Shown: piece after piece, positions 1-64,000 of the stretch
How the letters are laid out: each line of letters starts with the position of its first letter
How positions within the stretch are numbered: position 1 is the first letter of the stretch
Assembly (NCBI GenBank): GCA_035627015.1
Contig: DASPMO010000154.1
Span: forward strand, 3,537 to 67,536
Reading direction: 5' to 3'
From: Thermoanaerobaculia bacterium
GTDB taxonomy: Bacteria > Acidobacteriota > Thermoanaerobaculia > Gp7-AA8
DNA length: 64,000 bases
Notes under the pieces: model-generated
What the model was told of the DNA's origin: nothing
Database searches by the model: none
Seen by the model: the letters and a program-made list of their open reading frames with translations, nothing else
Made by a program: the position numbers and the translations under genes

Positions 1-160
1 GCCTGCCGCGGGAGTCGAAGGATTCGCGACGACGACGTTCGCGCAGATCCCGGCGTTCGGAGAATTCTCCGCATCGGAAGAGGCCGCGGCGTCGCTCGCC
101 AGCCGCTGGAGGCCGGCTGACGATCCGCACGCGCTCCACGGTTCCTCGCGCGCGAAGCTG

Positions 161-1063
161 ATGGGCCACGCCCACGCGTTTGCCGCATACGTCCGCTCCG
201 CTCCCGTTGCCGGCGGAGCACCCGGCATCCACTCGCCAATCGGAGTGGCGTGGCTGCTCTGGCAGGCGGCCGTGGCCGGACTGCTCACCTTCGAAGAGTT
301 CCGCATCGAGAAGAGCAACCCGCCGGAACGGTGGCATGAGGCTGAAGACTGGGACGCGGATTTCGGCGGCCATCTGAACCTCATCTCGTTCGACGGAGTG
401 GTGGTCGGCTTCAGTTCGGCAGACATGGGCATCGTCCCGGCCGCGCAGCTCAGCGACCGCGCAACCGATGCGGCGTGGCAGCCAAACGGCGATGCTGCCG
501 AAGCGCTCGTGCGATTGGAAAAAGCGGTCGGACGCGTCCACCAGGAGCGGCGCGATCAGAACCGCGATTCGATCGCGGCGATCCTTCACGACTTCGTCCG
601 CTTGCGCGCCACCGGACCGGCCGTTCCCTGGGCGAAGACGCTGTCGTACGAGGGCATGCCCGGCGATCAGACGCCGGCCGGCACGGTTCTGCGGCGCAGC
701 GCGATTCCCGCCCATCGGCTGTGGCTGCGCCCCGCCCCGGGAGCGCCTCCTGTCGAGATGCAGATTCCACTCGTCCTCGACGATCTCGACGCGATTCGCA
801 AAGTGGCTTACGGCCCGGTCGTCGTCGATGACGACGCGGAAGACGCGTTGCTCGTCCTGACGGGAGACGCGTTGCAGTACCAGGAAGGTTTCTACGCCAT
901 CCACGTGCTGACGCTCGGCTCGCACGGCGCCGGCAACGGAAAACGGTCCGTGGCGAGCGTCGACGTCGAGAACCTTCGGCGCGCCGCCAGTGCATTGCCG
1001 CCCGCGCCTCCACGAGACGCTCGTGTGTCCGCGCCGCCGCTCTTCCAGCTCGATTGGGAGTGA
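161..1063 (+). CDS. hypothetical protein (first visible gene of the plus-strand cluster; 5' end uncertain)
   Basis: 300-aa ORF from the first ATG. The same frame has no stop back to window position 2, so the gene may begin upstream of the window. Its stop overlaps the next ORF start (1054) by 10 nt. No motif recognised. Confidence 0.5.
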   Translation: MGHAHAFAAYVRSAPVAGGAPGIHSPIGVAWLLWQAAVAGLLTFEEFRIEKSNPPERWHEAEDWDADFGGHLNLISFDGVVVGFSSADMGIVPAAQLSDRATDAAWQPNGDAAEALVRLEKAVGRVHQERRDQNRDSIAAILHDFVRLRATGPAVPWAKTLSYEGMPGDQTPAGTVLRRSAIPAHRLWLRPAPGAPPVEMQIPLVLDDLDAIRKVAYGPVVVDDDAEDALLVLTGDALQYQEGFYAIHVLTLGSHGAGNGKRSVASVDVENLRRAASALPPAPPRDARVSAPPLFQLDWE

Positions 1064-3771
1064 TCGTGATGACTCTTCTCGAAGTGCTCGACTCCGCCGG
1101 CGTCGCAGATCGCGACACCGTCGTCTGTGACTGGGAAAACTCGCAGTCTCTCCGCGTGCGCGGTGCTCCCGGTCGCGCGCTACGTCCCTCCGGCTCCGCC
1201 GGCCCGTGGCTCATCCCGGGCACCTGGTGGTCACAGGAGGGCACGCTGACGGTGTTCGACGCGACGGAGTGGGCCGGCTCGGGGGCGGTTGCCGAGGTCG
1301 CGTTCGCATCGCAAGGCGCAACGCTGTCGTGGCGCGAGGGGGGGAAGCAACTGATCGTCAGCATCCCCGCCACGGTCGTCGTCCGTGCCGTGAAGCCGAC
1401 GGAGCTCTGGTACTCGCGGCTCCCGCGCATCGGTGGCCAACTCCCCGACTACCCCATCAAACAGGCGTTCCTCCACATCCTCGGCGACACCGGCGCGGCG
1501 TGGTCCGGTCTGCAGTGGAATGCCCCGACGAGCAACGGCTTGCGGCTCACGCGATCCTGGAGCGAGGAAGACATCGTTGACATCGGCGGCTCGGATGCGC
1601 TCGTCGCGGTATGGCCGCCGTTCAACATCCCCGATTGGCAGCTGTACTCCGTGCTCCTGCAGGGCCTTCCGGTCGTGGAGTCGGAGCGGATGCAGGAAGG
1701 CTATTTCACCGCCAGCGTCTCCGTCGGCTCCGGCACGGCGCCGTCGACGTTCGCCGATGCCGCGCAGGACGAGATCGTCGCGGTCACAGGCCGGCCAGAC
1801 GTCATCGGACTACGCACGGCGCGCGGCGGTCCGCGGGCACTGTTCCTACGCGACCGGTTCGGAACATGCGGTGGAGGCATCCGACTGCTGTCGGAGGACG
1901 CCACGCGCGTCCAGGGGAGCTCCAATGTCGCCATCGACTTCGGCACCTCGCACTCGGCGGCCTGCTGGAACGACGCCGCTGGCGGGCCGACGTCCGTTCT
2001 GGCGACGACGGGCGAACACCTCGGGTGGAACTATCCGCTCGTCGTCCGAAGCGCCGGCGAACGCTTCTTCGATACGCCGTGGCTCCTCGGCTATCCGGCT
2101 CCGGCGTTCGAAGATGCGCAGCGCGGCGCGATCACGTACATCCCGAGCGGCATGTTTCTACGGGAGATCACCGACACGCCGGCGGACAGCATCGCCGACT
2201 GGACGAAGAAGCTCCCGTTCGTCCACTACAGTTTGATGGGACCGGCCATCAACTTCGAGAAGCGCTCGCACAACGCGATGCAGCGCTGGCGCGCGGGGCT
2301 GAAGTGGTCGGAGAACGACAATGCATCGCAAGCCTTCCTCGCGGCGCTCCTCATCTGGATCACCGCGGTTCGTCGCGGCGAGGGCGCGACGCTGCGTTTC
2401 ACCTTCCCGCACGCATTCTCGGAACCGCGGCGTAAGCAGTTCGGCGAAACGCTGAAGAAGGTCGCGAAGTGGGTCGGCGAGCTGACCGGCAGCGGGTTCG
2501 CTCTCGCACCGCCGTGCTTTCCGAGTCGCGACGACAACACACGTCCGTTCGTTGACGAAGCGACGCCCGTCATCTCCGAAGTGATGAACAAGGCCGTCAC
2601 GACGTTCCTTCACATGAACGATCGTCGTCGGCAGGGTGTGCTGGTCGCCGACCTCGGCGGAGGCACGCTCGACCTCCTCTTCGCCGCGGTCGAAGCATCC
2701 GGGGGAACTCGCGACTTTCGCCTCGTCGCGGCGGAGAGCGTTCAGTTCGGAGCGAAAGCCGTGATCGAGCTGATTCTCGACAAGGTGTCGTGGCGCTTTC
2801 CCAATGCCGAGCAGGGGCCGGGCAAATTGAGAGAAGCCCTCCTCGAGCAATGGGCTCGCAGCGGTGAGCTGAACGAAGCCATCCTCTCGGCGGCGAGGAG
2901 CTCGAACGCCGACCGGACGTTCGTGCGCATGGCCGACTGGAAAGCGCAGCCGCGCATCGCGGCGCAAACGATCCTCGACCAGGTGTGCATCTACTTCCTC
3001 TTTGTCCGCGAGTACTGCGCGCGGTTCGCAGGCGGTGTGCTGACCAGTCCTCAACTCCAGGAGCGGATCCGCGGTGCGCGCGGCGCGGCGGCCAGCGACG
3101 AGCGGCGGCAGACGGACGTCGGGCCGCGGGCGCCCGGCCGCGGCTCCATCGATTGGGAGAGTCACGCGGAGCTGGACCTTGCCATCGCTTTGACCGGGAA
3201 CGGGTGGCGCTTCCTCGAACTGGCCGGCTTCGATCCGCTCCTCGAACAGGATCAAATCGACAACGTGTTCCGCGACTCTGTCCGCGAGCGGATCGCGGAG
3301 TATGCGGGGCTGACCGCGGTCGGCGAGATCTCGCTCGATGAACTCGGCACGCAGCCGAAGCTCATCACCTCGCAGGGGACTCTCGCCCTCGATGACCGCA
3401 TCGGCGAAGGAGGCCGCACGGTGGAAGTCGCGCCGAACGGGTGTACCGACGTCGCCCACCAGGTTACGAAGCCGTGGGGAACGTTCGTCTCTCCGGCGGA
3501 GCCGCGCTATGACCTGCCGCCCCAACAGAATTTGCGCGTACTCGATCCGCCGTTGACTACGGCGAACGACGCATGGTTCCGCAACTGCGTTGCGGCGCCC
3601 GCGGCGTCGCGCAAATTCGGCCAGCTCGTTTTCGACCCGTTGCCGCCGACCGCGTGGAACGACATCCGGAAACGGCAGGGGTCGGGCGTCGAAACACGGC
3701 AGATCTCCACGAACCGCGCATTGTGGGAGACGGTCGTCCGCAGTTATCTCGGCCTGGGCGCGGTCGTGTGA
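1054..3771 (+). CDS. divergent Hsp70/actin-like (ASKHA-fold) ATPase-domain protein
   Basis: 905-aa ORF with GC3-rich codons. Motifs: NVAIDFGTSHSAACW (cf. Hsp70 phosphate-1 DLGTTNS), VLVADLGGGTLDLLF (cf. phosphate-2 DLGGGTFD) and IALTGNGWRF (adenosine-site-like). An alternative start is ATG 1069. Confidence 0.7.
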   Translation: MGVIVMTLLEVLDSAGVADRDTVVCDWENSQSLRVRGAPGRALRPSGSAGPWLIPGTWWSQEGTLTVFDATEWAGSGAVAEVAFASQGATLSWREGGKQLIVSIPATVVVRAVKPTELWYSRLPRIGGQLPDYPIKQAFLHILGDTGAAWSGLQWNAPTSNGLRLTRSWSEEDIVDIGGSDALVAVWPPFNIPDWQLYSVLLQGLPVVESERMQEGYFTASVSVGSGTAPSTFADAAQDEIVAVTGRPDVIGLRTARGGPRALFLRDRFGTCGGGIRLLSEDATRVQGSSNVAIDFGTSHSAACWNDAAGGPTSVLATTGEHLGWNYPLVVRSAGERFFDTPWLLGYPAPAFEDAQRGAITYIPSGMFLREITDTPADSIADWTKKLPFVHYSLMGPAINFEKRSHNAMQRWRAGLKWSENDNASQAFLAALLIWITAVRRGEGATLRFTFPHAFSEPRRKQFGETLKKVAKWVGELTGSGFALAPPCFPSRDDNTRPFVDEATPVISEVMNKAVTTFLHMNDRRRQGVLVADLGGGTLDLLFAAVEASGGTRDFRLVAAESVQFGAKAVIELILDKVSWRFPNAEQGPGKLREALLEQWARSGELNEAILSAARSSNADRTFVRMADWKAQPRIAAQTILDQVCIYFLFVREYCARFAGGVLTSPQLQERIRGARGAAASDERRQTDVGPRAPGRGSIDWESHAELDLAIALTGNGWRFLELAGFDPLLEQDQIDNVFRDSVRERIAEYAGLTAVGEISLDELGTQPKLITSQGTLALDDRIGEGGRTVEVAPNGCTDVAHQVTKPWGTFVSPAEPRYDLPPQQNLRVLDPPLTTANDAWFRNCVAAPAASRKFGQLVFDPLPPTAWNDIRKRQGSGVETRQISTNRALWETVVRSYLGLGAVV

Positions 3772-3779
3772 GGGCACGC

Positions 3780-5288
3780 ATGTCGACGATTGTCGAGCGC
3801 CGTTGGTCGCGCAGCCGCGGATTTGCTCGCGGACGGACACCCGCAATCGCGATGGCAATCGCTTGCGCACTGCAGATCGAGATGCACGCCATGGATCTTC
3901 TCCGTATCGACCCGCCCATCGGAAGCGTCGCCGGCGGAGACCGCGTCACGATCCATGTCGTCACCGGCAGGAACAGCGCGGTCAAAGCATTCCACTTTGG
4001 CAGGACTCGCGTCCCCGCCGAAAAGAAAGCGGATCCATCCACGTTTTCCGCCACGACGCCACCGCACGGTGGAGGTGGCGATGCGGTGATTCCAGGCGTA
4101 TACGAACAAACGGTCAAGATCGAGTTTGAAAACGGCAACGCAATCGCTGCCGGCTCTTTTATCTATATCGACAAAACGCACGACCCCGCGCAGGGGATCG
4201 TGTCGCTGAAACCGGCTCACGGTCGTGTCGCGGGCGGCGAGCACGTGGCCATCCAAGCGCCGGCTTTGGCCGCGCACCACGGGTGCACCAGCCTGCAAGC
4301 CCTTTTCCGCGGCGCAGGAGTAGAGGTGCTGTCATCCGACGCATCGACTGGAACGATCACCGTCGTTACGCCGCCAATCGACATCGCGAACACCGAAGAG
4401 GTGCCGGTCGAGCTGCGATGCGAGGGAAAGACGATCGCTACGGGCACGTTTGTCTACACGCCCGCGCCCAAATCGCCCGAGCCCCCGCCGCCCCACCCCA
4501 ACGGCGTGCCGATCGCGACGACTGTCGCCGTAGGTGCGGTGCTGGCGGCAGAACTCCTCTGGCTCTTCAGGCGTCTCCAAGCGCTCATCGGCCAAGGTCA
4601 TCCCCCTTCCACGCAGCCCGCGGTCGAAAAGGGTTCCGACGTCGCCGAAACGCTGCAGCGCTTCGCGGACGAACATCGGCGTGCGATGGACGCGCTGCAA
4701 CGATCATTGGTGGACGCCGTCGCAACCATTTCGAAGGAGGTCGAGCGTCTCCGCGATGGCGGTGCAAAGGCCAACGAAAGCGGCGGTACCGGTGAAACGG
4801 ACACATTGCCGAAGGACCGCACACGCAAACCAGTCGGCTCGACGACACAATCTCTTCAACAGCGGGAACAAACGAAGCCGGAAGCGTCACGATCGAATGG
4901 GACGAAGCAGGCGTCGACGAAACGCTCCACTGACACAGCGGCGCCGTTCAGCCCCGAGCGTCTCGCGGACATGTGGAACGAGGAGCGGCGCTCGGGCGGA
5001 TCGTCCGGGGAACTGATTCGGTCACTGAATGCGGCGTGGCCGGGCAAGGTCGTCGCGCGCGCGTTGCGCGGTCTGATCGTCGTCACAGTTTCGAACGAAG
5101 ACGCGACCTTCGTGCTCCCTTCCATGCAGCCGCTCGTGCACGAGGCGACGATTCAGGAGTTCTTCGAGGTTCGTCCGGCCGGAGACGGAAAGAACACGCG
5201 CGTCGTGCACCCCGCGCGCGTTCCCCGCGGGACCGATCTCGACGGCTTCACCGCGGGCCAGATCACACGAGGGATTCTCGAAGCGTGA
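3780..5288 (+). CDS. single-pass membrane protein with N-terminal IPT/TIG-like beta-sandwich repeats
   Basis: Track ORF 3573..5288 trimmed to ATG 3780, 9 nt after the upstream stop. The discarded 5' part is Arg-rich and overlaps the previous CDS. Repeated segments of the type IDPPIGSVAGGDRVTIHV and LKPAHGRVAGGEHVAIQA are present. A hydrophobic helix VPIATTVAVGAVLAAELLWLF follows, then a charged region and a C-terminal domain of about 110 aa. Confidence 0.65.
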   Translation: MSTIVERRWSRSRGFARGRTPAIAMAIACALQIEMHAMDLLRIDPPIGSVAGGDRVTIHVVTGRNSAVKAFHFGRTRVPAEKKADPSTFSATTPPHGGGGDAVIPGVYEQTVKIEFENGNAIAAGSFIYIDKTHDPAQGIVSLKPAHGRVAGGEHVAIQAPALAAHHGCTSLQALFRGAGVEVLSSDASTGTITVVTPPIDIANTEEVPVELRCEGKTIATGTFVYTPAPKSPEPPPPHPNGVPIATTVAVGAVLAAELLWLFRRLQALIGQGHPPSTQPAVEKGSDVAETLQRFADEHRRAMDALQRSLVDAVATISKEVERLRDGGAKANESGGTGETDTLPKDRTRKPVGSTTQSLQQREQTKPEASRSNGTKQASTKRSTDTAAPFSPERLADMWNEERRSGGSSGELIRSLNAAWPGKVVARALRGLIVVTVSNEDATFVLPSMQPLVHEATIQEFFEVRPAGDGKNTRVVHPARVPRGTDLDGFTAGQITRGILEA

Positions 5289-5314
5289 CGCACGCGCCGA
5301 CGAAGGACGAACCG

Positions 5315-7132
5315 ATGAAAGACCGGAGCTGGAAACGTTTCACGATCGACGCGCTCTTCGTGGTGCTGTTCATCGGCTTCGGCGCGGTGTCCTGCACGCG
5401 CGAGACGCGCGAGTCGCCTGCCACGACGACCAAGCGGCAACCGGTGGTTCCGCGTCCGAATGACGACTGCCCTGCCTTTGCGCACCTCGCCGACGGGACC
5501 GGAGCGCTGCAACTGTGCAGCGCGTCAGGCGCCGCGTCGCGGCAGGAGTGCCCATCGCCGGAGCAGATCGTCGTCCTCGTCGACAACGATAACGAGACCG
5601 CGTCCAGACGCCTCGGTCGCGACGTCCCCGCCACGAACTGGAACGACCTCCTCGACGAGCTGATGGCGATCGGAAAAACGGAGTGTGCCGGAGGGAACCG
5701 TCCGTTGGAACGGCTGCCGGGCGGCTGTGGAACGATCCAGGGCGCGGTGAATGCCTGGAAGCTCGGCGCGTGCCGCAGCGCGGATGGCCGCCTCTTCCCC
5801 CGTTTCGTGACAGTCGGCAGTGGAACGACCACACCCGCGGCGGAGGCCGTGCAGCACATCGCGCGCGAGATGACGCGAGCCGGTAGCACGCCCGCCGTCA
5901 CGTTCATGGCGTTCGATGGAATCGTCGACGGCGACTATCGCAATGCCGCCGCGCGTCTGGCGTTCGCGGATGCCGTCGCCGATGCAGTCACTGCGGGCCT
6001 GAAGGTATGGATCGTGGCGAGCCCGATCGAATACCGCTACGTATATCTGTTCGCGCGGCCGCAGTTCGAAACATTTGCCGGCAATGCCGCTCGGGCGTTG
6101 GCCGAGGTGCGCGCGTCGCGCGGCGGTACGTCGACCGTGGCGGCATCACTGTCGGAGTCGCGATATCGCGACCCTGGCGAGCGCGTCGAACTGGCGGCCG
6201 TTCAGGTGGCGAAGCCGCCATGGCGCGGCGTGCAGTGGGACTTCAGCGGCATCGCGCTCCAGCATCGCGTACCCGCGGGCGATCGGCGTGCGGACATGTG
6301 GACACTCGACGTGAACCGCTGGGCGGCGGCAACACCGTCGCCGGTGCCATCCGGCGCGGCAGTGCGGCTTTCATGGAACGCGGAACCCTCTGCATGGGAT
6401 ACGCTCGTGCCGTTCGGCCTTCGCCTTCCGCCTCCGGCCGTTCTGCTCAACCGGCCGGTGAGCGCGGCGGCAGACGAACACGCGAATGCGGCGTGGGTCC
6501 ATGGCAAGAACGTCGACGTCGCGGTGTTGAACGATTGCCCGCGACGAACGGCGCGCGCGCCGCTCAGCCAAGGTGTCAGCATCGCTCCTGGCCGCGCCGA
6601 CTTTCTTCTCGTGCGCGGCACGGCGGCCAACGCGGCGTGGCTGTCGAGTGGCCTTCCCGACTGGCAAGGCGATCCGAAGAAGCTGCGGGCGGCGGTCGTC
6701 GCCTCCGCCGGACCGCCGCTCGCGGCAGCCATGCTGGTGACGCCGCGCGTGCGGCCGAGCCGATGTACAGCCGTATTGCTCGACGACTACTCCGGATCGC
6801 ATCGATGGGGCAGCGCGCACAAGACTCCCGGGTTGGAGCAGGCCGCGAGCGAGACTGATTGCAACTCGGAACAATGGTCCGCGCTGACCGAGTCGCTGCG
6901 CAATGTTCCGTATCGCCGCTTTGCACCGGGCGCCGCAAATCCGTGGCGGCCGACGGACGGCAGGGTCGCCGTCGAGACGTTCCTGACGGTCATCGAACGT
7001 GTCGCGCGGCGAACGGCCAACGACGCAGGCGCCGCGGAGAATCCATATGCGTGCGTTCTGGCGACGTTCCGGATCGACAGCGAAGCGTCGCGTCCAAGCG
7101 ATGCGCGCTGGCAGCAGGAACGTCTGCGATGA
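5315..7132 (+). CDS. putative lipoprotein, function unknown (weak vWA-like N-terminal strand)
   Basis: Track ORF 4973..7132 trimmed to ATG 5315. The N-terminus MKDRSWKRFTIDALFVVLFIGFGAVSC looks like a signal peptide with a lipobox-like Cys. IVVLVDNDNE weakly resembles a degenerate vWA MIDAS strand. Confidence 0.6.
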   Translation: MKDRSWKRFTIDALFVVLFIGFGAVSCTRETRESPATTTKRQPVVPRPNDDCPAFAHLADGTGALQLCSASGAASRQECPSPEQIVVLVDNDNETASRRLGRDVPATNWNDLLDELMAIGKTECAGGNRPLERLPGGCGTIQGAVNAWKLGACRSADGRLFPRFVTVGSGTTTPAAEAVQHIAREMTRAGSTPAVTFMAFDGIVDGDYRNAAARLAFADAVADAVTAGLKVWIVASPIEYRYVYLFARPQFETFAGNAARALAEVRASRGGTSTVAASLSESRYRDPGERVELAAVQVAKPPWRGVQWDFSGIALQHRVPAGDRRADMWTLDVNRWAAATPSPVPSGAAVRLSWNAEPSAWDTLVPFGLRLPPPAVLLNRPVSAAADEHANAAWVHGKNVDVAVLNDCPRRTARAPLSQGVSIAPGRADFLLVRGTAANAAWLSSGLPDWQGDPKKLRAAVVASAGPPLAAAMLVTPRVRPSRCTAVLLDDYSGSHRWGSAHKTPGLEQAASETDCNSEQWSALTESLRNVPYRRFAPGAANPWRPTDGRVAVETFLTVIERVARRTANDAGAAENPYACVLATFRIDSEASRPSDARWQQERLR

Positions 7133-8739
7133 GCAGCACCCACTCCGCGCGCGCAATGCGCATCGTCGCGATCGTCGCCGCGGCATCTGCGGCATTCGCC
7201 GCGAACAACGCCGCTGCGGCGGCGGTCCAGAACACGTATCGCGATCGATCGATCATCGGCCCGGAACGATCGCGGTATCCCGACCGATCTCCATTCTGGG
7301 AGATCGCCGAGCGCGCCGACGGCGAGGTGGGTTCGGTGACGGCGCCCGGCTTCCGCTTCGTTTGGGGGAATCGCGCGTGGCACGCGGAAGGAGCCGTGGC
7401 GATGGCCGCGAGTGTCGCACTGCAGCAGTTCGTCGGACTCGCCGAAACGCACCGGACCTTCTGCTCGGGCGAGGCGAACTGCGACATGGTCGATTTCGAA
7501 ACTCGCCATCCCTCGGCGCGATTCGCCGTCCGCCGCCTGCTACCGCTTCGCAGCGACCGTGACCGCCGTGACGCGCTCGCGCGCTGCCAGACCGCATTTC
7601 CGGCGTTTCGCGACGACTTGCGAGCGGCGCTACGATCGGACCGCGGCGTCGTGCTCGCGGTCTATCGCACCGCCGCGTTCGCGCGCACCGGCGACGGTGT
7701 CGAGAACGCGAGCATTCACATGTTCGCGCTGTACGGCGTCGATCGCGGCGGCAATCTCCTGCTGCGCGACGCCGCGGATCGCGTGCCCGTGACATACCGC
7801 ATCCGGACGGGACGCGAGTGCGAGGCTCTAACCGTCCCACGGGGATTCGAGGTGGAGCGCGAGTCGCCGTTCTACAAAGACTGGGCGCTCACCGCGTGGC
7901 TCGTCGAGCCTCGCCCCGGCAGGGACGGTGGCGTCGCTCCCCGTCCCGCTCCGCGTCCTGTTCCGTCACCGCTTCCACCTTCTCCCGTCCCGCTCGAAAC
8001 GGATGACGTCCCGGGAGTCGCCGGAGACGATCCCTTCGACCTCGGTGCGTTTCGCCTGCCGGCTCCGCAGCCTCCCGCGAACGTCTACGTCTATGCGACA
8101 GGAGGCGGAGCGCCGGCACGGCTCCGCCTGCGCACGGGCATTGCGGCCTCCTATGCGCAGGACAGCCAGAGAGTTCTGACGGAGCTCGAGAGGCTCTGGA
8201 GCGTTTCGCGGCAAGGTGAGCGCATCAGCTATCAGCCACGGGATCGTGCGACCAGTCCGTTCAGCGATGCCTATCGCACGCTCGGACGATCGGACCGCGT
8301 TCATCTCACCGCACTCGCGAGACGATTTGAGGTCTCCGCGCGCAGGCTCTCCAAGAATCGTGTTTGGCTCGCCACCAGCGTCATCCGCTTCGTGCAGAAC
8401 ATCCCCTATGAGCTGATCCGCGATGACGTGCTCGGGTTGCGCACGCCGGTGAGCGTCCTCAATCGGAACGGCGGCGATTGCGACAGCAAGTCGCTGCTCG
8501 CGGCCGTCCTGCTGCGCATACTCGGCTTCCAGACGATCGTGCTGACGAACGACCGTCTGTCGCACGCCGTCCTCGGCGTGGAACTGCCGGTCGCCGGCGA
8601 CGCGTACACCGTCTATGGCAATCGCCGGTACCTGCTCGTCGAGTGCACGAACCCGTTCGCGATCGGCGATCTCAGCGCGTCCGGAACGCACGGCGAAGCA
8701 CGGAACGCGGGATGGGAAATCCATGAAGTCGACATCTAG
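7129..8739 (+). CDS. secreted protein with C-terminal transglutaminase-like cysteine-protease-fold domain
   Basis: ATG 7129 overlaps the upstream stop (ATGA at 7129-7132). The N-terminus MRIVAIVAAASAAFAANNAAAA is signal-like. A Pro-rich linker (PRPAPRPVPSPLPPSPVP) follows. The C-terminal string NGGDCDSKSLL...SHAVLGVEL...YLLVECTN fits a Cys/His/acidic transglutaminase-core pattern. Confidence 0.7.
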   Translation: MSSTHSARAMRIVAIVAAASAAFAANNAAAAAVQNTYRDRSIIGPERSRYPDRSPFWEIAERADGEVGSVTAPGFRFVWGNRAWHAEGAVAMAASVALQQFVGLAETHRTFCSGEANCDMVDFETRHPSARFAVRRLLPLRSDRDRRDALARCQTAFPAFRDDLRAALRSDRGVVLAVYRTAAFARTGDGVENASIHMFALYGVDRGGNLLLRDAADRVPVTYRIRTGRECEALTVPRGFEVERESPFYKDWALTAWLVEPRPGRDGGVAPRPAPRPVPSPLPPSPVPLETDDVPGVAGDDPFDLGAFRLPAPQPPANVYVYATGGGAPARLRLRTGIAASYAQDSQRVLTELERLWSVSRQGERISYQPRDRATSPFSDAYRTLGRSDRVHLTALARRFEVSARRLSKNRVWLATSVIRFVQNIPYELIRDDVLGLRTPVSVLNRNGGDCDSKSLLAAVLLRILGFQTIVLTNDRLSHAVLGVELPVAGDAYTVYGNRRYLLVECTNPFAIGDLSASGTHGEARNAGWEIHEVDI

Positions 8740-11700
8740 AGTCGTCGCCGCGGCTCTCGCCTTCTGGAGCTTCACGGCGGCGGCGGCGCCGCGCGCGGAG
8801 TCTCTGAGCTCCGATCCGCCGGGGCGCCACTTCATTGTGTTGCTCGACGACTCCGGCGACAGTCCGCTCATCCCGCGCGACGACAGCGATCCCGCCGCGC
8901 CGATTGCAGAACGATTGTTCGCGCCCCTCGGCAACGGACCCGGATTCGACCCGCGTCGCGACGCGCTGTCGGTGGTGTTCTTTCAAGTCATCGAAAACCG
9001 CCCTTATGGCTGCTTTGACGATCGGCCGCTGCTCTCGATAACTCCCGAGGGGATGTTCGACGAAGTGGCTCCTTCGACTGACGACCGTCAGAGCGCACTG
9101 TCGATGGCGGCGTATCTCCGCGCGGAGTTCGCAAAGACGATGACAGAGGGTGGGTGTCGCTTTGCGCGACACGGCTATTCGCCCATCGAACGGTCCAAGC
9201 GTCTGGTGCTTCCGTACCTCGCGCAGCGCGGCGCTACGAGCTCGCCCGTTTCCGAAATCGTTCTCCTGCAAGTTTCCAACAAGCGCAGCAACCCGCTTGG
9301 CGATGTCACCGGCGATGTTCGCGGCATATTCGCCGATAAGGCCGCGTCGGACGAGTTGCATCGCCGAGTGGACGACTCCGTGTCGATCCGCTTCGTCGAT
9401 TCCTACGAACCGGTCCACCACCTTTACATCGAACGGTATCGCGTGACGCCGAACGTGACGGGCGGCGGCTCGTGGGATGAACTGCTCACGGTCCCCGGCA
9501 CCATCGAGCTCCGCCGCCGCGCGGTGAGGCACGACCGCATTCGCCTCGAGACCGTGAATGGCGCGATCCGGCTCCGATCGACCCAAGATTTCGTACCCAT
9601 TCGTCTCGTGCTCGCGAGCGAAACGGCCCAGCCCCTGGCAACGATCGACGTGGAGCACTGCGCCGCTCCCTGCGAGCTGCGCGGCGGCGAGCGCGTCGTC
9701 GACGTGATCCGCGCCGTGCCGCCCGCGGTGATCACGCGGAGCACCTTCGAACGTCCTTCCCGTGTCTTCGCGACGGCCCGCTGCCGGTATGTGATGCCCG
9801 GCATCTACGATGGCTTCGTCGTCGACAGTCGTCCCCACGAGATGCGCATTCATCGCGAGAAACCGCTGGTGGTGCCGGCGGTCCCTCCGCTGTGGAAGCC
9901 GCTCGCGATCGACAATGGCGTGCTCGCGCGCGCGTGGCGAACGTCGGACGTCCGCGGCTTGGATCAGGCAACCGCCTTCCGCCGCATCTCCTCGCAGCGG
10001 TCCACTATCCGGACCGTCCTCGTTCTCTCCGCGGCCCTCGCCGTCTTGTTCCTCGTGTACCTCCTCGTCACTCACCGCGGGTTCCATCCCATCGTCGACC
10101 TCAGGACGAGCGCCGGCGTCATCGATTTCAATGCTGCGATCCCGCCGGAGATCGAAGCGAGTCAGCTGGAGGTCTTCAATTCGGCCGCCGCTACGTTCGA
10201 GCGGTTCCAACGGAATCCGAACGGAGTGTGGCACCTCAGTCTGAACCCCGACGTCACCGCCACCTGGCCGGAGTACGGCGACGTTTCCGCCTCGGGCCTC
10301 GACGTCTCATCGTTCGTCGCGCTGCGTGCGCGCGCCGGCGCCGATGAGTCGCTGCACACACGGCTGTCCGGCCGCGGCGACACGTTTGTCAGCCTGATCG
10401 TCAGCGGGCGTCAGCTCGCCTCTATCCTGCCGCCGCCGGGCTGGACTGGCGGACCGGCCACGCTGCGCGTCACCGGAACGGTCTCGCTCGATTACGACAC
10501 GAAGTCGGACCTCTACCCTTTTTCGCACGACCTGCAGCTCGTGCCCGAACGCACGGCGACGCCGAAACTTCTCCTCAATATCCCCACAGCCGTTCAGTGG
10601 AGAGCCGGAGAGGCGCTCGATCTGGGAAGCACGGTTCTGGTATCGGCATCGCGGTATCGATTTGCGACTCCCGCGGAAACACGCCGAGGATTCGAGCTCG
10701 CCGGCGACGCCGTGTCGTATCGGTGCAATGACACTGTGACCATCGCCGGCAAAGAGAAGATGAGGATCCGGCTCCTCGCGCCCGAGGGGACGACACCGAA
10801 CCCAACGCATGTCGAAGAGCAATGGACGGTGCGGCTCGACCTCGACGGCGCGCAGCCGGTGGAGAAGGTGGTGACGGTCCATAAGGACGTGAGTACGCCG
10901 GAGGCTCACGTGACGGTCACGTGCGGTACCGCGGCGGAGCCTCTCGAAATCGCGTGGCGCGATGGGCGGCTGCATGCAAGACAGCGACGTAGCGCAGTCG
11001 CCACCGGTGACGATGACACAGTGGGAGTTTCCGCGGCGGCCGGCGCGGTTCACGTCGCGAGAAACGATTCCGCGCTCCTCCTCTGCACCGTCGGTGTGCG
11101 ACTCGGAAAGCCGGCCCTCGGCGGCAACATCAACGCCGCCATCGGTGCCGCTCTGCATTTCAGCGACGGCCGAAGTGTCGCCGCGACCGTGACGCCGGCC
11201 GATGACAGTGCCGCCGACGATGGTGCGACGCTCGTCGTCGCGGGCGCCGCCATGCCGTCGGCCGCCGTCGCCGTCACGCATGCCGACGTCTTCGACGCAC
11301 TGCTGATGCAGCGCGTGATTGCGCAGACCGCGCAACTCCGCCTCACCATCGACGTCACGATCGCCGATGGCGGACGTTCGATTCGCCAGCACGCGACCGT
11401 GCTGATCTCGCAAGAGTTGGTCAGGCACGAGCACGGGACCATTCTCGCCATCGACTTCGGCAACTCCGCGGTCGCCGTCGCAACGCTGACGCAGTCGGGC
11501 GAGATGGAGGTGACGAATCTTCAGGAGATTCCGCTACTCGACGAGCGGACGCTGGCTCAGGAAGATCCGGACAATGCGGAGAAGGGCTCGCCTCTCATCC
11601 CGAGCCCTTTCGCCATCGAATTCGACCGCCGCAACAGCAACGGCGGGCGTCCTGGCACGACGTGGGCGGCGCAACCGGAGACTCTCGATGGGAGCGACCC

Positions 11701-13195
11701 GCGCACGATCAGCCTCCCCGCGCTGAGCGCACACTACTCCTCCTGTCCGGAACGCGTCGTCCAGTCCATCAAGCATATCGTCGGCAGCGATTACGACGAG
11801 ATGGAGCTTTATGCGCCGATCCGTTCCGAACGCGGGACGCTGCACTCGTTCAAAGTCGACAAGCTGCTGATCGGCGTCATGCGCGCTCTCGCCGAGACCT
11901 ATGTGGGAACGGAACTGTACGAGCGACTCGTCTTCACCGTCCCCAACGCGTTCCTCCCCTGGCAGGAACAACGCGTCCGGACGGCCATCGAGGCCGCGTT
12001 CACGTCGCTGCAGCCGGAGTGGACGAGGAGCCTCTCCGAGTCGGACGCCGTGATGCACCGCTATCTGGCGAGCGCCCCTCAGAACCACCGGCGAGAGCTG
12101 ATCCTCTTTTACGATTTCGGCTCCGGCACGATCGATCTCACCCTGACGGAACTCCTGGTCGACGAAGGCGGCAATCGGGCGCGCATTCTCGCTCGCATTG
12201 GCTTCGATCGCGCCGGCGCCTATCTCGATCAGGTCCTGACCAGCATCGTGCACAGAAATGTCGAAAACGCGCTCGACGCGACGCCGGGCGCATATCGCTT
12301 TCCGTTGCTCGGAGAGTCCGCGACACCAGGCGCCGCCAACTTCGCGTCCGAGCTCGCGTCGGCCAAAAAGCATTGGCAACCCGCCGAGCCGTTGTGCATC
12401 TCGCAACACGACGAACACGCGAGCATCGTCGATCCGCGGCACTGGCGAACGCTGAGTCGCACCGGCCTCGCGGGCGAGACGCGGCGTGACGGCATCACCG
12501 TGCCGTGTATCGCGCTGAGTTGGGACACGATTCATACCGACCGTCGCATTACGCATTTTTTCGAGTTCGTGAAGAGCGACCTCGTCGCCCTCTGTCTCCA
12601 CCTCGGCGAAAAGACACGTCAGGACCTCACACACGTCGTCGTCTCCGGCCGCGGCGCGCTCTGGCCCGGGTTCATCGACGCGCTCCGCGCGAGCTTTCCC
12701 TCAGGCGCGGACGTGAGGAAGATCTTCGACGACCCGGATGAGATGAAACTCGCCGTGGTCCGCGGAGCGGCGGCCTCGCGGCAGAAGCGCGCCTCGATGA
12801 CCATCGACAGCGTCGCGCCGGAGCCGACGTATCTCGCATTCGCCGACCTCGACTTCCACGAAGGTACATGGCGGGATCTGCGCGTGCTCGGAACGACCCC
12901 GGTCGTCTTACCCGCCGGCGAACTGACTCTCGCCGTCATCCCGTTCGCATACGACGACGACACGCTCCGCGCAATGCTGCGGCACCCATTCGGACGGCGG
13001 CTCGTGCGCCGGCTGCCGTTTCAGCTTCCCGTCAGCCGTGACCGCGAAGTGAAGGCGTTTCTGGCGCGGGAACGCGGCCGCACGAAGATCAAGCTCGACG
13101 ATGGCTTCCTCACGGAAGTCGTCGCCGGCGGCCGAAAGTGGCCGGTCGGCAGTTGGTCCGTCTGGAACGCGAGCCAGCTCGGAGAGGACACGTGA
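8723..13195 (+). CDS. large bitopic protein: signal peptide, extracytoplasmic region, TM helix, cytoplasmic Hsp70/actin-like ATPase domain
   Basis: Track ORF trimmed to ATG 8723, which overlaps the upstream CDS by 17 nt. Signal peptide: MKSTSRVVAAALAFWSFTAAAAP. FIVLLDDSGDS is a vWA-like strand (weak). Mid-protein TM helix: TVLVLSAALAVLFLVYLLV. C-terminal motifs: ILAIDFGNSAVAVA, LILFYDFGSGTIDLTL and HVVVSGRGALWPGF (Hsp70 phosphate-1, phosphate-2 and adenosine-like). Confidence 0.75.
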   Translation: MKSTSRVVAAALAFWSFTAAAAPRAESLSSDPPGRHFIVLLDDSGDSPLIPRDDSDPAAPIAERLFAPLGNGPGFDPRRDALSVVFFQVIENRPYGCFDDRPLLSITPEGMFDEVAPSTDDRQSALSMAAYLRAEFAKTMTEGGCRFARHGYSPIERSKRLVLPYLAQRGATSSPVSEIVLLQVSNKRSNPLGDVTGDVRGIFADKAASDELHRRVDDSVSIRFVDSYEPVHHLYIERYRVTPNVTGGGSWDELLTVPGTIELRRRAVRHDRIRLETVNGAIRLRSTQDFVPIRLVLASETAQPLATIDVEHCAAPCELRGGERVVDVIRAVPPAVITRSTFERPSRVFATARCRYVMPGIYDGFVVDSRPHEMRIHREKPLVVPAVPPLWKPLAIDNGVLARAWRTSDVRGLDQATAFRRISSQRSTIRTVLVLSAALAVLFLVYLLVTHRGFHPIVDLRTSAGVIDFNAAIPPEIEASQLEVFNSAAATFERFQRNPNGVWHLSLNPDVTATWPEYGDVSASGLDVSSFVALRARAGADESLHTRLSGRGDTFVSLIVSGRQLASILPPPGWTGGPATLRVTGTVSLDYDTKSDLYPFSHDLQLVPERTATPKLLLNIPTAVQWRAGEALDLGSTVLVSASRYRFATPAETRRGFELAGDAVSYRCNDTVTIAGKEKMRIRLLAPEGTTPNPTHVEEQWTVRLDLDGAQPVEKVVTVHKDVSTPEAHVTVTCGTAAEPLEIAWRDGRLHARQRRSAVATGDDDTVGVSAAAGAVHVARNDSALLLCTVGVRLGKPALGGNINAAIGAALHFSDGRSVAATVTPADDSAADDGATLVVAGAAMPSAAVAVTHADVFDALLMQRVIAQTAQLRLTIDVTIADGGRSIRQHATVLISQELVRHEHGTILAIDFGNSAVAVATLTQSGEMEVTNLQEIPLLDERTLAQEDPDNAEKGSPLIPSPFAIEFDRRNSNGGRPGTTWAAQPETLDGSDPRTISLPALSAHYSSCPERVVQSIKHIVGSDYDEMELYAPIRSERGTLHSFKVDKLLIGVMRALAETYVGTELYERLVFTVPNAFLPWQEQRVRTAIEAAFTSLQPEWTRSLSESDAVMHRYLASAPQNHRRELILFYDFGSGTIDLTLTELLVDEGGNRARILARIGFDRAGAYLDQVLTSIVHRNVENALDATPGAYRFPLLGESATPGAANFASELASAKKHWQPAEPLCISQHDEHASIVDPRHWRTLSRTGLAGETRRDGITVPCIALSWDTIHTDRRITHFFEFVKSDLVALCLHLGEKTRQDLTHVVVSGRGALWPGFIDALRASFPSGADVRKIFDDPDEMKLAVVRGAAASRQKRASMTIDSVAPEPTYLAFADLDFHEGTWRDLRVLGTTPVVLPAGELTLAVIPFAYDDDTLRAMLRHPFGRRLVRRLPFQLPVSRDREVKAFLARERGRTKIKLDDGFLTEVVAGGRKWPVGSWSVWNASQLGEDT

Positions 13196-14784
13196 CGTTC
13201 GCGGCGCAGTGGTGGGAGCTCGCCGCGGGTTTCGGCATCGGTTTGATCGTGGTCAGCGTCGCGGCCGCCGTGGCGCGGCGCCGGCATCGCCGCGCCGATC
13301 TCGCGTACGAAGTCGCTCTGGCGTCGATACTCGGCTGCAACCCCGAACGGATGCCATCGCTGCTGCACGCGCTAGCCGACGAAGTCCAAAACGCTCGCAC
13401 TCAATTCGACTATCTGCCGCGTTCCGTGCCCGAGGAGCCATGGACCGTCCGAACGTGGAGCACGAAGTGGGTGGAGTTGCTGCGCGACCGCGACGCGCGC
13501 TCCGCCTGGATCGCACGAACGTGGCTGGAAACGGGCGGCGATCGGCGCAGTCTCGACGACTTCGTCAAGGAGACGGTGCGGCTTCAATCAGACCTTCACC
13601 GTTTGCTCTTTGGAAAAGCCGAGAGCGCCGCCGTGTCGCGCACAGACTGCGTGACCACGTTGTCGGCCGCAGTGGCGGCAGTGCGCGAGCTACAGTCGCA
13701 GACGGCTCCCGGACTGTTGCGCGAGCTCGAAGATCTGCGCGCCGACCGAACGGCCATCACCCGCGAGCTGCAGAAGCTTCGTGACGATCTGAATCGCGCG
13801 AGCGACCGCGTCGCAGCGCTTGCTCCACTACTGACACTTTGCGATGTTGGCGAGAGCGATGACGACGCGCACGTCACGGCTGCCATCGAAGACGTCGGCA
13901 TGCTGCTGCTGGTCGCGCGGCGCGAAACGGAGTCGACTGCATTGAGCAAAACGGCCACTCTCGCGAGCGCATTGGAAGCTCGCCTGAAGGCACTCCATTC
14001 GGCCGAAAAGCAATCCGCGAATGCGCTCGCGGAGACACAGCGAGCGCTGGCACATGCGCAGAAAACCGCCACCGAGAGCGTACGTTTGCGAGAAGAGGCA
14101 CTCGCAACGTGCCGGCGCCACGAGGAGGCGGCCGGCATGCTCGCGGCGCGACTCGAGCTCACGCCCAACGATCACGAACTCCTCGAGCATCTGCTCCACG
14201 GTGAGGCCTGGACGCTTCGGCTCCTGCTCCTTGCTACCGAAACGACGTGGAGCTCAGCGAGCGCGCCGGTGACGGCGCAATTGGCAGCGTTGCTCCAGTT
14301 CGCGGACGTCCCCTCCCAATGCTCCGCCGCGCTTGCCGCGCTCCGCCGCCTCGTCGCATCCGATCCGCCAGCCATACGTCCCGTCGGCCTCGATGTCGTG
14401 GCGGATCTCTGCAGGCTCGCGGATACTGCCGCGCGGATCAGCGAGTTCCATGGGATCTATCGCTTGCAGGAACTCGATGCCGCCGCGCCCTGGGCTGCCG
14501 TCGTTGCGACGACCGTCAAAAGCGTCCTCGCCGCGCGCGGCGTCGAAGTTCGCCGGCCGCCGCTCCTGCAGCGCCTGGGCAGCGACTTTCACGCGTTCGA
14601 GGCCAATCACCGCGATGCTCCAATGACATCGTTCCACGCCATTCGGGAGCGGATTCGCGCCGAGGTCGACAGAGGAAACGACGGGTGCGTGGTTGATGTG
14701 ACGCAATCCGAGATCGTCATCGACGGCACGATCCGGCGCATCGGCGTTGCGTCGTGCATGACTCCTCATTTATGGCGCGCGTGA
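13192..14784 (+). CDS. membrane-anchored coiled-coil protein; C-terminus possibly GrpE-like
   Basis: GTG 13192 overlaps the upstream stop (GTGA). N-terminal TM helix: WWELAAGFGIGLIVVSVAAAV. Long heptad-like helical stretches are present (LRELEDLRADRTAITRELQKLRDDLNRASDRV). The C-terminal LAARGVEVRR...GSDFHAFEA...VVDVTQSEIVIDGTIRRIGVASC resembles the GrpE beta-domain pattern (weak). Confidence 0.6.
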   Translation: MTFAAQWWELAAGFGIGLIVVSVAAAVARRRHRRADLAYEVALASILGCNPERMPSLLHALADEVQNARTQFDYLPRSVPEEPWTVRTWSTKWVELLRDRDARSAWIARTWLETGGDRRSLDDFVKETVRLQSDLHRLLFGKAESAAVSRTDCVTTLSAAVAAVRELQSQTAPGLLRELEDLRADRTAITRELQKLRDDLNRASDRVAALAPLLTLCDVGESDDDAHVTAAIEDVGMLLLVARRETESTALSKTATLASALEARLKALHSAEKQSANALAETQRALAHAQKTATESVRLREEALATCRRHEEAAGMLAARLELTPNDHELLEHLLHGEAWTLRLLLLATETTWSSASAPVTAQLAALLQFADVPSQCSAALAALRRLVASDPPAIRPVGLDVVADLCRLADTAARISEFHGIYRLQELDAAAPWAAVVATTVKSVLAARGVEVRRPPLLQRLGSDFHAFEANHRDAPMTSFHAIRERIRAEVDRGNDGCVVDVTQSEIVIDGTIRRIGVASCMTPHLWRA

Positions 14785-14793
14785 AGTAGGCCC

Positions 14794-15222
14794 ATGGAGA
14801 AACAGGAACGGACGATCCTCCTTCAACTACAGGCGCGCTTCGGCGGCGCCGGCGCGGCGCGCGCCGGCGCCTGTGCGCGTTGCGCCGAGCTTCTGCGCGC
14901 CCGAAAAGGATCGACCGCGTTTCTGGCCGAGGTGCAACGGCTCGCCGGAGAGTACTGTCCACCGCCTCCCGATGCGGCGGATCTCGTCGCCAAAGCGACA
15001 GCGGCATTACGAGCCGGTGTCGGGCGCGATCTCACGCCGGAGGCTGTCGCCGCCTTAGTGGCCGCGGCGCAGCGAATTGCCGCGGAGCCACGCGTGCACG
15101 GCGAACGCACAATGCTCGAGCTTTGGATGCGCCGGCCGGAAGTCTTCTCCGAATCGTTGTCCCAGGTCCTCCTGCAACGTTGGCGTGAACTGCAGCGTGA
15201 GGATCCCGCCGGAAAGTCATAA
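14794..15222 (+). CDS. hypothetical protein
   Basis: 142-aa ORF, 10 nt after the upstream stop, co-directional, Ala-rich and helical. No motif recognised. Confidence 0.45.
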   Translation: MEKQERTILLQLQARFGGAGAARAGACARCAELLRARKGSTAFLAEVQRLAGEYCPPPPDAADLVAKATAALRAGVGRDLTPEAVAALVAAAQRIAAEPRVHGERTMLELWMRRPEVFSESLSQVLLQRWRELQREDPAGKS

Positions 15223-15286
15223 TCACGGTCTTCGGTCCTGCCGCGAAAAACTCAGGACCTCCGTCCGTCTATGACGACATCTCCCT

Positions 15287-16723
15287 ATGAATGTCGGCTC
15301 GACGGCTGTCCTGGCGAAGCTACGCGACGAGGTGCGCGCCGCGACGGATGCCGCCATTGCCGTCGCACGAGCTGCATCGTTCCGCCGAACGCGCCGGCGC
15401 GAAAAACTGGTCGGGACGTTGGAACTGCCGCCGTCGCTGCGGCCTGAGGCAGAAAAGCAGCGGGAGCGCTTGATCTGGTGCGGCCGCGTGCTCGACGCGT
15501 TGCTGCAGCGTCATGCCGTCACTTCGTCAGTGAAGGTTTCGCACGTCGCCGCCAGTCTGGCGGCGTACGTCATGCTGGAGCGTGAGCTCCCGGCCAATGT
15601 GCCGGAAGGACGCTCGCGCAAGGCGTTCGAGCTCGAATTGCGCGAGCTGCAGCGCAAACTGGAGGACGCCCTCGCCCACTGCGCGTCCGTCGTGAATCGA
15701 GCGACACCGCACACTCAGGACGGCGCTGTCGACATTCACATCGAAGCACACGGGGAGACCGCACGCATCAACGGCACCTCGGTTTCGGTGCCGTTTACGG
15801 AGAGCGACCATCGCTCGCTCCGAGCCGCGTATCGAAAGCCGCGCTCGGCCGCCGCGAGCGATCTCGTCGCGCCGCTCGTCGATTTCGGCCAGAAGCTCTT
15901 CCAGCTCATTGCGCCCGCCTACCCCGAAGACGCGGCTGTTCGCCTTCATCTCGAGAAGGCGGGGTGGCTCGCCACGTGCGCATGGGAGCTCCTTCACGAC
16001 GGCCGGCAGTTCCTCGCGCTACAGCCGTCGACGCCTGTCGTGCGTGTCATTGCAGGTCCGTCTGCCGCGGGCGCGCCAAATGAGAGGCCGCTTCGCATCC
16101 TCCTCGCGATCAGTTCCCCGCAATCACTTCGCATGCTCGACGCAACAGAAGAACGCCGCCGCATGGAGAACGCGATCGGCGGTCTGATACTTCTGGGGCT
16201 GGTGGAGTTGGACGTCGTGCCGGATGGCACGCTGGACACGCTTCGGCGGAAGTTGCGTTCTGCATCCGAGGGAGGCCGGCCGTACGACGTGTGGCATTTC
16301 GTCGGCCATGGGCGCGATCACGCCGGCCGCGGCGAGTTGGCCATGGAGGACGATGAGCATGGCGTCCATTGGGTCGGCGGCGACGAACTGCAGGTGATGT
16401 TTGGCGTGCACCCGCCGCTGCGCCTCGTCATCCTCAACGCCTGTGAAAGCGGAATCGAAGGGATCGACCACCCCCGCGGGGGTCTTGCAAGGACGCTGAT
16501 CGGCGGCTGCGGTGCGGCGACGGTGATCGCCACGCAGTTCCAGATCTCCGACTCCGCCGCCATCGTCCTCGCGCAAGAGATCTACGGCGCCTACGCTGCC
16601 GGTGCGGACATTTCCGCCGCGGTCACGGAAGCGCGCCGGGCGATCTTCTGCCGCCCGCAGGGAGTGGAGTGGATGACGCCGGTCGTCTTCACCAGAACGG
16701 CGCCGGATGCCGCGCCGCCCTGA
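15287..16723 (+). CDS. CHAT-domain (caspase-like) protease family protein
   Basis: The C-terminal half carries the CHAT His/Cys dyad context: YDVWHFVGHGRD ... LRLVILNACESG. The N-terminal half is helical. Confidence 0.8.
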   Translation: MNVGSTAVLAKLRDEVRAATDAAIAVARAASFRRTRRREKLVGTLELPPSLRPEAEKQRERLIWCGRVLDALLQRHAVTSSVKVSHVAASLAAYVMLERELPANVPEGRSRKAFELELRELQRKLEDALAHCASVVNRATPHTQDGAVDIHIEAHGETARINGTSVSVPFTESDHRSLRAAYRKPRSAAASDLVAPLVDFGQKLFQLIAPAYPEDAAVRLHLEKAGWLATCAWELLHDGRQFLALQPSTPVVRVIAGPSAAGAPNERPLRILLAISSPQSLRMLDATEERRRMENAIGGLILLGLVELDVVPDGTLDTLRRKLRSASEGGRPYDVWHFVGHGRDHAGRGELAMEDDEHGVHWVGGDELQVMFGVHPPLRLVILNACESGIEGIDHPRGGLARTLIGGCGAATVIATQFQISDSAAIVLAQEIYGAYAAGADISAAVTEARRAIFCRPQGVEWMTPVVFTRTAPDAAPP

Positions 16724-16875
16724 TTCCACAGCGGCGTTACTCCCTGCCAAGCCCCTTTCCGTGAGTCCGGAGGAACGCCGATATGCGGATTCTGTTGTAT
16801 GCTCGCGCGGACGCCCCAAAAGAGCGAACATCGCAGTCGGCGGCGCTCCGCGCACCGACAAGTGACCACTGGCCG

Positions 16876-17721
16876 ATGTCCGATCCACGCGATCTCCTCA
16901 TCCGCGAGCTGCCGCTCATCGAACGAATCACTCGTGCGATCTGCCGCCGCAATGGGCTCGATCCGGACTCCATCGAAGACTTCACGGCCGAGGTGAGACT
17001 GCGCCTGGTGAAGGACGATTACGCCATCTTGCGTGCGTACGAGGGCCGCAGCCAGTTCAAGACCTACATCGCCGCCGTGGTGCGGCGGTTGTTGATCGAC
17101 CAGCGCCGCCGCGACTGGGGCAAGTGGCACGACTCGGCCGAGGCGCAGCGCATTGGAGAGATCGGCGTCGACGTCGAGCGCTCGCTGCATCGGGAAGGGC
17201 GCAGCATCCAGGAGACGCATCGCCAGCTCGAAGACAAGTATCCTGGCGTCGCGCTCGAGACGATCGAGGTGATTGCCGCCCGCCTGCCGGCGAAGATGCG
17301 CCGCAACCGTGTCGACATCGACGAGGCCATGTCGGTCCAGACGCACGGCGATGCAGAGCGTCCCGTGGTTCAGGCCGATCTCGCCGCGCGGATCTCGACC
17401 GTCGTCTGTACGTTCATCGATGGCCTGCCCGAAGAAGATCAACTGCTCCTGCGTCTCCGCTTCGACTCCGAAATGACAGTTGCGCAGATCGCCCGTTCGT
17501 TGCACCGTGATCAGCAGGTGCTCTATCGCCGTCTGTACAAGCATTTCCACGACCTGCGCGACGCACTCACCGCGGCGAGCGTTGACGCGCAGTCCGTGGA
17601 GGAATTGATCGGGTCCGACACCACACTCCTCGACTTCCGCCTGAAAAAGCGCACCCCGAGTCCGTCCGAAGGAGATGAGAGCGCGGTAGCGGCACGGCAG
17701 GAGGAGGACACCTCGTCATGA
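16876..17721 (+). CDS. ECF-type RNA polymerase sigma-70 family factor
   Basis: Region-2-like: DFTAEVRLRLVKDDYAILRAYEGRSQFKTYIAAVVRRLLIDQRRRDWGKW. Region-4 HTH-like: LPEEDQLLLRLRFDSEMTVAQIARSL. The start is either ATG 16876 or the upstream ATG 16783. The stop overlaps the next gene start (ATGA at 17718-17721). Confidence 0.8.
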   Translation: MSDPRDLLIRELPLIERITRAICRRNGLDPDSIEDFTAEVRLRLVKDDYAILRAYEGRSQFKTYIAAVVRRLLIDQRRRDWGKWHDSAEAQRIGEIGVDVERSLHREGRSIQETHRQLEDKYPGVALETIEVIAARLPAKMRRNRVDIDEAMSVQTHGDAERPVVQADLAARISTVVCTFIDGLPEEDQLLLRLRFDSEMTVAQIARSLHRDQQVLYRRLYKHFHDLRDALTAASVDAQSVEELIGSDTTLLDFRLKKRTPSPSEGDESAVAARQEEDTSS

Positions 17722-20700
17722 CCGACGACATGAGCCGCTGCCCGACACCGGAACAGATTGCAGCGTTCGTCGCGGGGAACCTGTCGGGTGATGAATTGAC
17801 GATGGTGGCGGATCACTTGCGCGACTGTGAAGATTGCCGTTCGATCGCGGGCGACGCGGCGTGGGTCGATCGCGAGAGCGAGGAGGCCACGCCAGCGGCG
17901 GCGGAGCCGATCCGGCCGCCGCGGCGAATCAGCCCGTGGTGGCTGGCCGCGGCAGCCGCCGCGCTCGCGGGCATCGCCTACTTCACGGCGTGGCACGGGC
18001 TGGCGCCCGATCGCAATGCGGCCATTCACCGGTTGGTCGCGGCGGCCCCGCGCGACGGCCGCTACATCGAGCCTCGCATTACCGGCGGCTTCGCCTGGGC
18101 GCCGATGCTGCCGGTGCGGCGCGATGACGGCGAGGCACTCGAGCCGCGACAAATGAAGCTCGTCGGCGTTGCCGGCGAGGTGCTCGAAGAAGCCGCAAAA
18201 GACCCCTCGCGCGAGACACAACACGCAAGCGCGGTCGCCCATCTTCTGGCCGGACGGCCCAATGACGCGGCGGAAGTGCTTCGAACGCTGGCGTCACCGA
18301 CCGACGCGCGCGTCTGGAGCGATCTTGCCGCGGCTCGTTACACGGCCGGGGTCCAATCGAATCAGCCCATACGTTTCGCGGAGGCACTTGCCGCCGCGGA
18401 TGCCGCGCTGCGAATCGATCCCCGTCTTGCGGAGGCGCTCTTCAACCGCGCGCTCATCCTCGAGCGTCTCGGTCTGCGCGATCGCGCGCGCGAAGCGTGG
18501 CAGCAATACCTCGCCGCCGACACCGCCAGCGACTGGGCAAACGAGGCGCGGAAGCATCTCCAACAGCTTCAGCCCGTGAGCGACTTTCGCGAGGAGCTCG
18601 AGCGGCATTACGCGCACCTCGTCCGCGACGAGGCGGCAGCGCGCGCGCTGGCGCAACGCTACCCGCAGGAGGCGAGGCTGTGGGGCGAAACGCAAATCCT
18701 CGGCCGCTGGGCAGAGGCGTATCAGCAAGCGAAAAGCGAGGAGGCCGCGAACCATCTCCGGCTCGCACGCACGTTCGGCGACGAGCTGGCGCGGTCTCGC
18801 GGCGATCGGATGTTGCACGACGCTGTCGCCATCATTCTCGCCGCTGATGCGGAGCAGCGGCACGATCTGGCAGAGGCGCATCTCCACTTTCGCGCCGCCC
18901 AGCAGCGATTCATGGCCGCGAAGCCGATCGAGGCGGCGCCGCTGTTCGAACAAGCCGCGCGCGAGTTCGAGCGGGGGAAGAGTCCGGTCGTCTTGCTCGC
19001 GCGCTACTTTCTGGCGAACACCAAGTACGCGCGCGGCCGTCTGGCGGAGTCGCAGCCGTCGATCGAGCAACTCCTCGCCACCGCACCTCCGCAGTACCCG
19101 GCGCATCGTGCGCAGGTTCTCTGGCAGGCCGGACTCGGCAAGGCAGGCGACGGGAAGTGGGGAGCGGCGATCGATGCGCTCGACGAGAGCGTCCGCACAT
19201 TCGAGCGGCTGGGAGAAAAACGGTACGCCGCGGTTGTGCGCAGCATTCTTGCGGAGGTTTACGACCAGATCGGCGACCGGCGGGCCGCCGAGACGACGCG
19301 CATGCTCGCACTCCAGGAGCTGGGGCGTACCGAGGACTCGCGCCTGCAGGTGACCGTGCAGGCGGCCGCACGTGCAGCGGCGATGGATCGCGACTGGCCG
19401 GTCAGCCTTTCGTTCTTCGACCTGCTTCTGGCAATGCCGCGTCGCGGACGCAGCGATCTGCTGCAGGCGAACTCGCTCCTGTTCCGCGCCCGGATCCGTG
19501 GCCGCGTCGGACAGAGCGCCGGGGCGGCGGCGGATCTGGCCGACGCGACGGAAGCGATCGGCAGGATCGAAGATCCGGACGTGCGAGCGCGCGCGGAAGC
19601 CGATCACCTCGCGGTGACGGGCTTTCTCGCCGCGTCGCCTGCAGACGCGGTCGCACACCTGACGCGTGCCATGGAGTTTCATCGGACCAAGGGCCGCCGA
19701 ATGTTCCTGCCCGAGATGTATCTCGAGCGCGGCCGGGCGTACGCCGCATTGGGCAACCGGCCGGCGGCGTCGGCCGACTACGAAGCCGGCATCCAGGAGC
19801 TCGAGACGCAGCGGCGTTCGCTGCGTCCTGGTGACGAGCGGTGGGGCATCTTCGCGTCCGGGGCGGAGTTGTTCGACGAGGCCGTCGCGCTGGCGCTCGC
19901 GCGCGGCGATGAAGCAGCGGCGTTCGCATACTCCGAGAGAGCACGCGCGCGGGAGTTGCTCGACTCGATGGGCGATACACCCGCCGCGGAGGCGCTCGCG
20001 TCGCTGCCGCTGGCGCCGGCGGGGACGGTGCTGATCGAGTACGCCGCCCTCCCCTCCTCCCTGGTCACTTTCGTGGTGGACCGCCGCGGATTGCGCGTCG
20101 TGCAGACACCGGTCTCGCGGATCACGCTTGCACTCGAAACCGAGCGGCTCGCCGACAGCGCCCTAAGGAGCGACACGGCTCGCTTTCGCAAGGAAGCGGC
20201 GCTGCTCTATTCACGGCTGCTGATGCCGATCGCGAACGAGATCAGCGACGGCCGTACGCTCGTCTTCGTTCCCGACACGACGTTGAGCGTCGTGCCGTTC
20301 GCCGCGTTGATGGATGCGACCGGGAAGCACGTGATCGAGCGCAACCCGGTGGTGACGTCGCCCAGCGCGGCGGTGTTCGCGCGACTCTCCTCCCGCCCGC
20401 GCTCCGCCGAACGCACGCTGCGGTTGCTGCTCATCGCCGGTCCGGCGGGCCAGGAAGGGAACGTCCGCCAGCTCACGTCCGCACAACGCGAGGCGGATGC
20501 AGTGGCCGCCGCATACGACGAAACGATCGAGCCGAAGAACGACGACCGCGCCTCGTTCGAAAGCAGCGCGGCCGAAGCGGACGTCATTCACTTCGTGGGA
20601 CACGCCGACATCCCGGCGTCCGGTTCGGAGGGAGCGCTGGTCACCTCCCGAGGTGCGAACGGGCGGCTCGACGTGCGCAGCATCGCCTCGCTGCGCCTGA

Positions 20701-20996
20701 CACGCACGCGCGCCGTGGTGCTTGCCGCGTGCGGCACCGCGCGCGGACAGCGCCGCGCCGGCGAGGCGACCCTCAGCGTCGCGAGCGCATTCCTCGCCGC
20801 GGGCGCTCCGAGCGTCGTGGCGACCCTCTGGCCCATCGACGACGATCCCGCCGCGGAGTTCTTCCCGCGGCTCCATCGCTATCTCGCGGATGGCTTCAGT
20901 CCCGCTGAAGCGGTCCGCGCCACGCAGCTCGAATGGATTCGAAGGCGCGATGCCCCGCCCGGCCTCTGGGCGGCGGTCCAAATCATCGGTAGCTGA
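17718..20996 (+). CDS. anti-sigma (zf-HC2) - TM - TPR - CHAT fusion protein
   Basis: N-terminal CPTPEQIAAFVAGNLSGDELTMVADHLRDCEDC matches the zf-HC2 anti-sigma pattern. TM helix: WWLAAAAAALAGIAYF. TPR-like repeats are present (ALRIDPRLAEALFNRALILERLG etc.). C-terminal CHAT dyad: ADVIHFVGHADI ... RAVVLAACGTARG. The gene is translationally coupled to the sigma factor. Confidence 0.85.
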   Translation: MTDDMSRCPTPEQIAAFVAGNLSGDELTMVADHLRDCEDCRSIAGDAAWVDRESEEATPAAAEPIRPPRRISPWWLAAAAAALAGIAYFTAWHGLAPDRNAAIHRLVAAAPRDGRYIEPRITGGFAWAPMLPVRRDDGEALEPRQMKLVGVAGEVLEEAAKDPSRETQHASAVAHLLAGRPNDAAEVLRTLASPTDARVWSDLAAARYTAGVQSNQPIRFAEALAAADAALRIDPRLAEALFNRALILERLGLRDRAREAWQQYLAADTASDWANEARKHLQQLQPVSDFREELERHYAHLVRDEAAARALAQRYPQEARLWGETQILGRWAEAYQQAKSEEAANHLRLARTFGDELARSRGDRMLHDAVAIILAADAEQRHDLAEAHLHFRAAQQRFMAAKPIEAAPLFEQAAREFERGKSPVVLLARYFLANTKYARGRLAESQPSIEQLLATAPPQYPAHRAQVLWQAGLGKAGDGKWGAAIDALDESVRTFERLGEKRYAAVVRSILAEVYDQIGDRRAAETTRMLALQELGRTEDSRLQVTVQAAARAAAMDRDWPVSLSFFDLLLAMPRRGRSDLLQANSLLFRARIRGRVGQSAGAAADLADATEAIGRIEDPDVRARAEADHLAVTGFLAASPADAVAHLTRAMEFHRTKGRRMFLPEMYLERGRAYAALGNRPAASADYEAGIQELETQRRSLRPGDERWGIFASGAELFDEAVALALARGDEAAAFAYSERARARELLDSMGDTPAAEALASLPLAPAGTVLIEYAALPSSLVTFVVDRRGLRVVQTPVSRITLALETERLADSALRSDTARFRKEAALLYSRLLMPIANEISDGRTLVFVPDTTLSVVPFAALMDATGKHVIERNPVVTSPSAAVFARLSSRPRSAERTLRLLLIAGPAGQEGNVRQLTSAQREADAVAAAYDETIEPKNDDRASFESSAAEADVIHFVGHADIPASGSEGALVTSRGANGRLDVRSIASLRLTRTRAVVLAACGTARGQRRAGEATLSVASAFLAAGAPSVVATLWPIDDDPAAEFFPRLHRYLADGFSPAEAVRATQLEWIRRRDAPPGLWAAVQIIGS

Positions 20997-21028
20997 ACTC
21001 CAACACAACTCGGAGAGAAGGAGAACGT

Positions 21029-21745
21029 ATGCCTTACAAGGTGCAGTTCGTGGGATTGGTGTGTTTTTATCGCGAGCACGGCGGCCGGCAGGTGTTGCTT
21101 CCGGACGGCCGCGAGCCTGGCGACGGCATTGAACCGCACTACGCGTCGATCCGCGTCGCGAAGAACGACGTGCTCGAGGCAAGCGGCTGGGACGACAGCG
21201 CCGACACGGAGCAGGGCACGTACGTCCTTCCGCCGTGCTGGGTGAGCCTGGAGGGCGTCGACAGCGACGGGACGCTCAACACCTCGGAGCACGACAATCG
21301 TCTGCCGCAGCTGAAGCAGATCGACACGAACTTCGAGATCGACCCGGAGCGCGCGCAGACGGTCGCCCGCTTGCGCATCCGCCAGGGCTCCCTCGGCGCG
21401 TACCGCATCCCCGGCGGCACGGCGGCGATCTCTCAGCTCGACGTGCCGCACGACGGCGAGATCCACGTGGCGATCACCCCCCGCGACGGCTCGCCCGAGC
21501 GCACGCTGCGCCTCCGCCCCGGAACCGAAGTGATGCTTGCGAACATGGCGGCCAGCGGCTACACGACCAGTACGACGTTCAACAATCACTTCAAGATCTA
21601 CGAGAAGCTGAGCCTGCGCCCGGTGTCGCTGCACGAACCGTCCTCCGTGCCTCTGGTGCCTCCCTCAGACTCGCAGCATCCCGCGTTCCTGCGTGGCGAG
21701 CCGATCGGACTGTCCGTGGACTGCACGAACACCGGCTGCTGCTGA
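21029..21745 (+). CDS. hypothetical protein (last gene of the plus-strand cluster)
   Basis: 238-aa ORF, preceded by ggagagaaggaga (SD-like) about 8 nt upstream. It ends in CTNTGCC. No motif recognised. Confidence 0.55.
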   Translation: MPYKVQFVGLVCFYREHGGRQVLLPDGREPGDGIEPHYASIRVAKNDVLEASGWDDSADTEQGTYVLPPCWVSLEGVDSDGTLNTSEHDNRLPQLKQIDTNFEIDPERAQTVARLRIRQGSLGAYRIPGGTAAISQLDVPHDGEIHVAITPRDGSPERTLRLRPGTEVMLANMAASGYTTSTTFNNHFKIYEKLSLRPVSLHEPSSVPLVPPSDSQHPAFLRGEPIGLSVDCTNTGCC

Positions 21746-21751
21746 ACGGCA

Positions 21752-21976
21752 TCACAAGGGCGTGACCTGCCCGGCGACGTCGACGAATACCGGAACACCG
21801 TCGACGTCGTCGGGAATGTCGCCCGCTGCAGGCCGCCGATCGACCAAGACTTTCACGCCATAGCCCTCACCCGCGGCGACGATCCCAAGACCGCGCAGAC
21901 CGGCGAGGCGTCCGAGGAGTCGGAGCCGGAGCTCGTTCTTCGCGGCGCGCGCCTGCTCGAGCGTGGGGCCGCTCAC
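21752..21976 (-). CDS. small hypothetical protein, resembles the N-terminal pro-region of the adjacent protease
   Basis: 74-aa ORF. Its GTG start overlaps the protease stop (GTGA at 21973-21976). The pattern GLGIVAAGEGYGVKVLVD...VDGVPVFVDVAGQV loosely parallels residues of about 30-80 of the protease. Confidence 0.45.
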   Translation of the reverse strand: MSGPTLEQARAAKNELRLRLLGRLAGLRGLGIVAAGEGYGVKVLVDRRPAAGDIPDDVDGVPVFVDVAGQVTPL

Positions 21977-22908
21977 GAAGCGAACGTGACGCCGAGTGCC
22001 GACAGAACGTCACCGATCGGATTGGCGTAGCCGCGCCCCCAGTTGCCTGGACCGCCCGCGCGCGTATTGAGGAAGAGCAGCCCCACGGGCTCGCAGTCAC
22101 GCGTGAAGACGAGCGAGCCACTGTCGCCCGGCAGGCACCACGGCGCCGCGTCGCGCGATTCGATCTCGATCTGGCCCGAGAACGAGAGGCGGCCGCAGCG
22201 ATAGTCGACGTCGAAGAAGTCGAGCTCGATCGCGGTGATGATCCCCTGCGTCCGACCCGTCGTGCGACCGATCTTCTCCACCAAAAGCTGTGTCTCGGCG
22301 ATGGCAACCGTCGATCGCAGTCGCTCGGTCGGACTGAGCGCCAGCGGGTCGAAGGAAAGACCGGGGACGAGCCGTGCGAAAGCGCAGTCGACGCTCTGTC
22401 CTTCTGGCCGCAAACGGGGGTAGTCACCGCAGAGATGGCCGATGACGTCATTGGGAGAGCGCCCGGAGTCGGCGGCGGCGGGATGAAGAATCTCGTCCGC
22501 GTCGACGCCGCGATTCTGGGCGGCGAGTACGTGGTTGTTCGACACGACGCCGACCTCACCTCCCTTCACCGCGAAGAAGCCGATCGTGCCCGCGGGATGC
22601 TCGTAGTGCGCCACCGATGCGCCGATGGAGAGACTCCGCGTCGGCCGCGCATCGCTCGCCGGCAGTACGAGTCGCGGCCCCGTGTACTTGAGGTCCACCT
22701 CGCCAACCGCCTCTTTTTCGAGGTGCGCCAGCAGGTCGGGGTCGACGTCCTCCTCGCTGCGTGCGCGCACGGCCAGGCGGTGTTCGTCGGGTTTGCCGCC
22801 GAGCGCCACGCCGATGGCCATGTTGGCCTTCTCGTCGCTGCGCGCGGTCAGCCAGCGGGGATCGGCCGCGATCGAGCTTTTCAGATCACGAACGGAGCTC
22901 AATCTCAT
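21973..22908 (-). CDS. trypsin-like (S1/chymotrypsin-fold) serine protease
   Basis: Track ORF 21973..23433 trimmed to ATG 22908, which overlaps the upstream stop (ATGA). Candidate triad contexts: VVSNNHVLA (His), ADEILHP or SVDCAFARL (candidate Asp) and LPGDSGSLVF (the classic GDSG Ser). Confidence 0.8.
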   Translation of the reverse strand: MRLSSVRDLKSSIAADPRWLTARSDEKANMAIGVALGGKPDEHRLAVRARSEEDVDPDLLAHLEKEAVGEVDLKYTGPRLVLPASDARPTRSLSIGASVAHYEHPAGTIGFFAVKGGEVGVVSNNHVLAAQNRGVDADEILHPAAADSGRSPNDVIGHLCGDYPRLRPEGQSVDCAFARLVPGLSFDPLALSPTERLRSTVAIAETQLLVEKIGRTTGRTQGIITAIELDFFDVDYRCGRLSFSGQIEIESRDAAPWCLPGDSGSLVFTRDCEPVGLLFLNTRAGGPGNWGRGYANPIGDVLSALGVTFAS

Positions 22909-25295
22909 GACATACCTCCGGCGCGCTGCAGGCGGCGCCTCCGCACTTCCGCTGCGAACTCGCGCAGCGATGCCTCGTCGTTGAACGGTGACGTGGAGAA
23001 GAGCGTGTAAATGTCGGCGCGCATCGCGCCGTTGCGGATGTTGGTCAATGCGACGAAGAGCTCCGCAACCGCATCGCGATAGATGCCGACGACCGCCGAG
23101 CTGCGCGCCCACGTCGTGAGACATTCGTCGAGACTGTCGCGGAGGTTCTGCTGCAAGGCGTGCGGGAGCGAGTATGCGGCGTTGACCGCGGCGTGCACGT
23201 CCGCGAGAAAACCGGCCAGCTGCTCGACGGCATCGCTGCGGCTCGCGAGCGAGTAGACGATCGGGCTGATCGGATGACCGCCCGTGAGCGAGCGCATGTT
23301 CGCGGCGACGCTCTCCAACTGCTCGGCGATGCCTCCATGCAGGAACAGCAGCGCCACCAATGCGCCGGCGGGCGAACCGCCTTTGGAGATCCAGACGCGC
23401 ATCGCCTTCAGCACCTCCACCGCATCGCCGCACAGGCAGAGATAGACCACGGCCTGCATCGTTGCCATGACCGCGGCGGCACGGCGGCCGCGCAGCTCCC
23501 TCGCAAATCGCGCCAATCGGAACCGGTGGATGAGCAGGTCTTCCGCGGTCTGCTTCGACGGCGTTCGTGCGAGGCCGCGGTTGACGATGTCCGAGACGCG
23601 GCCGATCTCGTTCAGATCGGCCATGACCGGCGCGAGCTTCTCCACCGCGATGACCCCGAGACGGTCCATCGCCAACTCAGGAACGTCTTCGCCGAGTTGC
23701 GAATAAGCGGAGATCGCGGTGAGCAGCCCGTCGCTCTCCGCGCGCTCGTCCCCTGCGCCATCCCCGATGAGCGCGTCGATGGCGCTCATCGCCGTCTGCT
23801 TGTAGCGCTCGTTGTCGCTGGCGAGCATGCCTTGCAGCAGGCTCCCGACCAGCGGACGCTGGCGATCGCTGCGTGGCCAGTCGCGCCGCGCGATCGGAAT
23901 GGAGATCGAGAGCGGATCGAGCTCGCCGACGCGGCCGATCATCTGCGCCGCGAGCGCGCGCACGCCGTAGTCGCCGGCCTCCTCCGCCAGCGTGCGCAAC
24001 GCCGGGACGAGCATCGTCAGCACGCGGCGGTTGTGCGTGAGGGCGTGCTGCCAGATGAGCGTCGCGTAGGTTTCGTCGCGGAACCGGACGGCGTCGCCGA
24101 GACGCGAGGCATCACGGCCGATCTCGGCGCGGCAGCGGGTCAGAAGCCGGTCGTCCGACAGTGATTGGCCGGTCGTGTGCTCGTCGGTCTCGAGCTCCTG
24201 CGACTCCGGCCGGCGGCGACGCGGAAAGAGCTCGGTGTCGTTCTTCACGCGATCCGTGATCGCCCGCCGAATGGTTTCGAACTCGAACCAGCCGACCCCG
24301 CTCGCCTCGCGCGCGGAGTGCGCGAGCGCGAGCGTCAGCGCGAAGCACCAGGCGTCGACGTCCGCGGCGAGGTCTTTCGCGAACCAGTGGCCGCCGACAT
24401 CATTGAAGAGACGCAGTGCGGCGTCGACGTCGGGATCGCCTGTCGCAAAGAGATCGAGGAACTGTGCGACGCGCTGCAGCGACCGGAGCTCGTCGATCAG
24501 CCGGCTCCGGTGCGCGGCCGCGGCCTGGACGTGCGCCGCAGTGGCCAGCTTTTTCTTTTCGAGCCACTGCAGGCGCCGGTCGGTGCCGCGCGCCACGAGA
24601 TCGCGCGTGAGCGGCGGCACCACGCGGCATTCGAGGCACGTGTGGAGCTGGCGGAACTTCTCGATGTCCTGGGTTTCGGCGGTGAAGAGCAGAAATGCCG
24701 AGTTGGCGCGGAGAGTCTCGGCGATGCCTTCCCACCCGACCCGCGCGGTGCCGTCGAAGAAATCGTACAGTTGGCGGTTGTGGCGCGAGAAGACGTCCAG
24801 GAAGATCGTCGCGCGTCTACCGAAGTCCTCGACGTTGTCCACGACGGCATGAACGTCGATGCTCACGGCCCGCGCGAGCGGTTCGACTTTGAGCGTGTTG
24901 GCGCGCAGATTCGCTCGTCGCGCGACGAGCGTGCTCAGGTGCGCCGCCAGTGTCGCCTTGCCGGTGCCGCGCTCGCCGGTGAGGAGGAGCACGCGATGTT
25001 TCTCGAGATCCGCGACGAGAGCGCGGATCCAGTCCTCGTTCGCGACGAACACGGCGTCGAGCATGTCCGTTTGCTCGGCATCGATCTGCGACGCACTCTC
25101 CACCGAAAACGTGATCGGTTTGGAAGCATCGGGCAGCAGGTTGTTGACGAAGCTGCCGATGATGGTCGCCTCGCGTGCGTGAATGTCGCCGGTGTTGGCG
25201 CTCCCGTTGACCGAAAGACCATCGTCCGTCATCGGCGGCGGTGGCGTTGTCGTTGTCGATTCGGGCGTGTTGGGCGACTCGGGCGTTTCGGTCAT
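22905..25295 (-). CDS. large P-loop NTPase (STAND/AAA+-like) with long C-terminal alpha-helical repeat region
   Basis: Trimmed to ATG 25295, 10 nt after the upstream stop at 25306. Walker A: VLLLTGERGTGKATLAAHL. Walker-B-like: RRATIFLDVF. About 550 aa of helical (HEAT/ARM-like) sequence follows. The N-terminus is a low-complexity Thr/Pro tract followed by SVNGSANTGDIHAREATIIGSFVNN. Confidence 0.75.
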   Translation of the reverse strand: MTETPESPNTPESTTTTPPPPMTDDGLSVNGSANTGDIHAREATIIGSFVNNLLPDASKPITFSVESASQIDAEQTDMLDAVFVANEDWIRALVADLEKHRVLLLTGERGTGKATLAAHLSTLVARRANLRANTLKVEPLARAVSIDVHAVVDNVEDFGRRATIFLDVFSRHNRQLYDFFDGTARVGWEGIAETLRANSAFLLFTAETQDIEKFRQLHTCLECRVVPPLTRDLVARGTDRRLQWLEKKKLATAAHVQAAAAHRSRLIDELRSLQRVAQFLDLFATGDPDVDAALRLFNDVGGHWFAKDLAADVDAWCFALTLALAHSAREASGVGWFEFETIRRAITDRVKNDTELFPRRRRPESQELETDEHTTGQSLSDDRLLTRCRAEIGRDASRLGDAVRFRDETYATLIWQHALTHNRRVLTMLVPALRTLAEEAGDYGVRALAAQMIGRVGELDPLSISIPIARRDWPRSDRQRPLVGSLLQGMLASDNERYKQTAMSAIDALIGDGAGDERAESDGLLTAISAYSQLGEDVPELAMDRLGVIAVEKLAPVMADLNEIGRVSDIVNRGLARTPSKQTAEDLLIHRFRLARFARELRGRRAAAVMATMQAVVYLCLCGDAVEVLKAMRVWISKGGSPAGALVALLFLHGGIAEQLESVAANMRSLTGGHPISPIVYSLASRSDAVEQLAGFLADVHAAVNAAYSLPHALQQNLRDSLDECLTTWARSSAVVGIYRDAVAELFVALTNIRNGAMRADIYTLFSTSPFNDEASLREFAAEVRRRRLQRAGGMS

Positions 25296-25305
25296 GGCCA
25301 GGCTT

Positions 25306-26442
25306 TCACTGCAGCCGCTCGCGAAGATTGCGCGGCTGCACGAGCGTCTCGAGGTAATCCGACTGCGGGCCGGACAGGCTGGCCTGTGACGCCGCGTCGA
25401 TGACGCGACTGCGATAACCATTCACGACCTCGTCGTCCGGCTTCTCCTCGGGCAGCAACTCGGCGATGAGGTGCAGCAGCGCGGATTGCAGCTTGCGTTT
25501 CACGCCCGGCGTGCAGTTGAGCTGCGAGGTCTCCGTCACGACTTCGATGAGGACGGACGCCAGACCACTCTGCCCAGCGGCGGGAAGAAGTGTCTGCGCG
25601 CCGGCGCTCGGACCGCCGAGGAGGTGGGAGCCGCCGGAGGCGAACGGATCGCCGGCACTACCGTTGAACAATGTGCGCACGCCGCCGATCATCTGGACGA
25701 AATCCGTCGGGGTGCGCACCGACGTCACGCCGTTCTGCATGCCCGCGTCGAGCGCGCGAACTCCGGCGTCGAGGATCCGGCGGCCGGCCGCGATCCTGGC
25801 GAGCTCGTTCGCGTGGTTTTCCTTGACCACATCGAGCTCGTGCTTCTCCTTGGCCACCGCGACGGCGACGTGAACTTCCGGCACGTCGTGATGCAGCTCG
25901 ATGTTCTGCACGTGCAGCCCGACGGAATTGGCCACGGAGTTCACCGACGGGATCACCGCGGCAACGACGTCGCTCTCGACGCGCCGGAACTGATTGGTGA
26001 TGTCGATCCAGCGGCACGACGCGACGCGCTTCTGCAGCGCGCCGACCGCCGCCTCGCGGACGATCCGAAGCGGATCGCGGTTGCGGTTGGCTACCAGCTC
26101 GCGCGGGTCGCTGACGCGGTACGTCAGATCGATCTTCAGCGTGAACGAGTGCAGCATGTCGTCCATCTTCACGTCGGCACCGAATTGCGCGGAGAGGAAC
26201 GACGCGGCAGGAACGGCGTACGCGAAGCAGCGCGATTCTTTGCGCCACGGCACGAGCTCTTCGAAGAACCCCTTCTTCTTTGCCTCCTCGCCCGGCACCA
26301 GGACGCGGCGGATCTTCTCGCCGCCGCCGGCGGTGCTTTCGAGCACGACGATGTGGTGGCCGTCGAGAGCGTCGGCATTGTGTTCTTTCAAGAGCTGGTG
26401 CGTGAAGGTGAGATTTTCGGCCACGGTGATCTCCTCGTTCAT
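25306..26442 (-). CDS. hypothetical protein with SPFH/Band-7-like central region
   Basis: 378-aa ORF. Its ATG overlaps the upstream stop (ATGA at 26439-26442). FTLKIDLTYRVSDPRELVANRNRDPLRIVREAAVGALQKRVASCRWIDI resembles the SPFH core pattern, followed by a helical segment (AVAKEKHELDVVKENHANELARIAAGRR). Confidence 0.55.
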   Translation of the reverse strand: MNEEITVAENLTFTHQLLKEHNADALDGHHIVVLESTAGGGEKIRRVLVPGEEAKKKGFFEELVPWRKESRCFAYAVPAASFLSAQFGADVKMDDMLHSFTLKIDLTYRVSDPRELVANRNRDPLRIVREAAVGALQKRVASCRWIDITNQFRRVESDVVAAVIPSVNSVANSVGLHVQNIELHHDVPEVHVAVAVAKEKHELDVVKENHANELARIAAGRRILDAGVRALDAGMQNGVTSVRTPTDFVQMIGGVRTLFNGSAGDPFASGGSHLLGGPSAGAQTLLPAAGQSGLASVLIEVVTETSQLNCTPGVKRKLQSALLHLIAELLPEEKPDDEVVNGYRSRVIDAASQASLSGPQSDYLETLVQPRNLRERLQ

Positions 26443-27326
26443 CGGAATGCGGCGTCGAGATTGGCCGCGACGGAGTTGGCCCGGTCGGCGTGGGCGCCCA
26501 GCACGATTGCCTGCCGCGCGAGCGCGTCATGCGAGTCGCTGTCGACCGTGCCGTGCCAGGAGTGCTGCGCAACGAGCGTCTTCAAGGCCGTCACGTCGCC
26601 GCGACGGAGCCGCTCTTCAAAGTGGAGCCGGAAGCGCCTCCGTCCCAGCAGCGCGATCTCGGTCTCGGTGAGCAGGCGCGCAGCGAGCGGTGCGTGCTCC
26701 TCTTCGGCGAGCGCGCGAATCCGCTCCAGCGAACCATCACGGACCGGATCCGGCTCTGCGTCGTCGGCGACGGCGCGCGTCGCGGTGCACACCTCGGCCG
26801 CGGCCGCGCTGCGCCGCTCGAGCGACGGCATGGAAGTCGTGACGCGAGCGAGCAGCGGCACGGCCATCCGCGAAACCAGGCCGGCGAGGTCCGACGCGCG
26901 GCGGAACTGCGCGTCCTGCATGCACTGCGTCATCGACGCGCCGAGTTGCACGAGCGACGCGACCGTGGGCAGTCGCTGAAGAAACTCCGTCACGGCGAGG
27001 CGCCGCAGCTCGTCGACCTCCTGGAGCGCGCGATCCACGTCGGACTTCGCCGCGACGCAAACTGCAATCCCCGCGAGCGCGTCGGCACCGCGACGAATCG
27101 CGCGCACCGCATCGCGCCACTGTCTCGTGTCGACCGCGCGTGCCGCGGCGCCGATCGCGTCGTCACGAACTGTGACCAGCTTGCCGGCGCCGCGCGGACT
27201 CCCCTGCACCGCGCGCGTGTCCATCAGGACTCGGACGGCATCCCGCATCTCCAGTTCGAGCTTGCCGTCGGCGAGCCGGCCATACTCGTACCGCCACAGC
27301 AGATGTTCCAGTTCGCGGACGCTCAC
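26439..27326 (-). CDS. hypothetical protein
   Basis: The 664-aa track ORF 26439..28433 overlaps the MotB-like and MotA-like genes out of frame. It is trimmed to GTG 27326, which overlaps the MotB-like stop (GTGA at 27323-27326). The product is helical. No motif recognised. Confidence 0.5.
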   Translation of the reverse strand: MSVRELEHLLWRYEYGRLADGKLELEMRDAVRVLMDTRAVQGSPRGAGKLVTVRDDAIGAAARAVDTRQWRDAVRAIRRGADALAGIAVCVAAKSDVDRALQEVDELRRLAVTEFLQRLPTVASLVQLGASMTQCMQDAQFRRASDLAGLVSRMAVPLLARVTTSMPSLERRSAAAAEVCTATRAVADDAEPDPVRDGSLERIRALAEEEHAPLAARLLTETEIALLGRRRFRLHFEERLRRGDVTALKTLVAQHSWHGTVDSDSHDALARQAIVLGAHADRANSVAANLDAAFR

Positions 27327-27964
27327 CTCGTGTCCAACCCCGAGAAGTAGATCCGGATCTCGATCCGCCGGTTGCGCGAGCGTTGTTTGTGTGCAGGGCG
27401 AGTGTGGGCGTAGCCGTTCGCGGAGAGTTGTCGCTCGTCGAGCGCAGGATCGCAGCGTTCGCTGAGGAACCGCAGCACCGCCAACGCACGCGCCGTCGAG
27501 AGCTCCCAATTGTCGCGGGGATACGTAGACCGAGACATCGCGGTGCTGTCGGTGTGCCCTTCGATCTGAATCTGGTCGTACAGGCGCGATTGTGAGGTCG
27601 CGTCGAGCCGGTGAATGACAGCCGCGAGACGGCGGAGCAGCGCCGCGCCGCGCGGCTGCAAAGCGTAGTGACCCGACTCGAAAAGGATGCCTTCGCCGAA
27701 CGTGATCTGCAGCAGGTTCACATCCGGCTTCAGGACGATGGCGCCGCTGCGGATCTCGCTGGCGAACTCGCTCTCGAACACAGCGTCGAACCGCTGCTGC
27801 TTCTGTCGCGCGATCTCGGTCGCGAGACTGGTCGGATTGATGTTGTGCTGAACGAAATAGATCAGCATGAAGAACATCAGCAGCGAAGTGAGCATGTCGA
27901 TGATGCCGGGCCAGAAATTGACCTCGGTATCGACAGTCGGCGCGCGTAGGGACGTCGAGATCAT
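27323..27964 (-). CDS. MotB/OmpA-family stator subunit (peptidoglycan-binding)
   Basis: The N-terminal TM FWPGIIDMLTSLLMFFMLIYFV carries the conserved Asp (cf. MotB ..DFMT..MAFF). The C-terminal OmpA-like domain reads FESGHYALQP...IQIEGHTDS...NWELSTARALAVLRFL...GYAHTRP...NRRIEIRIY. Confidence 0.85.
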   Translation of the reverse strand: MISTSLRAPTVDTEVNFWPGIIDMLTSLLMFFMLIYFVQHNINPTSLATEIARQKQQRFDAVFESEFASEIRSGAIVLKPDVNLLQITFGEGILFESGHYALQPRGAALLRRLAAVIHRLDATSQSRLYDQIQIEGHTDSTAMSRSTYPRDNWELSTARALAVLRFLSERCDPALDERQLSANGYAHTRPAHKQRSRNRRIEIRIYFSGLDTR

Positions 27965-27973
27965 GCATTTGCC

Positions 27974-29176
27974 TCAATTCAACGTGCGCAGGATGAGAAT
28001 GACGACCACGGCGATCATCGCGCCGGCGGCAGCGAACCCGAACGTGCGCCGTCCCGTTGCCGTCTGACTGGCCTGCAGCGCGCGGGCGAGACGTTCCACC
28101 GACCCTTGTTGTGCGTTCATCGACGTTTGGATCTGCTGCAGCGTGGTCTCGTGTGTCTGGCGGAACGTCGTGACGATCTGCGGCAGGCGTTCGGTCAGAC
28201 TGAGAATCGCTCCCTGCACGTTCGCGAGTTGCGCGATGACGCCGGTCATTTCGCCCGTCACGCTCTGCAGCGGAGCGGTAGCCGCACGTTGCGTAATGGC
28301 CTCGATGTTTTGAATGACCGTCCCGAACGTGGTCTCCACGGCGGCCATCTGCTCCGCCGACCGCGCCTGCGCGGTGGCAAGGGACTGCAGGTTCTCGAAC
28401 GAGTCGCCGAGTTGACGCGAGAGTTTCTCCCACGGCGTCTCGTCATCAAACGCCGGAATCGTTGCCGGGAGCAGCTCTTCGGTAGTGAACCGCTCGAGCT
28501 GGTCATAGAACATCGATTGCGCGCGGGCGAGACCGAAGTTGAACAGCGAGACGACGATGGAGAAGAAGATGCCGGCGAGCGTCGCCGAGAACGCGGTCTT
28601 CTTGCCGGCGAGAATGCGCCCGAGGCTGCCGACGGATGCGGCCCATTGCGTGGCGGTCGCACCGGAGGATTGGTCGGGCATCGCCTGCTGGATGTCGGCG
28701 ACCATCAGGGAGAGGCCGACGAACGTCCCCAGCAGACCGAGCATCATGACTAGGCTCACGACGTATGCGGGAAGGGAGAGGCTCCACTTTGCGCTCTCAC
28801 TGAGAACGCTGCTCTGCTGCAGCGCGCCGACGTTCACCTTCACGTGCGCGTGCTTCATGCGCAAGATCGTGTCGAGCCGGTCGCCGATCAGCGTCGTCCT
28901 GGGAACGCCCTCGGATAGTTGCTGAAGGTCGACGCTGCCGCTGGCCCGCGGCACCTCGGCGTCTCCTTCGGCGGCAGGGGGCGTCTCGCCGGCGGCCTGC
29001 ATGCGGCGCAGTTTGTCGCGGACGTTCTGCAACGTAGTGAGCTCGTGCGACGTGTAGCGCTGCCAATGCCTGCTCGCGCAAAACGTGCCGAACACGCCAA
29101 AGAAGACGATGAGGCAGATGATCAACCGCCCAACGAGCGTGTTGTTCAGCCACAGAAGCTCGAGGAGCTGCGTCAC
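27974..29176 (-). CDS. MotA/TolQ/ExbB-family proton-channel protein with extended C-terminal helical tail and terminal TM anchor
   Basis: GTG 29176 overlaps the upstream stop (GTGA). Channel motifs: VVSLVMMLGLLGTFVGL (cf. ExbB/TolQ LGLLGTV.G) and AFSATLAGIFFSIVVSLFNFGL (cf. AL..T..GL..AIP....N). A Gln/Ala-rich helical tail of about 150 aa follows. The terminal hydrophobic helix is FGFAAAGAMIAVVVILILRTL. Confidence 0.8.
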   Translation of the reverse strand: MTQLLELLWLNNTLVGRLIICLIVFFGVFGTFCASRHWQRYTSHELTTLQNVRDKLRRMQAAGETPPAAEGDAEVPRASGSVDLQQLSEGVPRTTLIGDRLDTILRMKHAHVKVNVGALQQSSVLSESAKWSLSLPAYVVSLVMMLGLLGTFVGLSLMVADIQQAMPDQSSGATATQWAASVGSLGRILAGKKTAFSATLAGIFFSIVVSLFNFGLARAQSMFYDQLERFTTEELLPATIPAFDDETPWEKLSRQLGDSFENLQSLATAQARSAEQMAAVETTFGTVIQNIEAITQRAATAPLQSVTGEMTGVIAQLANVQGAILSLTERLPQIVTTFRQTHETTLQQIQTSMNAQQGSVERLARALQASQTATGRRTFGFAAAGAMIAVVVILILRTLN

Positions 29177-29679
29177 GGCCTGCGTTTCCTGCTCGTCATC
29201 GTCACGCCTGTGATGACCACTGTGCGATCGACCACGATGTCGCCTGCGCCAACCGAGCCGTGTACGTTCTCGCCACGCATCGCCTCGCCATCGCCGATGA
29301 CGCCGTGGATCTCGGCCTTGGGCCCGTGGACGTTCCGCACCTGAGCGTCGCCGTGCACCGGGCCGCGACTCGTGACGTGGCTCATCATGCCGCCCAAGCC
29401 AGAAACGCGAGTTCCGTCCTGGGCACCGGCCGGGCTTTCCGCACCGTCCAGCGGCAGGACGACGAGCCAGGAGCGATCGCGCGCGCCGGAGCGTACGCGT
29501 TCGAGCGCGCGTTGCAGTTCATCGTTCGCCGCACAGGCGATGAAGAACACCGCGTCGTCGATGGCATCGACGTCGTGTTCACGAACAGTGAAATCCGCCG
29601 ACTCCAGTGCGGCGCGGATGGTGCGCACACGCGGCGCCTGTTCGGGGTTGAACGAGAGATAAACATCGCCCATCGACAT
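29173..29679 (-). CDS. two-domain protein: N-terminal TIR-like/flavodoxin-like domain plus C-terminal bactofilin-like beta-helical repeats (tentative)
   Basis: 168-aa ORF. The N-terminus GDVYLSFNPEQAPRVRTIRAALESADFTV...AVFFIACA resembles the start of TIR-like domains (DVFISY...). The C-terminus VHGDAQVRNVHGPKAEIHGVIGDGEAMRGENVHGSVGAGDIVVDRTVVITG is a short-period V.G repeat of the kind seen in bactofilin/DUF583. Confidence 0.5.
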   Translation of the reverse strand: MSMGDVYLSFNPEQAPRVRTIRAALESADFTVREHDVDAIDDAVFFIACAANDELQRALERVRSGARDRSWLVVLPLDGAESPAGAQDGTRVSGLGGMMSHVTSRGPVHGDAQVRNVHGPKAEIHGVIGDGEAMRGENVHGSVGAGDIVVDRTVVITGVTMTSRKRRP

Positions 29680-29725
29680 ACCGTTCTCTCCTCGGGAGCG
29701 TCAGACGGACGCAGTGCACCGTTTT

Positions 29726-30361
29726 TCAGAGGTGGCGCAGCGTTTCGTCGCGATGGCGGTCGTATTCGGCCTGTGTGATCGAGCCGTTGCGCAGCAGACG
29801 GTCGAGCTCCGCGAGTCGCGCCTGTACACTCTCCGTTTGACTCGGAACGCCGACGAAAGCTGGCCGTCGTCCGTGCGCGAGCAGCCACCAGCGGCGGAAG
29901 AATTGGTACAGCCCACCGCCGAGTAGTGCGACGACGAGACACATCACGAAGAACAGCCAGCCAACGCTGATCCCCCAGAGGCACCCCACCGCTGCCCACG
30001 TGACCGTGAGGTTCCTCAGCCGCCCCAGTACCCACCGCCACGACGCCGCGAGGCCGAAGTACCACGACCAAAAGACGTACCCGGTGAAGAGGAATCGCGA
30101 CAACAACTGCGACGGCGTCGGCTTACGCCACTGCGGTGAAACAGGGGCGACAGGCACGTGCCTGGTGGCGTGCCGTTCCGTCGTCGTCGGCGCGGTGCTG
30201 GTCGTCGGTCGGTAGGACGGCTGCTGGACCAGCATCAGCACGGAGATCATGCCCGTGAACACGAAAACCAGCCAGGAGAACGCGATCCACGGATCGAGGA
30301 TCAGATGAGAGAACGCTGAAGGCGGAGCTTTGGCGGCCACTACCGATGTCGTCGCGGACAT
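29726..30361 (-). CDS. multi-pass membrane protein with C-terminal SHOCT-like domain
   Basis: Track ORF 29726..30475 trimmed to ATG 30361 (ggagga immediately upstream). Several hydrophobic helices are present (ILDPWIAFSWLVFVFTGMISVLML; WLFFVMCLVVALLGGGLY). The C-terminus RLAELDRLLRNGSITQAEYDRHRDETL matches the SHOCT pattern. Confidence 0.6.
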   Translation of the reverse strand: MSATTSVVAAKAPPSAFSHLILDPWIAFSWLVFVFTGMISVLMLVQQPSYRPTTSTAPTTTERHATRHVPVAPVSPQWRKPTPSQLLSRFLFTGYVFWSWYFGLAASWRWVLGRLRNLTVTWAAVGCLWGISVGWLFFVMCLVVALLGGGLYQFFRRWWLLAHGRRPAFVGVPSQTESVQARLAELDRLLRNGSITQAEYDRHRDETLRHL

Positions 30362-31392
30362 GTCCTCCAATGCGCTGCAGACGGACGGGACACCGTTCTT
30401 TTTGCATCGACAAAACGACCGACTGCCAGTAAGCACGCCCGCACATATCGCCCATTCAATTGAGGAGGAGTTCAATCGTAACGCGTGTGTCTCGTGCCTT
30501 CGTCTGTCCTTTCGTTCTCGCCTTCACCGTCAGCGCCTTTGCCCCGGGGGAACGGTGGCGCTCATCGCGATGGCGGTTATGGCGGCCCTGCTGGCTACGC
30601 TCAGCACGTTCGTGCGCGAGTTGCTGGAGGGCAAGCATTGGCCGGAGACGTTCTTCATTCCGGGGGTACTGGCAATTGTGCGATGTCACGAATTGGCAGA
30701 AGGAGCTGGCGATGCTCGCAATGCCGGACCACCGGAAAAGACAGCGCCTACAGCGGCTTGCAACCAGCCCCGGAGGCGCTGGGATCCGCTGACCGCAGCA
30801 AACAGGACCCGAGTGTCTTCACGATCAAACGCATTGCCGAGCGGCTCGACAACGGCGAGTGACCTCCTCGGCGAAGCAACACCCGACGTCATCGTCACCG
30901 ATCGCCGCCGGCTTCGCGACTCGATTGAACCGTGAGCGCATCGCACTCGACGCGGTAGTGAGTACCTGACAGCGCCGCTCGAGTGTCACTTCCGCGGGCC
31001 GGCGGAGCGTTTCATCGAACTCGAATTGAACTTCAGGAATCAAAGGAGATTGGCCGCTGCTGATAACCGAGTGCTGCACTCGCTCTGCGACAGTCGGAAC
31101 GGCTCGCTGCAGGTGATTCGCGTCATCGGTGACTCGATCTCCGACCTCCTTCTTGATAGGTACGAGGTTCTCCTCGATACCGCATGCAGACGCGGAGTGA
31201 ACGCGACGTCGTGGCGGTTTAGGTCCGGCCCGAAGGAATGACGCGGCTACCTTGCGCGAGGGGGATCATTATCGACAAGCACAACCCAAGTACGATTCCG
31301 TTCGCCTCAGCCATCGTAGCGACTGACAAATAACCCACCAAAAGCACGATCTTCCACGGCTGAAGGGTGTGTCCACGCACCAAATCGAGTGC

Positions 31393-31599
31393 ACCTTGCG
31401 AGTCGGCCGAAACCCGCAAGGTGACTCGCAAGGTCGCCCGCAAGTTACTCGGTTTCAGTGAGTTATCCCACCGTCTGTAGATCGACTTCTCTCTAACCTA
31501 AGTACCCGCGCCCTCCGGCCTGTCACACCGGAGGGCGCGGGAGCCCCGTCGGCCCCGCCAAAATAAGACGCTCACCAGCCGCCACTTGGCGGCTTTTTT
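31393..31599 (+). ncRNA. candidate structured non-coding RNA or leader (three hairpins ending in an intrinsic terminator)
   Basis: 12-bp stem: ACCTTGCGAGTC (31393-31404) pairs with GACTCGCAAGGT (31423-31434). 13-bp stem: CCGCGCCCTCCGG (31506-31518) pairs with CCGGAGGGCGCGG (31528-31540). Terminator hairpin at 31577-31599. No convincing ORF lies here, and the stretch looks less GC-rich than its flanks. Confidence 0.35.
31577..31599 (+). terminator. rho-independent terminator-like hairpin
   Basis: AGCCGCCA-CT-TGGCGGCT followed directly by TTTTTT (GCCGCCACTTGGCGGCTTTTTTC). Confidence 0.6.
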
Positions 31600-31729
31600 C
31601 GTTTCAGCACACGAAAGCGACGAAGTGCCTCCGTGTCTGGTGTCGGGATGGCGAACGTGTAGCCCCAAGCCGGACTTTCCTGGTTTCGGCTACGCCTGGG
31701 TAGGAAAACCGCCATCCCGTGGCTCTCCT

Positions 31730-34700
31730 ATGGAGATGAGCGACGACGTTCAGATCCGGCTCGTGCACGTGGAGTTTCTCCGTCCCGGGCCTCCGCACAA
31801 CCAGCTTCTCTCGCCGCTGACGCAGTACCTCGCCATTTCCGGTGACAGCGGAGCCGGCGTGGTCACGGTGCCGTACGAGCAGGCGGAGTTCTCGCGCCGC
31901 CTCAAGCAACTCCGGTACGACTCGGGGGATCCCGAGGATCGCCTGGCCATGCTGCATTCGACCGGCGTCGAGATGAGCAGGATCCTCGGCGCGGTGCCCG
32001 GGCTGGCCGGTGCACTCACGATGGATGCGAATCACCAGGGAACTCTGATTCAACTTCGCATCACGCTCTCCGCGTCCGAGCTCGCGATGCTGCCGTTCGA
32101 GCTGGCGAAGGCGCCGGTGTCGGCGACGAACACCGCGGAGAACTGGCTGTCGATCCAGACCCGGCCGCCGGTTTGCGTCACGCGCAACATTCGCACGGTC
32201 TCACCCGAAGGGGTCGTCTGGCCGGATCAGCCGCGCATTCTGTTCATTTCCGGGAATCCCGGTGACGTGCCCTACGAGCAACATCGCAAGGCGCTGCTCA
32301 AGGCGATCGAGCCGTTTCAATATCCCGACGAGGACGATGTCGTCGTGACGGAGGAGGGGCGCGAGCAGGGCGGCAGGCTCCTGACGATTCTCGTCGATCC
32401 GACTCTCGCCCGCGTGCTCCGCGAGTGCAGGGAAAACGAGTACACCCACGTCCACATCCTGACGCACGGCGATCTCAACGAGGCCTCGCCTGACTCGTAC
32501 GGGCTGGTGATGCGCGGCGAGGACGGCTCGCCCGAGGTCGTTTCCGGAGACCAGTTCGCCACCGCGCTCGCCTCGGTCCATCACCGGCCGACGGTGGTGA
32601 CCGTGGCCAGTTGCGACAGCGGCAATGTGAATCAGGTCGCGCAACCCGGCGCGAGCTTCGCGCACGCCCTGCACCAGTCGGGGATTCCGCTCGTCCTCGC
32701 ATCGCAGTTTCCGCTGAGCAAGCCAGGTTCGGTGCCGCTCGCGGCGACGCTGTACGACGGCCTGCTCTGGGGGAAGAACCCGCTCGTGCTCCTGCGGGAG
32801 CTCCGCGCGGAGCTGCATACGGTGTACACATCGAAGTGGCATGACTGGGCCAGCCTCGTGGTGTACGAAGCGTTGCCGCAGGCTCTCAACGAGCAGCTGG
32901 AAAAGCTCCGCTATTTTCAGACCAAACGCGCCATCAACGCCACGCTCGAACGAATCGACCGCGCGGTCAAACGGGCCCTCGAAGAGCGAAGCGTGGCCAG
33001 TCTCGAGAAACTCCACAAAGAGATCGAATCCGCGGTCGGGCGGCTGCCGCTCAAAGGTCCGTACTCGGCCGAATGCATCGGCATCCGCGCGAGCGCGCGC
33101 AAACGGCTCGCGCAGGCGGCCTTCAACACTCCCGAATCCCCGCGCGATGCGTATGACCTGCTCGAACAGGCCTACATCGACTACAAATGCGCGGCGGACT
33201 CGCTGCTGGTCATCAGCGAAGGGCCGGCACAACGCGTGGCCACGCTGCACTGGCTGCTCGTGCAGCTCGAATCGCTCGACATGATCCTCGGCCGCGAAGG
33301 CGACGACCGGCGCTGGACCGCCGCTCATCTCTCTGCCGAGATGTACCGGCATCATCTCGACACCGAGCAACGCGCATGGGCTCACGGCAGCCTGGCCGAG
33401 CTCTTTCTCGTGAAGCTCGGCAAAGCCGGTCTGAACGAGGAAGATCGCGAAAAGCATCACCAGGACGTCCTCCAGCACATTCACGAGCTGGTGAAGCTCT
33501 ATCCGCTGCGCACCGAGTTTCCGGTGAAGTCGACGCGCAGGCAGTTCGAGCGCTATGCCGACTGGTGGGGCTCGCAGCAATTCGAAGATGGGTTGAAAGA
33601 GCGCGGGCTGACCCGCCGCGCGCCGTGGGATGGCCAGCACGGCGTGACGCAGGTGGCGAAAGAGGTCGTGAAGATCATGCAGCGCAACCTCCGTCCTCCC
33701 GTCAAGCCGCCTTCTTCCGGATCTGCCGGCGGCAACGGCGGCGGTGCGCCGGAGCCGCCGCCGAAGCCGAGCGGCGGCAAGCCTGGCGGCGGTGCGACGC
33801 TCTCGCGCCGCGCGCGCACCAAGCCTTTCTTCGACATCACCATGCTGCCGGCGGGGCATGGCGACTCGCTGTGGATCGAGTACGGCCAGAACGAGCGCGA
33901 CGTGCATCGCGTGCTCGTCGACTGCGGAACGCAGCAGACGGCGAGGGAGCTGCTGAAGCGCGTCGCCGCGCTGCCGAAACGCGAGCAGTTTTTCGACCTG
34001 TTCATCCTCTCGCACATCGATTCCGATCACATCGGCGGTGCGCTGCCGTTCTTCAAAGCCGTCCGCGATGGCCTGCGCTTCGGCGACGTCTGGTTCAACG
34101 GCTGGCGCCATCTGTCGGACCGGCTCAGCGCGCGGCAGGGGGAGATGTTCTCGACCGCGATTCAGGATCTCGAGCTGCCGTGGAATGTCTGGATGGATGG
34201 CGGGGCCATCGTCATCGGCAACGGAAAGCTGCCGACGTCCACGCTGCCCGGCGGGATGAAGCTCACGCTGCTCTCGCCGACGCCGAAGCAGTTGCAGAAG
34301 CTCGCACCCGTCTGGACCCGGGAGCTCAAGCGCTACGCTCTCACGCCCGGCGCACGCATGGACTACAGCCAGTTCCTCAAGGGCAAGCCGTCGACCTCGA
34401 CGGACCTCGACGAGCTCGCGGAGACGCCGTTCAGCAGCGACCCGGCCGCGCCGAACGGCTCGAGCATCGCCGTCCTCGCCGAGTACGAAGGCGCCGTCGC
34501 CCTCCTCGGCGCCGATGCGCACGCGCCGGTGCTCACCGAATCGCTCGGCAAGCTGCTCCCGCGCGGCAAAACACGGCTGAAGATCGACGCGTTCAAGGTC
34601 TCCCATCACGCGAGCCAGAACAACGTCAGCAGGGAGCTGGTCTCGATGCTCGATTGCCCCCGCTTCCTCGTGTCGAGCAACGGCGCGCACTTCAACCATC

Positions 34701-34885
34701 CCGACCGCGAGGCCATCGCCCGGATCATCAAGTACCGCAAGATCGGCGATCGCAAGCCCGAGCTGATCTTCAACTACCGCACGCCGCTCAACGACGTCTG
34801 GGAGGGACTGCAGGACCGCTACGGCTTCACGGCCCACTACCCGGCGGAGGAACCGGGACAGGTTGTGAGTTTGCTGCCGGAGTAG
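31730..34885 (+). CDS. CHAT protease - helical region - Gly/Pro linker - metallo-beta-lactamase-fold (ComEC-C-like) hydrolase fusion protein
   Basis: Track ORF 31586..34885 trimmed to ATG 31730, because the upstream part overlaps the terminator hairpin. CHAT dyad: YTHVHILTHGDL ... VVTVASCDSGN. Linker: PPVKPPSSGSAGGNGGGAPEPPPKPSGGKPGGG. MBL motifs: ITMLPAGHGDSLWIEY, VLVDCGT, LFILSHIDSDHIGG, FKVSHHASQNN. Confidence 0.8.
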   Translation: MEMSDDVQIRLVHVEFLRPGPPHNQLLSPLTQYLAISGDSGAGVVTVPYEQAEFSRRLKQLRYDSGDPEDRLAMLHSTGVEMSRILGAVPGLAGALTMDANHQGTLIQLRITLSASELAMLPFELAKAPVSATNTAENWLSIQTRPPVCVTRNIRTVSPEGVVWPDQPRILFISGNPGDVPYEQHRKALLKAIEPFQYPDEDDVVVTEEGREQGGRLLTILVDPTLARVLRECRENEYTHVHILTHGDLNEASPDSYGLVMRGEDGSPEVVSGDQFATALASVHHRPTVVTVASCDSGNVNQVAQPGASFAHALHQSGIPLVLASQFPLSKPGSVPLAATLYDGLLWGKNPLVLLRELRAELHTVYTSKWHDWASLVVYEALPQALNEQLEKLRYFQTKRAINATLERIDRAVKRALEERSVASLEKLHKEIESAVGRLPLKGPYSAECIGIRASARKRLAQAAFNTPESPRDAYDLLEQAYIDYKCAADSLLVISEGPAQRVATLHWLLVQLESLDMILGREGDDRRWTAAHLSAEMYRHHLDTEQRAWAHGSLAELFLVKLGKAGLNEEDREKHHQDVLQHIHELVKLYPLRTEFPVKSTRRQFERYADWWGSQQFEDGLKERGLTRRAPWDGQHGVTQVAKEVVKIMQRNLRPPVKPPSSGSAGGNGGGAPEPPPKPSGGKPGGGATLSRRARTKPFFDITMLPAGHGDSLWIEYGQNERDVHRVLVDCGTQQTARELLKRVAALPKREQFFDLFILSHIDSDHIGGALPFFKAVRDGLRFGDVWFNGWRHLSDRLSARQGEMFSTAIQDLELPWNVWMDGGAIVIGNGKLPTSTLPGGMKLTLLSPTPKQLQKLAPVWTRELKRYALTPGARMDYSQFLKGKPSTSTDLDELAETPFSSDPAAPNGSSIAVLAEYEGAVALLGADAHAPVLTESLGKLLPRGKTRLKIDAFKVSHHASQNNVSRELVSMLDCPRFLVSSNGAHFNHPDREAIARIIKYRKIGDRKPELIFNYRTPLNDVWEGLQDRYGFTAHYPAEEPGQVVSLLPE

Positions 34886-34944
34886 CGTGACCTCTCGGCT
34901 GCCCGCTGGCGCAGCGAGCTCGTCAGGGGTACCATTTCGCCATC

Positions 34945-35514
34945 ATGAAAAACCTATTCGCGGTGCTCCTGCTCGCCATGGCTCTGTCTGCCGCCGCCGC
35001 GGAGGAACCGAAGAAGCCGGCCGATTTCACGGGGCCGGCGACGATGTGCAACGGCACGTACGCCCTCTGCATCAAGGCGCCGTGCGAGAAGAAGCCGGAC
35101 GCGAATAATCTCTATCCGTGCGGCTGCGTCATCCAGACCGGCTGGAACATGGGACCGAACTCGTGCGACGACCGGCAGAAGAACCTCACCTCGACGTACT
35201 CGAACCTGTTCAACCTCGGCAGCGCCACGGTCAGCTGCCCGGCGTCGACGCAGTGGGCGTGGTGCTACGGCGCGAAGTGCGAGGTCGACCCGCGCGACCC
35301 GACGCGGGCCATCTGCAAGTGCCCGACGAGCACCAAGCCGACCGTGATCCTGGTGAGCCAGGCCATGTGCTCCGACCCGGGCAAGGTCTGCGGGATGCTC
35401 TGGTCGGGAGCGACGCCTGCCGAGAGCAAGTTCGCGAACGAGTATTACTACTGGTGGATGACCACGAACGGGCAACAGTCGAATCTGCCCTCGACGGCGT
35501 GCGCGTCGAACTAG
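34945..35514 (+). CDS. secreted cysteine-rich protein, function unknown
   Basis: Signal peptide: MKNLFAVLLLAMALSAAAA. The mature part has about 16 Cys (CNGTYALCIKAPCEKK...CGCV...CKCP). Confidence 0.65.
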   Translation: MKNLFAVLLLAMALSAAAAEEPKKPADFTGPATMCNGTYALCIKAPCEKKPDANNLYPCGCVIQTGWNMGPNSCDDRQKNLTSTYSNLFNLGSATVSCPASTQWAWCYGAKCEVDPRDPTRAICKCPTSTKPTVILVSQAMCSDPGKVCGMLWSGATPAESKFANEYYYWWMTTNGQQSNLPSTACASN

Positions 35515-35517
35515 CGA

Positions 35518-35873
35518 TTTCAGCGAGTTCGCTGAAATCGCAAGCGATTGCGCTTCGAAGTTAAGAGAACTCGCTGAAAAATCGTGACTGCGCGCTTGCG
35601 ATTTCAGCGAGTTCGCTTAAGTTTCAGCGAACTCGCTGAAATCGCCACTGAATTCGCGGACAAATTCAGCGAACTCGCTGAAAGTACCAGCGTGCATTGG
35701 CCACATTTTCAGCGAGTTCGCTGAAAATGCAGCGCGCCAAGCCTGCGTTTTCAGCGAGTTCGCTGAAAATATGGCGGATCACCGCTGCATTCGCGGCAGT
35801 CAACGTTCCATTTTCAGCAGTTACGCCGAGGTGGGCGGTGGCATCGGTATGATTTTCAGCGGACTCGCTGAAG
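35518..35873. repeat. array of about 9 copies of a 20-bp perfect palindrome TTTCAGCGA(G/A)(T/C)TCGCTGAAA (operator-, iteron- or centromere-like)
   Basis: Full copies start at 35518, 35602 (degenerate 3' end), 35622, 35664, 35707, 35749 and 35854. Right-half or degenerate copies start at 35560 and 35812. Start-to-start spacings are 42, 42, 20, 42, 43, 42, 63 and 42 bp. The last copy abuts the SD (AAGGAGGA) and ATG 35883 of the XRE gene. Confidence 0.85.
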
Positions 35874-35882
35874 GAGGAAGCG

Positions 35883-36245
35883 ATGAAGGTGCGTGAGTTT
35901 GGAGTGCGGCTGACGCAGTTTCGCGAGCGGCAGCACCTGTCGATGACCCAGCTCGCGAACCTCCTCGGCATCGACTACATGCAGATCTCGCGCTACGAGA
36001 AGGGGCAGAGCCTGCCGTCGCTCGAGACCGCGATGCGTCTCGCGAAGGTTCTCCAGGTCTCCCTCGACGAGCTCACCGGCAGCGAGCCTCCGCCGGGCCC
36101 GCCCGCGTTCACCAACACCCGCCTCTTCGAGCGCATGCGCCAGCTCGACCAGCTTCCCGCCCACCGACAGGAGCTCGCCCTGCGTGTCCTCGATACAGTC
36201 ATCTCGGGGCACGAGCTCGAAAGCCTGGCGGGACGGCTTCGATGA
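35883..36245 (+). CDS. XRE-family helix-turn-helix transcriptional regulator
   Basis: LTQFRERQHLSMTQLANLLGIDYMQISRYEKGQSLPSLETAMRLAKVLQVSLDEL is a typical HTH_3/XRE domain. A strong SD is present. The stop overlaps the next start (ATGA at 36242-36245). Confidence 0.85.
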   Translation: MKVREFGVRLTQFRERQHLSMTQLANLLGIDYMQISRYEKGQSLPSLETAMRLAKVLQVSLDELTGSEPPPGPPAFTNTRLFERMRQLDQLPAHRQELALRVLDTVISGHELESLAGRLR

Positions 36246-38284
36246 TCCACGTGAAGCGGCCCCCCGCGTCTCCGCACCTCGCCGCGGTACTTGAGCGTGC
36301 GGCGGCGCGGACCAATCAGGAATTCAAGAAGCACCGTGGGGCGCAGACGAGATTCGAGTTCTCGCGGAAGGAGTGGAGTGAGGCTGCGCTCCCTCTGTAC
36401 ACGATGTTCCACGGCAAGTGCGCGTATTGCGAGACGCCATTCGACAGGTGGGCGGGTGGAAACGTCGATCATTTCCGGCCGAAGCTGGGGGCGTGCGACC
36501 TCGAGGGCACGATCGATCCGAATCACTACTACTGGCTCGCCTACGATTGGTCGAATCTCTACATCGGTTGCGGCGAATGTGAGCTGAACAAGAAAACGTT
36601 CTTTCCCGTAGAAGGAAAGCGCGCACCCATTGATGGCTCGATCCGCGGTGAGCAGCCACTTCTGATCGACCCGTGCGGTGAGGACCCGAGGAAGCACCTT
36701 CGGTTCCTGAGTGACGGGTACGTCCGACACACTTCGATTCGTGGAAATGTGACGATCAAGCTGCTGGGCCTGAACCGCATGTCGCTGGTCGAGAAACGGA
36801 TGGCTGCGATCGAAGAAGCCGAGCTCAGGCTCCGGAACGGTGCCACCCCGGTAGAGCTGACCGCGCCGCACGTTCCGTATCTCGCCGCGATCATGGACAC
36901 CCTCCCCGTACGACACGCCGCGCGCCGGGTGGCGATGTCCGTGCAGGAACCGCTGGCAAAGAAACAGACGGCAGTCTCGAAAAAGCTGGCCGCCACCGCC
37001 ACCGCCTTCCGCACCGGCGGCTTCCTCAAACGCATCGTCCTCACCAACTTCCGCAGCATCCGGAGTCTCTCGCTGAACATCACTCCCTCGCAGGGGGAGG
37101 AGCAGGCGGGGTGGCTGATGCTCCTCGGGGAAAACGCGGCAGGCAAGTCGTCGATCCTGCAGGCCGTCGCTCTCGCGCTGGCTGGCGACGAGGGACTCGA
37201 GGGGTTCGAGCAGGAATCGTTCGACGCGATGATCCGCAACGGCACGAGCGCGGCGACGGTGATCGTCGAAACGTCGGCCGATCCGCCGCGCATCGAGCTG
37301 CAATTTCAGCGCGGCAAGCGCCCGCACTTCGTGCACGGCGGCGACGGATATCCGGGCCTGGTTCTCGGCTACGGCGCGACGCGCATCGCGGACGATAAAG
37401 CGAAGGTCAGCGGCAGCACGAGCGCGCGCCGCATCCTCAACCTCTTCGACCCGCGGGTGCGGCTGACGCCGGCCGAGGCGTGGCTGCTCGAGCTGTCGAA
37501 GAGCTCCAAGGCATTCAACGACGCGGCGAAGTCGCTCAAATCGCTGCTGCGGATCACCAACGTCAGGACGCCGCTCACCGTCCGCAACCGGCGCATCCGC
37601 ATCGACCACGGCAATGGTCCGGTCCTCGTCGAGCAGCTGAGCGCCGGGTATCACGCGATGCTCGGCCTCGGGATCGACATCATGCAGGCAGCGCCGGCGC
37701 AGATGACGGACAAACGCTACGCCTCCGGGATCGTCATCCTCGACGAGATCGACGCGCACCTGCATCCGCGCTGGAAGATGAACGTGGTCGGGTTGCTGCG
37801 CGACGCCTTTCCGATGATTCAGTTCATCGTGAGCACGCACGAGCCGCTCTGCCTGCGCGGCACGAAGCGCAAAGAAGTGGTGTTGATGCGGACGAACGAG
37901 AAGCGCGCCGTCGAAGCGGTGACCGACCTGCCGCCGCACGAGACCATGCGCGTCGACCAGTTGCTGACGTCGCCGCTGTTCGGCCTCCACACCACCCTCG
38001 ATCCCGAGGTGGAGAAGGAGTTTCGCGACTACTACGCGCTGCTGGCGAAGCCGACCCGGACGGCGAAGGACCGAAGGATCATCGCGGCGAAAAAAGAGCA
38101 GCTCTCGCGTCACGGAATCCTCGGTTACACGCGCCGCGATCAGCTCATCTACGAATGGATCGACGACTTTCTCGCACAGGAGCCGCTGCTCGACAGGGAA
38201 GGGCGTGCGAAATTGAAGGAGGAGACGAAGCAGAAGGTGCTGTCCCTCTGGCGGCGCGCCGCGTCCGCGGGGAGCCCGGCATGA
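36242..38284 (+). CDS. fusion of N-terminal HNH-type nuclease domain with ABC/SMC-like (AAA_15/21-type) ATPase (PtuA-like)
   Basis: HNH: GKCAYCETPF...NVDHFRPK...WSNLYIGCGECELNK. ATPase: IVLTNFRSIRSLSL, Walker A LMLLGENAAGKSSIL, Walker B GIVILDEIDAHLHPRW, and IQFIVSTHEP. Confidence 0.8.
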   Translation: MIHVKRPPASPHLAAVLERAAARTNQEFKKHRGAQTRFEFSRKEWSEAALPLYTMFHGKCAYCETPFDRWAGGNVDHFRPKLGACDLEGTIDPNHYYWLAYDWSNLYIGCGECELNKKTFFPVEGKRAPIDGSIRGEQPLLIDPCGEDPRKHLRFLSDGYVRHTSIRGNVTIKLLGLNRMSLVEKRMAAIEEAELRLRNGATPVELTAPHVPYLAAIMDTLPVRHAARRVAMSVQEPLAKKQTAVSKKLAATATAFRTGGFLKRIVLTNFRSIRSLSLNITPSQGEEQAGWLMLLGENAAGKSSILQAVALALAGDEGLEGFEQESFDAMIRNGTSAATVIVETSADPPRIELQFQRGKRPHFVHGGDGYPGLVLGYGATRIADDKAKVSGSTSARRILNLFDPRVRLTPAEAWLLELSKSSKAFNDAAKSLKSLLRITNVRTPLTVRNRRIRIDHGNGPVLVEQLSAGYHAMLGLGIDIMQAAPAQMTDKRYASGIVILDEIDAHLHPRWKMNVVGLLRDAFPMIQFIVSTHEPLCLRGTKRKEVVLMRTNEKRAVEAVTDLPPHETMRVDQLLTSPLFGLHTTLDPEVEKEFRDYYALLAKPTRTAKDRRIIAAKKEQLSRHGILGYTRRDQLIYEWIDDFLAQEPLLDREGRAKLKEETKQKVLSLWRRAASAGSPA

Positions 38285-39099
38285 TTCGCGTGAAGCGTGG
38301 TGACGCGCCGGCGTGCCTGCTCGATGACGGTGCCGCGGGACGCGAGCGCAGGAAAGCCGAGGAGCTCCGGAAGAAGCATCCGAAGAAGAGCTTCCCGTTC
38401 AAAGTGTACGCGTCCGAGGAGGTCAAGCTCGCGCTGGAGCGGCTGTTCCGCGGCAAATGCGCGTACTGCGAGACGCGGTATGCCGCGTCACAGCCGATGG
38501 ACGTGGAGCACTGGCGTCCGAAGTCGCAGTATCCGTGGGCCGCGTCGGACTGGGACAACCTCCTGCCGTCGTGCATCGACTGCAACCGGCAGCGGTATCA
38601 GTTGCTCGTCGACGAGAGGAAGAAAGTGCGCGCCGGGAAGGGCACGTTGTTTCCACTCGCCAAAGGATCGAAGCGGGCCACCTCGCGCGCCGCGATGGCG
38701 CGGGAAGTGCCGCTGCTCCTGCATCCCGCCAATGACGATCCCGACGAGCACCTGCGGTACACCGAGGAGGCGGTCGTGCGCGCGCGGCGGAACAGCGAAA
38801 AAGCGCCCGAGTCCATCCGCGTCTATGCGCTGAACCGCTCCGCCCTGGTCGACGAGCGGCTGCAACTGCTGCTCCTTCTCCGCCACCGGATGCACACCAT
38901 CGCAGTGCTGATCGATCTGCTCGACCGCTCGACCGGCAGGACAGCGGAACTGATCGAGGATCTGCTCATCCACGAAATGACGGAGCTGCACGCCTTCGCC
39001 CATCCGGCGCGGCCCTATTCGGCGATGGCGCGGCATTTCATCAAAGAGTTCGCGAAGACGATCGAGCACTCGCGCCTTACTAGCGATAGCATCAGATAA
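38281..39099 (+). CDS. stand-alone HNH endonuclease (PtuB/TIGR02646-like), paralogous to the N-terminus of the preceding protein
   Basis: Track ORF 37480..39099 trimmed to ATG 38281 (ATGA overlap). MIRVKRGDAPACL parallels MIHVKRPPASPHL of the previous gene. HNH: GKCAYCETRY...DVEHWRPKS...WDNLLPSCIDCNRQ. LLLHPANDDPDEHLRY parallels LLIDPCGEDPRKHLRF. Confidence 0.8.
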   Translation: MIRVKRGDAPACLLDDGAAGRERRKAEELRKKHPKKSFPFKVYASEEVKLALERLFRGKCAYCETRYAASQPMDVEHWRPKSQYPWAASDWDNLLPSCIDCNRQRYQLLVDERKKVRAGKGTLFPLAKGSKRATSRAAMAREVPLLLHPANDDPDEHLRYTEEAVVRARRNSEKAPESIRVYALNRSALVDERLQLLLLLRHRMHTIAVLIDLLDRSTGRTAELIEDLLIHEMTELHAFAHPARPYSAMARHFIKEFAKTIEHSRLTSDSIR

Positions 39100-39111
39100 G
39101 GAGCCAACCCG

Positions 39112-39342
39112 ATGCCGACCTCCACCATCACGAGCAAGGGACAAACGACCGTACCGAAGGAAGTGCGGGACGCGCTCGACATCGGCCCGGGCGACAAAAT
39201 TACATGGGAAGTGAACGGCGGCCGCGTTTCGGTCGCGACGGAGCGCCCCGCGTTCTGGCGATGGGAAGGCTTCATCAAGCACGGCCCCACCGACGTGGTG
39301 AAAGCCGTTCACGAAGCGCGGAAGCGAAGAGGGCGTATCTGA
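39112..39342 (+). CDS. vapB: AbrB/SpoVT-type antitoxin (VapB-like)
   Basis: MPTSTITSKGQTTVPKEVRDALDIGPGDKITWEV is the canonical SpoVT/AbrB swapped-hairpin motif. SD-like aaggag lies upstream. Confidence 0.8.
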   Translation: MPTSTITSKGQTTVPKEVRDALDIGPGDKITWEVNGGRVSVATERPAFWRWEGFIKHGPTDVVKAVHEARKRRGRI

Positions 39343-39343
39343 C

Positions 39344-39490
39344 GTGCAACGCGTCGTCGTCGATGCGAACGTCTTTCTCTCCACGGCGATCGTCGCCGTC
39401 GCCGCGAGCAAACGATACGACGCCATCGCCACCTTCGACCAGAAGCTCGGCAAACGCGCGAAAGACCTCGGCGTCGCCACATACTGGTAA
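39344..39490 (+). pseudogene. internally deleted PIN-domain (VapC-like) toxin remnant
   Basis: My translation from GTG 39344: VQRVVVDANVFLSTAIVAVAASKRYDAIATFDQKLGKRAKDLGVATYW*. It keeps the PIN N-terminal strand (VVDANV) and the C-terminal TFD..L motif. It is only 48 aa long, against about 130 aa for an intact PIN. Confidence 0.55.
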
Positions 39491-39496
39491 CTGCGC

Positions 39497-41722
39497 ATGG
39501 CTGTGCTCCCCACCACCCAAGAGCGATCTCGCCGCGAGCTCCTGCTCGCCCTGAGCTTCGCGCTCTGGGGGCTCTGCATCGCCATCGCCATGAGCTCCGT
39601 GCTGCGCAAGCCGGCGCCGCCCGATCAGGCCATGAGTGTGGCCACGCTCGCCAACATCGATGCCAAAGGCTCCATGCGGTGGATGTTCTGTCTCCTCCTC
39701 TTCCCGGTGCTCGTGCCGGCGGTCTTGCGGCCGGTGGCGCGGCGTTTGGCGGAGGGGGAGGCGTGGGCGCGGAACGTGGTGGTCGCAGCGCCGCTGGTCA
39801 CGTTGTGGCTGATCAGCGTGCAGCAGCGCGTGCCGTGGGCGATCGTGCCGTGCGGGATCGTCGTGCTGGCATGCCTGCTCTTGCGCAAGCGGGAGTTGCA
39901 GTTCACGCGGCGCGACTTCGTGCTCGTGCCGACGTTCCTGGCGGCGCTCCTCGCGCTGATCGACATCGGGACGACGCTCGCGGCGCACCAGCACGTCCTC
40001 CTCGCGGCCATGCTCGTGCTGGCGCTGCGCATCGGCGTCACGTTCATCCGCTCTCCGCTGCCGCCCGCGTTTGCGTTCGTCCTCGCGCCGCTGGGGCTGG
40101 TCCTGCAGACCGGGTTCTTCGCGCGGGACCAGCGCTACTTCGGGTGGCATGCGCTGGCGGTCGTCGTGGTCACGCCGTTCGTGCTGCGCCTCTTCCTGCG
40201 GCGGGAGCGGCTGGCCATGCGGCTCCTGACGCTGGTCGCGTTTCCGCTCGCGCTCTACGCATACGGCAACGCCACCAGCGCCTCCACGGCCTTCGGAAAA
40301 TCGCGCGTCAACTACTTCGAGGACGGGCACGCGCTCGTCCCCGCGTCGGAGTATCTGCGCGGCGAGCTCCCCTATCGCGACATCCTGCCGGGCCACGGAC
40401 TGATCGAGGACGGGCTGTTCGACTACTTCGTCTTCCGGACCGGCGAGGTCACGGTCGGGCGGACGCTGAAGGCGCGCGAGATCTTCGGACAGCTCAACAG
40501 CGTGGCGCTGTACGCGCTCGCCTTCGCGGCCACCGGCTCGGCGGAGGCGGCGTTCCTGACCGTCCTGTTGAGCATGATGACCGGCACCTTCACGCCGACC
40601 ATCCGGACGCTCGTCCCGGTCACGGCCCTCGCGTGCATGGTGGCGGGAGTGCGCACGCGCGGGCGCCACTGGTTCGCCTGGGCCGGCCTGGCCACGGTCC
40701 TCAGCGGCGCGATGAGTCTCGACTACGCGTTCTACACCTGCGGCGCGCTGGCGGTGGCGATGCTCCTGGCGGGACTCCGGCGCACGCTCGTGCCCGCGGC
40801 CCTCGGGATCGCCGCCGGGGTCGTGCCGCTGTTCGGGACCTTCGCCGCGCTGGGGATCCTCGACGACTTCCTCCGCGGCACGTTCGTCGAGACCCCCGCC
40901 GCGTCGACCGCGTACCGCCTCGGCTTCTTCCGCGCGCCGGCGGCGATGCAGCAGCATCCCTCCTTCCCCGAGGTGCTGACGGTGCTGCTCCAGCCGGACG
41001 TGTACCAGAACCTGGTCTGGCTGATCATCGTCGTGAGCCTCGGCGCGGCGCTGACGCGCCGCTGGCCGCGCACGGTCCAGCCGCTGCTCGTGCTCGCGTC
41101 GTGGGTGGCGCTGTCGGGGATCTCCTTCGCCTACCGCTTCAACCATTACTTCGGGATGATCGCCGTCGTGCTGCTGGCCGGGTGGATCTTCCGCCTGGTG
41201 CGGAAGCGGAGCCCGTGGGCGATCGCCGCGATCGCCGCGGCCATCATCCTGGCGCGGCCGTCGATGCACGCGGCGGTCGTGGGAGTGAACCGGGCCGCGC
41301 GCGGCACGCCGCCCGCCGACTGGGTGGAGATCCGCGACATCCCCCGCGCGCGCGGCGCGCTCTGGCACGTGCGCGACGCCACGGCCATCGCCGGCGTGCA
41401 GAAGTACCTCTCGCTCACCCTCGCACCGCACGAGACGTTCTTCAATTTCTCGGACACGGCCATCCTCCACTACGTGACGCGGCGGGACTGGCCCATCCGC
41501 GAATACGAGATGGCCTACCTCCAGTCCGAGGAGAAGCAGCGCGAGGTCATCCGCGTCATCGAATCCAACCCGCACATCCGCGCGCTGCTCATCCGCGAAG
41601 GAGATTTCTCCATCGACTTCATCCCCAACTCCCGGCGGGCGCCCCTCCTCCATCAGTACCTGCTCGACCATTTCGAGCCCGACTTCGAGGAGGGGCACGT
41701 CACGTTCTGGCGGCGGAAGTGA
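39497..41722 (+). CDS. polytopic integral membrane protein (GT-C-like glycosyltransferase possible; function unknown)
   Basis: 741-aa ORF with more than 12 hydrophobic helices across the first 560 aa or so, then a soluble C-terminal domain of about 170 aa. Two overlapping Arg/Pro-rich alternative-frame ORFs were rejected. Confidence 0.7.
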   Translation: MAVLPTTQERSRRELLLALSFALWGLCIAIAMSSVLRKPAPPDQAMSVATLANIDAKGSMRWMFCLLLFPVLVPAVLRPVARRLAEGEAWARNVVVAAPLVTLWLISVQQRVPWAIVPCGIVVLACLLLRKRELQFTRRDFVLVPTFLAALLALIDIGTTLAAHQHVLLAAMLVLALRIGVTFIRSPLPPAFAFVLAPLGLVLQTGFFARDQRYFGWHALAVVVVTPFVLRLFLRRERLAMRLLTLVAFPLALYAYGNATSASTAFGKSRVNYFEDGHALVPASEYLRGELPYRDILPGHGLIEDGLFDYFVFRTGEVTVGRTLKAREIFGQLNSVALYALAFAATGSAEAAFLTVLLSMMTGTFTPTIRTLVPVTALACMVAGVRTRGRHWFAWAGLATVLSGAMSLDYAFYTCGALAVAMLLAGLRRTLVPAALGIAAGVVPLFGTFAALGILDDFLRGTFVETPAASTAYRLGFFRAPAAMQQHPSFPEVLTVLLQPDVYQNLVWLIIVVSLGAALTRRWPRTVQPLLVLASWVALSGISFAYRFNHYFGMIAVVLLAGWIFRLVRKRSPWAIAAIAAAIILARPSMHAAVVGVNRAARGTPPADWVEIRDIPRARGALWHVRDATAIAGVQKYLSLTLAPHETFFNFSDTAILHYVTRRDWPIREYEMAYLQSEEKQREVIRVIESNPHIRALLIREGDFSIDFIPNSRRAPLLHQYLLDHFEPDFEEGHVTFWRRK

Positions 41723-42838
41723 TCACGCGGTCGTCTTCTTGAAGCGCATCACCGCCAGGGTGATGATCAGGAACGTATACGTCGCCAGGAGCGTGGCCGG
41801 GCGCCAGAGGTCCATCAGGCTCGAGCCGCGCAGGACGATGCCGCGGATGACGTCGATGAAGTACTTCGCCGGCACGAGCGCGGAGAGCCACTGGAAGATC
41901 TTCGGCATGCCCGCGATCGGGAAGACGAAGCCGCTGAGGAAGACGAACGGCAGCAGGAAGAACATCGACATCTGCGAGGCCTGCATCTGCGTCTGGGCCA
42001 CGGTGGAGATCAGCATCCCCAGGCCGAGCACCGCGGCCATGAAGAGAAAGCCGACCACGTAGAGCTCCAGCACCGAGCCCATGATCTCCACCTTGAACAG
42101 GAAGCGCATGAGCAGCACCGCCAGCGTGAACTGGAAGTAGCCGATGACGATGAAAGGCATGATCTTGCCGAGGATCAGCTCCGCGCGCGTGGCGGGCGTG
42201 ACCTGCAGCTGCTCGAGCGTGCCGCGCTCGCGCTCGCGCACGATGGCCGTGGCCGTGAACTGGATCAGCGTGAAGGTGAGGATGATGGCGATCAGCCCGG
42301 GGATGATGAAGCGCGACGTGCGCAGGTCGGGGTTGTACCAGGGGCGCACGCGCAGGTCGACGGGCATGGCCTTGTGCTTCCAGCCGCCGGCGCGCGCCAG
42401 CACCTCGATGGACATCTTCTGGGAGATGCCGCTCATGATGGACATGGCCTGCGACGAGGTCGTGCTGTCGGAGGCGTTGACGATCAGGAAGGCCTGCGCC
42501 GGTGCGTGGCGGTGGCGGTCCTTGCCGAAGTCGGCGTCGATGACCAGGCCGACCGCGGCCCGCGCGGAGTCGATCTCCGCCTGCATGGCCTTCATCGTGT
42601 CGACGTGCTTGACCACGTCGAAGTAGCCGGTGCCGGTCATCCTGGCCACGAGCTCGCGGCTCTCGAACGAGCGGCTCTCGTCCAGGACCACGGTCCGGAG
42701 GTGTTTCACGTCGTAGTTGATGGCGTAGCCGAAGATCAGGGTCTGCAGCAGCGGCACCATGACGATCATGCGCAGCGTCATCGTGTCGCGCTTCAATTGC
42801 AGGAATTCTTTCCAGGTCAAGGCGAGGAGGCGATTCAT
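41723..42838 (-). CDS. ABC-2 type transporter permease
   Basis: The 685-aa track ORF was split. ATG 42838 overlaps the ATPase stop (ATGA). MNRLLALTWKEFLQLKRDTMTLRMIVMVPLLQTLIFGYAI is a typical ABC-2 N-terminus. Six C-terminal TM helices are present. Confidence 0.85.
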   Translation of the reverse strand: MNRLLALTWKEFLQLKRDTMTLRMIVMVPLLQTLIFGYAINYDVKHLRTVVLDESRSFESRELVARMTGTGYFDVVKHVDTMKAMQAEIDSARAAVGLVIDADFGKDRHRHAPAQAFLIVNASDSTTSSQAMSIMSGISQKMSIEVLARAGGWKHKAMPVDLRVRPWYNPDLRTSRFIIPGLIAIILTFTLIQFTATAIVRERERGTLEQLQVTPATRAELILGKIMPFIVIGYFQFTLAVLLMRFLFKVEIMGSVLELYVVGFLFMAAVLGLGMLISTVAQTQMQASQMSMFFLLPFVFLSGFVFPIAGMPKIFQWLSALVPAKYFIDVIRGIVLRGSSLMDLWRPATLLATYTFLIITLAVMRFKKTTA

Positions 42839-43773
42839 ACGGTCACCACTTCCCTGCTGCGCACGCGCCTGCGCGCCAGCGATACGAACACGTCTTCGAG
42901 TGAAGGCTCGGCCGGTTCCGGCGAGCCGAACGCGGACAACAAACGATGCAGCTCCGACGGGCCGCCGTCCGCCGCGACGGTGCGGACCGTCAGTCCGAGG
43001 AGATACGCGTCTTCGATGGAGGGCTGTCCGGCGAACCGCGTCAGCAGCGCGAACGGGTCTCCTTCGGGCCGCACCTCCAGGATCCGTCCGGCCAGGTCGT
43101 GCTTCAGCTCGCGCGGCGAGCCGCTGGCGATCAGGACGCCGTCGAGGATGAAGGCCAGGGTGTCGCACTGCTCGGCCTCGTCCATGTAGTGCGTGGTGAC
43201 GAGCACGGTCATGCCGCGGTCGGCCGCCAGCTCGTAGATGAGGTCCCAGAACAGGCGCCGGCCGCGCGGGTCGACGCCGCCCGTCGGCTCGTCGAGGAAC
43301 AGCAGCTCCGGCTCGTGCAGCAGCGCCGCGGCCAGCGAGACGCGCTGCCGCAGTCCCGTCGACAGTCCCTCGGTGAGCTGATCCATGATGCCGGTGAAGC
43401 GCAGCCGCTCGGACAGCACGGCGATGCGCGCGCGCGTCTGCCCGGCGGTCAGGCCGTAGATGCGGCCGAAGAAGCGGAGGTTCTCCTCGACGGTCAGGTC
43501 GAGGTACAGCGAGAACTTCTGGCTCATGTAGCCGAGGCGCGACTTCCATTGCTCCGTGTCGCGGGCGACGTCGAGGCCGTCGAAGCCGGTGATGCTGCCC
43601 GACGTCGGCGCGAGTAGGCCGGCCAGCATGCGGATGGTGGTCGACTTGCCCGAGCCGTTCGGCCCGAGGAAGCCGAACACTTTGCCGCGCGGCACGTCGA
43701 ATGACACGTCGTTCGCGGCGGTGAACGTGCCGAAGCGGCGCGTGACGTTGCGGACCTGAATGAGCGTGCTCAT
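42835..43773 (-). CDS. ABC transporter ATP-binding protein
   Basis: Walker A: GFLGPNGSGKSTT. Signature: LSTGLRQR. Walker B: LLFLDEPTGGVD. Confidence 0.9.
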   Translation of the reverse strand: MSTLIQVRNVTRRFGTFTAANDVSFDVPRGKVFGFLGPNGSGKSTTIRMLAGLLAPTSGSITGFDGLDVARDTEQWKSRLGYMSQKFSLYLDLTVEENLRFFGRIYGLTAGQTRARIAVLSERLRFTGIMDQLTEGLSTGLRQRVSLAAALLHEPELLFLDEPTGGVDPRGRRLFWDLIYELAADRGMTVLVTTHYMDEAEQCDTLAFILDGVLIASGSPRELKHDLAGRILEVRPEGDPFALLTRFAGQPSIEDAYLLGLTVRTVAADGGPSELHRLLSAFGSPEPAEPSLEDVFVSLARRRVRSREVVTV

Positions 43774-44651
43774 GCCTCACCCGCCAGGACGAACACGTCC
43801 TCCAGACTGGGGCCGAGCGGCCGGACGTCGTCGGCCGGCACGAGCTCGCGCAGCCGCGCGCGCACGCGGGTCACCAGCTCCGCGCCGGTCCCTTTCGCGC
43901 CGCGGGCGTGCAGCACGGTGCCGAACAGCGACACGTCGTCGACCTCCGGCATCGAGGCCAGGAGCGTGCGCACGTCGAGACGCTGCGACGTGCGGATCTC
44001 GAGCAGCGGCCGGTCGTACGTGGCGAGGATCTCCGGACGCGTGCCGCTCTTGGAGACGCGCCCGCGGTCGAGGAAGGCGATGCGCGTGGCGTACTCCGCC
44101 TCGTCCATGTAGGGCGTGGAGACGATGATGGTCAGCCCGTCGTGATGCAGGCGGTTGAGGAGCATCCAGAACTCGCGCCGCGAGACCGGGTCGACGCCGG
44201 TGGTCGGCTCGTCGAGCAGCAGCACCGCGGGCTGGGTGAGCAGCGCCGCGACGAGCGCGAGCTTCTGCTTCATGCCGCCCGACAGCGCGCCGGCCAGGCG
44301 CGCACCGAAGCGGGCCATGCCGACGCGCTCGAGCATCTCCGACGCGCGCGCCTTCGCGACGTCGGTCGGGACGCCGTAGAGCTTCGCGCGCAGGCGCAGG
44401 TTCTCGTCGACGGAGAGGTCCTCGTACATGGCGAAGCGCTGCGGCACGAAGCCGAAGGTCGTGCCGCGCTCGACCTGCACGCTGCCCGCGGTGGGCGCGA
44501 GCACGCCGGCGACGATGCGGAAGAAGGTGGTCTTGCCCGCGCCGTCGGGGCCGATGAGGCCGAACAGCTCTCCGCGATCGACGTGCAGGTCGACGGCGTC
44601 GAGCGCGGTGGTGGCGCCGAACTTCCGGGTGAGCTGCGTCGCGGCGATCAC
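43770..44651 (-). CDS. ABC transporter ATP-binding protein
   Basis: GTG 44651 overlaps the HlyD stop (GTGA). Walker A: GLIGPDGAGKTTF. Signature: LSGGMKQK. Walker B: VLLLDEPTTGVD. Confidence 0.85.
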   Translation of the reverse strand: MIAATQLTRKFGATTALDAVDLHVDRGELFGLIGPDGAGKTTFFRIVAGVLAPTAGSVQVERGTTFGFVPQRFAMYEDLSVDENLRLRAKLYGVPTDVAKARASEMLERVGMARFGARLAGALSGGMKQKLALVAALLTQPAVLLLDEPTTGVDPVSRREFWMLLNRLHHDGLTIIVSTPYMDEAEYATRIAFLDRGRVSKSGTRPEILATYDRPLLEIRTSQRLDVRTLLASMPEVDDVSLFGTVLHARGAKGTGAELVTRVRARLRELVPADDVRPLGPSLEDVFVLAGEA

Positions 44652-45667
44652 GGCTTCACCTCGACTTCCGCCGGCTGCCCCGGCACGAGCGGCTCGCTCC
44701 AGCCGCGATCGAGATCGGCCTTGGCGGCGTACACGAGGTTCACGCGCTCGGCCCTGGTCTCGACGGCCTTGGGGGTGAACTCGGACTCGGGGGAGATCTC
44801 GGTGATGCGCGCGCCGAAGGTGCGGTCCGGGAAGGCATCGACTCTCACGCGCGCCGGCATGCCCATCTTCACTTTGCCGAGGCTGGCCTCGGGGATGAAG
44901 GTGCGGACGAACAGGCGGTCGGCGAAGGCCATGGTGACGCCGGCCTGTCCCGCGGCGAGGAGCTGTCCGGGCTCGGCCAGGCGGTGCACGATGATGCCGT
45001 CCGCGGGGGCGCGGATCTCTCCTTCGCGCGCCACGATGACGGACTGCTCGAGCATGGCCGCGGCGCGCTCGGCCTCGGCGCGCGCGGCCGCGGTCTGGTC
45101 GCGGCGGAAGCCGTCGCGTGCGAGCGCCAGGCGCTGCTCGCTGACCTTCAGCGCGGCCTGCGCGCGCTCGAGCTCCGCGTGCGCGCGGTCGGCGTCGCTC
45201 GCGGTGCCGACGCTCTCGTTGAAGAGCGCCGTCTGCCGCGCGTCCTCTTTCAAGGCCAGCGACACGGCGGCGCGGCGCTCGGCGACTTCGGCCAGCGCGG
45301 CGGAGATCTCGGGCCTGCGGTTGCCGGCCTCGAGGTCCTCGACGCGCGCCTCGGCGGAGCGGACGCCGGCCTGGTCGCGCCGCACGGCGATGGACGTCTC
45401 GCCGAGGTCGAGGCGGAGCAGGAGATCGCCGCGCTTGACGCGGTCGCCCGCACGGACGCGCACTTCCGCCACGCGGCCGGCCACTTTCGGTCCGAGGTCG
45501 ACCGTCACCGACTCGATGCGGCCGTTGAGTTGAATGACTTCCGGCTCCGGCTTGCCGTGACGGCACGCGGACATGACGACGAGGAGAATGGAAACCAGGG
45601 TTCGGGAACGTTGCACAGTGGGCCTCCTTACACCCGCAACGTAGGTGCGAGGCCGGCGTAGTGGCAT
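44648..45667 (-). CDS. HlyD-family membrane-fusion/periplasmic adaptor protein
   Basis: Lipoyl-like: GRVAEVRVRAGDRVKRGDLLLRLD. Coiled-coil hairpin region. Beta-barrel: IRAPADGIIVHRLAEPGQLL. N-terminal signal with LLVVMSAC. Confidence 0.85.
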   Translation of the reverse strand: MPLRRPRTYVAGVRRPTVQRSRTLVSILLVVMSACRHGKPEPEVIQLNGRIESVTVDLGPKVAGRVAEVRVRAGDRVKRGDLLLRLDLGETSIAVRRDQAGVRSAEARVEDLEAGNRRPEISAALAEVAERRAAVSLALKEDARQTALFNESVGTASDADRAHAELERAQAALKVSEQRLALARDGFRRDQTAAARAEAERAAAMLEQSVIVAREGEIRAPADGIIVHRLAEPGQLLAAGQAGVTMAFADRLFVRTFIPEASLGKVKMGMPARVRVDAFPDRTFGARITEISPESEFTPKAVETRAERVNLVYAAKADLDRGWSEPLVPGQPAEVEVKP

Positions 45668-45704
45668 GCGCCGAACGGCGTATTTCGAAGGATCCCCCCA
45701 CGGT

Positions 45705-45805
45705 CCCCTCTCCCCACCGCGGTGGGGAGAGGGTCAGGGTGAGGGGTTGTGGCGCTTGGGAAGCCCCTCACCCTGGCCCTCTCCCCACCGCGGTGGGGAG
45801 AGGGG
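45705..45805. repeat. composite palindromic REP-like element (two copies of CCCTCTCCCCACCGCGGTGGGGAGAGGG in an inverted arrangement)
   Basis: Hairpin 1 is at 45705-45733 and hairpin 2 at 45777-45805. The extended arms CCCTCTCCCCACCGCGGTGGGGAGAGGGTCAGGGTGAGGGG (45706-45746) and CCCCTCACCCTGGCCCTCTCCCCACCGCGGTGGGGAGAGGG (45764-45804) are reverse complements. The element is intergenic. Confidence 0.8.
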
Positions 45806-45820
45806 ACTGGGGCGGTCCGC

Positions 45821-47245
45821 TTAGCGGGCTTTCCCCACGAACTTCACCGCGATCCTGTTCTCCCCCACCTTCACGTTCACCTGGATCGGCGCCAGCAGGG
45901 CATCGGCCGAGGCGACGATCGACTCCGCCTCGTCCTCGGTACTGTAGGGCCAGAACTCGTAGCTGCCGCTGGGGATGTTGCGCAGGTGCGCCTCGCTCTC
46001 CGGCCCGGTCATGAGCTGCAGCCCCTGCACGTTCGCCAGCTCTTCCGCCACCTCGGGGGGCACGAGCTCGCCGTTGTAGCGCATGAGGAGCGAGAACGGC
46101 GGCATCGTCCCGCCGGTGGTCGTCTGCGCGCGGATCAGCAGCGAGGAGGTCGACCGCGGCAGGTAGAGCGGCAGGCGTCCCTTCGTCGTCTCGCGCGGCA
46201 CGCGGAGCATGCCGAACGGACCTTCCTCCGCCACGACGAACAGCGTCGCCGCGTCGTCGGCCGGCAGCGCCACCGAGGCGCGGCCATCCTCGTCCGTCGT
46301 CGTGCGCGAGCGCAGCTTCCCTTCCGAGACCGCGAACACCTGAGCCTTCGCCACCGGATCGTTCTCGCGGTCGATGACCGTGATGGCCACGGCACGTCCG
46401 GCGTCGAGACGGATGTCGAGCTCGCGCAGGCGCTGCGTGTCGTCGATCGTGAACGCGACCGGCTCCGGCTCGAGGTGCTGCGGCGGATAGATGCGCACGG
46501 TCTGCTTCCCGTACTTGGTTCCCGCGAAATCGAACTTTCCGTCCGGCCCGGTGGTGAGCGTCACGTGCTCCTCGCTGTCGGCGAGGGTGGTCTGCAGCGC
46601 GACGCGGACCTCGGCCACGGGATCGCCGCTCTTCGCGTCGCGCACGATGCCGGTGATGCGGCCGTCGGGAACATTGATGCTCAACGCCGCCACGGGTTTC
46701 CCTTCCTCGATCTCCACCGTGTCGCTGAACGATGTCGGCAGCGCGGGGCCGCGCACCTCGGCCGAGAAGCCGCCGCGCTGCCAGAAGGGAGCGCGGAACG
46801 TGCCCTGCTCATCGAGCCCGATGAGCACGCGCCAGCGCAGCTCGCGATGGCGCAACTGGACCCCGCCCTGGCCGAGGTGCGTGTCGCCGAAGGTGACCCT
46901 GCCCGTGAGCGTGAACGGTTGCACATCGATGGCGATGCGCCGCGTGTCGCTCGCGCCGACGACGACCTTCGTCCCCAGTTGCTCCGTGGCCACCGGGCCG
47001 CGCAGGTGGATCTGGTACACGCCGGCCGCCAGCCCCTCGAAGCGCACGGTGCGCGTCTCCGCCGGCAGGCTCCTGTGCTCGAGCTCCTCCCATTCCTCGG
47101 ACGGTGTGCGCAGCAGCAGCTCGACTTCGAGCGGCTGGCTCGTGCCGCGGATCGTGGCCTCGATCGCGGCGCGCGGCGCCACGGGAGCGGTGGCGGGGGC
47201 GGGGGCGGTGGCGGCGAGCAGGATCAGCATCGGCAGCAAAGGCAT
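45821..47245 (-). CDS. secreted protein with carboxypeptidase-regulatory-like (CarboxypepD_reg) beta-sandwich repeats
   Basis: Trimmed to ATG 47245 (aggagag SD). Signal peptide: MPLLPMLILLAATAPAPATA. Repeats are of the type ITGIVRDAKSGDPVAEVRVALQT...TTGPDGKFDFAG...GKQTVRIYPP. Confidence 0.65.
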   Translation of the reverse strand: MPLLPMLILLAATAPAPATAPVAPRAAIEATIRGTSQPLEVELLLRTPSEEWEELEHRSLPAETRTVRFEGLAAGVYQIHLRGPVATEQLGTKVVVGASDTRRIAIDVQPFTLTGRVTFGDTHLGQGGVQLRHRELRWRVLIGLDEQGTFRAPFWQRGGFSAEVRGPALPTSFSDTVEIEEGKPVAALSINVPDGRITGIVRDAKSGDPVAEVRVALQTTLADSEEHVTLTTGPDGKFDFAGTKYGKQTVRIYPPQHLEPEPVAFTIDDTQRLRELDIRLDAGRAVAITVIDRENDPVAKAQVFAVSEGKLRSRTTTDEDGRASVALPADDAATLFVVAEEGPFGMLRVPRETTKGRLPLYLPRSTSSLLIRAQTTTGGTMPPFSLLMRYNGELVPPEVAEELANVQGLQLMTGPESEAHLRNIPSGSYEFWPYSTEDEAESIVASADALLAPIQVNVKVGENRIAVKFVGKAR

Positions 47246-47291
47246 CGGTGGCTCTCCTATCGTTTCTTCGAGACGCGGGACCGGCGATCGA

Positions 47292-47627
47292 TCAGTGGTT
47301 GAGGGTGGGCGCCGTCTCCAGCGAGGCGACGCGGGTTTCAGTCGTGTTGACGCTCTGCGGCTCGTCGAGGCGCTCGACCGCGGCCACGGCGTATTGGGAG
47401 GCGAGCGGCGCGATCTGCGTCGCGGCGGCAACGTGGTTGCCGCAGTAGTTCGAGGTCACGCACTTTCCGGTGCTCTCGTCCCATGCGCAGTTGGCCCAGC
47501 CGTAGTTGAGGGAGGTCGAGCACGCCTCGTGGAGCGGCCGGCAGACCTTACAGTGATTGGCCAGCGCCACCGGCGCCGTGGCCAGGACGATGGCGAATAC
47601 CAGGAGCAGGGTTACGCGTGTTTTCAT
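47292..47627 (-). CDS. small secreted cysteine-rich protein
   Basis: Trimmed to ATG 47627 (aaaggagaa SD). Signal peptide: MKTRVTLLLVFAIVLATAPVALA. The mature N-terminus has 7 Cys in about 45 aa (NHCKVCRPLHEACSTSLNYGWANCAWDESTGKCVTSNYCGNH). Confidence 0.6.
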   Translation of the reverse strand: MKTRVTLLLVFAIVLATAPVALANHCKVCRPLHEACSTSLNYGWANCAWDESTGKCVTSNYCGNHVAAATQIAPLASQYAVAAVERLDEPQSVNTTETRVASLETAPTLNH

Positions 47628-47744
47628 CAGTTCTCCTTTGTGGTTTTGGACAGTCCCGCGTCTCACAGACAAGATGAGTCCGTTAATGCCGGAATGCCGG
47701 AAACGTTCAGGGAAGCCGATGCAAACGGATGTGAGAGATGTGAC

Positions 47745-47978
47745 GCGCGCCGTTACAGCAGCTTCAGCTCGGCCGCCGCGCGGGCGGTGCAGCTCCGCGA
47801 TCTCGGCCGCGCTGCACGCGCGCGCGAGCTGGTGCTGCAGCAGCGTGGCGAAGAGATGGTGATCCCGGTACCCGTAGCGCACGTCGTCGAGCGGGATGAG
47901 GAAGAGGTTGGCCGCGTCGAGCTGCTGCAGCATGCTCTCGCTGTCGGAGCGCTCCAGGACCGCGTCACACAGATTGGC
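47745..47978 (-). pseudogene. fragment of a MalT/LuxR-family (STAND) regulator
   Basis: LQQLDAANLFLIPLDDVRYGYRDHHLFATLLQHQL matches the MalT-family motif (..nlFl.pLD....WyRYHhLFa.fL). No N-terminal ATPase or C-terminal HTH is present, and there is no credible start. Confidence 0.4.
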
Positions 47979-48181
47979 GCGTCGCCGGAGGGTGGGGGCA
48001 TGGCACATTGTAGGCCTTGCCCACCTTGTGGACCGCCGGCGTCCTCGCCGGCTGTCTGTGCAGGCGTCTCGCCTGGACAGACGGTGGCGGCGGGACGCCG
48101 CCACAGACAGCCGGCGGGACGCCGGCGGTCCACTTTTCCAGCATCACGCCATCTCCGGCACCACCCCCGTCCCTTGCCACT

Positions 48182-48680
48182 TCACGCCGCGATTCCGTAC
48201 GGCATCACGACGACGGGAATGAGGCTGTCGCCGTCGCGGAGCTGCGTGACCGCGCGACCGTTGATCGCCGAGGAGGAGGAGCTGGCGACGTCGTAGTTGG
48301 TGATGCCGGCGAAGTTGGCGCGGTCGGCGTCGATGCCGAGGCGCAGCACCACACTCTCGTCGCCCCAGTCGTCGCGCACGCGCGCGGCGGTGGGAATCGA
48401 GCGGAAGATCGCCTTCAGCTTCTCCGCCTCGCGCCGCAGCGTGGGGATGTCGCTCCCGCTGATGCGCACCGAGACGGACATGCCCACCGCGGCCATCTCC
48501 AGCTGGCGTGCATCGATGCGCGCTCCCGGCACCTCCGCCGACAGCGCCTTCCGGAGCGGGGCACGAGCTCGCCGGTGTCGTGCTTGTCCCGCACCTGCAC
48601 GATGAGCTGCGCGTAATTGAGCTGCTGCAGCTCCGGGCCGACGCTGACCAGAAGCGCGGGCCGCCGCGGCCGCGATGAGC
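48182..48680 (-). pseudogene. frameshifted internal fragment of an RND (AcrB/CzcA-type) efflux pump gene
   Basis: The frame of 48182..48775 gives VSVRISGSDIPTLRREAEKLKAIFRSIPTAARVRDDWGDESVVLRLGIDADRANFAGITNYDVASS...AVTQLRDGDSLIPVVV, an RND porter-subdomain pattern. A different frame (48415..48828) carries the upstream continuation VSVGPELQQLNYAQLIVQVRDK. The fragment covers only about 170 aa of a protein that is normally about 1000 aa. Confidence 0.5.
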
Positions 48681-49001
48681 GTGACCCGCCCGCCGCGCAT
48701 CGCGTCCAGCCGTCGCGCAACCGCGCCCGCGTGACGGTTGGGGCTGGTCCATACGATGACTCCGGTGCGCGCCATCTTACGCCGGCGAGCGCGACACCCA
48801 TGCGAGTCATGTCACTTCGGCTGCGCACGTCTTTGCATCAAACGCAAGAGGTAGGCAAGAATATTGCTTCCTGTGAAAGCGTGCAGGGTGGCTGAGGAAA
48901 CAGCGCGCGCGCGTTCGTCCGGACGGTTTCTCTTCATGCAGTTGGCTTCGCAAAATTCGTGGCGGCGGATGCTTTGCCTCCGAGGTCCGGAAAGAGGAGA
49001 C

Positions 49002-50117
49002 ATGAAGAAGAAAGTGCTGATCACCGGAGGAGCGGGGTTCGTCGGCTCGCACCTCGCCGACGAGCTTCTCCGGTGCGGTCATGAAGTACGGGCGCTCGAC
49101 AATCTCGCGCCCCAGGTCCATGGAGAACAGAAACGCCCCGAATATCTCGATGACGAAGTGGAGCTGATCGTCGGCGACGTCCGCGATCCCGGCGCCGTCC
49201 GCAAGGCACTGGACGGAGTCGACGCCGTCTTTCATCTCGCCGCGCTCGTCGGCGTCGGCCAGAGCATGTACGAGGTGCTGCGCTACACCGACGTGAACAA
49301 CGTCGGGACCGCGGTGCTCCTCGAGGCGCTGATCGAGAAGCCGGTGGAGCGGCTGGTGGTCGCCTCGAGCATGAGTCTCTACGGCGAGGGGCTCTACCGG
49401 ACGCCCGACGGCCGCCTCGTCTCCGACGCCTGCCGCACGCTCGAGCAGTTGCGCGCGCACGAGTGGGAGCCGCTGAGCGATCGCGGCGAGCCGCTGACGC
49501 CGGTGGCCACGCCGGAGACGAAGGCCCCTTCCCTCGCCTCGGTCTACGCGCTCTCGAAATTCGACCAGGAGCGGATGTCGCTGATGATCGGGAAGAGCTA
49601 CAACATCCCGACCGTGGCCCTGCGATTCTTCAACATCTACGGGCCGCGCCAGGCGCTGTCGAATCCGTACACGGGGGTGCTGGCCATCTTCGCGGCGCGG
49701 CTCCTCAACGACCATCCGCCGCTGATCAACGAGGACGGCCACCAGCGCCGCGACTTCGTGCACGTCCACGACGTGGCGCGCGCCTGCCGTCTGGCGCTCG
49801 ACGTGCCGGCCGCGGCGGGGCAGGTCTTCAACATCGGCAGCGGCCGCAATTACAGCGTCCGGGAGATCGCCGAGCGCGTCGCCGACGCACTGGGCAAACA
49901 GCACATCGTCCCCGAGGTCACGAACAAATACCGGATGGGCGACATCCGCCACTGCTTCGCCGACATCACCCTGGCCCGCGAGCTCCTCGGTTACAGGCCG
50001 GAAGTCGCGCTCGAAGAGGGACTGGGCTCGCTGGCGAGCTGGCTGGAGGGACAGGTAGCCATCGATCGCGTGGCCGAGGCGAGCGCGGAGCTCGCGGCGC
50101 GGGGGCTGACGGTATGA
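49002..50117 (+). CDS. NAD-dependent epimerase/dehydratase (extended SDR)
   Basis: Trimmed to ATG 49002 (aagaggaga SD). Rossmann motif: KVLITGGAGFVGSHL. Catalytic YALSK (YxxxK). Confidence 0.85.
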   Translation: MKKKVLITGGAGFVGSHLADELLRCGHEVRALDNLAPQVHGEQKRPEYLDDEVELIVGDVRDPGAVRKALDGVDAVFHLAALVGVGQSMYEVLRYTDVNNVGTAVLLEALIEKPVERLVVASSMSLYGEGLYRTPDGRLVSDACRTLEQLRAHEWEPLSDRGEPLTPVATPETKAPSLASVYALSKFDQERMSLMIGKSYNIPTVALRFFNIYGPRQALSNPYTGVLAIFAARLLNDHPPLINEDGHQRRDFVHVHDVARACRLALDVPAAAGQVFNIGSGRNYSVREIAERVADALGKQHIVPEVTNKYRMGDIRHCFADITLARELLGYRPEVALEEGLGSLASWLEGQVAIDRVAEASAELAARGLTV

Positions 50118-51214
50118 GGCAACCGTACGTGCTCATCACCGGAGGCTGCGGCTTCATCGGGACGAACCTCGCCGATCGCCTGCTGTCGAGCGGCCGGCGG
50201 GTGCTGCTGTACGACAACCTCTCGCGCGGCGGCGTGGAGCAGAACCTGGAGTACCTGCGCGCCACGCACGGGAACCTGGTCGACGCCGAGATCGCCGACA
50301 TCCGCAACTCGCGCTCGATCGCGCGCGCCGTGCGGAACGCGTCCGAGGTCTTTCACTTCGCGGCGCAGGTGGCGGTGACGACGAGCCTCGACGATCCGCG
50401 CAAGGATTTCGAGGTCAACGCGCGCGGCACGCTCAACGTACTGGAGGCCATCCGCCGCCGGCAGACGCCGCCGCCGCTCGTGTTCACCTCGACGAACAAG
50501 GTGTACGGCGCGCTCGACGACATGCGCCTGGACGATTCCGGCGGGCGGTACAAGCCCGCGGACGTGCGCGGCCCGAGCCATGGCGTGGCCGAGGATCGCG
50601 CGCTCGATTTTCACAGCCCGTATGGCTGCTCGAAAGGGGCGGCCGACCAGTACGTGCTCGACTACTCCCGCTCGTACGGCATCCCCGCGGTCGTGTTCCG
50701 CATGAGCTGCATCTACGGCCCGCACCAGTTCGGGACCGAGGATCAGGGGTGGGTCGCGCACTTTCTCATTCGCGCCATCGAGGGGCGTCCGATCACCGTG
50801 TACGGCGACGGCAAGCAGGTGCGCGACATCCTCTTCGTGGAGGACCTGGTCGACGCGTTTCTCGCCGCGCAGGAGCAGATGGCCGCGATCTCCGGCCGCG
50901 CGTTCAACATCGGCGGCGGGGCGGCGAACGCGATCAGCCTCCTCGACCTGCTGGAGATGATCGAGGACCTCGAGCGGCAGCGTCCCGCCATCACCCTCGG
51001 CGAGTGGCGGCGCGGCGATCAGCGCTACTACGTGTCGGACACGCGCGCGTTCTGCGAGGCCACGGGGTGGTCGCCGAAGACGGGCGCGCGGCAGGGAGTG
51101 CGGCTGCTGCACGAGTGGCTGCTCGAATCGCGTCGCGGTCGCGGCAGGCGCCGCGCGGTGCGGCCGTTCCGCGCGCCGGAGGTCGTGCGACCGCAGACGG
51201 TGGCCGCGCAATGA
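50114..51214 (+). CDS. NAD-dependent epimerase/dehydratase (extended SDR)
   Basis: ATG 50114 overlaps the upstream stop (ATGA). YVLITGGCGFIGTNL. YGCSKGAADQY (YxxxK). Confidence 0.85.
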   Translation: MRQPYVLITGGCGFIGTNLADRLLSSGRRVLLYDNLSRGGVEQNLEYLRATHGNLVDAEIADIRNSRSIARAVRNASEVFHFAAQVAVTTSLDDPRKDFEVNARGTLNVLEAIRRRQTPPPLVFTSTNKVYGALDDMRLDDSGGRYKPADVRGPSHGVAEDRALDFHSPYGCSKGAADQYVLDYSRSYGIPAVVFRMSCIYGPHQFGTEDQGWVAHFLIRAIEGRPITVYGDGKQVRDILFVEDLVDAFLAAQEQMAAISGRAFNIGGGAANAISLLDLLEMIEDLERQRPAITLGEWRRGDQRYYVSDTRAFCEATGWSPKTGARQGVRLLHEWLLESRRGRGRRRAVRPFRAPEVVRPQTVAAQ

Positions 51215-52128
51215 ATGCAGCGGTCATCGGTGCGTCCCGTCAGATTTCCATCGCGCGCGTGCCGGTGCCGCGGCCTGCCGCGAACGAGGTGCGCATCGCC
51301 GTCGAAGGCTCGGGCGTCTGCGCGTCGAGCCTGCCGCTGTGGCAGGGACGGGATTGGTTCCACTACCCGGCCGCTCCCGGCGCGCCGGGACACGAGGGAT
51401 GGGGCATCATCGACGCGGTGGGCAGCGATGTCCGCGACCTGAAGCGCGGCCAGCGCGTGGCGTTCCTGTCGAACAACGCGTTCGCGGAGCTCGACGTCGC
51501 GCCCGCGGACGGCGTGGTGGTTCTCCCCGCGGCGCTCGACGGACGCCTCTTCCCCGGCGAGGCCATCGCCTGCGCGATGAATGCCTTTCGCCGGAGCGAC
51601 ATCGCGGCCGGGCAGACGGTGGCGGTGATCGGCATCGGCTTCCTCGGCGCGATCCTGGTGCGCCTGGCCGCGGACGCGGGTGCGCGCGTGATCGCCATCT
51701 CGCGCCGGAAATTCGCGCTCGACCTGGCGCGCGACTTCGGTGCGGAGACCACGATTCCGCTCGACGAGGAGCCGCAAGTCGAGTGCGACCGGGTTATCGA
51801 GGCCACCGGCCTGCAGGGACCGCTCGATCTGGCGGGAAAGATCGTGCGCGAGCGCGGCCGGCTGATCATCGCCGGCTATCACCAGGACGGGCATCGCACC
51901 GTCGACATGCAGCTCTGGAACTGGAAGGGGCTGGACGTGGTCAACGCGCACGAGCGGGAGCGCGCGGCGTACGTGCGCGGGATGCACGACGCGGTCGACG
52001 CCGTCACGTCGGGCCGGCTCGACCTCGACCGGCTCTACACTCCGCATCGCTTCTCGAACATCGAGCACGCGTTCCGCGCGCTGGAAGAGCGTCCGGACGG
52101 TTTCGTCAAGGCGGTGGTGACGATATGA
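51211..52128 (+). CDS. zinc-type alcohol dehydrogenase-like (MDR) oxidoreductase
   Basis: ATGA overlap at 51211-51214. GVCASSLPLWQG...PGAPGHEGWGIIDAVG...LKRGQRVA. Rossmann motif: VAVIGIGFLGAILV. Confidence 0.8.
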   Translation: MNAAVIGASRQISIARVPVPRPAANEVRIAVEGSGVCASSLPLWQGRDWFHYPAAPGAPGHEGWGIIDAVGSDVRDLKRGQRVAFLSNNAFAELDVAPADGVVVLPAALDGRLFPGEAIACAMNAFRRSDIAAGQTVAVIGIGFLGAILVRLAADAGARVIAISRRKFALDLARDFGAETTIPLDEEPQVECDRVIEATGLQGPLDLAGKIVRERGRLIIAGYHQDGHRTVDMQLWNWKGLDVVNAHERERAAYVRGMHDAVDAVTSGRLDLDRLYTPHRFSNIEHAFRALEERPDGFVKAVVTI

Positions 52129-53177
52129 GCCGTCCGCGGCTCGGGTTTCTCGGCGTCGGATGGATCGGCCAGCACCGCATGGGCGCGATCGTCGAGAGCG
52201 GCGAAGCGGAGGTTGCGGCCGTCGCCGACGCGAGCCCCGCCCTCGCAGCCGAGGCCGCGGCGACGCTCGCTCCCATGGCGCGCGTCGTGGCGTCGCTGGA
52301 CGAGCTGCTCGCGCTCGACCTCGACGGCATCGTCATCGCCACGCCGAGCGCGCTGCACGCGGAGCAGTGCATCGCCGCGCTGGAGCGCGGGGTGGCGGTC
52401 TTCTGCCAGAAACCGCTGGGACGGTCCGGCGAGGAGACGCACCGCGCCATCGCGGCCGCGCGCAGCGCGGACCGGCTCCTCGGCGTCGATCTCTCCTATC
52501 GCCACACGGCCGCGGTGGAGGCCATGCGCCGCGAGCTCCCGTCCATCGGCGAGCTGTATGCGGCCGATCTCGTCTTTCACAACGCCTACGGCCCCGACAA
52601 GCCGTGGTTCTACGACGCCCGCCAGTCGGGCGGCGGCTGCCTGATCGACCTGGGCATCCACCTCGTCGATCTCGGACTCTGGATGTTCGGCAATCCGCGC
52701 GTGCGCGACGTGCGGGGGCGCCTGTTCGCGAAGGGTGCTCCCTTCGTGCGCGACGGCGCCGCCGTCGAGGACCACGCGCTGCTGGACCTCGAGCTCGAGA
52801 GCGGCGCCGCGATGCGTGTGGCTTGTTCGTGGAACCTCTCCGCCGGCCGCGACGCGGAGATCGGCGCGACGTTCTACGGCACGCGCGGCGCCGTGTCGCT
52901 GCACAACGAGCACGGCTCGTTCTACGACTTCACCGCGGAGCGGTTCGAGAAAACGTCGCGGCGGACGCTGGCCTCCCCTCCCGATGCGTGGGGAGGGCGG
53001 GCGGCGGTGGCGTGGGTGCGGCAGCTGGCGCGCAGCCGTCGCTTCGATGAGTCGATCGCGTCGCTGGAGGAGGTCGCGCGCGTGCTGGACGCGGTGTACG
53101 GGATGCACGAACGTAGGTCGGGCTTCAGCCCGACCAGCCGGGCTGAAGCCCGGCCTACGTTGGAGATCTCCTCGTGA
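52125..53177 (+). CDS. Gfo/Idh/MocA-family oxidoreductase (3' end encoded by a palindromic element)
   Basis: ATGA overlap at 52125-52128. N-terminal Rossmann motif: RLGFLGVGWIGQHR. FCQKPL motif. The last 20 aa or so (RRSGFSPTSRAEARPTLEISS) are read through repeat 53110-53161. Confidence 0.8.
   Translation: MSRPRLGFLGVGWIGQHRMGAIVESGEAEVAAVADASPALAAEAAATLAPMARVVASLDELLALDLDGIVIATPSALHAEQCIAALERGVAVFCQKPLGRSGEETHRAIAAARSADRLLGVDLSYRHTAAVEAMRRELPSIGELYAADLVFHNAYGPDKPWFYDARQSGGGCLIDLGIHLVDLGLWMFGNPRVRDVRGRLFAKGAPFVRDGAAVEDHALLDLELESGAAMRVACSWNLSAGRDAEIGATFYGTRGAVSLHNEHGSFYDFTAERFEKTSRRTLASPPDAWGGRAAVAWVRQLARSRRFDESIASLEEVARVLDAVYGMHERRSGFSPTSRAEARPTLEISS
53110..53161. repeat. REP-like double-hairpin element inside the 3' end of a CDS
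   Basis: Outer stem: AACGTAG (53110-53116) pairs with CTACGTT (53155-53161). Inner hairpins: GGTCGGGC-TTCA-GCCCGACC (53117-53136) and GCCGGGC-TGAA-GCCCGGC (53138-53155). Confidence 0.75.
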
Positions 53178-54232
53178 GGGTGCTCATGACCGCGGACACG
53201 GTCGGCGGCGTGTGGGGCTATTCGCTCGAGCTGGCCCGCGCGCTGGCGCCGCATGGCGTCGAATTCACGATCGCCACGATGGGAGAGCCGGTCTCCGCGG
53301 ACCAGCACGCCGAGGCGGCGGCGCTCGACAACGTGCGCCTCGCCGAGAGCCACTTCCGCCTCGAATGGATGGACGAGCCGTGGCAGGACGTCGACCGCGC
53401 CGGTGACTGGCTGCTCGCGCTGGCGAGCGACACGTCGCCCGACCTCGTGCACCTCAACGGCTACGCGCACGCGGCGCTGCCGTGGAGCGTGCCGCGGCTC
53501 GTGGTCGCGCACTCCTGCGTCTTCTCGTGGTGGCTCGCGGTGCACGGCGAGCCGCCACCGCCGCAATGGTCGACGTACTTTGAACGAGTGCGTGCCGGCC
53601 TCGTGGCCGCCGACCTGCTCGTCGCGCCGTCGTGGGCGATGCTCGACGCGATCCGCTCGATCTACGGCAGCGGCCTGCATGGCCGCGTGATCCATAACTC
53701 GCGCAACGGCGGATACCGCGCCGGGACGAAGGAGCCGTTCATCCTCAGCGCCGGCCGCTTGTGGGACGAGGCCAAGAACGTCGCGCTGCTGACGCGCGTC
53801 GCGCCGTCGCTTTCGTGGCCGGTGCGCGTGGCCGGGGATCCCAAAGAGCGCGACGTCCCGAACGTCGAGTCCCTCGGCCGCCTCACGTCCGCGCAACTGG
53901 CGGAGCAGTACGCCCACGCCTCGATCTACTGCCTCCCCGCGCGCTACGAGCCGTTCGGCCTGACGATTCTCGAGGCGGCGCTGTCGCGCTGCGCGCTCGT
54001 CCTCGGCGACATCGCCAGCCTGCGCGAGATGTGGGACGGCGCCGCCGTCTTCGTCTCGCCTTCCGATGAGGGAGCGCTGCGCGCCGCGCTCGAGGAGTTG
54101 ATCGCCGACCAGCCGCGGCGGGCGGCACTGGCCGAGGCAGCGGCGCGCCGCGCGGACATGTTCGCTCCGCAGACGCTGGCGCGGCGCTACCTGGCCGCAT
54201 ATCAGGAGCTGGCCCAGGAGGTCTTCGCGTGA
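53174..54232 (+). CDS. glycosyltransferase family 4 (GT-B, retaining type)
   Basis: GTG 53174 overlaps the upstream stop (GTGA). LMTADTVGGVWGYSLELARAL. The C-terminal YEPFGLTILEAALSRCALV (E..G...EA) motif is present. Confidence 0.8.
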   Translation: MRVLMTADTVGGVWGYSLELARALAPHGVEFTIATMGEPVSADQHAEAAALDNVRLAESHFRLEWMDEPWQDVDRAGDWLLALASDTSPDLVHLNGYAHAALPWSVPRLVVAHSCVFSWWLAVHGEPPPPQWSTYFERVRAGLVAADLLVAPSWAMLDAIRSIYGSGLHGRVIHNSRNGGYRAGTKEPFILSAGRLWDEAKNVALLTRVAPSLSWPVRVAGDPKERDVPNVESLGRLTSAQLAEQYAHASIYCLPARYEPFGLTILEAALSRCALVLGDIASLREMWDGAAVFVSPSDEGALRAALEELIADQPRRAALAEAAARRADMFAPQTLARRYLAAYQELAQEVFA

Positions 54233-55341
54233 AGATCGTTTTCTTCGTGCACTCGCTGCTCTCCGACTGGAACCATGGCAACGCGCACTTTCTGCGCGGC
54301 GTGGTGACGGAGCTGCTCGAGCGCGGTCACCGCGTCGACGTGTACGAGCCGCACGACGCGTGGAGCCTGGCCAACCTGCTCGCCGACGCCGGACCGGCCG
54401 CGCTGGACGCATTCCAGGCCGCGTATCCGCGCCTGCAGCCGCGGCGCTACGAGCTCGGCTCGCTCGACCTGGAGCGCGCGCTCGACGGCGCCGACCTGGT
54501 CATCGTCCACGAGTGGAACGACCGCGAGCTCGTGGCGCGGGTCGGCCGGCATCGCGCCGCCGGCGGAGGCTTCCGGCTCCTCTTCCACGACACCCATCAC
54601 CGCGCGGTCACGGCGCCCGAGGAGATGGCGGAGTACGACCTGCGGGATTACGACGGCGTGCTCGCCTTCGGCGGGCGGATCCGCGACCTCTACCTCGAGC
54701 GCGGCTGGGCCGCGCGCGCCTGGACGTGGCACGAGGCCGCCGACGTGCGCGTCTTCCACCCGCTGGAGCGCGATGCGGAGGGAGACCTGGTCTGGATCGG
54801 CAACTGGGGGGACGGCGAGCGCAGCGCGGAGCTGGAGACGTTCCTCATCAAACCGGTGCGTGCCCTGCAGCTGATGACGGACGTCCACGGCGTACGCTAT
54901 CCGGAGCACGCCGTCGCGCTGCTGCGGAACAGCGGCATCGCCTATCGCGGCTGGCTGCCGAACTTCCTCGTCCCCGAGGTCTTCGCGCGGCACCGGGTGA
55001 CCGTGCACGTGCCGCGGCGGCCGTACGTCGAGGCGCTGCCGGGGATCCCCACCATTCGCGTGTTCGAGGCGCTGGCGTGCGGCATCCCGCTCGTGTCGGC
55101 GCCGTGGAGCGACGCGGAATCCCTCTTCGCCCCCGGTACCGACTTCCTCGTCGCGCACGATGAAGTCGAAATGACGCGCCAGTTGCGCGCCGTCCTGTTC
55201 GAGAAGGGGCTCGCGGAGTCGCTGCGCGCGCACGGCCTCGAGACCATCCGCGCGCGGCACACGTGCGCGCATCGCGTGGACGAGCTCCTCGCGATCTGCA
55301 AGACCCTGGATGTGAAGGAGAGCGCGGCAATCGCATCATGA
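54229..55341 (+). CDS. CgeB-family-like glycosyltransferase (paralog 1 of 4)
   Basis: GTGA overlap. N-terminus KIVFFVHSLLSDWNHGNAHFLRGVVTELLERGH. C-terminus IRVFEALACGIPLVS...HTCAHRVDELL, which matches the Glyco_trans_1_2/CgeB pattern (RlFEa.aCG). Confidence 0.7.
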   Translation: MKIVFFVHSLLSDWNHGNAHFLRGVVTELLERGHRVDVYEPHDAWSLANLLADAGPAALDAFQAAYPRLQPRRYELGSLDLERALDGADLVIVHEWNDRELVARVGRHRAAGGGFRLLFHDTHHRAVTAPEEMAEYDLRDYDGVLAFGGRIRDLYLERGWAARAWTWHEAADVRVFHPLERDAEGDLVWIGNWGDGERSAELETFLIKPVRALQLMTDVHGVRYPEHAVALLRNSGIAYRGWLPNFLVPEVFARHRVTVHVPRRPYVEALPGIPTIRVFEALACGIPLVSAPWSDAESLFAPGTDFLVAHDEVEMTRQLRAVLFEKGLAESLRAHGLETIRARHTCAHRVDELLAICKTLDVKESAAIAS

Positions 55342-56399
55342 AGATCGCATTTTTCGGCTCGAGTCTCGTCTCCGCGTACTGGAACGGCGCGGCCACCTAC
55401 TACCGCGGCATCGTGCGCGCGCTTCACGGGCGCGGCCACGAGGTCACCTTCTACGAGCCCGACGCCTTCGGGCGGCAGCAGCATCGCGACATCGACGATC
55501 CCGACTGGGCGCGCGTGGTGGTCTATGCGGGCGAAGGAACCGACGGCGTCACCGCCGCGCTCGACGACGCGCGGCACGCCGACGTGGTGGTGAAGGCCAG
55601 CGGCGTGGGAGTGTTCGACGAGCTCCTGGAGCGCGAGGTGCTGGCGCTGCAGGACGGGCGGCGCGGCGTGATCTTCTGGGACGTCGACGCGCCGGCCACG
55701 CTCGACCGCCTGGACCGCAATCCGGACGATCCGTTCCGCGCGCTGGTGCCGAAATATGACCTCGTCTTCACGTACGGCGGCGGCCAGCCGGTGGTGAGCG
55801 CGTACCAAAATCACGGCGCGCGGCGCTGCGTCCCGATCTACAACGCGCTCGATCCGTCGACGCATCATCCGGTCGAGCGCGACGCGCGCTTCGAGTCGGA
55901 GATCTCCTTCCTCGGCAACCGCCTCCCCGACCGCGAGTCGCGCGTCGACGAGTTCTTCTTCCGCGCCGCGGCGGCCTCCCCCTCCTGCCGCTTCCTCCTG
56001 GCCGGCGCGGGGTGGGACGACAAGCCGCGCCCGGAGAACGTGAGCTACATCGGCCATCTCTTCACCGCCGACCACAATGCCTTCAACTGCACGCCGCGGG
56101 CGGTGCTGAACATCAGCCGCGAGAGCATGGCCCGCTACGGCTTCTCGCCCGCCACGCGCGTGTTCGAGGCGGCGGGAGCGGCGGCGTGCGTGGTCACCGA
56201 TGCCTGGCCGGGCATCGAGCTGTTCCTCGAGCCGGGGAAAGAGGTGCTCGTGGCCGGCGACGGGCTGGAGGTCGCGGCCCTGGCCTGCGAGCTCACGCCG
56301 GAGCGGGCCGCGTCGATCGGGCACGCCGCGTACCGGCGGGTCATGGCCGAGCACACGTACGATCACCGCGCCGCGCAGGTGGAGGCGATCCTGTCATGA
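55338..56399 (+). CDS. CgeB-family-like glycosyltransferase (paralog 2 of 4)
   Basis: ATGA overlap. MKIAFFGSSLVSAYWNGAATYYRGIVRALHGRGH. TRVFEAAGAAACVVTD...HTYDHRAAQVE. Confidence 0.7.
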   Translation: MKIAFFGSSLVSAYWNGAATYYRGIVRALHGRGHEVTFYEPDAFGRQQHRDIDDPDWARVVVYAGEGTDGVTAALDDARHADVVVKASGVGVFDELLEREVLALQDGRRGVIFWDVDAPATLDRLDRNPDDPFRALVPKYDLVFTYGGGQPVVSAYQNHGARRCVPIYNALDPSTHHPVERDARFESEISFLGNRLPDRESRVDEFFFRAAAASPSCRFLLAGAGWDDKPRPENVSYIGHLFTADHNAFNCTPRAVLNISRESMARYGFSPATRVFEAAGAAACVVTDAWPGIELFLEPGKEVLVAGDGLEVAALACELTPERAASIGHAAYRRVMAEHTYDHRAAQVEAILS

Positions 56400-57487
56400 A
56401 GATCGTGATCCTCGGCCTCTCGATCACCTCTTCCTGGGGGAACGGGCACGCCACGACGTACCGCGCGCTCGTGCGCGAGCTCGCCGCGCGCGGACACGAG
56501 ATCACGTTCCTCGAGCGCGACGTGCCGTGGTACGCGGCCCACCGCGACCTGCGCAAGCCGCCGTACTGCGCCACGCATCTCTACGGCTCCCTCGCCGCGC
56601 TGAAGCGCCGCTTCCGCGGGCTCGTGCGCGACGCGGACGCGGTCATCGTCGGGTCGTACGTCCCCGAGGGGATCGCGGCCGGCGAATGGGTCGTCTCGAC
56701 GGCGAACGGCGTGACCGCCTTCTACGACATCGACACGCCCGTGACCATGGCCGCGCTGGAGCGCGGCCAGTGCGAGTACCTCGCGCCGGAGCTCATCCCG
56801 CGCTATGACCTCTATCTCTCGTTCACGGGCGGGCCGATCCTCGACCGCATCGAGCGGCAGTACGGCTCGCCGGCGGCGCTGCCGCTGTATTGCTCGGTGG
56901 ATCCTGCGCTCTATTTTCCGGAGCGGATCGATCGCGACTACGACCTCGGCTACCTCGGCACGTACAGTGACGACCGCCAGCCCACGCTGCGGCGGCTCCT
57001 GCTGCAGGCCGCCACGCGCTGGCGCGACGGAAAGTTCGTCGTGGCCGGGCCGCAGTATCCGGAGACGATCCGCTGGCCGAAGAACGTGACGCGCATCGAC
57101 CACATCCCCCCCGACCAGCACCGCGCCTTCTACAACGCGCAGCGCTTCACGCTGAACGTCACGCGCGCGGCGATGATCCAGGCCGGCTACGCGCCGTCGG
57201 TGCGCCTCTTCGAGGCCGCCGCCTGCGGCGTGCCGATCATCAGCGACGCGTGGCCCGGGCTGGAGACGATCTTCGAGCCGGGACGGGAGATCCTCGTCGC
57301 GCGCACCACCGAGGACGCGCTGGCGTATGCGCGGGAGATGGACGAGCGCGAGCGGCACCAGGTCGGCAAGCGCGCGCGGCAGCGCGTGCTGCGCGAGCAC
57401 ACCGCCGCCCATCGCGCCGCGGAGCTGGAGTCGCACCTCTTCCATGATCGTCTACGGCGACAACCGGCGCACGTGGTCGCTCGCTGA
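56396..57487 (+). CDS. CgeB-family-like glycosyltransferase (paralog 3 of 4)
   Basis: ATGA overlap. MKIVILGLSITSSWGNGHATTYRALVRELAARGH. VRLFEAAACGVPIISD...HTAAHRAAELE. The 3' end overlaps the next CDS by 44 nt. Confidence 0.7.
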   Translation: MKIVILGLSITSSWGNGHATTYRALVRELAARGHEITFLERDVPWYAAHRDLRKPPYCATHLYGSLAALKRRFRGLVRDADAVIVGSYVPEGIAAGEWVVSTANGVTAFYDIDTPVTMAALERGQCEYLAPELIPRYDLYLSFTGGPILDRIERQYGSPAALPLYCSVDPALYFPERIDRDYDLGYLGTYSDDRQPTLRRLLLQAATRWRDGKFVVAGPQYPETIRWPKNVTRIDHIPPDQHRAFYNAQRFTLNVTRAAMIQAGYAPSVRLFEAAACGVPIISDAWPGLETIFEPGREILVARTTEDALAYAREMDERERHQVGKRARQRVLREHTAAHRAAELESHLFHDRLRRQPAHVVAR

Positions 57488-58868
57488 GCTCCTGGCGCTG
57501 CGCGATCCGACGTCCCGGCTGATCGCCGCGGGCGAGGTCGCGCAGGCGCTGGCGGATGCGGCGGGATCGCACTTGCCGGAGCTCGACGCACTGCTATTGG
57601 GACCTGCTGTCATCCTGAGCCGCGCAGACGGCGAAGGATCCCCTGATTCAGGCGCGGGCAGCGTTGCCCGCGGGGGGTCCTTCGCCGTCTGCGCGGCTCA
57701 GGATGACAGCTTGCCCGACTCCATCGAGGTGAAGGAGCCGGAAGGCTACGCCTTCTACGCCGTCTACCCGGAGCTGTACGTGAAGGCCGCGGAAGCGGTG
57801 CGGCACCTTGCGTCGTCGTGGACGGTGATCGGTATCCGCAGCATCGGCACCAGTCTCGGCGCGGCCGTCGCGGCGGCGCTGCCAAACGCCCGGTTCGTCA
57901 CGGTGCGTCCCACCGGCCATCCCTACGCGCGCGAGCTGCATCCGTCGCCCTACGAAGAGAGCGTGCTCGCGCAGCCGGCAGGTGCGTACGCGATCGTCGA
58001 CGAAGGTCCCGGCCTCTCCGGCAGCTCCTTCGCCGCCGTCGCGCAGTGGCTCGAACGCCGCGGCGTGCCGCGCGGGCGCATGGTGTTCTTCCCCAGTCAC
58101 GCGGGCGAGCCGGGGCGGATGGCGTCGGAGGAGACGCGGGCGCTCTGGCGCGACATTCGGAAATCGTTCGTCGACTTCCAGTCGCTCGGTTTGTTCGAAG
58201 GTGCACGCGAGCTGCACGGCGGCAGCCGCCGGAAATACCGGCTCGACGACCGGCTGGCCAAGTTCAACGGCCTCGGCGTCCGCGGCGACGAGATGTACGC
58301 GCGCGCGTGCGAGCTCGCCGAAGCCGGCTTCGCGCCACCGGTCACAGGCCGGCACCGCGGCTTCCTCCTCACACGCTGGCTGGAGCAGTCCCATCCCGTC
58401 CACGTGCTGCCGTCGACGGTGGCGCGCTACCTCGCCTTCCGCAACGACGAGTGGCCTGCAACGCGCGGCGGCGCGAGCGCGCAGCAGCTCGCCGAGATGG
58501 CGCGCTTCAATGCCGGCCTCGACCTCTCCGCGTATGTCACCGAGGTGGAAGACACCGCCCGCCGCGTCGTCACCGACAACAAGCTGCACGCCGAGGAGTG
58601 GATCGCCGCGCCCGACGGCACGATCCTCAAGTGCGACGGCGTCGACCATCACGCGGCGCACGATCTCATCGGCTGCCAGGACCTCGCCTGGGACCTGGCG
58701 GGAGCGAGGGTGGAGCTGGGGCTCGACGTCACCGACTCCGTCGCACGCATGACCGGCCGGAGCTGGTCTCCGCGCGTGCTGCACTTTTACACCGTCTGTT
58801 ATCGCGCGTTCTGGTACGGCTTTCATACGCTGCATGGAAATACGGAAGCAGCGGCACGCTACACCTGA
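57444..58868 (+). CDS. hypothetical protein; C-terminal half weakly kinase/phosphotransferase-like; carries an in-frame palindromic element
   Basis: Trimmed to ATG 57444. GC3-rich codons occur both before and after the repeat at 57607-57709. The C-terminal KLHAEEWIAAPDGTILKCDGVDHHAAHDLIGCQDLAWDLAG loosely resembles an APH-type catalytic loop. Confidence 0.55.
   Translation: MIVYGDNRRTWSLAELLALRDPTSRLIAAGEVAQALADAAGSHLPELDALLLGPAVILSRADGEGSPDSGAGSVARGGSFAVCAAQDDSLPDSIEVKEPEGYAFYAVYPELYVKAAEAVRHLASSWTVIGIRSIGTSLGAAVAAALPNARFVTVRPTGHPYARELHPSPYEESVLAQPAGAYAIVDEGPGLSGSSFAAVAQWLERRGVPRGRMVFFPSHAGEPGRMASEETRALWRDIRKSFVDFQSLGLFEGARELHGGSRRKYRLDDRLAKFNGLGVRGDEMYARACELAEAGFAPPVTGRHRGFLLTRWLEQSHPVHVLPSTVARYLAFRNDEWPATRGGASAQQLAEMARFNAGLDLSAYVTEVEDTARRVVTDNKLHAEEWIAAPDGTILKCDGVDHHAAHDLIGCQDLAWDLAGARVELGLDVTDSVARMTGRSWSPRVLHFYTVCYRAFWYGFHTLHGNTEAAARYT
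57607..57709. repeat. MITE/REP-like inverted repeat inside an ORF
   Basis: The left arm CTGTCATCCTGAGCCGCGCAGACGGCGAAGGATCCCC (57607-57643) and the right arm GGGGTCCTTCGCCGTCTGCGCGGCTCAGGATGACAG (57674-57709) are near-perfect reverse complements, separated by about 30 nt. Confidence 0.8.
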
Positions 58869-58871
58869 TTT

Positions 58872-58941
58872 TGTTGCTGGTTGCTGGTTGCTGGTTCAAG
58901 GCCGTGCATTGCCTTGAACCAGCAACCAGTAACCAGCAACA
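58872..58941. terminator. 31-bp-stem hairpin between convergent genes (likely bidirectional terminator or REP)
   Basis: TGTTGCTGGTTGCTGGTTGCTGGTTCAAGGC (58872-58902) pairs with GCCTTGAACCAGCAACCAGTAACCAGCAACA (58911-58941), with one mismatch. The arm contains a 3x TTGCTGG tandem. The hairpin lies between the stop at 58868 (+) and the stop at 58949 (-). No T-tract follows. Confidence 0.6.
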
Positions 58942-58948
58942 TCCCCCG

Positions 58949-59290
58949 TCACTCCCAGTGCGCCGTGAACGACAGCACATCCGACAGCGTGGCGTCGAAA
59001 TCGCCGCGGAAGCAGACCGCGCGGTCGTCGACGAACACGTGTGCGGCCGGCTTGCGGTCCGTGACCTCGTCCACGTAGCTCCCGAGGCCGTGCTCGTCGA
59101 GCCAGCGCCGCGCGTCGGCGGCCCAGCGCGTCGTGAAGATCACGACGCGGAAGCCGTGATCCCGCAGGGACCGGAGAAACGATTCCGCGCCGTCGCGCGG
59201 CGGGTCCCAGTGCTCCGGGCCGCGCCAGCCGGTGTACGCGTCGAGCACGCCGTTCAGGTCGACGCAGACGACCGGACGCCCGTCACACAT
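58949..59290 (-). CDS. small HAD-superfamily-like phosphatase
   Basis: VVCVDLNGVLD fits HAD motif I (DxDG/N.L). VVIFTTR fits motif II. VFVDDR fits motif IV. 113 aa. Confidence 0.6.
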   Translation of the reverse strand: MCDGRPVVCVDLNGVLDAYTGWRGPEHWDPPRDGAESFLRSLRDHGFRVVIFTTRWAADARRWLDEHGLGSYVDEVTDRKPAAHVFVDDRAVCFRGDFDATLSDVLSFTAHWE

Positions 59291-60167
59291 ACCTCTTCGT
59301 CATCCGCGCGCAGAAGTCGGCAAATTCCTCCACGCGCTGCGGGGGGCTGGTGTGGTGCGCGCGCAGTCCGCACGACTCCGGCGTGAAGCAATACGTCAGC
59401 GTCACGTCGAAATCCTCCAGCGCCTTCATCTGCCGGTCGAACCACTGCTCGGCGTTGGGGCGATGGCTGTCCGCCCAGCTCAAGCCGGTGCGGAGCTGGC
59501 GCACGCCGAGCTCCTTCAGCAGCTTCACCGACGCGTCCAGCCGCGGGTCTTCGAAGTGAAACCACTGGCAGATCCCGAGGTCCGGTGCGAACTCGCGGAA
59601 CTTGTCGAAAGCCAGCTTCGGCGTGCCGTCCTCGCGCAGGAGGCCCATGTAGAAGTGCCGGTAATAGGACGACCCCTCGGCCTCGCGATGCCGGGTCGTG
59701 GCCGGCCACGCGCGCGGCAGGTCGTGCAGGCTGTACCAGTGGATGCGGTCCGCTTTTCCGATCAGCAGCTTCGCCGTCCGTTCCAGCCCGAACTCCTGGA
59801 CCTCCTCGGCGCCGAACGACGACACGCCCGCCTCGCTGACCCACAGCGGGAGGTCGGTCACGGCGCGGATCTCGTCGAGCTTCGCCGGCCACTCGTGAAT
59901 CTGCCAGTGGTTCCAGTCGAGCGGGAACCCGTGCACGGCCACGACGTCGATGCAGTCGATCACTCCCTGCCGTTTCATCCGGTCGATGAACGTCGGATCG
60001 ATCGGCGAGATCCCGCCGAGGACCCGCAGGACCTCGCGGTTCTCGGAGCGGATCGCATCGGACGCGGCGCGCACCATGTCCGAGAAGATCTTCCATTCCG
60101 GATCGAGCTCGAAGTCCCAGTGCGAGAGGTTGTTCGGCTCGTTCCACAGCATGATCGCCTCGATCAT
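59283..60167 (-). CDS. glycoside-hydrolase-like TIM-barrel protein (clan GH-A motifs in apparently permuted order)
   Basis: Trimmed to ATG 60167 (ATGA overlap with the upstream stop at 60164). MLWNEPNN (the acid/base NEP motif) lies at the extreme N-terminus. VAVHGF and LWVSEAG (nucleophile-like) follow. LGVRQLRTGLSWAD...FADFCARMTKRY is at the C-terminus. Confidence 0.55.
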   Translation of the reverse strand: MIEAIMLWNEPNNLSHWDFELDPEWKIFSDMVRAASDAIRSENREVLRVLGGISPIDPTFIDRMKRQGVIDCIDVVAVHGFPLDWNHWQIHEWPAKLDEIRAVTDLPLWVSEAGVSSFGAEEVQEFGLERTAKLLIGKADRIHWYSLHDLPRAWPATTRHREAEGSSYYRHFYMGLLREDGTPKLAFDKFREFAPDLGICQWFHFEDPRLDASVKLLKELGVRQLRTGLSWADSHRPNAEQWFDRQMKALEDFDVTLTYCFTPESCGLRAHHTSPPQRVEEFADFCARMTKRYV

Positions 60168-60874
60168 CGCGTGACCTCCCCCAGGCCGCAGAGGAACACT
60201 TCCTCTTCCGGGCGCGCCAGGATCCGGAAGCCGGCACTGCGCAGCATGGCCTCGGCGCAGGCGCGGTTCGGGATCCACCAGTTCGTCGGGTCGTTCGCGT
60301 AGCGCTGCTCGACGAAGAACATCTTCGGATACGAGGAGTGGTCGAACATCGCCCGCTCCTCGAACGGGTAGTCCTCCTCGAGCGGCATCACCTCGCCGTC
60401 GCCGCGCAGCATCGACTGGAAGACGAGCAGCTCGCCGACGACGTCGCGCAGCAGGTCGAGCGCGAGGAGCGGATAGCGCAGGTGATAGAGCACCCCCATG
60501 AACAGGACGACGTCGAAGCGCTGCCCCAGGTCGTTGACTTCATAGACCGACCGCCGCGCGAACTCGATGTCCAGCCCTTCGACGCCGGCCGCGAAGCGCG
60601 CCTGCTCGAGGTAGCGCTCGTCGCTGTCGATGCCGAGGACGCGCGCCGCGCCGCGGCGCTTCATCTCCATCGAATAGAAGCCGGCGTTGCAGCCGACGTC
60701 GAGCACCGTCTTCCCGGTGAGATCGTCCGGAATGGCGCCGGCGAACTTCTCCCACTTGAACCGCGGGTAGTCGCCGAGGAAATGCTCGGGCGCGGTGGGA
60801 ACCCCGCCGAGGTTCATGTTGTGAAACCAGGGGCCGAGGCGCCGCACCTCGGCTTCGATCTCGACATCGGTCAT
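60164..60874 (-). CDS. class I SAM-dependent methyltransferase (CmoB/DUF1698-like)
   Basis: Trimmed to ATG 60874 (ATGA overlap). GKTVLDVGCNAGFYSMEMKRRGAARVLGIDSD (motif I plus the acidic loop). FDVVLFMGVLYHLRYP. Confidence 0.8.
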   Translation of the reverse strand: MTDVEIEAEVRRLGPWFHNMNLGGVPTAPEHFLGDYPRFKWEKFAGAIPDDLTGKTVLDVGCNAGFYSMEMKRRGAARVLGIDSDERYLEQARFAAGVEGLDIEFARRSVYEVNDLGQRFDVVLFMGVLYHLRYPLLALDLLRDVVGELLVFQSMLRGDGEVMPLEEDYPFEERAMFDHSSYPKMFFVEQRYANDPTNWWIPNRACAEAMLRSAGFRILARPEEEVFLCGLGEVTR

Positions 60875-61662
60875 GCACGCTCTCCTGCTGCAATCAGGCG
60901 CGCCGGGCGCGCCGCACATTCGTCCTGGGGGGAAAGGGCGTCGCGCCGGCGCAGCAGATCGATGGCCTCGCGATAGCCGTGCAGCGTGCCGACGTCGACG
61001 TAGGCTTCGCCGCGGCGCACGCCCTCCGCGCGGCCGCCGCGCGCCATCCAGGCATTCACGAGCGTGCCCATGTACGGGTCGCGCGGCGTGCGCGTGCACC
61101 ACAGCGCGTGCAGCTCGCGCAGGACGGCGCCGCGCAGCTTGAAGGCGCCCCAGATCCAGCGCGACGCGGCGCCCTGCTGCTTCACCTGGATCTCCAGCAC
61201 GTTGCCCGCTTCGTCCGCGACCACGGCGTCGAAGAGCTCCGGCCGCTCCACCGGAAACAGGAGGAACGACAGGTCGCCGTCGCCGAGCAGGCGCAGCCCC
61301 GCCACGGGAAACCAGACCGTGTCCGGCAAGCCCACCAGCACCATCTCGTCGTCGTGAATGAGCGGCAGCGCGCGGAAAAGGGCGTCGCAGAGACCGCCCG
61401 GCTGCGGCTGCACCACGTAACAGATCTCCGCGGGGCCGTAGCTGCCGCCGTAGTACTCGATGATGTCCGACTTGCCCGGCGCGATGACGAAGCAGATGCG
61501 CGTCGCGCCGCCGGCGACCATGCGCTCGAGCAGGTATTCGCTGACCGCGCGCGGCCGCTCGGTCTCCCCGTCGCGTCTCGAGCCGACGGGGAGCAGCTCT
61601 TTCGAGAATGCCAGCGGCTGGATGCGGCTGCCGATTCCGGCGGCCGGGATGATGCCCCACAT
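60871..61662 (-). CDS. sugar-phosphate nucleotidyltransferase (NTP_transferase family)
   Basis: MWGIIPAAGIGSRIQPLAFSKELLPV matches the G.IPAAG.G.R...P.t...PK.LlPv signature. Confidence 0.8.
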   Translation of the reverse strand: MWGIIPAAGIGSRIQPLAFSKELLPVGSRRDGETERPRAVSEYLLERMVAGGATRICFVIAPGKSDIIEYYGGSYGPAEICYVVQPQPGGLCDALFRALPLIHDDEMVLVGLPDTVWFPVAGLRLLGDGDLSFLLFPVERPELFDAVVADEAGNVLEIQVKQQGAASRWIWGAFKLRGAVLRELHALWCTRTPRDPYMGTLVNAWMARGGRAEGVRRGEAYVDVGTLHGYREAIDLLRRRDALSPQDECAARPARLIAAGERA

Positions 61663-62729
61663 CAGACCCTCCTCATGATGTCGACCAGCTCCGCGGCGCG
61701 GCGGTCGGCCGTGTGATCGCGCAGGACGCGCGCGCGTGCGGCATCGCCGACGGCGCGCAGCTCCCCGGACGGACGGGAGAGCAGCGAGACCGCATGATCG
61801 GTGTCACGCGCCACGAGGATCTCCTCGCCCGGCGTGAAGAACTCGTCCAGGCCCGGCCAGTCGTCGCTGACGATCGGCACGCCGCACGCCGCCGCTTCGA
61901 AGAGGCGCCCCGAGGGACAGTAGCCGCGCTTCGCCATCGCGCCGCGCGTCACGTTCAGCGTGGCGTCCGACGAGCAGTAGAACGCCGGGTGATCGCCGGG
62001 CGGGACGTGCTGGAGATACCAGACGTTGTCACGCCAGGGGAAGTCCTCCGGATACTGCGACCCGCCGAGGATGAACCGTGCCTCGGGGAGCCGGCGCGCG
62101 GTGTCGAGAAACAGCCGTTCCAGCGCCTCCTGCCGGTCCTCGGCGTACGTGCCGAGATACGAGAAGCGGCAGCGATAGCGCTCCGCGGCGCTCACGGGGC
62201 GGTGCGCCGATGGGTCGACGCTGCCGTACAGCGGATGCACCTCGCGCGCGCCGAGCCCGCGCAGCTCGTCCAGCGCCGTGCCGCCGGTGTAGCTGAGCAC
62301 CACGTCGAACGGCTCCAGCCCCTCGGGCCAGAGATAGTCGACCGTCTCCCCGCGCGCGAGGCGGTCGAGCGTGATCGGCGTATCGAGGTCGTAGAAGATC
62401 TTCCGCCGCGCGGAAGAGTCGAGCATCGCCGCCGTGGCGTCGAACGCGTCGGGGCAGTACGACGTGACGATGGCCGCATCCGCGCGCGCGAGCTCGCGCC
62501 CGGCCTCGGCCTCGACGTCCGCCCAGCGCTCGTAGAGCACGAGCTCGAACGCATCGCTCGCATGGACGTCGCGGTGGGCGCGGTAATACGGCACGTCGCG
62601 CTCGAAGAAGACGACGCGATGGCCACGCTTCGCCAGCGAGGAACAGAGACCGCGCCACAGCGTGGCGTGGCCGTTCCCCCAGGAGGAGCTGATGGTCAGC
62701 CCGAAGATGACGACGTTCATCCGCTGCAC
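61662..62729 (-). CDS. CgeB-family-like glycosyltransferase (paralog 4 of 4)
   Basis: MNVVIFGLTISSSWGNGHATLWRGLCSSLAKRGH (start is ATG 62729 or ATG 62720). GRLFEAAACGVPIVSD...HTADRRAAELV. The stop shares 1 nt with the next start (TGATG). Confidence 0.7.
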   Translation of the reverse strand: MQRMNVVIFGLTISSSWGNGHATLWRGLCSSLAKRGHRVVFFERDVPYYRAHRDVHASDAFELVLYERWADVEAEAGRELARADAAIVTSYCPDAFDATAAMLDSSARRKIFYDLDTPITLDRLARGETVDYLWPEGLEPFDVVLSYTGGTALDELRGLGAREVHPLYGSVDPSAHRPVSAAERYRCRFSYLGTYAEDRQEALERLFLDTARRLPEARFILGGSQYPEDFPWRDNVWYLQHVPPGDHPAFYCSSDATLNVTRGAMAKRGYCPSGRLFEAAACGVPIVSDDWPGLDEFFTPGEEILVARDTDHAVSLLSRPSGELRAVGDAARARVLRDHTADRRAAELVDIMRRV

Positions 62730-63658
62730 GATGCGAAGAGCTCCTCGACGTCACCGCGCAGATGGATGGAGGAGAGGTGATGGCGCGCCGCGCTGCCGAG
62801 GCGCGCCAGCGTGTAGACGAGCTTACGGCGGGTGTGCTCCGGGCCGTAGTAGTCGGCGAAGCCGGTGCTGTTCAGCGAGAAGAAGGAGAGCGCGTCGGCG
62901 TCGTTGAGCAGCTCCACCTCGGGATCTCCGCCGCTGCGCCGCTCGTGCTCGCCGATCAGCTCCGCGACGCGGTCGCACGTCGCCGCGTCGATGCCGCACT
63001 GCTCGAGCGCGGCCCGCGCCTTCGCGGCCCCGCGGACGGCATGCTGCTGCTTGAATGCGATGTAGTCGGCCGCGCGATGCTCGATGCGCGCATCGGCCTC
63101 GGAGTCGAGCCGCTCGATGTCGTGAAAGAGCGCGGCCAGTTGCAGCGCCAGCGACGCGTCCGGCGCCAGCCGCAGCAGCCACTGAAACGTGTCCAGCGCA
63201 TGGTTGTAGTCGGCGCGGACGAGCGGCTTGTCGAGATCGTGCAGTCTCCGGAACGCGGCCAGCACTCTGTCGAAGCGCGCGCCCTGCGTGTGCCGGTTGC
63301 GGCGCGGGATGGCGCGCTGGCAGCGGTTCAGGATCTCCAGCGCCGCCGAGCGGGGGGGATCGTCGTCGACGATGTGCAGGGTCAGCTCCTCGTCGCCGGC
63401 GCGATCGAGCTCGTAATCGAAGCGGTAAACGTCGAAGTCGCGGTGCCGCCACTCGCTGGCGCGCAGCCGGAGTCCCTCGCCGGCCCGCTCCCCCATCGCG
63501 GTGATGTGCACCGAGGGGAACTGCGCCGCCAGCTCTCGGATCAACAGAGGGGTGACGGACAGGCCGGAGGTCTCTCCGGAAGTGATGACGATCTGCTCCA
63601 GCACGGGTTGCTCGTGATGCAACAATCGAACCGGAACTTTTACGCGTCTCGCAATCAT
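62717..63658 (-). CDS. HD-domain-containing protein (putative metal-dependent phosphohydrolase)
   Basis: Track ORF 62717..63952 trimmed to ATG 63658. ADYNHALDTFQWLL...LAALFHDIERL gives an H...HD pattern. IGEHERR and LNDADALSFF are also consistent. Confidence 0.6.
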   Translation of the reverse strand: MIARRVKVPVRLLHHEQPVLEQIVITSGETSGLSVTPLLIRELAAQFPSVHITAMGERAGEGLRLRASEWRHRDFDVYRFDYELDRAGDEELTLHIVDDDPPRSAALEILNRCQRAIPRRNRHTQGARFDRVLAAFRRLHDLDKPLVRADYNHALDTFQWLLRLAPDASLALQLAALFHDIERLDSEADARIEHRAADYIAFKQQHAVRGAAKARAALEQCGIDAATCDRVAELIGEHERRSGGDPEVELLNDADALSFFSLNSTGFADYYGPEHTRRKLVYTLARLGSAARHHLSSIHLRGDVEELFASCSG

Positions 63659-63701
63659 CTGGCGCACCTCTTGCCTGCGCTTTTCGCGGAGGTCGTCACC
63701 C

Positions 63702-64000
63702 GTGAGACAGCCGCAGTCGATCCGCTCCGCTGAAGGACGCCTGGGTGTTCTGCTGCCCGGCCTCGGAGCCGTTGCCACGACGTTCATCGCCGGCGTGATG
63801 CTGGCGCGCCGCGGTCTGGCGCAGCCGGTGGGATCGCTCACGCAGCTCGGCACCATCCGCCTCGGCAAACGCACGGAGGCGCAGTCGCCGCGCATCGGCG
63901 ACTTCCTCGGCCTGGCCACGCTCGACCAGCTCGTGTTCGGCGCGTGGGACATCTTCCCGGAGAACGCCTACGAGTCTGCCGTGCACGCGGACGTGCTGAA
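63702..64000 (+). CDS. inositol-3-phosphate synthase-like protein, 5' partial (runs off the window)
   Basis: Not in the ORF track because no stop is reached. My translation from GTG 63702: VRQPQSIRSAEGRLGVLLPGLGAVATTFIAGVMLARRGLAQPVGSLTQLGTIRLGKRT...LVFGAWDIFPENAYESAVHADVL. It resembles the N-terminal Rossmann region of archaeal/bacterial MIPS (vwlvGa.G.vaTT...G). SD-like gcggagg lies upstream. Confidence 0.55.
   Translation, partial: MRQPQSIRSAEGRLGVLLPGLGAVATTFIAGVMLARRGLAQPVGSLTQLGTIRLGKRTEAQSPRIGDFLGLATLDQLVFGAWDIFPENAYESAVHADVL

Follow-up and report, generated by a model that had tools for sequence, protein, structure and literature searches.

The window (the whole stretch of 64,000 nucleotides analysed here) holds most of a gene set that we read, at about even confidence, as a rare conflict system (anti-phage or regulated cell-death) of the FtsZl1 (Tubulin_2)/vWA class, NTP-driven and spanning the envelope, probably switched on by a DdvS/DdvA-type sigma/anti-sigma pair; its tubulin gene is cut by the window edge. 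The defence role of the gene set is read from gene context. The initial annotation did not recognise a described system, and this stands for the exact gene set. At class level it does not: FtsZl1/vWA operons have been predicted, with membrane remodelling proposed by Makarova and Koonin (PMC2875224), and tubulin- and HSP70-containing conflict systems are also a precedent (PMC7159879). The window shares the Tubulin_2 protein with the FtsZl1/vWA operons (PMC2875224), but a vWA domain is not demonstrated in its version.

All genes called between 161 and 21745 lie on the plus strand, as first described. The genes up to gene 7 are:

2..1063, plus strand: gene 1, 3' part (354 codons of an 858-aa gene) of a tubulin/FtsZ-like protein of the FtsZl1/Pfam Tubulin_2 kind (open frame, PF13809)
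1069..3771, plus strand: gene 2, cytoplasmic 900-aa protein with a predicted Hsp70-like nucleotide-binding domain (NBD) (family profile, AF2 model, Foldseek)
3780..5288, plus strand: gene 3, membrane protein with one TM helix and IPT/TIG domain(s) outside the cytoplasm (Pfam TIG, hydropathy scan)
5315..7132, plus strand: gene 4, Cys-rich predicted lipoprotein (lipobox GAVSC), extracytoplasmic (translation, hydropathy scan)
7129..8739, plus strand: gene 5, secreted protein with N-domain, Pro-rich linker and C-domain (alignment)
8723..13195, plus strand: gene 6, exported domain, TM helix and predicted Hsp70-like NBD (family profile, hydropathy scan)
13192..14784, plus strand: gene 7, N-terminal TM helix (aa 10-28) and cytoplasmic Ala/Leu/Glu/Arg-rich region (hydropathy scan)

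Independent gene calls on the source contig (L003) gave the junctions first listed (+8, +26, -4, -17, -4, +59, -4 and +32). The genes, strand, junctions and motifs of the initial annotation largely stood, except for the extent of gene 1, the start of gene 2 and gene 8.

Gene 1 had been taken at 161-1063 as a whole, anonymous 300-aa gene. Its reading frame is open from window position 2, and the segment is identical to residues 559-858 of the protein encoded at L003 7419-9995; the window edge thus cuts through the gene of an 858-aa Tubulin_2 protein, and the C-terminal part falls inside. The T1 (GGTGQ) and T4 (GSIAGGTGAG) loops belong to the first 504 codons, which are upstream and outside the window. 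The protein scored 31.6 bits against PF13809 (cut-off 27), a model equated with the FtsZ-like families of PMC2875224 (PMC9871819), and showed 61-64% identity to its orthologue in L001, which with L025 is one of the two other metagenomic contigs used for comparison. This tubulin/FtsZ-like protein is the central core partner that the first reading overlooked.

The start of gene 2 is most likely ATG 1069, which is preceded by a GGGAG Shine-Dalgarno-like sequence, and not the TTG at 1054; the junction becomes +5 instead of -10. The protein comprises a beta-rich N-domain (~aa 1-290) and an Hsp70-like NBD with large inserts (~aa 290-800), and the reported DFGTSHS/DLGGGTLD motifs were seen in the translation. 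When the family profile was compared with PDB, Hsp70 NBDs were the sole matches (DnaK, E 3.2e-9), and the alignment kept the order of phosphate-1 and phosphate-2. The AF2 model (pLDDT 84.5, pTM 0.85) was searched against PDB with Foldseek, and the top 50/50 matches were Hsp70 NBDs (E about 2e-10). Residues D290, K412, E497, D528 and T533 are conserved in the family. The Hsp70-like call, which had been set as a test, thus held in the profile and structure searches, and the prediction that gene 2 encodes an Hsp70-like ATPase-type protein is supported.

Gene 6 runs from a signal peptide-like N-terminus through an extracytoplasmic domain, a TM helix (aa 431-449) and a cytoplasmic middle region to the NBD (~aa 900-1400). 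The layout first proposed was recovered, with about 430 aa between the signal-peptide-like start and the strong hydrophobic helix, as were the DFGNSAV/DFGSGTIDL motifs in the translation. The family profile matched the BiP and DnaK NBDs collinearly (E 8.8e-8), the single sequence matched BiP (E 2.5e-4), and D911, K1017, E1106, D1131 and T1136 are invariant in the family. PDB matches of both the gene 2 and gene 6 family profiles were limited to Hsp70 ATPase domains, and hhalign aligned the two families with a probability of 87%. The profile tests therefore upheld the call for gene 6 as well, and support a predicted second Hsp70-like domain in its cytoplasmic part. The exported domain, with a conserved HFIxLIDDSG strand and two Cys pairs, is possibly vWA-like, although a vWA domain could not be demonstrated in the window's gene 6 (hhalign probability only 18%).

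Likeness to Hsp70 NBDs and retention of catalytic-type residues would also be expected if these proteins were chaperones or assembly factors dedicated to exporting or folding the adjacent large envelope proteins, with no signalling. We consider this very improbable: genes 2 and 6 lack an Hsp70 substrate-binding domain and fall below the Pfam/NCBIfam Hsp70 cut-offs, the neighbouring genes encode neither DnaJ nor GrpE, the gene 6 NBD is covalently joined to the membrane protein itself, and proteins of other organisms (P0026, L026, L028) fuse a gene-2-like NBD to a tubulin-like protein.

The remaining partners are membrane or envelope proteins. The TIG domain reported for gene 3 was recovered (Pfam E 8.7e-5, 22.9 bits vs. 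cut-off 20.9); the hydropathy scan placed its TM helix at aa 245-263, followed by ~240 aa of cytoplasmic tail, and orthologues are present in L001 and L025. Gene 4 had no match in Pfam, NCBIfam or PDB-profile searches, and its orthologues share 52% (L001) and 42% (L025) identity. Gene 5 had been called transglutaminase-like. The family alignment shows a conserved Cys451-His479-Glu505 pattern in the C-domain, but Pfam Transglut_core was matched at E 0.08 only and the family profile matched nothing in PDB; gene 5 may encode a putative papain/transglutaminase-like enzyme. The last ~90 aa of gene 7 show a weak likeness to the end of "C1", which is the protein after gene-6 relatives at other loci (hhalign probability 40%, E 3e-4), and the start of its orthologue is visible in L001.

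The conserved core comprises a polytopic membrane protein, the tubulin-like GTPase-type protein, gene 2, the extracytoplasmic/membrane genes 3-5 and gene 6. Its order, membrane protein, tubulin-like gene and genes 2-6, is kept in both L001 and L025, so synteny was found for the core; identity to the L001 core is 45-64%, gene 3 excepted (32%). No relatives were found in viral contigs, and the system is not viral.

Beyond gene 7 the window contains:

14794..15222, plus strand: gene 8, doubtful 142-aa ORF, uncalled on the source record (GC3 0.685)
15287..16723, plus strand: gene 9, cytoplasmic CHAT (caspase-like) protease with helical N-domain (Pfam CHAT E 3.6e-23)
16783..17721, plus strand: gene 10, ECF-type sigma factor with long linker (TIGR02937)
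17718..20996, plus strand: gene 11, 1092-aa DdvA-like transmembrane anti-sigma factor (PDB profile match, zf-HC2, CHAT)
21029..21745, plus strand: gene 12, 238-aa protein that closes the gene 9-12 unit (gene call on the source record)

Gene 8 is doubtful as a real gene, with the lowest GC3 of the set (neighbours 0.73-0.89); neither it nor gene 12 had a match in family searches. Gene 10, whose ATG 16783 has GGAGG 8 nt ahead, matched TIGR02937 (E 3.4e-16, 59.3 bits, cut-off 42.9) and, weakly, sigma r2/r4, in agreement with the ECF call. Gene 11 overlaps it by 4 nt and encodes a zinc anti-sigma domain (HLRDCEDC), a TM helix (~aa 74-92) and a TPR-CHAT part with a His962/Cys1005 dyad. The zf-HC2 (27.3 bits vs. 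cut-off 22.2) and TPR calls for it are supported, and CHAT was found in both gene 9 and gene 11 (E 1.2e-53 in the latter). The best PDB match of gene 11 was 8rot_B/8rw5 (E 1.6e-10; collinear, aa 12-389 and 954-1075), which we take to be the entry for the Myxococcus anti-sigma factor DdvA (PDB 8ROT). Because gene 11 is, by sequence, a homologue of DdvA, its TPR-CHAT part is predicted to be periplasmic, a sensor or self-cleaving switch rather than a cytoplasmic effector. The proposal of two CHAT protease effectors may hold for gene 9, with its His341/Cys386 dyad (motifs HFVGHG, ILNACES) and no hydrophobic segment in the hydropathy scan, and not for the predicted periplasmic gene 11 (PMC11506125). 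In Myxococcus, DdvS/DdvA control a CBASS/CRISPR island from AA..CGT promoters located no more than 50 bp from start codons (PMC11506125, PMC6061681). The two pairs are alike in the anti-sigma factor, whose type has one studied member, governing that defence island (PMC11506125); gene 10 did not match DdvS in PDB.

Three operons on the source contig have an ECF-type motif, AAAAAC-N9/10-CGTCCGTCT, in front of them:

15246..15270, plus strand: candidate promoter A, AAAAAC-N10-CGTCCGTCT, 16 nt upstream of the gene 9 start
L003 5741-5765, outside the window: second copy, 19 nt upstream of the gene heading the tubulin operon
29703..29726, minus strand: third copy, AAAAAC-N9-CGTCCGTCT, 23 nt upstream of a 168-aa gene heading a Zorya-like operon

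Each copy is found 16-23 nt ahead of the start codon of an operon's first gene and has the matching orientation. The window contained 2 matches vs. 0 in 100 shuffles, for a motif defined after two of its three copies had been seen; the distance from AAC to CGT, 13-14 nt when counted to the second CGT, is among the shorter ones for ECF promoters, and L001 and L025 carry a different upstream element. Instead of one operon under the sigma pair, the genes at 161-21745 appear to form two or more operons that belong to a single candidate regulon. The "one functional unit" first proposed gains support from core synteny in two other contigs and from the shared motif, but not in its single-operon form.

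The tubulin-to-gene-7 operon and a separate DdvS/DdvA-like cassette (with genes 9 and 12) that regulates another target or itself might instead be independent neighbours, adjacent through island clustering. The ~500-nt gap between genes 7 and 9, if gene 8 is unreal, would fit this. L001 and L025 stop short of where genes 9-12 would lie, so that the core and genes 9-12 are adjacent in this order on one contig only, and some gene-6 loci (L005, L009) have no CHAT or sigma gene within 10 kb. Against it, both units have the same rare motif in front of them, as does a third operon. Pyrinomonadaceae-type loci encode a distant gene-6 relative with VWA, Tubulin_2, a secreted TPR-CHAT protein, an ECF sigma factor, a TM anti-sigma-like protein and a caspase; at four of them (L006, L007, L015, L016) the TPR-CHAT, sigma, anti-sigma-like and caspase genes adjoin the gene-6 relative. 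Gene order and domain split at these loci differ from the window. We consider independence unlikely.

A convergent operon follows gene 12:

21752..29679, minus strand: Zorya-like operon with ZorA-like, ZorB-like, P-loop/STAND-like NTPase and trypsin-like peptidase genes (profiles, gene calls)

It matched ZorB (E 1.1e-27), ZorA (E 5.5e-8) and Pfam OmpA, Trypsin_2 and nSTAND3, and is a candidate member of the gene 10 regulon. Septu comes next along the contig (PtuA E 2e-183, PtuB E 1e-67), as does the gene of a CHAT protein that also has an MBL domain of the LmuA type (E 1e-69). PADLOC models did not match the core proteins, except for a weak match of gene 6 to the candidate PDC-M61B.

A housekeeping or developmental apparatus for membrane remodelling or the cell surface (vesicles, envelope shaping, cell-cell contact), with the ECF pair as an ordinary envelope-stress regulator, is an unlikely alternative. 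Tubulin and actin-fold proteins are classical cytoskeletal elements, membrane remodelling is what was predicted for FtsZl1/vWA operons (PMC2875224), many components are membrane or extracytoplasmic proteins, and gene-6 relatives occur in large or filamentous bacteria, e.g. Thiomargarita and Parabeggiatoa. The distribution is, however, rare and patchy: the gene 2 family, which has no Pfam model, comprises only 35 clusters among 1.84 billion representatives, and gene-6 relatives occupy 18 loci among GTDB species representatives (185,579 species genomes), so accessory conflict genes fit better. The flanking Zorya-like, Septu and CHAT-MBL genes, and the linkage to caspase-like proteases and a DdvA-type switch, also argue against it.

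For the conflict system that we favour, we propose that (i) an envelope event, e.g. phage adsorption or injection, would be sensed in the periplasm by the gene 11 TPR-CHAT part, possibly with genes 3-6; (ii) CHAT self-cleavage and intramembrane proteolysis would release the sigma factor; (iii) the freed sigma factor would transcribe the tubulin, genes 9-12 and Zorya-like operons; (iv) the tubulin-like protein and gene 2 would gather on the cytoplasmic portions of genes 6, 3 and 7, where membrane remodelling may be either gated at a threshold or powered by GTP/ATP turnover; and (v) the cytoplasmic CHAT protease, gene 9, would provide a proteolytic output. The tubulin/Hsp70-like gene set is part of a phage-defence island, and next to it is a sigma/anti-sigma switch of the kind that is known to activate such islands.

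The plus-strand genes at 161-21745 form a cluster with a G+C content of ~66-69%, located on a metagenomic contig of 75.5 kb; in NCBI the contig is assigned to a Thermoanaerobaculia (Acidobacteriota) MAG. Independent gene calls on the source record reproduced genes 2-7 and 9-12, all on the plus strand, with the junctions previously read from the sequence (+8, +26, -4, -17, -4, +59, -4 and +32). The gene 2 start had been set at TTG 1054; this is unlikely, because a GGGAG Shine-Dalgarno-like sequence is located right before ATG 1069, the probable start. Gene 8 exists as a 142-aa ORF, but it is doubtful as a real gene, being uncalled on the record and having the lowest GC3 of the set. Terminator-like sites across 13000-22500 were at chance level, with no excess, and a search for sigma-70-type promoters gave no candidate sites. 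The genes are as follows.

1069-3771, plus strand, gene 2, Hsp70-like protein
3780-5288, plus strand, gene 3, TIG-domain protein
5315-7132, plus strand, gene 4, lipoprotein
7129-8739, plus strand, gene 5, secreted protein
8723-13195, plus strand, gene 6, membrane-tethered Hsp70-like protein
13192-14784, plus strand, gene 7
14794-15222, plus strand, gene 8, doubtful ORF
15287-16723, plus strand, gene 9, CHAT protein
16783-17721, plus strand, gene 10, ECF sigma factor
17718-20996, plus strand, gene 11, DdvA-like anti-sigma protein
21029-21745, plus strand, gene 12

Gene 1 had been taken for a whole gene. The reading frame runs open from window position 2 onward, and the 300 aa read as gene 1 are the same as residues 559-858 of a protein of 858 aa starting ~1.5 kb upstream of the window, showing that it is a fragment of a longer protein of which the window holds just the C-terminal 354 codons. 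The full protein on the contig scored 31.6 bits against Pfam Tubulin_2 (PF13809, gathering cut-off 27) and carries the glycine-rich tubulin-type loops T1 (GGTGQ at aa 9) and T4 (GSIAGGTGAG at aa 165-174), which together place it in the FtsZl1/Tubulin_2 family. In sequence searches of the PDB it matched tubulins at the T4 loop only, and these matches were non-significant. The Tubulin_2 model corresponds to the FtsZ-like families of Makarova and Koonin (equated in PMC9871819), and the FtsZl1 operons, with vWA and membrane proteins, were predicted to be membrane-remodelling machines (PMC2875224). A limited full-text search found no experimental study of this branch since that 2010 prediction. The tubulin-like protein is a core component of the cluster that the initial annotation missed. 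The protein encoded directly before it has four hydrophobic helices.

As a single sequence, gene 2 had no match in Pfam, NCBIfam, PADLOC or the PDB. Word-indexed protein searches were almost empty for gene 2, gene 6 and a 15-sequence gene 6 alignment, and relatives were obtained instead by exhaustive profile search and contig scans. The gene 2 family is rare, since only 35 clusters emerged when 1.84 billion representative proteins were searched exhaustively with its profile. When the PDB was searched with a 27-sequence profile, only Hsp70 nucleotide-binding domains (NBDs) were matched (DnaK, E 3.2e-9); the alignment covered DnaK 3-46 and 174-222, with phosphate-1 and phosphate-2 in the correct order. 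An AlphaFold2 model built from the 27-sequence alignment had a pLDDT of 84.5 and a pTM of 0.85, and its best 50 Foldseek matches in the PDB were all Hsp70 NBDs (E ~2e-10, probability 1.0). Because of large inserts and an additional beta-rich N-domain, the target TM-score reached just ~0.46. The residues at the Hsp70 catalytic positions are kept (D290/K412/E497/D528/T533). Profile, model and Foldseek thus agree on an ASKHA (Hsp70/actin-like) ATPase fold.

In other metagenomes, a tubulin-like N-terminal part is fused to a gene-2-like Hsp70-type domain in three proteins of 1,625-1,730 aa (P0026, L026 1975-6852 and L028 2270-7261). The T1 and T4 loops are at the N-terminus and the gene-2-type phosphate motifs follow ~1,050-1,300 residues in, and this domain order is the order of the separate tubulin-like gene and gene 2 here. 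The fusions argue that the tubulin-like protein and gene 2 act together physically.

The second Hsp70-like protein, gene 6, matched BiP weakly in the PDB as a single sequence (E 2.5e-4). With a 15-sequence family profile the match improved to E 8.8e-8 and was collinear over three NBD segments of BiP (72-231, 257-308 and 332-391). The family conserves the motifs DFGxSA, DFGSGTxDL, VSGRGALWP and MKxAVVxGA (phosphate-1, phosphate-2, adenosine and connect-2), and gene 6 keeps the Hsp70 catalytic positions (D911/K1017/E1106/D1131/T1136), so that its C-terminal domain is also predicted to adopt the ASKHA ATPase fold. The gene 2 and gene 6 families are related (hhalign probability 87%). The predicted topology of gene 6 comprises a signal-peptide-like start, a ~430-aa N-domain with two conserved Cys pairs, a strong TM helix at aa 431-449 and ~1,000 cytoplasmic residues that include the NBD. 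Comparison of the N-domain with a bona fide VWA family gave an hhalign probability of 18%, the aligned part being the first strand and a DxSxS-like loop; PDB profile searches with this domain and with gene 4 returned nothing, and an AlphaFold2 model of the N-domain from two sequences was unusable (pLDDT 37).

The Hsp70-like assignment made in the initial annotation therefore holds, for gene 2 in profile and structure-model searches and for gene 6 in the profile search. Neither protein is a canonical Hsp70 of the DnaK/HscA/HscC type. Gene 6 scored 15.1 bits against the Pfam HSP70 model (cut-off 20.6), which matched neither gene 2 nor any of the 27 members of its family, and the PDB alignments of both profiles contained no match to a substrate-binding domain. 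Like canonical Hsp70s and their YegD/DUF3731 paralogues, both share the NBD fold, the phosphate-1, phosphate-2 and adenosine motifs and the Asp/Lys/Glu/Asp/Thr positions; unlike them, they have below-cut-off scores and large inserts, gene 2 has its extra N-terminal beta-rich domain, and gene 6 has a membrane tether with an exported domain. We conclude from the profiles that genes 2 and 6 carry Hsp70-like ATPase domains and are not Hsp70 chaperones. That the two proteins serve as dedicated chaperones would fit the shared NBD fold, but with no substrate-binding domain detected we consider it very improbable. The Hsp70 plus DUF3731 pairs are the next-nearest relatives: the most remote gene 2 profile matches (L029 7453-12151 and L027) are ordinary Hsp70 paralogue pairs with no tubulin neighbour, composed of a 642-aa HSP70/MreB-like protein and a 920-aa HSP70 with DUF3731 ('DnaK-related protein').

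The genes between the two ATPases encode membrane or exported proteins. Gene 3 encodes a single-TM protein whose TIG domain scores above the Pfam cut-off, and gene 4 has a lipobox. Gene 5 had been described as a secreted transglutaminase-like protein. It has a signal peptide, and Cys451, His479 and Glu505 are invariant in three orthologues, but its match to Pfam Transglut_core is below the cut-off (E 0.08, 13.7 bits vs. 23) and a three-sequence profile found no PDB relative; the transglutaminase assignment is weak. None of the 16 proteins encoded by the cluster and the genes upstream of it contains a Walker A motif.

The initial annotation had asked whether genes of the cluster co-occur elsewhere, and synteny of the core is kept on two other metagenomic contigs. 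The order membrane protein, tubulin-like protein and genes 2, 3, 4, 5 and 6 recurs on L001 (forest soil) and L025 (JGI), and L001 additionally has the start of gene 7. The L001 orthologues are 45-64% identical, except for gene 3 (32%). Both contigs stop inside gene 6 or gene 7. On the window's contig only, extra genes precede the conserved core (4249-6357 of L003, which is this contig with the part upstream of the window).

L003 4249-6357, upstream of the window: 357-aa protein with two TM helices
Same interval: 118-aa PDZ protein
Same interval: 190-aa TM/coiled-coil/TM protein

A scan of 185,579 species-representative genomes located the gene 6 family at 18 loci, corresponding to 17 distinct genomic sites (L011 is the same stretch as L005), in Acidobacteriota (Pyrinomonadaceae, Blastocatellia), Thiomargarita, Parabeggiatoa, Thiotrichaceae and Thiohalocapsa. 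In several Pyrinomonadaceae-type and related Acidobacteriota loci, the gene 6 relative is followed by a block encoding an 800-990-aa protein, a CAP-domain protein, a 1,100-aa protein, a VWA protein (Pfam E 3.8e-13) and Tubulin_2. In four of these loci (L006, L007, L015 and L016) genes for a secreted TPR-CHAT protein, an ECF sigma factor and a TM anti-sigma-like protein are directly adjacent, next to the gene 6 relative, upstream in three and partly on the opposite strand in L015; a caspase is encoded on the opposite strand in all four. This Peptidase_C14 caspase forms a pair with a 161-aa SLOG-like protein (e.g., L007 1671-3235, minus strand), and the pair accompanies the TPR-CHAT, ECF sigma and anti-sigma-like genes in the four loci. 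Gene 2 was considered as the counterpart of C1, the protein encoded after gene 6 relatives elsewhere, and rejected (hhalign probability <1%); the last ~90 aa of gene 7 have a weak likeness to the end of C1. A viral origin was also rejected, as no relatives of gene 2 or gene 6 were found in the viral contigs of IMG/VR.

The link between Tubulin_2, a gene-6-type protein, caspase-like proteases and an ECF switch thus recurs in two architectures that differ in gene order. The alternative that the cluster is a set of independent neighbouring modules would find room in the L001 and L025 contigs, where the conserved order is read as far as gene 6 or gene 7; given the recurrence of the link we judge it unlikely.

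Defence genes are located downstream of the cluster.

21752-30361, minus strand, convergent Zorya-like operon: ZorA-like, ZorB-like and non-standard partners
21973-22908, minus strand, trypsin-like peptidase
22905-25295, minus strand, 796-aa P-loop/nSTAND3-like (STAND-like) NTPase
27323-27964, minus strand, ZorB-like OmpA/MotB protein (E 1.1e-27)
27974-29176, minus strand, ZorA-like MotA/ExbB protein (E 5.5e-8)
Other genes of the minus-strand operon: 211-aa protein (weak GvpG/SHOCT matches), 168-aa protein, two unknown proteins and a 74-aa ORF
31730-34885, plus strand, third CHAT protein, 1,051 aa; C-terminal half an LmuA-type metallo-beta-lactamase domain (E 1.1e-69)
35883-36245, plus strand, HTH regulator
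36242-38284, plus strand, Septu PtuA (E 2e-183)
38281-39099, plus strand, Septu PtuB/HNH (E 1e-67)
39112-39342, plus strand, MazE/PrlF-type antitoxin

No ZorC, ZorD or ZorE was recognisable in the minus-strand operon, in which the partners are the P-loop NTPase and the trypsin-like peptidase. The C-terminal half of the 1,051-aa protein matches the effector domain of the PADLOC LmuA, Avs1a and DRT models, and the protein looks like a stand-alone CHAT-MBL defence protein. PtuA and PtuB, as judged from their profile matches, make up a complete Septu pair. With a Zorya-like operon, a CHAT-MBL protein and Septu nearby, the cluster sits in a defence island.

The proposed ECF sigma/anti-sigma pair was borne out: gene 10 scored 59.3 bits against the NCBIfam ECF sigma model (cut-off 42.9), and gene 11, which overlaps it by 4 nt, scored 27.3 bits against zf-HC2 (cut-off 22.2). 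Gene 11 also contains TPR repeats and a CHAT domain (E 1.2e-53), with a zinc anti-sigma motif (HLRDCEDC) and a CHAT dyad (H962/C1005); its Ala-rich TM segment has a hydropathy below the 1.6 threshold. The best PDB match of gene 11 was 8rot_B/8rw5 (E 1.6e-10), collinear over aa 12-389 (anti-sigma domain through TM region) and aa 954-1075 (CHAT). The depositors named the 991-aa 8rot_B chain only 'CHAT domain-containing protein'; we take 8ROT/8RW5 to be the DdvA entries, because the chain has the length, and H862 and C907 the positions, given in the DdvA paper (PMC11506125). Gene 11 thus has the make-up of a DdvA-type anti-sigma protein. In Myxococcus xanthus, DdvA keeps the ECF sigma factor DdvS at the membrane, its periplasmic TPR-CHAT part is proposed to cleave itself upon a phage signal, and DdvS promoters (AA-N16-CGT) lie within 50 bp of start codons in a CBASS/CRISPR island (PMC11506125, PMC6061681). 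The DdvA CHAT domain lacks three helices, and DdvA-type proteins were reported only in Myxococcota and one Comamonas (PMC11506125).

Two CHAT proteases had been proposed as effectors of the cluster. Both CHAT domains have His-Cys dyads, but that of gene 11 is, by analogy with the DdvA precedent, best read as a sensor or switch. Gene 9 carries a clear CHAT domain (82.9 bits vs. 24 in Pfam; HFVGHG at aa 337 and ILNACES at aa 382) and neither a signal peptide nor a TM helix, which makes it a candidate cytoplasmic protease.

A 13-mer, CTCCGTCCGTCTA, is located 16 nt before the gene 9 start, and a second copy, outside the window, 19 nt before the 190-aa TM/coiled-coil gene that heads the tubulin operon; in both cases AAAAAC is found ten bases upstream. 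When the search was relaxed, a third copy emerged 23 nt ahead of the gene that leads the adjacent minus-strand operon; it carries 2 mismatches, and its AAAAAC is nine bases upstream. The pattern AAAAAC-N9/10-CGTCCGTCT thus has three copies, 16-23 nt before operon-leading starts, with 2 matches in the window vs. 0 in 100 shuffles and one more in L003. It was absent from the other fetched contigs, L001 and L025 included, and the intergenic regions of the Pyrinomonadaceae-type locus L007 had no repeated motif in common. Such an arrangement is consistent with ECF promoters and their AAC/CGT architecture, although the spacer is among the shortest in their range. Because the pattern was refined after its sites were seen, it is a strong lead rather than proof that the motif is a sigma-dependent promoter of a DdvS/DdvA-type regulon. 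L001 (6100-6140) and L025 (4486-4526) share a different conserved non-coding element, CAGGGGTAGGGAT-N~17-CACTCCTA, ~110-165 nt upstream of the operon-heading membrane-protein gene; it is absent from the window's contig.

The likeness to DdvS/DdvA extends to the order of parts in gene 11 (zinc anti-sigma domain, one TM helix and a large TPR-CHAT region with a His-Cys dyad), the overlapped ECF sigma gene, the defence island and the repeated AA..CGT-type motifs near start codons. In contrast, gene 11 comes from another phylum (an Acidobacteriota MAG), gene 10 is a longer sigma factor with no PDB match, and the putative regulon would comprise the tubulin/Hsp70-like system and the Zorya-like operon instead of CBASS and type III-B CRISPR as in Myxococcus.

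As in the FtsZl1/vWA operons (PMC2875224), the genes accompanying that of the divergent tubulin/FtsZ-like protein specify several membrane and secreted proteins here, a bona fide VWA protein is found beside Tubulin_2 in distantly related systems, and one fusion relative (L026) has a Ser/Thr protein kinase gene three genes away, an association reported for FtsZl1 operons. Unlike those operons, the present cluster has no P-loop GTPase or kinase, its tubulin-like protein apparently lacks a coiled-coil segment, the ZorB-like protein of the neighbouring operon is the sole OmpA-family member on the contig stretch, and the vWA hint in the window is limited to the gene 6 N-domain (the 18% hhalign match). 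Two Hsp70-like families, CHAT proteases and an ECF switch are outside the 2010 description.

Kaur et al. 2020 (PMC7159879) described DO-GTPase/GAP1-N2 conflict systems, enriched in bacteria with complex habits, with tubulin plus vWA or HSP70 plus GrpE themes. The present cluster resembles them in joining a tubulin homologue, HSP70-domain-only proteins and caspase-like peptidases in a putative NTP-dependent system, and perhaps also in a membrane protein whose extracellular domain may be vWA-like. It differs in that the DO-GTPase, GAP1, the FNIII-repeat protein and GrpE are all missing, and in that tubulin and Hsp70-like proteins, separate themes there, occur together here and are fused in relatives. 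No GTPase or GAP1 Pfam match was found in the cluster and upstream genes; Pfam holds models for the DO-GTPase and GAP1 domains. With no P-loop in any of the 16 proteins and no GAP1 match, membership was rejected: the cluster lacks the defining GTPase and GAP1 and is not a DO-GTPase/GAP1 system despite the resemblance. A ZorA/ZorB-like operon with the same upstream motif is the immediate neighbour, and the likeness to Zorya is one of analogy only: a sensor embedded in the envelope would be linked to effectors in the cytoplasm. The core proteins have no homology to Zor proteins.

In the best-supported reading, on which we are evenly divided, the cluster would belong, as a new variant, to the NTP-dependent conflict systems of the FtsZl1/vWA class. 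This reading rests on the domain identities, synteny, fusions, DdvA homology, motif and island context. In the mechanism that we infer for it, (i) an envelope event would trigger gene 11; (ii) gene 10 would drive the three operons; (iii) the tubulin-like protein and gene 2 would come together on those parts of genes 6, 3 and 7 that lie in the cytoplasm; and (iv) gene 9 would provide the proteolytic output. A non-defence membrane-remodelling apparatus would accord with the prediction made for FtsZl1 operons; set beside the DdvA homology and the defence island, it appears rather unlikely to us. A more specific form of the conflict-system reading is tentative, and we hold it for possible with the balance against it: an undescribed immune machine that would work at the membrane, driven by NTPs, to form filaments or to set a threshold. 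It would be built from a tubulin-like GTPase and two Hsp70-like ATPases, one of them fused to the tubulin in some species and the other forming the cytoplasmic end of a transmembrane protein with an exported sensor domain. A self-cleaving periplasmic TPR-CHAT anti-sigma protein would mediate its induction, and it would act by caspase-like proteolysis.

The locus is a compact syntenic gene set that defines the partners of FtsZl1/Tubulin_2, including one that is fused to it elsewhere, and genes 2 and 6 represent two new Hsp70-like families outside every Pfam and NCBIfam model. Through the homology of gene 11, the reach of the DdvS/DdvA paradigm would widen to a further phylum and to cargo other than CBASS and CRISPR. 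The receptor-like layout of gene 6 (exported domain, TM helix and ATPase), if real, would be a new route for an envelope signal into the cell. Should the immune machine prove true, the uncharacterised FtsZl1 tubulins would gain their first functional handle, and the machine would include the first transmembrane receptor whose output domain is an Hsp70-type ATPase.

Follow-up and report, generated by a model that had tools for sequence, protein, structure and literature searches.

Zorya types I to III combine ZorAB with ZorCD, ZorE, or ZorFG. To our knowledge, Zorya is the only defence system with a rotary ion-driven stator, and three effector sets have been described for it. Sensing in characterised Zorya is done by the ZorAB unit, and defence needs the long ZorA tail (residues 223–729, ~500 aa, in E. 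coli ZorA), which is reported for all subtypes (PMC11946911). NTPase-centred conflict systems with swappable effectors and effector-associated domains were described by Kaur, Burroughs, Iyer and Aravind (eLife 2020; PMC7159879) and linked to multicellular prokaryotes. The text of that paper made no mention of MotA, Zorya, or SHOCT, and SPFH appeared in its reference list only. No description of a cassette joining a stator, an SPFH protein, and a STAND NTPase was found in the literature.

The window (the whole 64,000-nucleotide stretch of DNA analysed) contained nine minus-strand genes, numbered g1–g9 in operon order from position 30361 down to 21752. The sequences suggest, with a probability of roughly 55%, that this region encodes an undescribed Zorya-like conflict system, probably anti-phage or abortive-infection, composed of a five-gene core and a swappable effector. 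The locus shared with Zorya a three-TM ExbB/TolQ-type A subunit with a helical cytoplasmic extension after TM3, a MotB-type B subunit that has an aspartate in its TM helix and is anchored to peptidoglycan by an OmpA-like domain, soluble partners in the same operon, and a defence-island setting. It differed in its partners, which were a helical protein, an SPFH protein, and a STAND NTPase together with a swappable TIR, CHAT, or kinase protein. It also differed in the extension of the A subunit, which was ~165 aa as compared with ~500 aa and formed a membrane-tethered hairpin ending in TM4 rather than a free tail.

Gene order and the conserved core

The nine ORFs of the sequence-only reading were all present at their coordinates and tightly packed. 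The GTGA overlaps at 29173–29176, 27323–27326, and 21973–21976 and the ATGA overlaps at 26439–26442 and 22905–22908 were seen as claimed, and the remaining gaps, given as 46 nt or less, measured 46, 9, and 10 nt. The peptide motifs LGLLGTFVGL, AFSATLAGIFFSIVVSLFNF, WPGIIDMLTSLLMFFML, IQIEGHTDS, NRRIEIRIY, GERGTGK, and GDSGS were likewise found. Since GC3 was 0.78–0.86 in each of the nine genes (genome 66% GC) and homologues of each occurred in the same order on other contigs, the nine ORFs were taken as real genes, not chance ORFs.

When the region was compared with other loci (fetched for comparison and labelled L001, L005, and so on), the conserved unit was a five-gene core, g3–g7, with a variable effector slot upstream of g3. 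The products of g3 and g4, the A and B subunits of the stator pair, are termed ZorA′ and ZorB′. The order ZorA′–ZorB′–g5–g6–g7 was kept in the window and in ~17 distinct fetched loci (L001, L005, L010, L013/L032, L014, L017, L019, L023, L025, L034–L036, L038, and L040–L042; L011 was also counted, though matched for ZorA′, ZorB′, and g7 only). Their hosts were Acidobacteriota, Gemmatimonadota, including the cultured Longimicrobium terrae, and Bacteroidota (a Saprospiraceae MAG). The L. terrae copy (L034) was located on contig JACHOW010000015.1 of GCA_014198875.1, at roughly 125.9–132.7 kb. The g5–g6–g7 genes were present in all seven loci fetched via ZorA′ alone, and g7 identity across the core loci dropped to 21–30%. 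The g7 family formed 240 clusters at E ≤ 1e-30 out of 1.84 billion, a patchy distribution, and several diverging paralogous copies occurred per contig.

Co-conservation of all nine genes, as the sequence-only reading had it, did not hold: all nine were kept in L005 and g2–g9 in L040, which were very close relatives only. These two arrangements and the tight, co-directional overlaps would fit one obligate nine-component system with the trypsin-like protease g8 as main output, but such a system is very improbable. Most core loci ended at g7, without g8–g9 (L001, L010, L013, L017, L019, L023, L025, L034, L035, L038, L041, and L042), and g1 was missing from most of them. In L036, the g8–g9 pair lay away from g7, ~9 kb from the cassette and beside a CHAT gene.

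The stator pair

ZorA′ (g3; 27974–29176, minus strand; 400 aa) was composed, by hydropathy and the AF2 model (pLDDT 71), of TM1 (residues 14–32), a cytoplasmic domain, TM2 (142–160), TM3 (194–212), a helical hairpin loop of ~165 aa, and TM4 (378–396), which was retained in 10 of 10 aligned homologues. The protein, first taken as MotA-like, was thus of the three-TM ExbB/TolQ/ZorA type rather than the four-TM MotA type, and in place of a ZorA-like tail its short stretch after TM3 returned into the membrane via TM4. The PADLOC ZorA1 profile matched weakly and partially (5.5e-8, residues 134–324), Pfam MotA_ExbB matched at 0.007, and NCBIfam ZorA_4 and ZorA_2, whose cutoffs are 500 and 100 bits, scored ~17 bits. 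Foldseek matched the model to TolQ, ExbB, ZorA (8vvn_D, TMt 0.52), and PomA, with a probability of 0.99–1.0 for the first three and TMt values up to 0.55, ZorA not being separable from TolQ or ExbB. This lack of separation, the weak and partial ZorA match, the NCBIfam scores far under their cutoffs, and the absence of the long tail were counted against the Zorya-like conflict reading.

ZorB′ (g4; 27323–27964, minus strand; 213 aa) matched PADLOC ZorB1 over its full length (1.1e-27, residues 8–205). Its single TM helix bore Asp24 (WPGIIDMLTS), which was conserved in 10 of the 11 distinct sequences, and its C-terminus was an OmpA-type peptidoglycan-binding domain (OmpA, 4e-14). Full-length PDB alignments were obtained with ZorB chains only (8vvn_B, 8vvi_A, and 8qyd_F). 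Because the NCBIfam ZorB1 equivalog has a cutoff of 400 bits and scored 37, g4 was considered a relative and not an orthologue. The predicted A-subunit fold and the B-subunit TM aspartate are those typical of 5:2 ion-driven motors (MotAB, ExbBD, TolQR, GldLM, and ZorAB).

The ZorB1 and ZorA1 matches, the ZorB-only PDB matches, the TolQ/ExbB/ZorA fold, and the conserved TM aspartate together indicate a Zorya-like stator. ZorA and ZorB were the best PADLOC matches, in agreement with the earlier view that the pair probably drives neither motility nor import. The window ORFs scanned (all but a few) included no flagellar, Ton, or Tol-Pal genes, and no flagellar, gliding, Ton, or Tol genes lay beside the stator in the 21 fetched loci with a stator of the g3–g4 family. 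PADLOC matched ZorA and ZorB alone, as expected from the claim that this is not a described Zorya subtype; ZorC, ZorD, ZorE, ZorF, and ZorG gave no match, and g1, g2, g5, g6, g8, and g9 had no PADLOC match at E ≤ 0.1. The absence of ZorC–G, together with the ~165-residue hairpin ending in TM4, places the locus outside Zorya types I–III.

Soluble partners and the effector slot

The g5 gene (26439–27326, minus strand) was always located between ZorB′ and the SPFH gene and encoded a soluble, helical-looking protein of 295 aa. The family alignment had 22 invariant columns, and the N-terminal motif LLWRYEYGRL was conserved and recognisable in most divergent loci. No match was found in Pfam, PADLOC, NCBIfam, or the PDB, and no fold was recognisable, which was counted against the conflict reading.

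The g6 gene (25306–26442, minus strand) encoded a divergent SPFH/Band-7-like protein of 378 aa. In the family alignment, an SPFH-like region (~70–200) was followed by a helical insert, which varied in length, and by a C-terminal helical domain, which was conserved. Band_7 (PF01145) was matched in 4 of 20 homologues (L010, 30.5; L036, 23.7; L019, 19.6; L008, 17.3 bits), all of which aligned over the SPFH-like region of g6 and two of which (L010 and L036) reached the Pfam cutoff of 23.6. The window copy itself had no Pfam match, and a profile search of PDB sequences with the g6 family found no SPFH protein. The claimed SPFH likeness thus stood for the family, and the window copy showed no Band_7 match, a point weighed against the conflict reading. 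No hydrophobic segment, TM helix, or signal peptide was found, so g6 lacks the N-terminal membrane anchor of SPFH proteins and is expected at the cytoplasmic face.

HflK/C-type SPFH cages regulate membrane proteases, and FliL and HflK/C act in the periplasm. FliL rings, which have the SPFH fold, are known partners of the MotAB stator (PMC8794807, PMC6426602). As in FliL–MotAB, HflK/C–FtsH, and the flotillins, an SPFH-fold protein was encoded here with a MotB-type stator, on which it presumably acts, and the helical region of g6 after the SPFH domain resembled that of cage-forming SPFH proteins. These parallels would suit a non-immune envelope machine, in which a PMF-driven stator would work with an ATPase and an SPFH scaffold in quality control of the membrane or cell wall, in stress signalling, or in developmental regulation, with TIR, CHAT, kinase, and ECF sigma/anti-sigma proteins as signalling parts. 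Unlike FliL and HflK/C, g6 was anchor-less and predicted to be cytoplasmic; this and the genomic evidence given below make the explanation unlikely. The window copy of g6 also differed from these SPFH scaffolds in being too divergent for Pfam.

The slot just upstream of ZorA′ was occupied in 16 of 17 core loci, by a TIR protein in 10 loci, a mini-CHAT in four, a Ser/Thr kinase in one, and EAD11 in one. In L034, the stator aside, no enzymatic effector could be recognised. In the window, the slot was occupied by g2 (29173–29679, minus strand), whose sequence suggests a degenerate, shortened TIR-like N-domain followed by a Gly/Val-rich β-strand tail. Its assignment as TIR-like held by position and homology: TIR_2 was matched in the positional equivalents at 7e-23 to 1e-4 (L019, 7e-23; L038, 1e-20; L036, 7e-19; L023, 1e-13), and g2 was 32–33% identical to the L001 and L005 proteins, of which the L001 protein had a weak TIR_2 match. 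The window copy itself had no Pfam match and carried a small deletion where homologues have an S-x-x-E-L-like stretch. A C-terminal pattern, hxhxxhxxxxhxhxN in two copies, was common to most of the otherwise unrelated slot effectors, as a loose pattern over a short alignment. The looseness of this tag, the lack of a Pfam match for g2, and the effector-less L034 were also counted against the conflict reading.

The g7 gene (22905–25295, minus strand) encoded the 796-aa Walker-A/B NTPase with a helical repeat tail of the earlier description. In the AF2 model (pLDDT 80.5, pTM 0.76), residues 1–59 were predicted to be disordered and were followed by the NBD (~60–230), helices to ~330, a β-hairpin-containing, winged-helix-like module (336–405), and helical repeats (409–791). 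The modelled protein fits the STAND architecture of a P-loop NBD, a helical and winged-helix module, and C-terminal repeats. Pfam nSTAND3 (PF20720), the NTPase of Avs5, was matched at 6e-5 (23.2 bits, below the cutoff of 27.2) and was found in 8 of 32 homologues and in the L040 copy. Foldseek matched NLRP14, NOD2, NLRP9, the Avs5 filament 9nc9, RFC, and TRIP13 at E ~1e-3, and the PADLOC matches were weak (E ≥ 2.6e-4), each a short stretch around Walker A. The Walker A and B motifs were GERGTGKAT and IFLDV. NTP hydrolysis may be weak or dispensable in this family, because Walker B lacked the second acidic residue and several members had lost the Walker A lysine, which was a further point against the conflict reading.

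The g7 protein thus shared with Avs5 and other STAND defence NTPases a NOD-like P-loop module akin to nSTAND3 and, after it, α-helical repeats, although its sequence similarity to any solved STAND protein was marginal. Avs5 has a fused N-terminal SIR2 effector, whereas no fused effector domain was present in the g7 model and the candidate effectors were separate genes. Further differences were the pairing of g7 with g5 and/or g6, often with a membrane stator, and the loss of the Walker A lysine in some members. A conserved NTPase core surrounded by variable TIR, CHAT/caspase-like, kinase, and EAD adaptor proteins, prevalence in soil lineages with many CHAT and TPR proteins, and multiple paralogues per genome were features in common with the systems of PMC7159879, of which a 5:2 stator and SPFH coupling are not part. 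A P-loop NTPase with TIR, CHAT, and kinase effectors bears out the claim that the output is not a nuclease or helicase; the protease g8, counted in that output before, proved to be accessory.

The sole universal component was g7, always accompanied by g5 and/or g6 and often by the membrane stator. About half of the g7-seeded loci had the NTPase module without a stator, as SHOCT–g5–g7 (L002, L015, L018, L022, and L029) or g6–g7 variants (L004, L007–9, L026–28, and L031), a finding that was weighed against the Zorya-like conflict reading. A stator is therefore not a required part, and sensing may lie elsewhere. The earlier assignment of the stator as sensor and the NTPase as output stood insofar as the output side has a P-loop NTPase; the roles of the two may be the other way round. 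If the flow were reversed, g7 with g5 and/or g6 would be the sensor or hub and would bind an invader protein via the helical repeats, as in Avs and NLR proteins, and ZorA′B′ would be an interchangeable membrane effector or anchor. Activation would release the plug, the stator would leak protons, and the cell would be depolarised in an abortive infection, with TIR, CHAT, or kinase proteins as extra effectors. This order of events is possible but doubtful. The universal g7, the stator-less variants, in which the membrane protein g1 takes the place of the stator in the short form, the resemblance of the g7 repeats to Avs sensor domains, and the effector-less L034 all argue for it. Against it, ZorAB is the sensor in characterised Zorya (PMC11946911), and the peptidoglycan-binding domain and the TM aspartate were kept as in working stators. 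With the slot filled in 16 of 17 core loci, a second, membrane effector also seems redundant, and the short stator-less paralogues, which lost the Walker A lysine, may work differently.

With the stator as sensor, a route from the envelope to the effector can tentatively be proposed for the Zorya-like conflict system. ZorA′ and ZorB′ would together make up a 5:2-family stator, driven by protons and anchored to peptidoglycan through the OmpA-like domain of ZorB′, and would report envelope perturbation as in Zorya. The short hairpin loop of ZorA′, membrane-held at both ends, would pass the signal to g5 and a membrane-proximal, oligomeric SPFH scaffold of g6, and this assembly would gate the nucleotide switch and oligomerisation of g7. 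The g7 protein would then free or activate the effector, perhaps recruited via the common C-terminal tandem β-hairpin-like tag, and NAD+ depletion, proteolysis, or phosphorylation would stop the infected cell. In this way, a peptidoglycan-anchored 5:2 proton motor may act mechanically on an NLR-like STAND switch, the coupling running through a membrane-tethered hairpin and an SPFH cage in the cytoplasm, and the switch would release interchangeable effectors (TIR, CHAT, or kinase) tagged at the C-terminus.

If true, this coupling would make the locus the fourth Zorya-type immune system, with a mechanism distinct from the other three, and would for the first time link rotary stators with flotillin-like scaffolds and NLR-type immunity, joining envelope sensing to NLR-type switches. 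With a fourth effector set, ZorAB-type stators would prove to be a membrane module of general use in immunity, and nature would have supplied an experiment on what the ZorA tail does, since in ZorA′ it is short and re-anchored in the membrane. Most functions of bacterial SPFH proteins are unclear, and these proteins would gain a concrete, testable role. The copy in cultured L. terrae makes the idea directly testable.

Neighbourhood and accessory genes

The claimed island with CHAT proteins and a Septu-like gene was found in the window, which contained a Septu-like PtuB/PtuA protein (2e-183) and a CHAT protein with an LmuA-like nuclease (1e-69). The neighbours at other loci included NACHT, TIR, caspase, vWA, PP2C, toxin–antitoxin, and IS elements. 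A convergent module on the plus strand (16783–21745) faced g9 and was composed, by Pfam, of an ECF-type sigma factor (16783–17721) and a zf-HC2 anti-sigma–TPR–CHAT protein (17718–20996), followed by d1, a 238-aa protein (21029–21745), the stop codons of d1 and g9 being 6 nt apart. Sigma-70-like genes were also located nearby in L004 and in the CHAT-slot loci L035 and L041.

The sigma and anti-sigma genes would suit an envelope machine for quality control or development, and in soil hosts rich in CHAT and TPR proteins such neighbours are weak evidence of defence. Such a machine would be at odds with the patchy distribution of g7, the several diverging paralogues per contig, the exchange of TIR, CHAT, kinase, and EAD11 in the slot, and the nearby Septu-like, LmuA-like nuclease, NACHT, toxin–antitoxin, and IS genes. 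The swapping of TIR, CHAT, Pkinase, and EAD11, the defence-type neighbours, and the paralogues per contig argue for a conflict role.

The remaining genes, g1 and g8–g9, are accessories that belong with the neighbouring ECF sigma/anti-sigma–CHAT/d1 module. The g1 gene (29726–30361, minus strand), with GGAGG upstream of its ATG at 30361, encoded a membrane protein with two to three hydrophobic segments by hydropathy and a C-terminal SHOCT-like helix; its Pfam matches, SHOCT (2.4e-4) and GvpG (5e-6), were both below cutoff. Its homologues (L002, L004, L005, L015, L018, L022, and L029) mainly headed the paralogous stator-less variants.

The GDSG serine protease reported earlier, g8 (21973–22908, minus strand), was trypsin-like, of the Nal1 type (Trypsin_2, 9.3e-6, 26.9 bits, cutoff 27.6; Nal1_C, 3.5e-4), with a full predicted His/Asp/Ser triad in the motifs SNNHV, VDCAFA, and GDSGS, which were invariant in 7 of 7 sequences. 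The g8–g9 genes were an accessory pair moving with the convergent anti-sigma–CHAT/d1 module: d1 and the CHAT–TPR gene adjoined them in L004, L005, L015, L018, L020, and L022, and, judged by gene sizes and Pfam, in L040. In L023, the d1 and CHAT–TPR pair lay directly beside g7. The 74-aa g9 (21752–21976, minus strand) was always coupled to g8, with copies of 53–74% identity directly after it in L005, L015, L018, L020, and L022 and genes of 72–73 aa in the same place in L004, L036, and L040; at a guess, it is possibly an inhibitor, chaperone, or substrate.

Arrangement of the operon and its conserved core

The operon was composed of nine minus-strand genes (g1–g9) running from 30361 to 21752 in the window, and was favoured, with a probability of about 0.55, to be a Zorya-like conflict system with a stator, an SPFH scaffold, a STAND NTPase, and an effector. 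A sequence-only reading had claimed a nine-gene non-canonical Zorya-like stator/NTPase/protease system. Its coordinates were confirmed together with the four-base overlaps (GTGA at 29173–29176, 27323–27326, and 21973–21976; ATGA at 26439–26442 and 22905–22908) and the gaps of at most 46 nt, the non-overlapping junctions being 46, 9, and 10 nt, and all peptide motifs that it quoted were found in the ORFs. The source is a Thermoanaerobaculia (Acidobacteriota) MAG, in which g7 has the locus tag VEO54_26295. Despite the frequency of long spurious ORFs in this 66% GC genome, g1–g9 are real genes, with a GC3 of 0.78–0.86 in each and homologues of every ORF elsewhere in conserved order. A consensus scan of 21000–31600 gave no promoter-like site, and a terminator scan gave only weak hairpins inside genes.

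Loci on other contigs were fetched in two independent ways, via g7, the STAND NTPase, and via ZorA′ (g3), the stator A subunit. In the gene tables, the order ZorA′–ZorB′–g5–g6–g7 was found in L001, L005, L010, L013/L032, L014, L017, L019, L023, and L025, and also in L034, L035, L036, L038, L040, L041, and L042. In L011, only ZorA′, ZorB′, and g7 were matched, and the intervening 2.6 kb encodes g5-like and g6-like ORFs. The hosts included Thermoanaerobaculia, Pyrinomonadaceae, the cultured Longimicrobium terrae (Gemmatimonadota), and a Saprospiraceae MAG (Bacteroidota), with g7 identity across the core loci dropping to 21–30%. All seven loci picked by ZorA′ alone contained g5–g6–g7. The gene order was conserved for the g3–g7 block; g1 and g8–g9 were accessory and missing from most core loci.

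About half of the loci fetched via g7 had the stator linked to it. One stator-less arrangement consisted of a SHOCT gene, a 75-aa gene, g5, and a short g7 that had lost the Walker A lysine (L002, L015, L018, L022, and L029), and a third arrangement consisted of g6–g7 alone (L004, L007–L009, L026–L028, and L031). Since stator-less arrangements exist, the STAND NTPase, not the stator, is the universal element of these loci. The presence of the NTPase module without a stator also lends support to a reversed flow, in which sensing would fall to the STAND protein and the stator would serve as an anchor or as an effector that causes depolarisation; the lack of a recognisable enzymatic effector in L. 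terrae (L034) points the same way. This reading, the main rival of the favoured one, was judged unlikely. Several contigs held two paralogous g7 systems.

Stator subunits and cytoplasmic proteins

ZorB′ (g4) is a ZorB-type B subunit. It matched PADLOC ZorB1 over the full length (1.1e-27) and OmpA (4e-14). Among PDB sequences, its OmpA part was closest to MotS, MotB, and PomB, and only the ZorB chains 8vvn_B, 8vvi_A, and 8qyd_F gave an alignment starting at the transmembrane region. Of 11 distinct family members, 10 retained the transmembrane aspartate. A divergent ZorB′ without it was encoded at 7051–7689 of L013 (identical to L032), with WASLMFLL replacing WPGIIDML; judged from this substitution, the stator of this lineage may have lost proton conduction.

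ZorA′ matched PADLOC ZorA1 partially (5.5e-8) and Pfam MotA_ExbB at 0.007. The head of its structure model (41 homologues; pLDDT 71) matched TolQ, ExbB, ZorA, and PomA in Foldseek, and on this model g3 is therefore assigned as an A subunit of the three-transmembrane ExbB/TolQ/ZorA build. ZorA was not separable from TolQ or ExbB in the Foldseek search, and the ZorA′ profile found only designed helical bundles among PDB sequences, through its tail. The third transmembrane helix (residues 194–212) was followed by about 165 helical residues and a fourth hydrophobic helix (residues 378–396), kept in 10 of 10 aligned homologues. Because this conserved helix ends the helical stretch, the tail is a membrane-tethered hairpin and not a long free ZorA tail, which in E. 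coli ZorA comprises residues 223–729 (PMC11946911). As a test for a hint of physical matching, the length of ZorA′ was correlated with those of g6, g5, and g7 in 14 loci, and no co-variation was found (Spearman rho 0.13–0.17, p > 0.5).

In a tblastn search of g3 against 72,556 plasmids, the sole find was a distant pair with different partners on the Deinococcus radiophilus plasmid pRadio2 (NZ_CP086382.1, 99.6–106.8 kb). The ZorA′-like gene of this pair, annotated as a methyl-accepting chemotaxis protein, was accompanied by an OmpA-family gene, then by genes for a 525-aa protein without assigned function and an 878-aa beta-helix protein, amid tubulin-like, vWA, and Cas6 genes. This locus hints that more short-tailed stator systems exist, with different sets of partners. 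A 404-aa distant relative from Tateyamaria was excluded from the system on its housekeeping context and single 845-aa partner.

The helical protein g5 had a conserved N-terminal motif, LLWRYEYGRL; profile and domain searches detected no relatives of known function, and its profile reached only E ≥ 0.2 against PDB sequences. The designation of g6 as SPFH-like held for its homologues, four of which matched Band_7/SPFH over the region equivalent to g6, two of them at or above the Pfam cutoff of 23.6 bits (L010, 30.5 bits; L036, 23.7 bits), but the window copy itself had no Pfam match. No membrane anchor was found in g6, and its profiles (full length and N-terminal 200 aa) gave polyQ, coiled-coil, or other chance-level matches to PDB sequences.

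The proposal of a Walker A/B NTPase with helical repeats was borne out for g7 by its motifs and its structure model (pLDDT 80.5, pTM 0.76), in which a P-loop nucleotide-binding domain was followed by a helical and winged-helix-like module and then by helical repeats. Foldseek matched it to NLRP14, NOD2, NLRP9, the Avs5 filament, RFC, ORC, and TRIP13 at E about 1e-3. The NTPase of Avs5 is an nSTAND3; the window g7 scored slightly under the nSTAND3 cutoff, and PF20720 was present in 8 of 32 g7 homologues. Walker A was intact (GERGTGKAT), and Walker B, IFLDV, lacked the second acidic residue. Against PDB sequences, the g7 profile matched only RFC and McrB around the P-loop (E ≥ 0.13). The family is small and distinct: a threshold of E ≤ 1e-30 yielded 240 clusters from 1.84 billion representatives, and tblastn of g7 against the 72,556 plasmids gave no match. 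At the position of window residues 107–115 in the g7 family alignment (A1), the Walker A lysine was mostly retained in stator-linked copies and was replaced by Thr, Ala, or Met in the stator-less short paralogues P0012, P0013, P0016, P0017, and P0022–P0024; these short forms may be non-hydrolysing scaffolds.

Effector slot, proposed mechanism and known systems

The gene directly upstream of ZorA′ differed between loci. It encoded TIR_2 proteins (E down to 7e-23) in the slot shared by window g2, L001, L005, L017, L019, L023, L036, L038, L040, and L042, a mini-CHAT protein of about 265 aa in L013, L025, L035, and L041, a Ser/Thr kinase in L010, an EAD11 effector-associated domain in L014, and a 112-aa protein of no assigned class in L034. 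Window g2 had no Pfam match of its own, and its earlier description as TIR-like stands by homology to the L001 and L005 proteins, the former with a weak TIR_2 match; by this homology, g2 is assigned as a shortened TIR-like protein. Most slot proteins, otherwise unrelated, ended in two short beta-strand-like motifs (hxhxxhxxxxhxhxN), tentatively a shared docking tag.

A core that stays constant beside a slot for exchangeable toxic domains is the hallmark of a conflict system. A non-immune envelope role, suggested by the precedents of FliL–MotAB and HflKC and by the ECF sigma neighbour, is improbable: it accords poorly with the patchy occurrence and paralogy of the system and with the exchange of TIR, CHAT, and kinase proteins in the slot. 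The analysis established which parts there are, how they are ordered and conserved, that the slot varies, and what lies around the cassette; for the mechanism of the favoured conflict system, we infer the following course. ZorA′B′ would be a peptidoglycan-anchored, proton-driven stator sensing envelope perturbation, as proposed for Zorya (PMC11946911). The ZorA′ hairpin would couple the stator to g5 and the SPFH scaffold, which would gate the STAND NTPase, and the NTPase would release or activate the tagged effector.

At its membrane end, the cassette would work as Zorya does. However, it has neither the long free ZorA tail nor the ZorC/D/E/F/G partners, both defining traits, and is not a member of Zorya types I–III. 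Type III identity was ruled out by the absence of ZorF/ZorG matches and by a gene order differing from zorFABG, the type III order (PMC11946911). Furthermore, g7 is similar to STANDs of the Avs5 type, although no effector is fused to it, and g6 is an SPFH-like protein that lacks an anchor. Full-text literature searches to mid-2026 found three Zorya types only and no stator–SPFH–STAND cassette, nor was one mentioned in the passages of Zorya papers and a 2020 conflict-systems paper covered by term searches. The cassette is a coherent, widely conserved architecture in which three well-studied modules are combined unexpectedly, and a cultured host carrying it exists.

Accessory genes and neighbourhood

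The predicted SHOCT membrane protein and GDSG serine protease were both recovered: the membrane protein g1 ends in a SHOCT-like segment, its homologues lying mostly at the head of the stator-less arrangement, and g8 is a protease of the Nal1/trypsin-like kind in which the His/Asp/Ser triad is invariant, with a constant 73–74-aa companion, g9. The g8–g9 pair occurred only in the window, L004, L005, L015, L018, L020, L022, L040, and the truncated L016 and L033, and in L036 detached, about 9 kb off the cassette and beside a CHAT gene. In all seven fetched loci extending far enough, it adjoined a convergent pair made up of d1 and the zf-HC2 anti-sigma–TPR–CHAT gene; in L023, this pair followed g7 directly. 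In the window, an ECF-type sigma factor, the zf-HC2 anti-sigma–TPR–CHAT protein (1092 aa), and d1 (238 aa) lie at 16783–21745 on the plus strand, and only 6 nt separate the stop codon of g9 from that of d1. The d1 and CHAT–TPR pair, convergent to g8–g9, recurred in L004, L005, L015, L018, L020, L022, L023, and L040. These genes and g8–g9 may form a separate protease-signalling system.

On the other side, at 31586–34885 (+), a protein of 1099 aa begins with a CHAT domain and ends with an MBL-fold domain, the latter matching LmuA (1.3e-69) as well as models of the Avs1a effector. It has the look of a stand-alone protease–nuclease conflict protein. Within 35883–38284 (+), a single 680-aa ORF (PADLOC 2e-183), with residues 1–193 matching PtuB and 247–674 matching PtuA, looks like a fused Septu-like protein. 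Ahead of the Septu-like gene, a small ORF (35883–36245) resembles a helix-turn-helix regulator, and a Cys-rich 189-aa ORF with a hydrophobic N-terminus and a GC3 of 0.92 lies between the CHAT–nuclease gene and the Septu-like gene at 34945–35514 (+). Besides the CHAT–MBL protein, the window has two further CHAT proteins; the ECF sigma factor described above is likewise a neighbour. Five ORFs of 905, 719, 626, 1526, and 548 aa at 1054–14784 (+) had coding-like GC3, no Pfam match in the four scanned, and no significant PADLOC match. Beyond 39 kb, the window was housekeeping (ABC/HlyD transport and glycosyltransferases), and none of the window ORFs scanned was a flagellar, Ton, or Tol-Pal gene, in agreement with the sequence-only reading.

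Other loci adjoined NACHT, TIR, caspase, vWA, PP2C, TacAT-like, and IS genes. An opposite-strand cluster recurred beside two different g7 loci (L001, 12634–22376; L002, 1196–8336), with products of about 580, 56–60, 176, 516 (AAA, PF00004), and 143–149 aa, and could be another linked system.

Follow-up and report, generated by a model that had tools for sequence, protein, structure and literature searches.

A single-polypeptide CHAT protease-MBL fusion that looks like a one-protein version of the protease-gated nuclease defence modules

Introduction

When a caspase-like CHAT protease and a ComEC-like metallo-beta-lactamase (MBL) domain are found in a single bacterial protein, does one switch on the other, and if so, where would it cut? 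This question is raised by a gene within a 64,000-nucleotide stretch of DNA (the window) from a Thermoanaerobaculia bacterium. The original prediction, made from the sequence alone, described a single-chain fusion in which CHAT cleavage of a Gly/Pro linker could free the MBL domain, and did not recognize the architecture as a described one. However, protease-activated MBL pro-nucleases, including a caspase-/CHAT-associated clade termed canu, were published in 2025 (PMC12799240; bioRxiv 10.1101/2025.11.14.688446), and published phylogenies show both caspase- and CHAT-family proteases sharing operons with these nucleases and a caspase-associated MBL clade. The claim of novelty thus fails for gated MBL pro-nucleases as such, but it stands for the single-polypeptide CHAT-helical-MBL form, of which we found no description in those portions of the 2025 gated-nuclease literature that were available to us.

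Results

The coding sequence (31730..34885, + strand; 1051 aa plus stop) lies in one unbroken ORF (31586..34885, +) that spans the whole feature. Translation from the ATG at 31730 matches the N-terminus of all 33 aligned homologues, while the public record of the protein, which originates from a Thermoanaerobaculia MAG and is 100% identical, has 1049 aa, the length expected from the second ATG (31736). A TTG farther upstream, at 31586, lies inside a terminator-like hairpin and is therefore not the start codon, and GC content by codon position (GC3 0.84, GC2 0.45) indicates that the frame is coding. In order, the protein comprises a CHAT protease, a helical domain of approximately 275 aa, a Gly/Pro linker, and a ComEC-like MBL domain. 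The single-chain fusion was confirmed by Pfam matches to both CHAT and MBL within this one ORF; all of the motifs quoted in the original prediction occur in the expected order, and both domain assignments, including the ComEC-C-like nature of the MBL, are upheld by Pfam, PADLOC, and Foldseek.

A fusion of this kind could be produced by misassembly or a frameshift between two adjacent genes, and clean two-gene operons with a CHAT-helical gene adjoining an MBL gene do occur in other lineages (L018 and L030). However, more than 120 full-length homologues (54%–72% identity) are present in independent NCBI, JGI, ENA, and Logan assemblies, and the fused ORF is found in the isolates Pseudaquabacterium terrae S2 (L009) and Bradyrhizobium sp. 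ARR65 (L023) and on a closed 7.66-Mb chromosome (L013), with the linker in frame and coding in each. The fusion is real, and the chance of an artefact, already refuted by the homologue, isolate, and closed-chromosome evidence, is negligible.

The N-terminal region and CHAT domain (caspase-like, clan CD; aa 1-380, 31730..32869, +) were recognized by Pfam and PADLOC. Pfam CHAT (PF12770) matches aa 85-378 (31982-32863) with an E value of 1.4e-23 and 84 bits against a cutoff of 24, and the PADLOC SAVED_CHAT model matches only the CHAT core (aa 220-375, 9e-17). The His/Cys dyad expected of the family is located in HVHILTHGDL (aa 240-249) and VVTVASCDSGN (aa 289-299), where His246 (codon 32465..32467, +; motif ILTHGD) and Cys295 (codon 32612..32614, +; motif ASCDSGN) are both invariant in a 34-sequence alignment. 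Across aa 1-380 as a whole, the major-residue frequency is 0.77. BLAST detected no similarity between this domain and KaeCanA of canu, and the Pfam family is CHAT, not Peptidase_C14.

As predicted, the middle region (aa 381-655, 32870..33694, +) is an all-helical repeat domain, with eleven helices of high pLDDT in the AlphaFold2 model, and helices instead of an Ig-like fold follow the protease. Foldseek returned only generic TPR, ARM, and 14-3-3 solenoids for this domain (best E 1.6e-3). Pfam TPR-S (PF20308) scores the window copy below its cutoff (E 0.041; 14.9 bits versus 27.6). Among the equivalent domains of 29 family members, 10 match it, at best with E 2e-6, and it is the only family that is hit repeatedly. 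We therefore regard the domain as a weakly TPR-S-like candidate for sensing or oligomerization. Its sequence has no detectable similarity to CanB.

The C-terminal part of the protein (aa 700-1051, 33827..34882, +) is a ComEC-like MBL-fold domain. In addition to a Pfam Lactamase_B match (E 3.6e-6), PADLOC models of defence-system MBLs match the whole domain, namely LmuA-MBL (1e-69, spanning 320 of 345 profile positions), Avs1a (7.5e-43), and RT-associated MBL (5e-42). The domain is 33% identical to KaeCanC from end to end (362 columns, E 8e-60) and 29% identical to a trypsin-associated MBL, while its score against the NCBIfam Avs1a equivalog (201 bits) is below the cutoff of 420. Modeled separately (pLDDT 81.6, pTM 0.86), it finds its best PDB relatives among ComEC MBL domains, with 9ic4 as the best Foldseek match (E 2.3e-12; profile E 6e-6), but it is approximately 90 aa longer than the ComEC domain (354 versus 266 aa). 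The motifs GHGDS (aa 709-713), VDCGT (730-734), SHIDSDHIGG (761-770), and VSHHAS (957-962) are all present. The metal-binding motif H762-x-D764-x-D766-H767 (34013..34030, +) is invariant in the alignment, as are the further ligand-type residues D712, D731, D929, H959, H960, and H990; both catalytic centres of the protein, the CHAT dyad and the MBL metal site, are thus unchanged among aligned homologues. By sequence homology, the domain belongs with HamM, Avs1a, and CanC in the family of protease-activated, or "gated", pro-nucleases (Tuck et al. 2025; Evans et al. 2025), as it combines the MBL fold and metal motifs with end-to-end homology, a linked protease, and a predicted aliphatic P1 residue in each of two loops.

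The putative gating loop 1 (aa 793-804, 34106..34141, +) carries the predicted scissile bond Leu799|Ser800 (codons 34124-34129), and the putative gating loop 2, an insertion (aa 865-912, 34322..34465, +), carries the predicted bond Leu883|Lys884 (codons 34376-34381). pLDDT falls below 50 at aa 793-802 and 865-885 in the full-length model and at aa 799-804 and 872-884 in the domain model, as well as at aa 904-907 within loop 2. Both loops are therefore disordered in two independent models at positions homologous to the gating insertions of the family, and yet they are conserved, with major-residue frequencies of 0.86 (loop 1) and 0.80 (loop 2) versus 0.31 for the disordered linker. Position 799 is Leu in 160 of 162 relatives and position 883 in all 162.

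These positions coincide with, or lie close to, characterized cut sites. HamM is cut directly C-terminal to I118 and I218 according to mass spectrometry, and the substitutions I134K and I234K in Avs1a and G104K and G189K in CanC abolish defence (PMC12799240). Avs1a Ile134 is the homologue of the mapped cut-site Ile in HamM, and L799-SARQG of the window protein aligns residue for residue with EpiAvs1a I134-SARQG. Leu799 also aligns with CanC L103-G104, and Leu883 lies near CanC M188-G189, so that CanC G104 and G189 are within one or two residues of L799 and L883. Leu883 further shares its loop with Avs1a V-I234|NARTP, the two P1 residues not being aligned to each other. Judged by alignment, the cut-site equivalence is exact for Leu799. 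Loop 1 is 8 residues shorter than that of CanC and far shorter than those of trypsin-associated MBLs.

SARQGE runs into a helix, and its conservation could also have structural reasons.

It is also conceivable that the two ends of the protein are independent effectors, with CHAT degrading cellular or phage proteins, the MBL acting as a constitutively competent nuclease or other hydrolase, and the helical sensor switching both without any protease-to-nuclease step. Some bacterial caspase-like proteases are indeed promiscuous executioners (e.g., the type IV Thoeris caspase and PCaspase), and the Tle1-like hydrolase gene that adjoins roughly one-third of relatives may encode another CHAT substrate or an independent effector. 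However, this explanation does not account for conserved, disordered loops with a nearly or fully invariant Leu at positions equivalent to cut sites, and every tested member of the gated MBL family is a zymogen. We consider it unlikely, and a functional link from protease to nuclease likely.

The site of cleavage suggested originally, the Gly/Pro/Ser-rich flexible linker (aa 656-699, 33695..33826, +; PPVKPP...KPGGG, aa 656-688), has less in its favor. It is long, disordered, and accessible in the full-length AlphaFold2 model (pLDDT <50 over aa 654-690), and activation by autoproteolytic freeing of a domain is a common logic. However, no other part of the protein is as poorly conserved: the linker is hypervariable in sequence and ranges from 40 to 87 aa among homologues, which share no conserved motif in it. 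Moreover, the two-gene forms have separate halves and no linker at all, which indicates that a free MBL is evidently tolerated and must be controlled in another way, and the characterized relatives are free-standing and inactive until cut inside the MBL fold. Release of the MBL by linker cleavage as the activating step is thus not supported, and we consider it very unlikely; cuts within the MBL domain are the preferred reading, and the linker would serve as a flexible tether only.

The gene stands on its own, with a Zorya-like operon preceding it and a PtuB-PtuA Septu gene following it, in agreement with the conflict-system context that had been proposed. It was also correctly identified as the third CHAT gene within 35 kb, the others encoding a CHAT protein (15287-16723) and an anti-sigma-TPR-CHAT protein (17718-20996). 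BLAST does not detect the three as paralogues of one another. No protease-STAND gene adjoins the fusion gene, and the sole nearby P-loop gene (22905-25421) belongs to another operon, on the opposite strand. LmuB and LmuC were absent from the neighboring genes, a CanB homologue from the protein and the whole window, and cas genes from the ORFs scanned.

Among 185,579 species genomes, 365 genomic relatives (~0.2%) are distributed patchily over several unrelated phyla. Approximately 53 of them carry the MBL part, in most cases with CHAT fused in cis, as it also is in more than 120 metagenomic proteins. In 16 loci of unfused relatives, the CHAT-helical module instead accompanies an upstream metallophosphoesterase (MPE) gene, and MPE has been named among protease-associated effectors (bioRxiv 10.1101/2025.11.14.688446). 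Such exchange of MBL and MPE partners is what one would expect if a protease module could swap its zymogen effectors, and together with the two-gene CHAT-helical and MBL operons it provides Rosetta-stone evidence for the proposed mechanism.

This distribution also bears on whether the gene has anything to do with immunity. It could serve a housekeeping or developmental purpose, for example in the uptake or turnover of DNA or in the programmed cell death of social bacteria, and lie near defence genes by chance. The competence protein ComEC has the nearest solved fold, the hosts belong to soil-bacterial lineages with large genomes, and several homologues are situated among ordinary metabolic genes (L083 and L085). 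Contrarily, the membrane and OB-fold domains of ComEC are absent, profile searches match the MBLs of defence systems most strongly, and the occurrence is sporadic in unrelated phyla with no conserved neighborhood. Genes adjoining relatives include TIR, NB-ARC, nSTAND1, SIR2, and patatin, and the window copy itself is flanked by defence genes. A non-immune role is therefore improbable, and an anti-phage function is the reading we retain.

Discussion

Taken together, we propose, with somewhat more confidence than doubt, that this gene encodes a self-contained, single-chain caspase-nuclease effector of abortive infection, a fused relative of the protease-MBL modules of Hachiman, AVAST, and canu. 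At rest, the two loops near the active site would keep the C-terminal ComEC-like DNase inactive. A trigger, probably a phage-derived protein or state, may be sensed by the TPR-S-like helical domain or may oligomerize it, whereupon CHAT would be switched on and would cut the MBL after Leu799 and Leu883. Cleavage would most likely occur in trans between neighboring molecules; the inter-domain arrangement is uncertain in the full-length model (pTM 0.55). The processed, presumably Zn-dependent DNase could then destroy DNA indiscriminately, so that the infected cell would stop growing or die. As CHAT has no detectable sequence similarity to CanA and the helical domain none to CanB, we infer the pairing of protease and substrate from the fusion and not from protease homology.

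A broader and more tentative hypothesis, to which we lean less than evenly, is that the protein is a complete one-gene immune system consisting of a TPR-S-like sensor, a CHAT initiator, and a zymogen MBL DNase that process themselves in trans on oligomerization. CHAT-helical would then be a general zymogen-activating cassette, and MPE, and perhaps the Tle1-like hydrolase, would be protease-activated zymogens as well. For MPE, the partner swap makes this a testable prediction.

Protease-gated nucleases were recognized only in 2025, and work on them has dealt with multi-protein systems in which the partner is a trypsin-like protease or a paracaspase. The single-chain form may offer a minimal model of a caspase-family protease licensing a DNase, in one construct and with fixed stoichiometry. 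It would add CHAT proteases, probably with Leu as P1, to the proteases known to use the mechanism, and suggests that the mechanism is common in under-studied soil phyla (Acidobacteriota, Burkholderiales, Ilumatobacteraceae). Current understanding is not overturned by this; a known principle is extended.

Several known systems share parts of this design. The C-terminal MBL of ComEC is the nearest solved fold and a sequence relative with the same HxDxDH-type metal site, but ComEC forms a channel for DNA uptake in the membrane and has no gating insertions, whereas the longer window domain is cytoplasmic and has no TM or OB part. Type III CRISPR CHATs (Csx29/Craspase and the SAVED-CHAT to PCaspase cascade) share the CHAT fold and His/Cys dyad. 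They activate a downstream effector site-specifically, which is only proposed for the window protein; the latter has no SAVED domain, CRISPR association, or Csx30-like substrate, its proposed substrate being its own C-terminal domain. Csx29 cuts C-terminal to Leu or Met, and the predicted Leu at P1 would be in line with this. By analogy only, a caspase-family protease likewise licenses a latent DNase that destroys cellular DNA in caspase-3/ICAD-CAD (DFF45/DFF40), a parallel drawn previously (10.1101/2025.11.14.688446). CAD, however, has no relationship to MBL nucleases, and what frees it is the cleavage of a separate inhibitor instead of cuts in the nuclease itself.

The trypsin-MBL modules of Hachiman (HamMAB), AVAST (Avs1, Avs2, Avs4), Lamassu, DRT, and short pAgo are also related (PMC12799240; bioRxiv 10.1101/2025.11.14.688446; 10.1101/2025.09.03.673762). 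They draw on the same MBL zymogen family and are gated by two loops, as is predicted for the window protein, with cut site 1 of Avs1a (I134|SARQG) corresponding to L799|SARQG, and two cuts release a Zn-dependent dsDNA nuclease. Their protease is of the trypsin-like serine type and is joined to a STAND, HamA, or LmuA sensor, P1 is Ile, and the MBL is separate and usually upstream; in the window protein, a cysteine protease precedes the MBL in the same chain, P1 is predicted to be Leu, and there is no NTPase or helicase sensor. It is not AVAST type 1, as the Avs1a score is below cutoff and no trypsin-like protease with a STAND NTPase adjoins, and only its MBL part resembles Lamassu, through the LmuA-MBL model.

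Another close counterpart is canu, the KaeCanABC system from Klebsiella aerogenes (PMC12799240; Tuck et al., Science 2025). There, three separate proteins take the place of the single polypeptide, and CanA is a MALT1-like paracaspase that has an Ig-like domain and needs CanB, whereas the window protein has CHAT and neither CanB nor an Ig domain. Nevertheless, both pair a clan-CD cysteine protease with a downstream ComEC-like MBL pro-nuclease, an order kept here within one chain, and two loops occupy the same positions in CanC and the window MBL. Published canu loci are described as variable and as having TPR domains; in the window protein, a weakly TPR-S-like helical domain follows the protease. 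Overall, the window protein resembles a defence module of the kind first reported in 2025, condensed into one polypeptide.

The CHAT-MBL fusion

One open reading frame (31586..34885, forward strand) holds the CHAT-MBL gene, and its codon-position GC content (GC3 0.84, GC2 0.45) is what a true gene would show at the 65-70% GC of this genome. The start at ATG 31730, which gives a 1051-aa product ending at 34885, matches the N-termini of all aligned homologues; TTG 31586 was rejected as a start because it falls within the loop of a terminator-like hairpin, GC-rich and with a T-run after it. An identical public protein from a Thermoanaerobaculia MAG (P0001, 1049 aa, "CHAT domain-containing protein") is two residues shorter, a length consistent with use of the next ATG at 31736. 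Every motif quoted in the original prediction is present in the frame, and Pfam confirmed both domains (CHAT at aa 85-378, E 1.4e-23; Lactamase_B, E 3.6e-6).

The possibility that an assembly error or frameshift had joined two genes was addressed through homologues. In a protein search, full-length homologues numbered more than 120, drawn from NCBI, JGI, ENA and Logan assemblies; they share 54-72% identity with the query and align over approximately 100% of it. A genome scan with the single protein as query gave no matches; with alignment A1 as query, and one genome per species, it gave 365 relatives. Intact fused frames of 1050-1190 aa occur in Acidobacteriota, Burkholderiales, Ilumatobacteraceae, Planctomicrobium, Verrucomicrobiia, Methylococcaceae and Accumulibacter, and in the isolates Pseudaquabacterium terrae S2 and Bradyrhizobium sp. 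ARR65. The fusion of CHAT and MBL is therefore real, and the artefact reading is refuted, its chance being vanishingly small. Broken CHAT-MBL frames with internal stops or frameshifts were also seen at loci L012, L020, L022, L041, L047, L048, L053 and L056, as well as L051 and L054; several of these are MAGs labelled MFD, and the tblastn matches run on to the C-terminus. These loci are either indel errors or pseudogenes and were left out of the natural split forms.

Domain organization and family of the MBL domain

In a 34-sequence alignment, the major-residue frequency is 0.77 in the CHAT region, 0.63 in the helical domain, 0.78 in the MBL domain and 0.31 in the linker, which ranges from 40 to 87 aa. 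The CHAT residues H246 and C295 are invariant, as are H762/D764/D766/H767, D929, H959/H960 and H990 of the MBL domain. The full-length AlphaFold2 model (mean pLDDT 75) places a CHAT-type alpha/beta region, helices, a disordered linker (aa 654-690) and an MBL-type alpha/beta domain in that order, and its eleven long helices over aa 386-650 bear out the helical middle that had been proposed.

The helical domain may be a sensor. The Pfam family TPR-S ("Tetratricopeptide Repeats-Sensor") was matched by 10 of 29 homologous middle domains in a member-by-member scan (best E 2e-6), the window's own domain matched it weakly (E 0.041), and no other Pfam family recurred among the 29. Against the PDB, the domain resembled only generic TPR, ARM and 14-3-3 solenoids, and a middle-domain profile had no match among PDB sequences. 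Whole-protein Foldseek comparison with the PDB gave weak generic helical-repeat matches (best E 1.6e-3) and nothing specific to a sensor or CHAT domain, while the CHAT domain had one weak match among PDB sequences (8rot_B, E 0.003).

Modelled alone, the MBL domain reached a pLDDT of 81.6 and a pTM of 0.86. Among solved structures, it comes closest to the beta-lactamase-like domain of ComEC (9ic4; Foldseek E 2.3e-12), which measures 266 aa versus 354 aa for the window MBL; a profile search reached ComEC at E 6e-6, and phmmer found no PDB match. PADLOC MBL effector models cover the whole domain (Lamassu, E 1e-69; AVAST type 1, E 7.5e-43; DRT, E 5e-42).

According to Tuck et al. (PMC12799240), the active site of HamM of Hachiman is blocked by two loops; a partner trypsin-like protease cuts these just after I118 and I218, which turns HamM into an indiscriminate DNase, and Avs1a behaves in the same way at I134 and I234. 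The same paper describes canu, the caspase-associated clade, with KaeCanABC of Klebsiella aerogenes, in which CanC G104K or G189K abolishes defence, and its supplement names "caspase-/CHAT-" proteases as operonic partners (PMC12799240). In Evans et al. (10.1101/2025.11.14.688446), three MBL clades are tied to trypsin-like, caspase-like and subtilisin-like proteases, and the Zn-dependent dsDNA nuclease requires two cuts. Using the KaeCanC sequence from Table S1 of Tuck et al. (PMC12799240), we found that window aa 705-1048 align end to end with 33% identity (E 8e-60); identity with a trypsin-associated MBL is 29%. By the testable features of membership, the window MBL domain falls within the gated pro-nuclease family.

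Candidate gating loops and predicted cleavage sites

Two segments of the MBL domain have a pLDDT below 50, at aa 793-802 and 865-885 in the full-length model and at aa 799-804 and 872-884 in the MBL-only model. Unlike the linker (0.31), these disordered loops are strongly conserved (0.86 and 0.80). Among 162 family members, loop 1 carries the motif L(160/162)-[G/S/N]-A-[R/K]-Q-G-E and loop 2 the motif [F/L/M]-L(162/162)-[K/R/G]-G. The EpiAvs1a cut-site sequence was recovered by translating the published I134K mutant plasmid, and its site 1, H-E-I134/S-A-R-Q-G (slash, cut bond), aligns by BLASTP with window L799-S-A-R-Q-G. Avs1a site 2, V-I234/N-A-R-T-P, shares a loop with window F-L883-K-G-K-P, the two residues themselves not being aligned by BLASTP. 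The CanC pairs L103-G104 and M188-G189 coincide with or adjoin the L799 and L883 positions. These motifs and alignments point to Leu799 and Leu883 as the predicted residues after which the chain is cut. A Leu or Met at P1, the residue just before the cut bond, would be consistent with cleavage by a CHAT protease like Csx29. Cuts after Gly/Ser800 and Gly885, suggested by analogy with CanC G104K/G189K, were dropped once the Avs1a I134 alignment was obtained. Occlusion of the active site by loop 1, which is 8 residues shorter than that of CanC, is putative. If the protease and the MBL enzyme were two independent effectors in one protein, the conserved cut-site loops would be left unexplained, and we consider this reading unlikely.

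Split forms and the CHAT-helical cassette

The two halves also occur as separate genes. In the actinomycetotal locus L018, a 653-aa CHAT-helical gene abuts a 358-aa MBL gene with no base between them; the two lie 10 nt apart in L030 (Entotheonella). Neither two-gene form has the linker, and the PADLOC models that recognise the window MBL also recognise their free MBL. It had been proposed that CHAT cleavage at the linker releases the MBL domain. This is contradicted by the variability of the linker (0.31; 40-87 aa) and by L018 and L030: since two-gene forms without a linker exist, separation from the protease cannot be the activating event, and linker release is accordingly improbable.

The CHAT-helical module stands alone in 19-20 relatives of 635-757 aa, and the helical domain of these unfused relatives is homologous to that of the window protein (27-33% identity). 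Directly upstream on the same strand, 16 unfused loci carry a calcineurin-like metallophosphoesterase (MPE) of approximately 530 aa (L055, L058, L060-L062, L064, L065, L068, L069, L072-L074, L076-L078 and L080; for example, L078:6397-7989); save L044, the unfused relatives without an upstream MPE have too little upstream sequence. Evans et al. list MPE among the protease-associated effectors whose mechanism is unknown (10.1101/2025.11.14.688446), and its position here suggests an uncharacterised CHAT-activated effector. A search of aa 1-655 against 1.84 billion cluster representatives returned 556 clusters at E <= 1e-30; of the top 150, approximately 14 are 1060-1145 aa (fused) and over 100 measure 620-765 aa (unfused), with no other length class. 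Together, the split forms, the MPE pairing and the cluster lengths show that CHAT-helical is a conserved cassette with exchangeable enzyme partners, the pattern expected of a protease that licenses zymogens.

Downstream of MPE-linked CHAT-helical genes, TIR-TM-TPR proteins (TIR_2 E 3e-26) were observed in Smithella and Dehalococcoidales (L058:7617-8768, L060:10091-11230, L061:8719-9855 and L073:10105-11253), and a SLATT/DUF4231 membrane protein in one gammaproteobacterium (L062:10142-10594).

The best-supported model, which we hold to be probable, is a CHAT-activated gated DNase that gives abortive infection. The helical domain would sense a trigger or mediate oligomerisation, upon which CHAT would turn active and cleave the MBL domain, probably in trans, within both of its gating loops. 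Once processed, the DNase would destroy DNA and cause abortive infection.

Genomic neighbourhood

The window gene stands alone. The approximately 1.25 kb upstream (30476-31729) has no convincing open reading frame, has a lower GC content (0.62) outside the hairpins, and ends in two strong forward-strand hairpins (31505-31604; folding z-score -4.3) located 130-225 nt before the start codon: a perfect 14-bp stem at 31505-31540 and a terminator-like 7-bp GC stem with a T-run at 31577-31604. These may mark where an upstream transcript or sRNA terminates, or belong to a leader; an Rfam scan of 29500-36500 gave sub-threshold matches only, and the window has no tRNA or tmRNA genes. Sixty nucleotides after the CHAT-MBL stop, a forward-strand frame at 34945-35514 (GC3 0.92) encodes a 189-aa Cys-rich protein with a signal peptide, which has no Pfam or PADLOC match and is absent beside CHAT-MBL homologues.

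Two units of defence type flank the gene. On one side lies a Zorya-like MotA/MotB operon (27323-29176), part of an operon-like reverse-strand run of six genes (22905-30475). In order, these encode a 249-aa protein with a SHOCT-like C-terminus, a 168-aa protein, a ZorA-like MotA/ExbB protein (27974-29176), a ZorB-like OmpA protein (27323-27964; PADLOC ZorB E 1e-27), a 378-aa protein without matches and an 838-aa P-loop protein (22905-25421) with a weak nSTAND3 match. The run resembles a motor of the Zorya type whose partner genes are non-canonical. A link between the CHAT-MBL gene and the STAND-like NTPase at 22905-25421 was rejected, the latter being on the opposite strand inside this operon. 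On the other flank (35883-38284, forward strand), a 120-aa HTH_3 gene overlaps by 4 bases the start of a 680-aa PtuB(HNH)-PtuA(ATPase) fusion (PtuA E 2e-183, PtuB E 5e-42); the arrangement is that of a Septu encoded by one gene, with a putative regulator beside it.

As originally noted, CHAT-MBL is the third CHAT protein within 35 kb. Six large forward-strand frames (1054-14784; 548-1526 aa), essentially without Pfam or PADLOC matches, precede a 478-aa CHAT protein (15287-16723), an ECF sigma factor (16783-17721) and a zf-HC2 anti-sigma-TPR-CHAT protein (17718-20996), all on the forward strand, and 1054-20996 as a whole is possibly a large locus of its own, for conflict or signalling. Paralogy of CHAT-MBL with these two CHATs, or with the CHAT-TPR-S giants of related loci, was rejected in the absence of BLAST similarity.

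Some homologues likewise stand alone (L081, L083 and L085), sometimes amid metabolic genes; a non-immune role is nonetheless quite doubtful. In 18-19 loci, approximately one-third of the fused ones, a Tle1-like (DUF2235) alpha/beta-hydrolase is directly adjacent (L007, L008, L010, L014, L017, L019-L021, L026, L032, L033, L036, L039/L086, L041, L049, L057, L063, L070 and L087; for example, L086:7627-8787, and in L087 it overlaps the CHAT-MBL start by 11 nt); this hydrolase is possibly another substrate or effector. Many related loci carry TIR-like/TPR-S proteins, TIR-NB-ARC, TIR-patatin, nSTAND1, SIR2 or a small C14 caspase. Larger conflict-type loci (L086:1-7555 and 12350-13183; L087:4862-7835 and 12217-15220; L007:1158-6812) encode an approximately 1900-aa DUF7379-hydrolase-CHAT-TPR-S protein, TIR-like/TPR-S (MAP3K_TRAF_bd), nSTAND1 and SIR2, with a Peptidase_C14 caspase of 277 aa as the next gene downstream; loci of this type could conceivably run a CHAT-to-C14 protease cascade. 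Within the window, where a partner gene turning CHAT-MBL into a multi-gene system was sought, the Tle1-like hydrolase, TIR/TPR-S, TIR-NB-ARC, TIR-patatin, nSTAND1, SIR2, C14 caspase and MPE are all absent.

Comparison with known systems

Literature searches found no report of TPR-S with a caspase or of MPE with CHAT, and the Aravind-lab papers on conflict systems are silent on caspase-MBL fusions. The view that the architecture had not been described holds in part: gated MBL pro-nucleases, including a caspase-associated clade, appeared in the 2025 papers, whereas neither the single-chain CHAT-TPR-S-like-MBL form nor an MBL/MPE exchange on a CHAT-helical cassette is described in their available text, although their figures may show related loci.

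Type IV Thoeris is a tentative lead, considered because TIR genes are frequent neighbours; compared by description only, it pairs TIR with a caspase-like effector that is not described as CHAT. The window protein belongs to neither Avs1 nor Lamassu, and it differs from CanABC in having no CanA-type paracaspase, Ig domain or CanB. By analogy, it would work like both canu and the trypsin-MBL modules.
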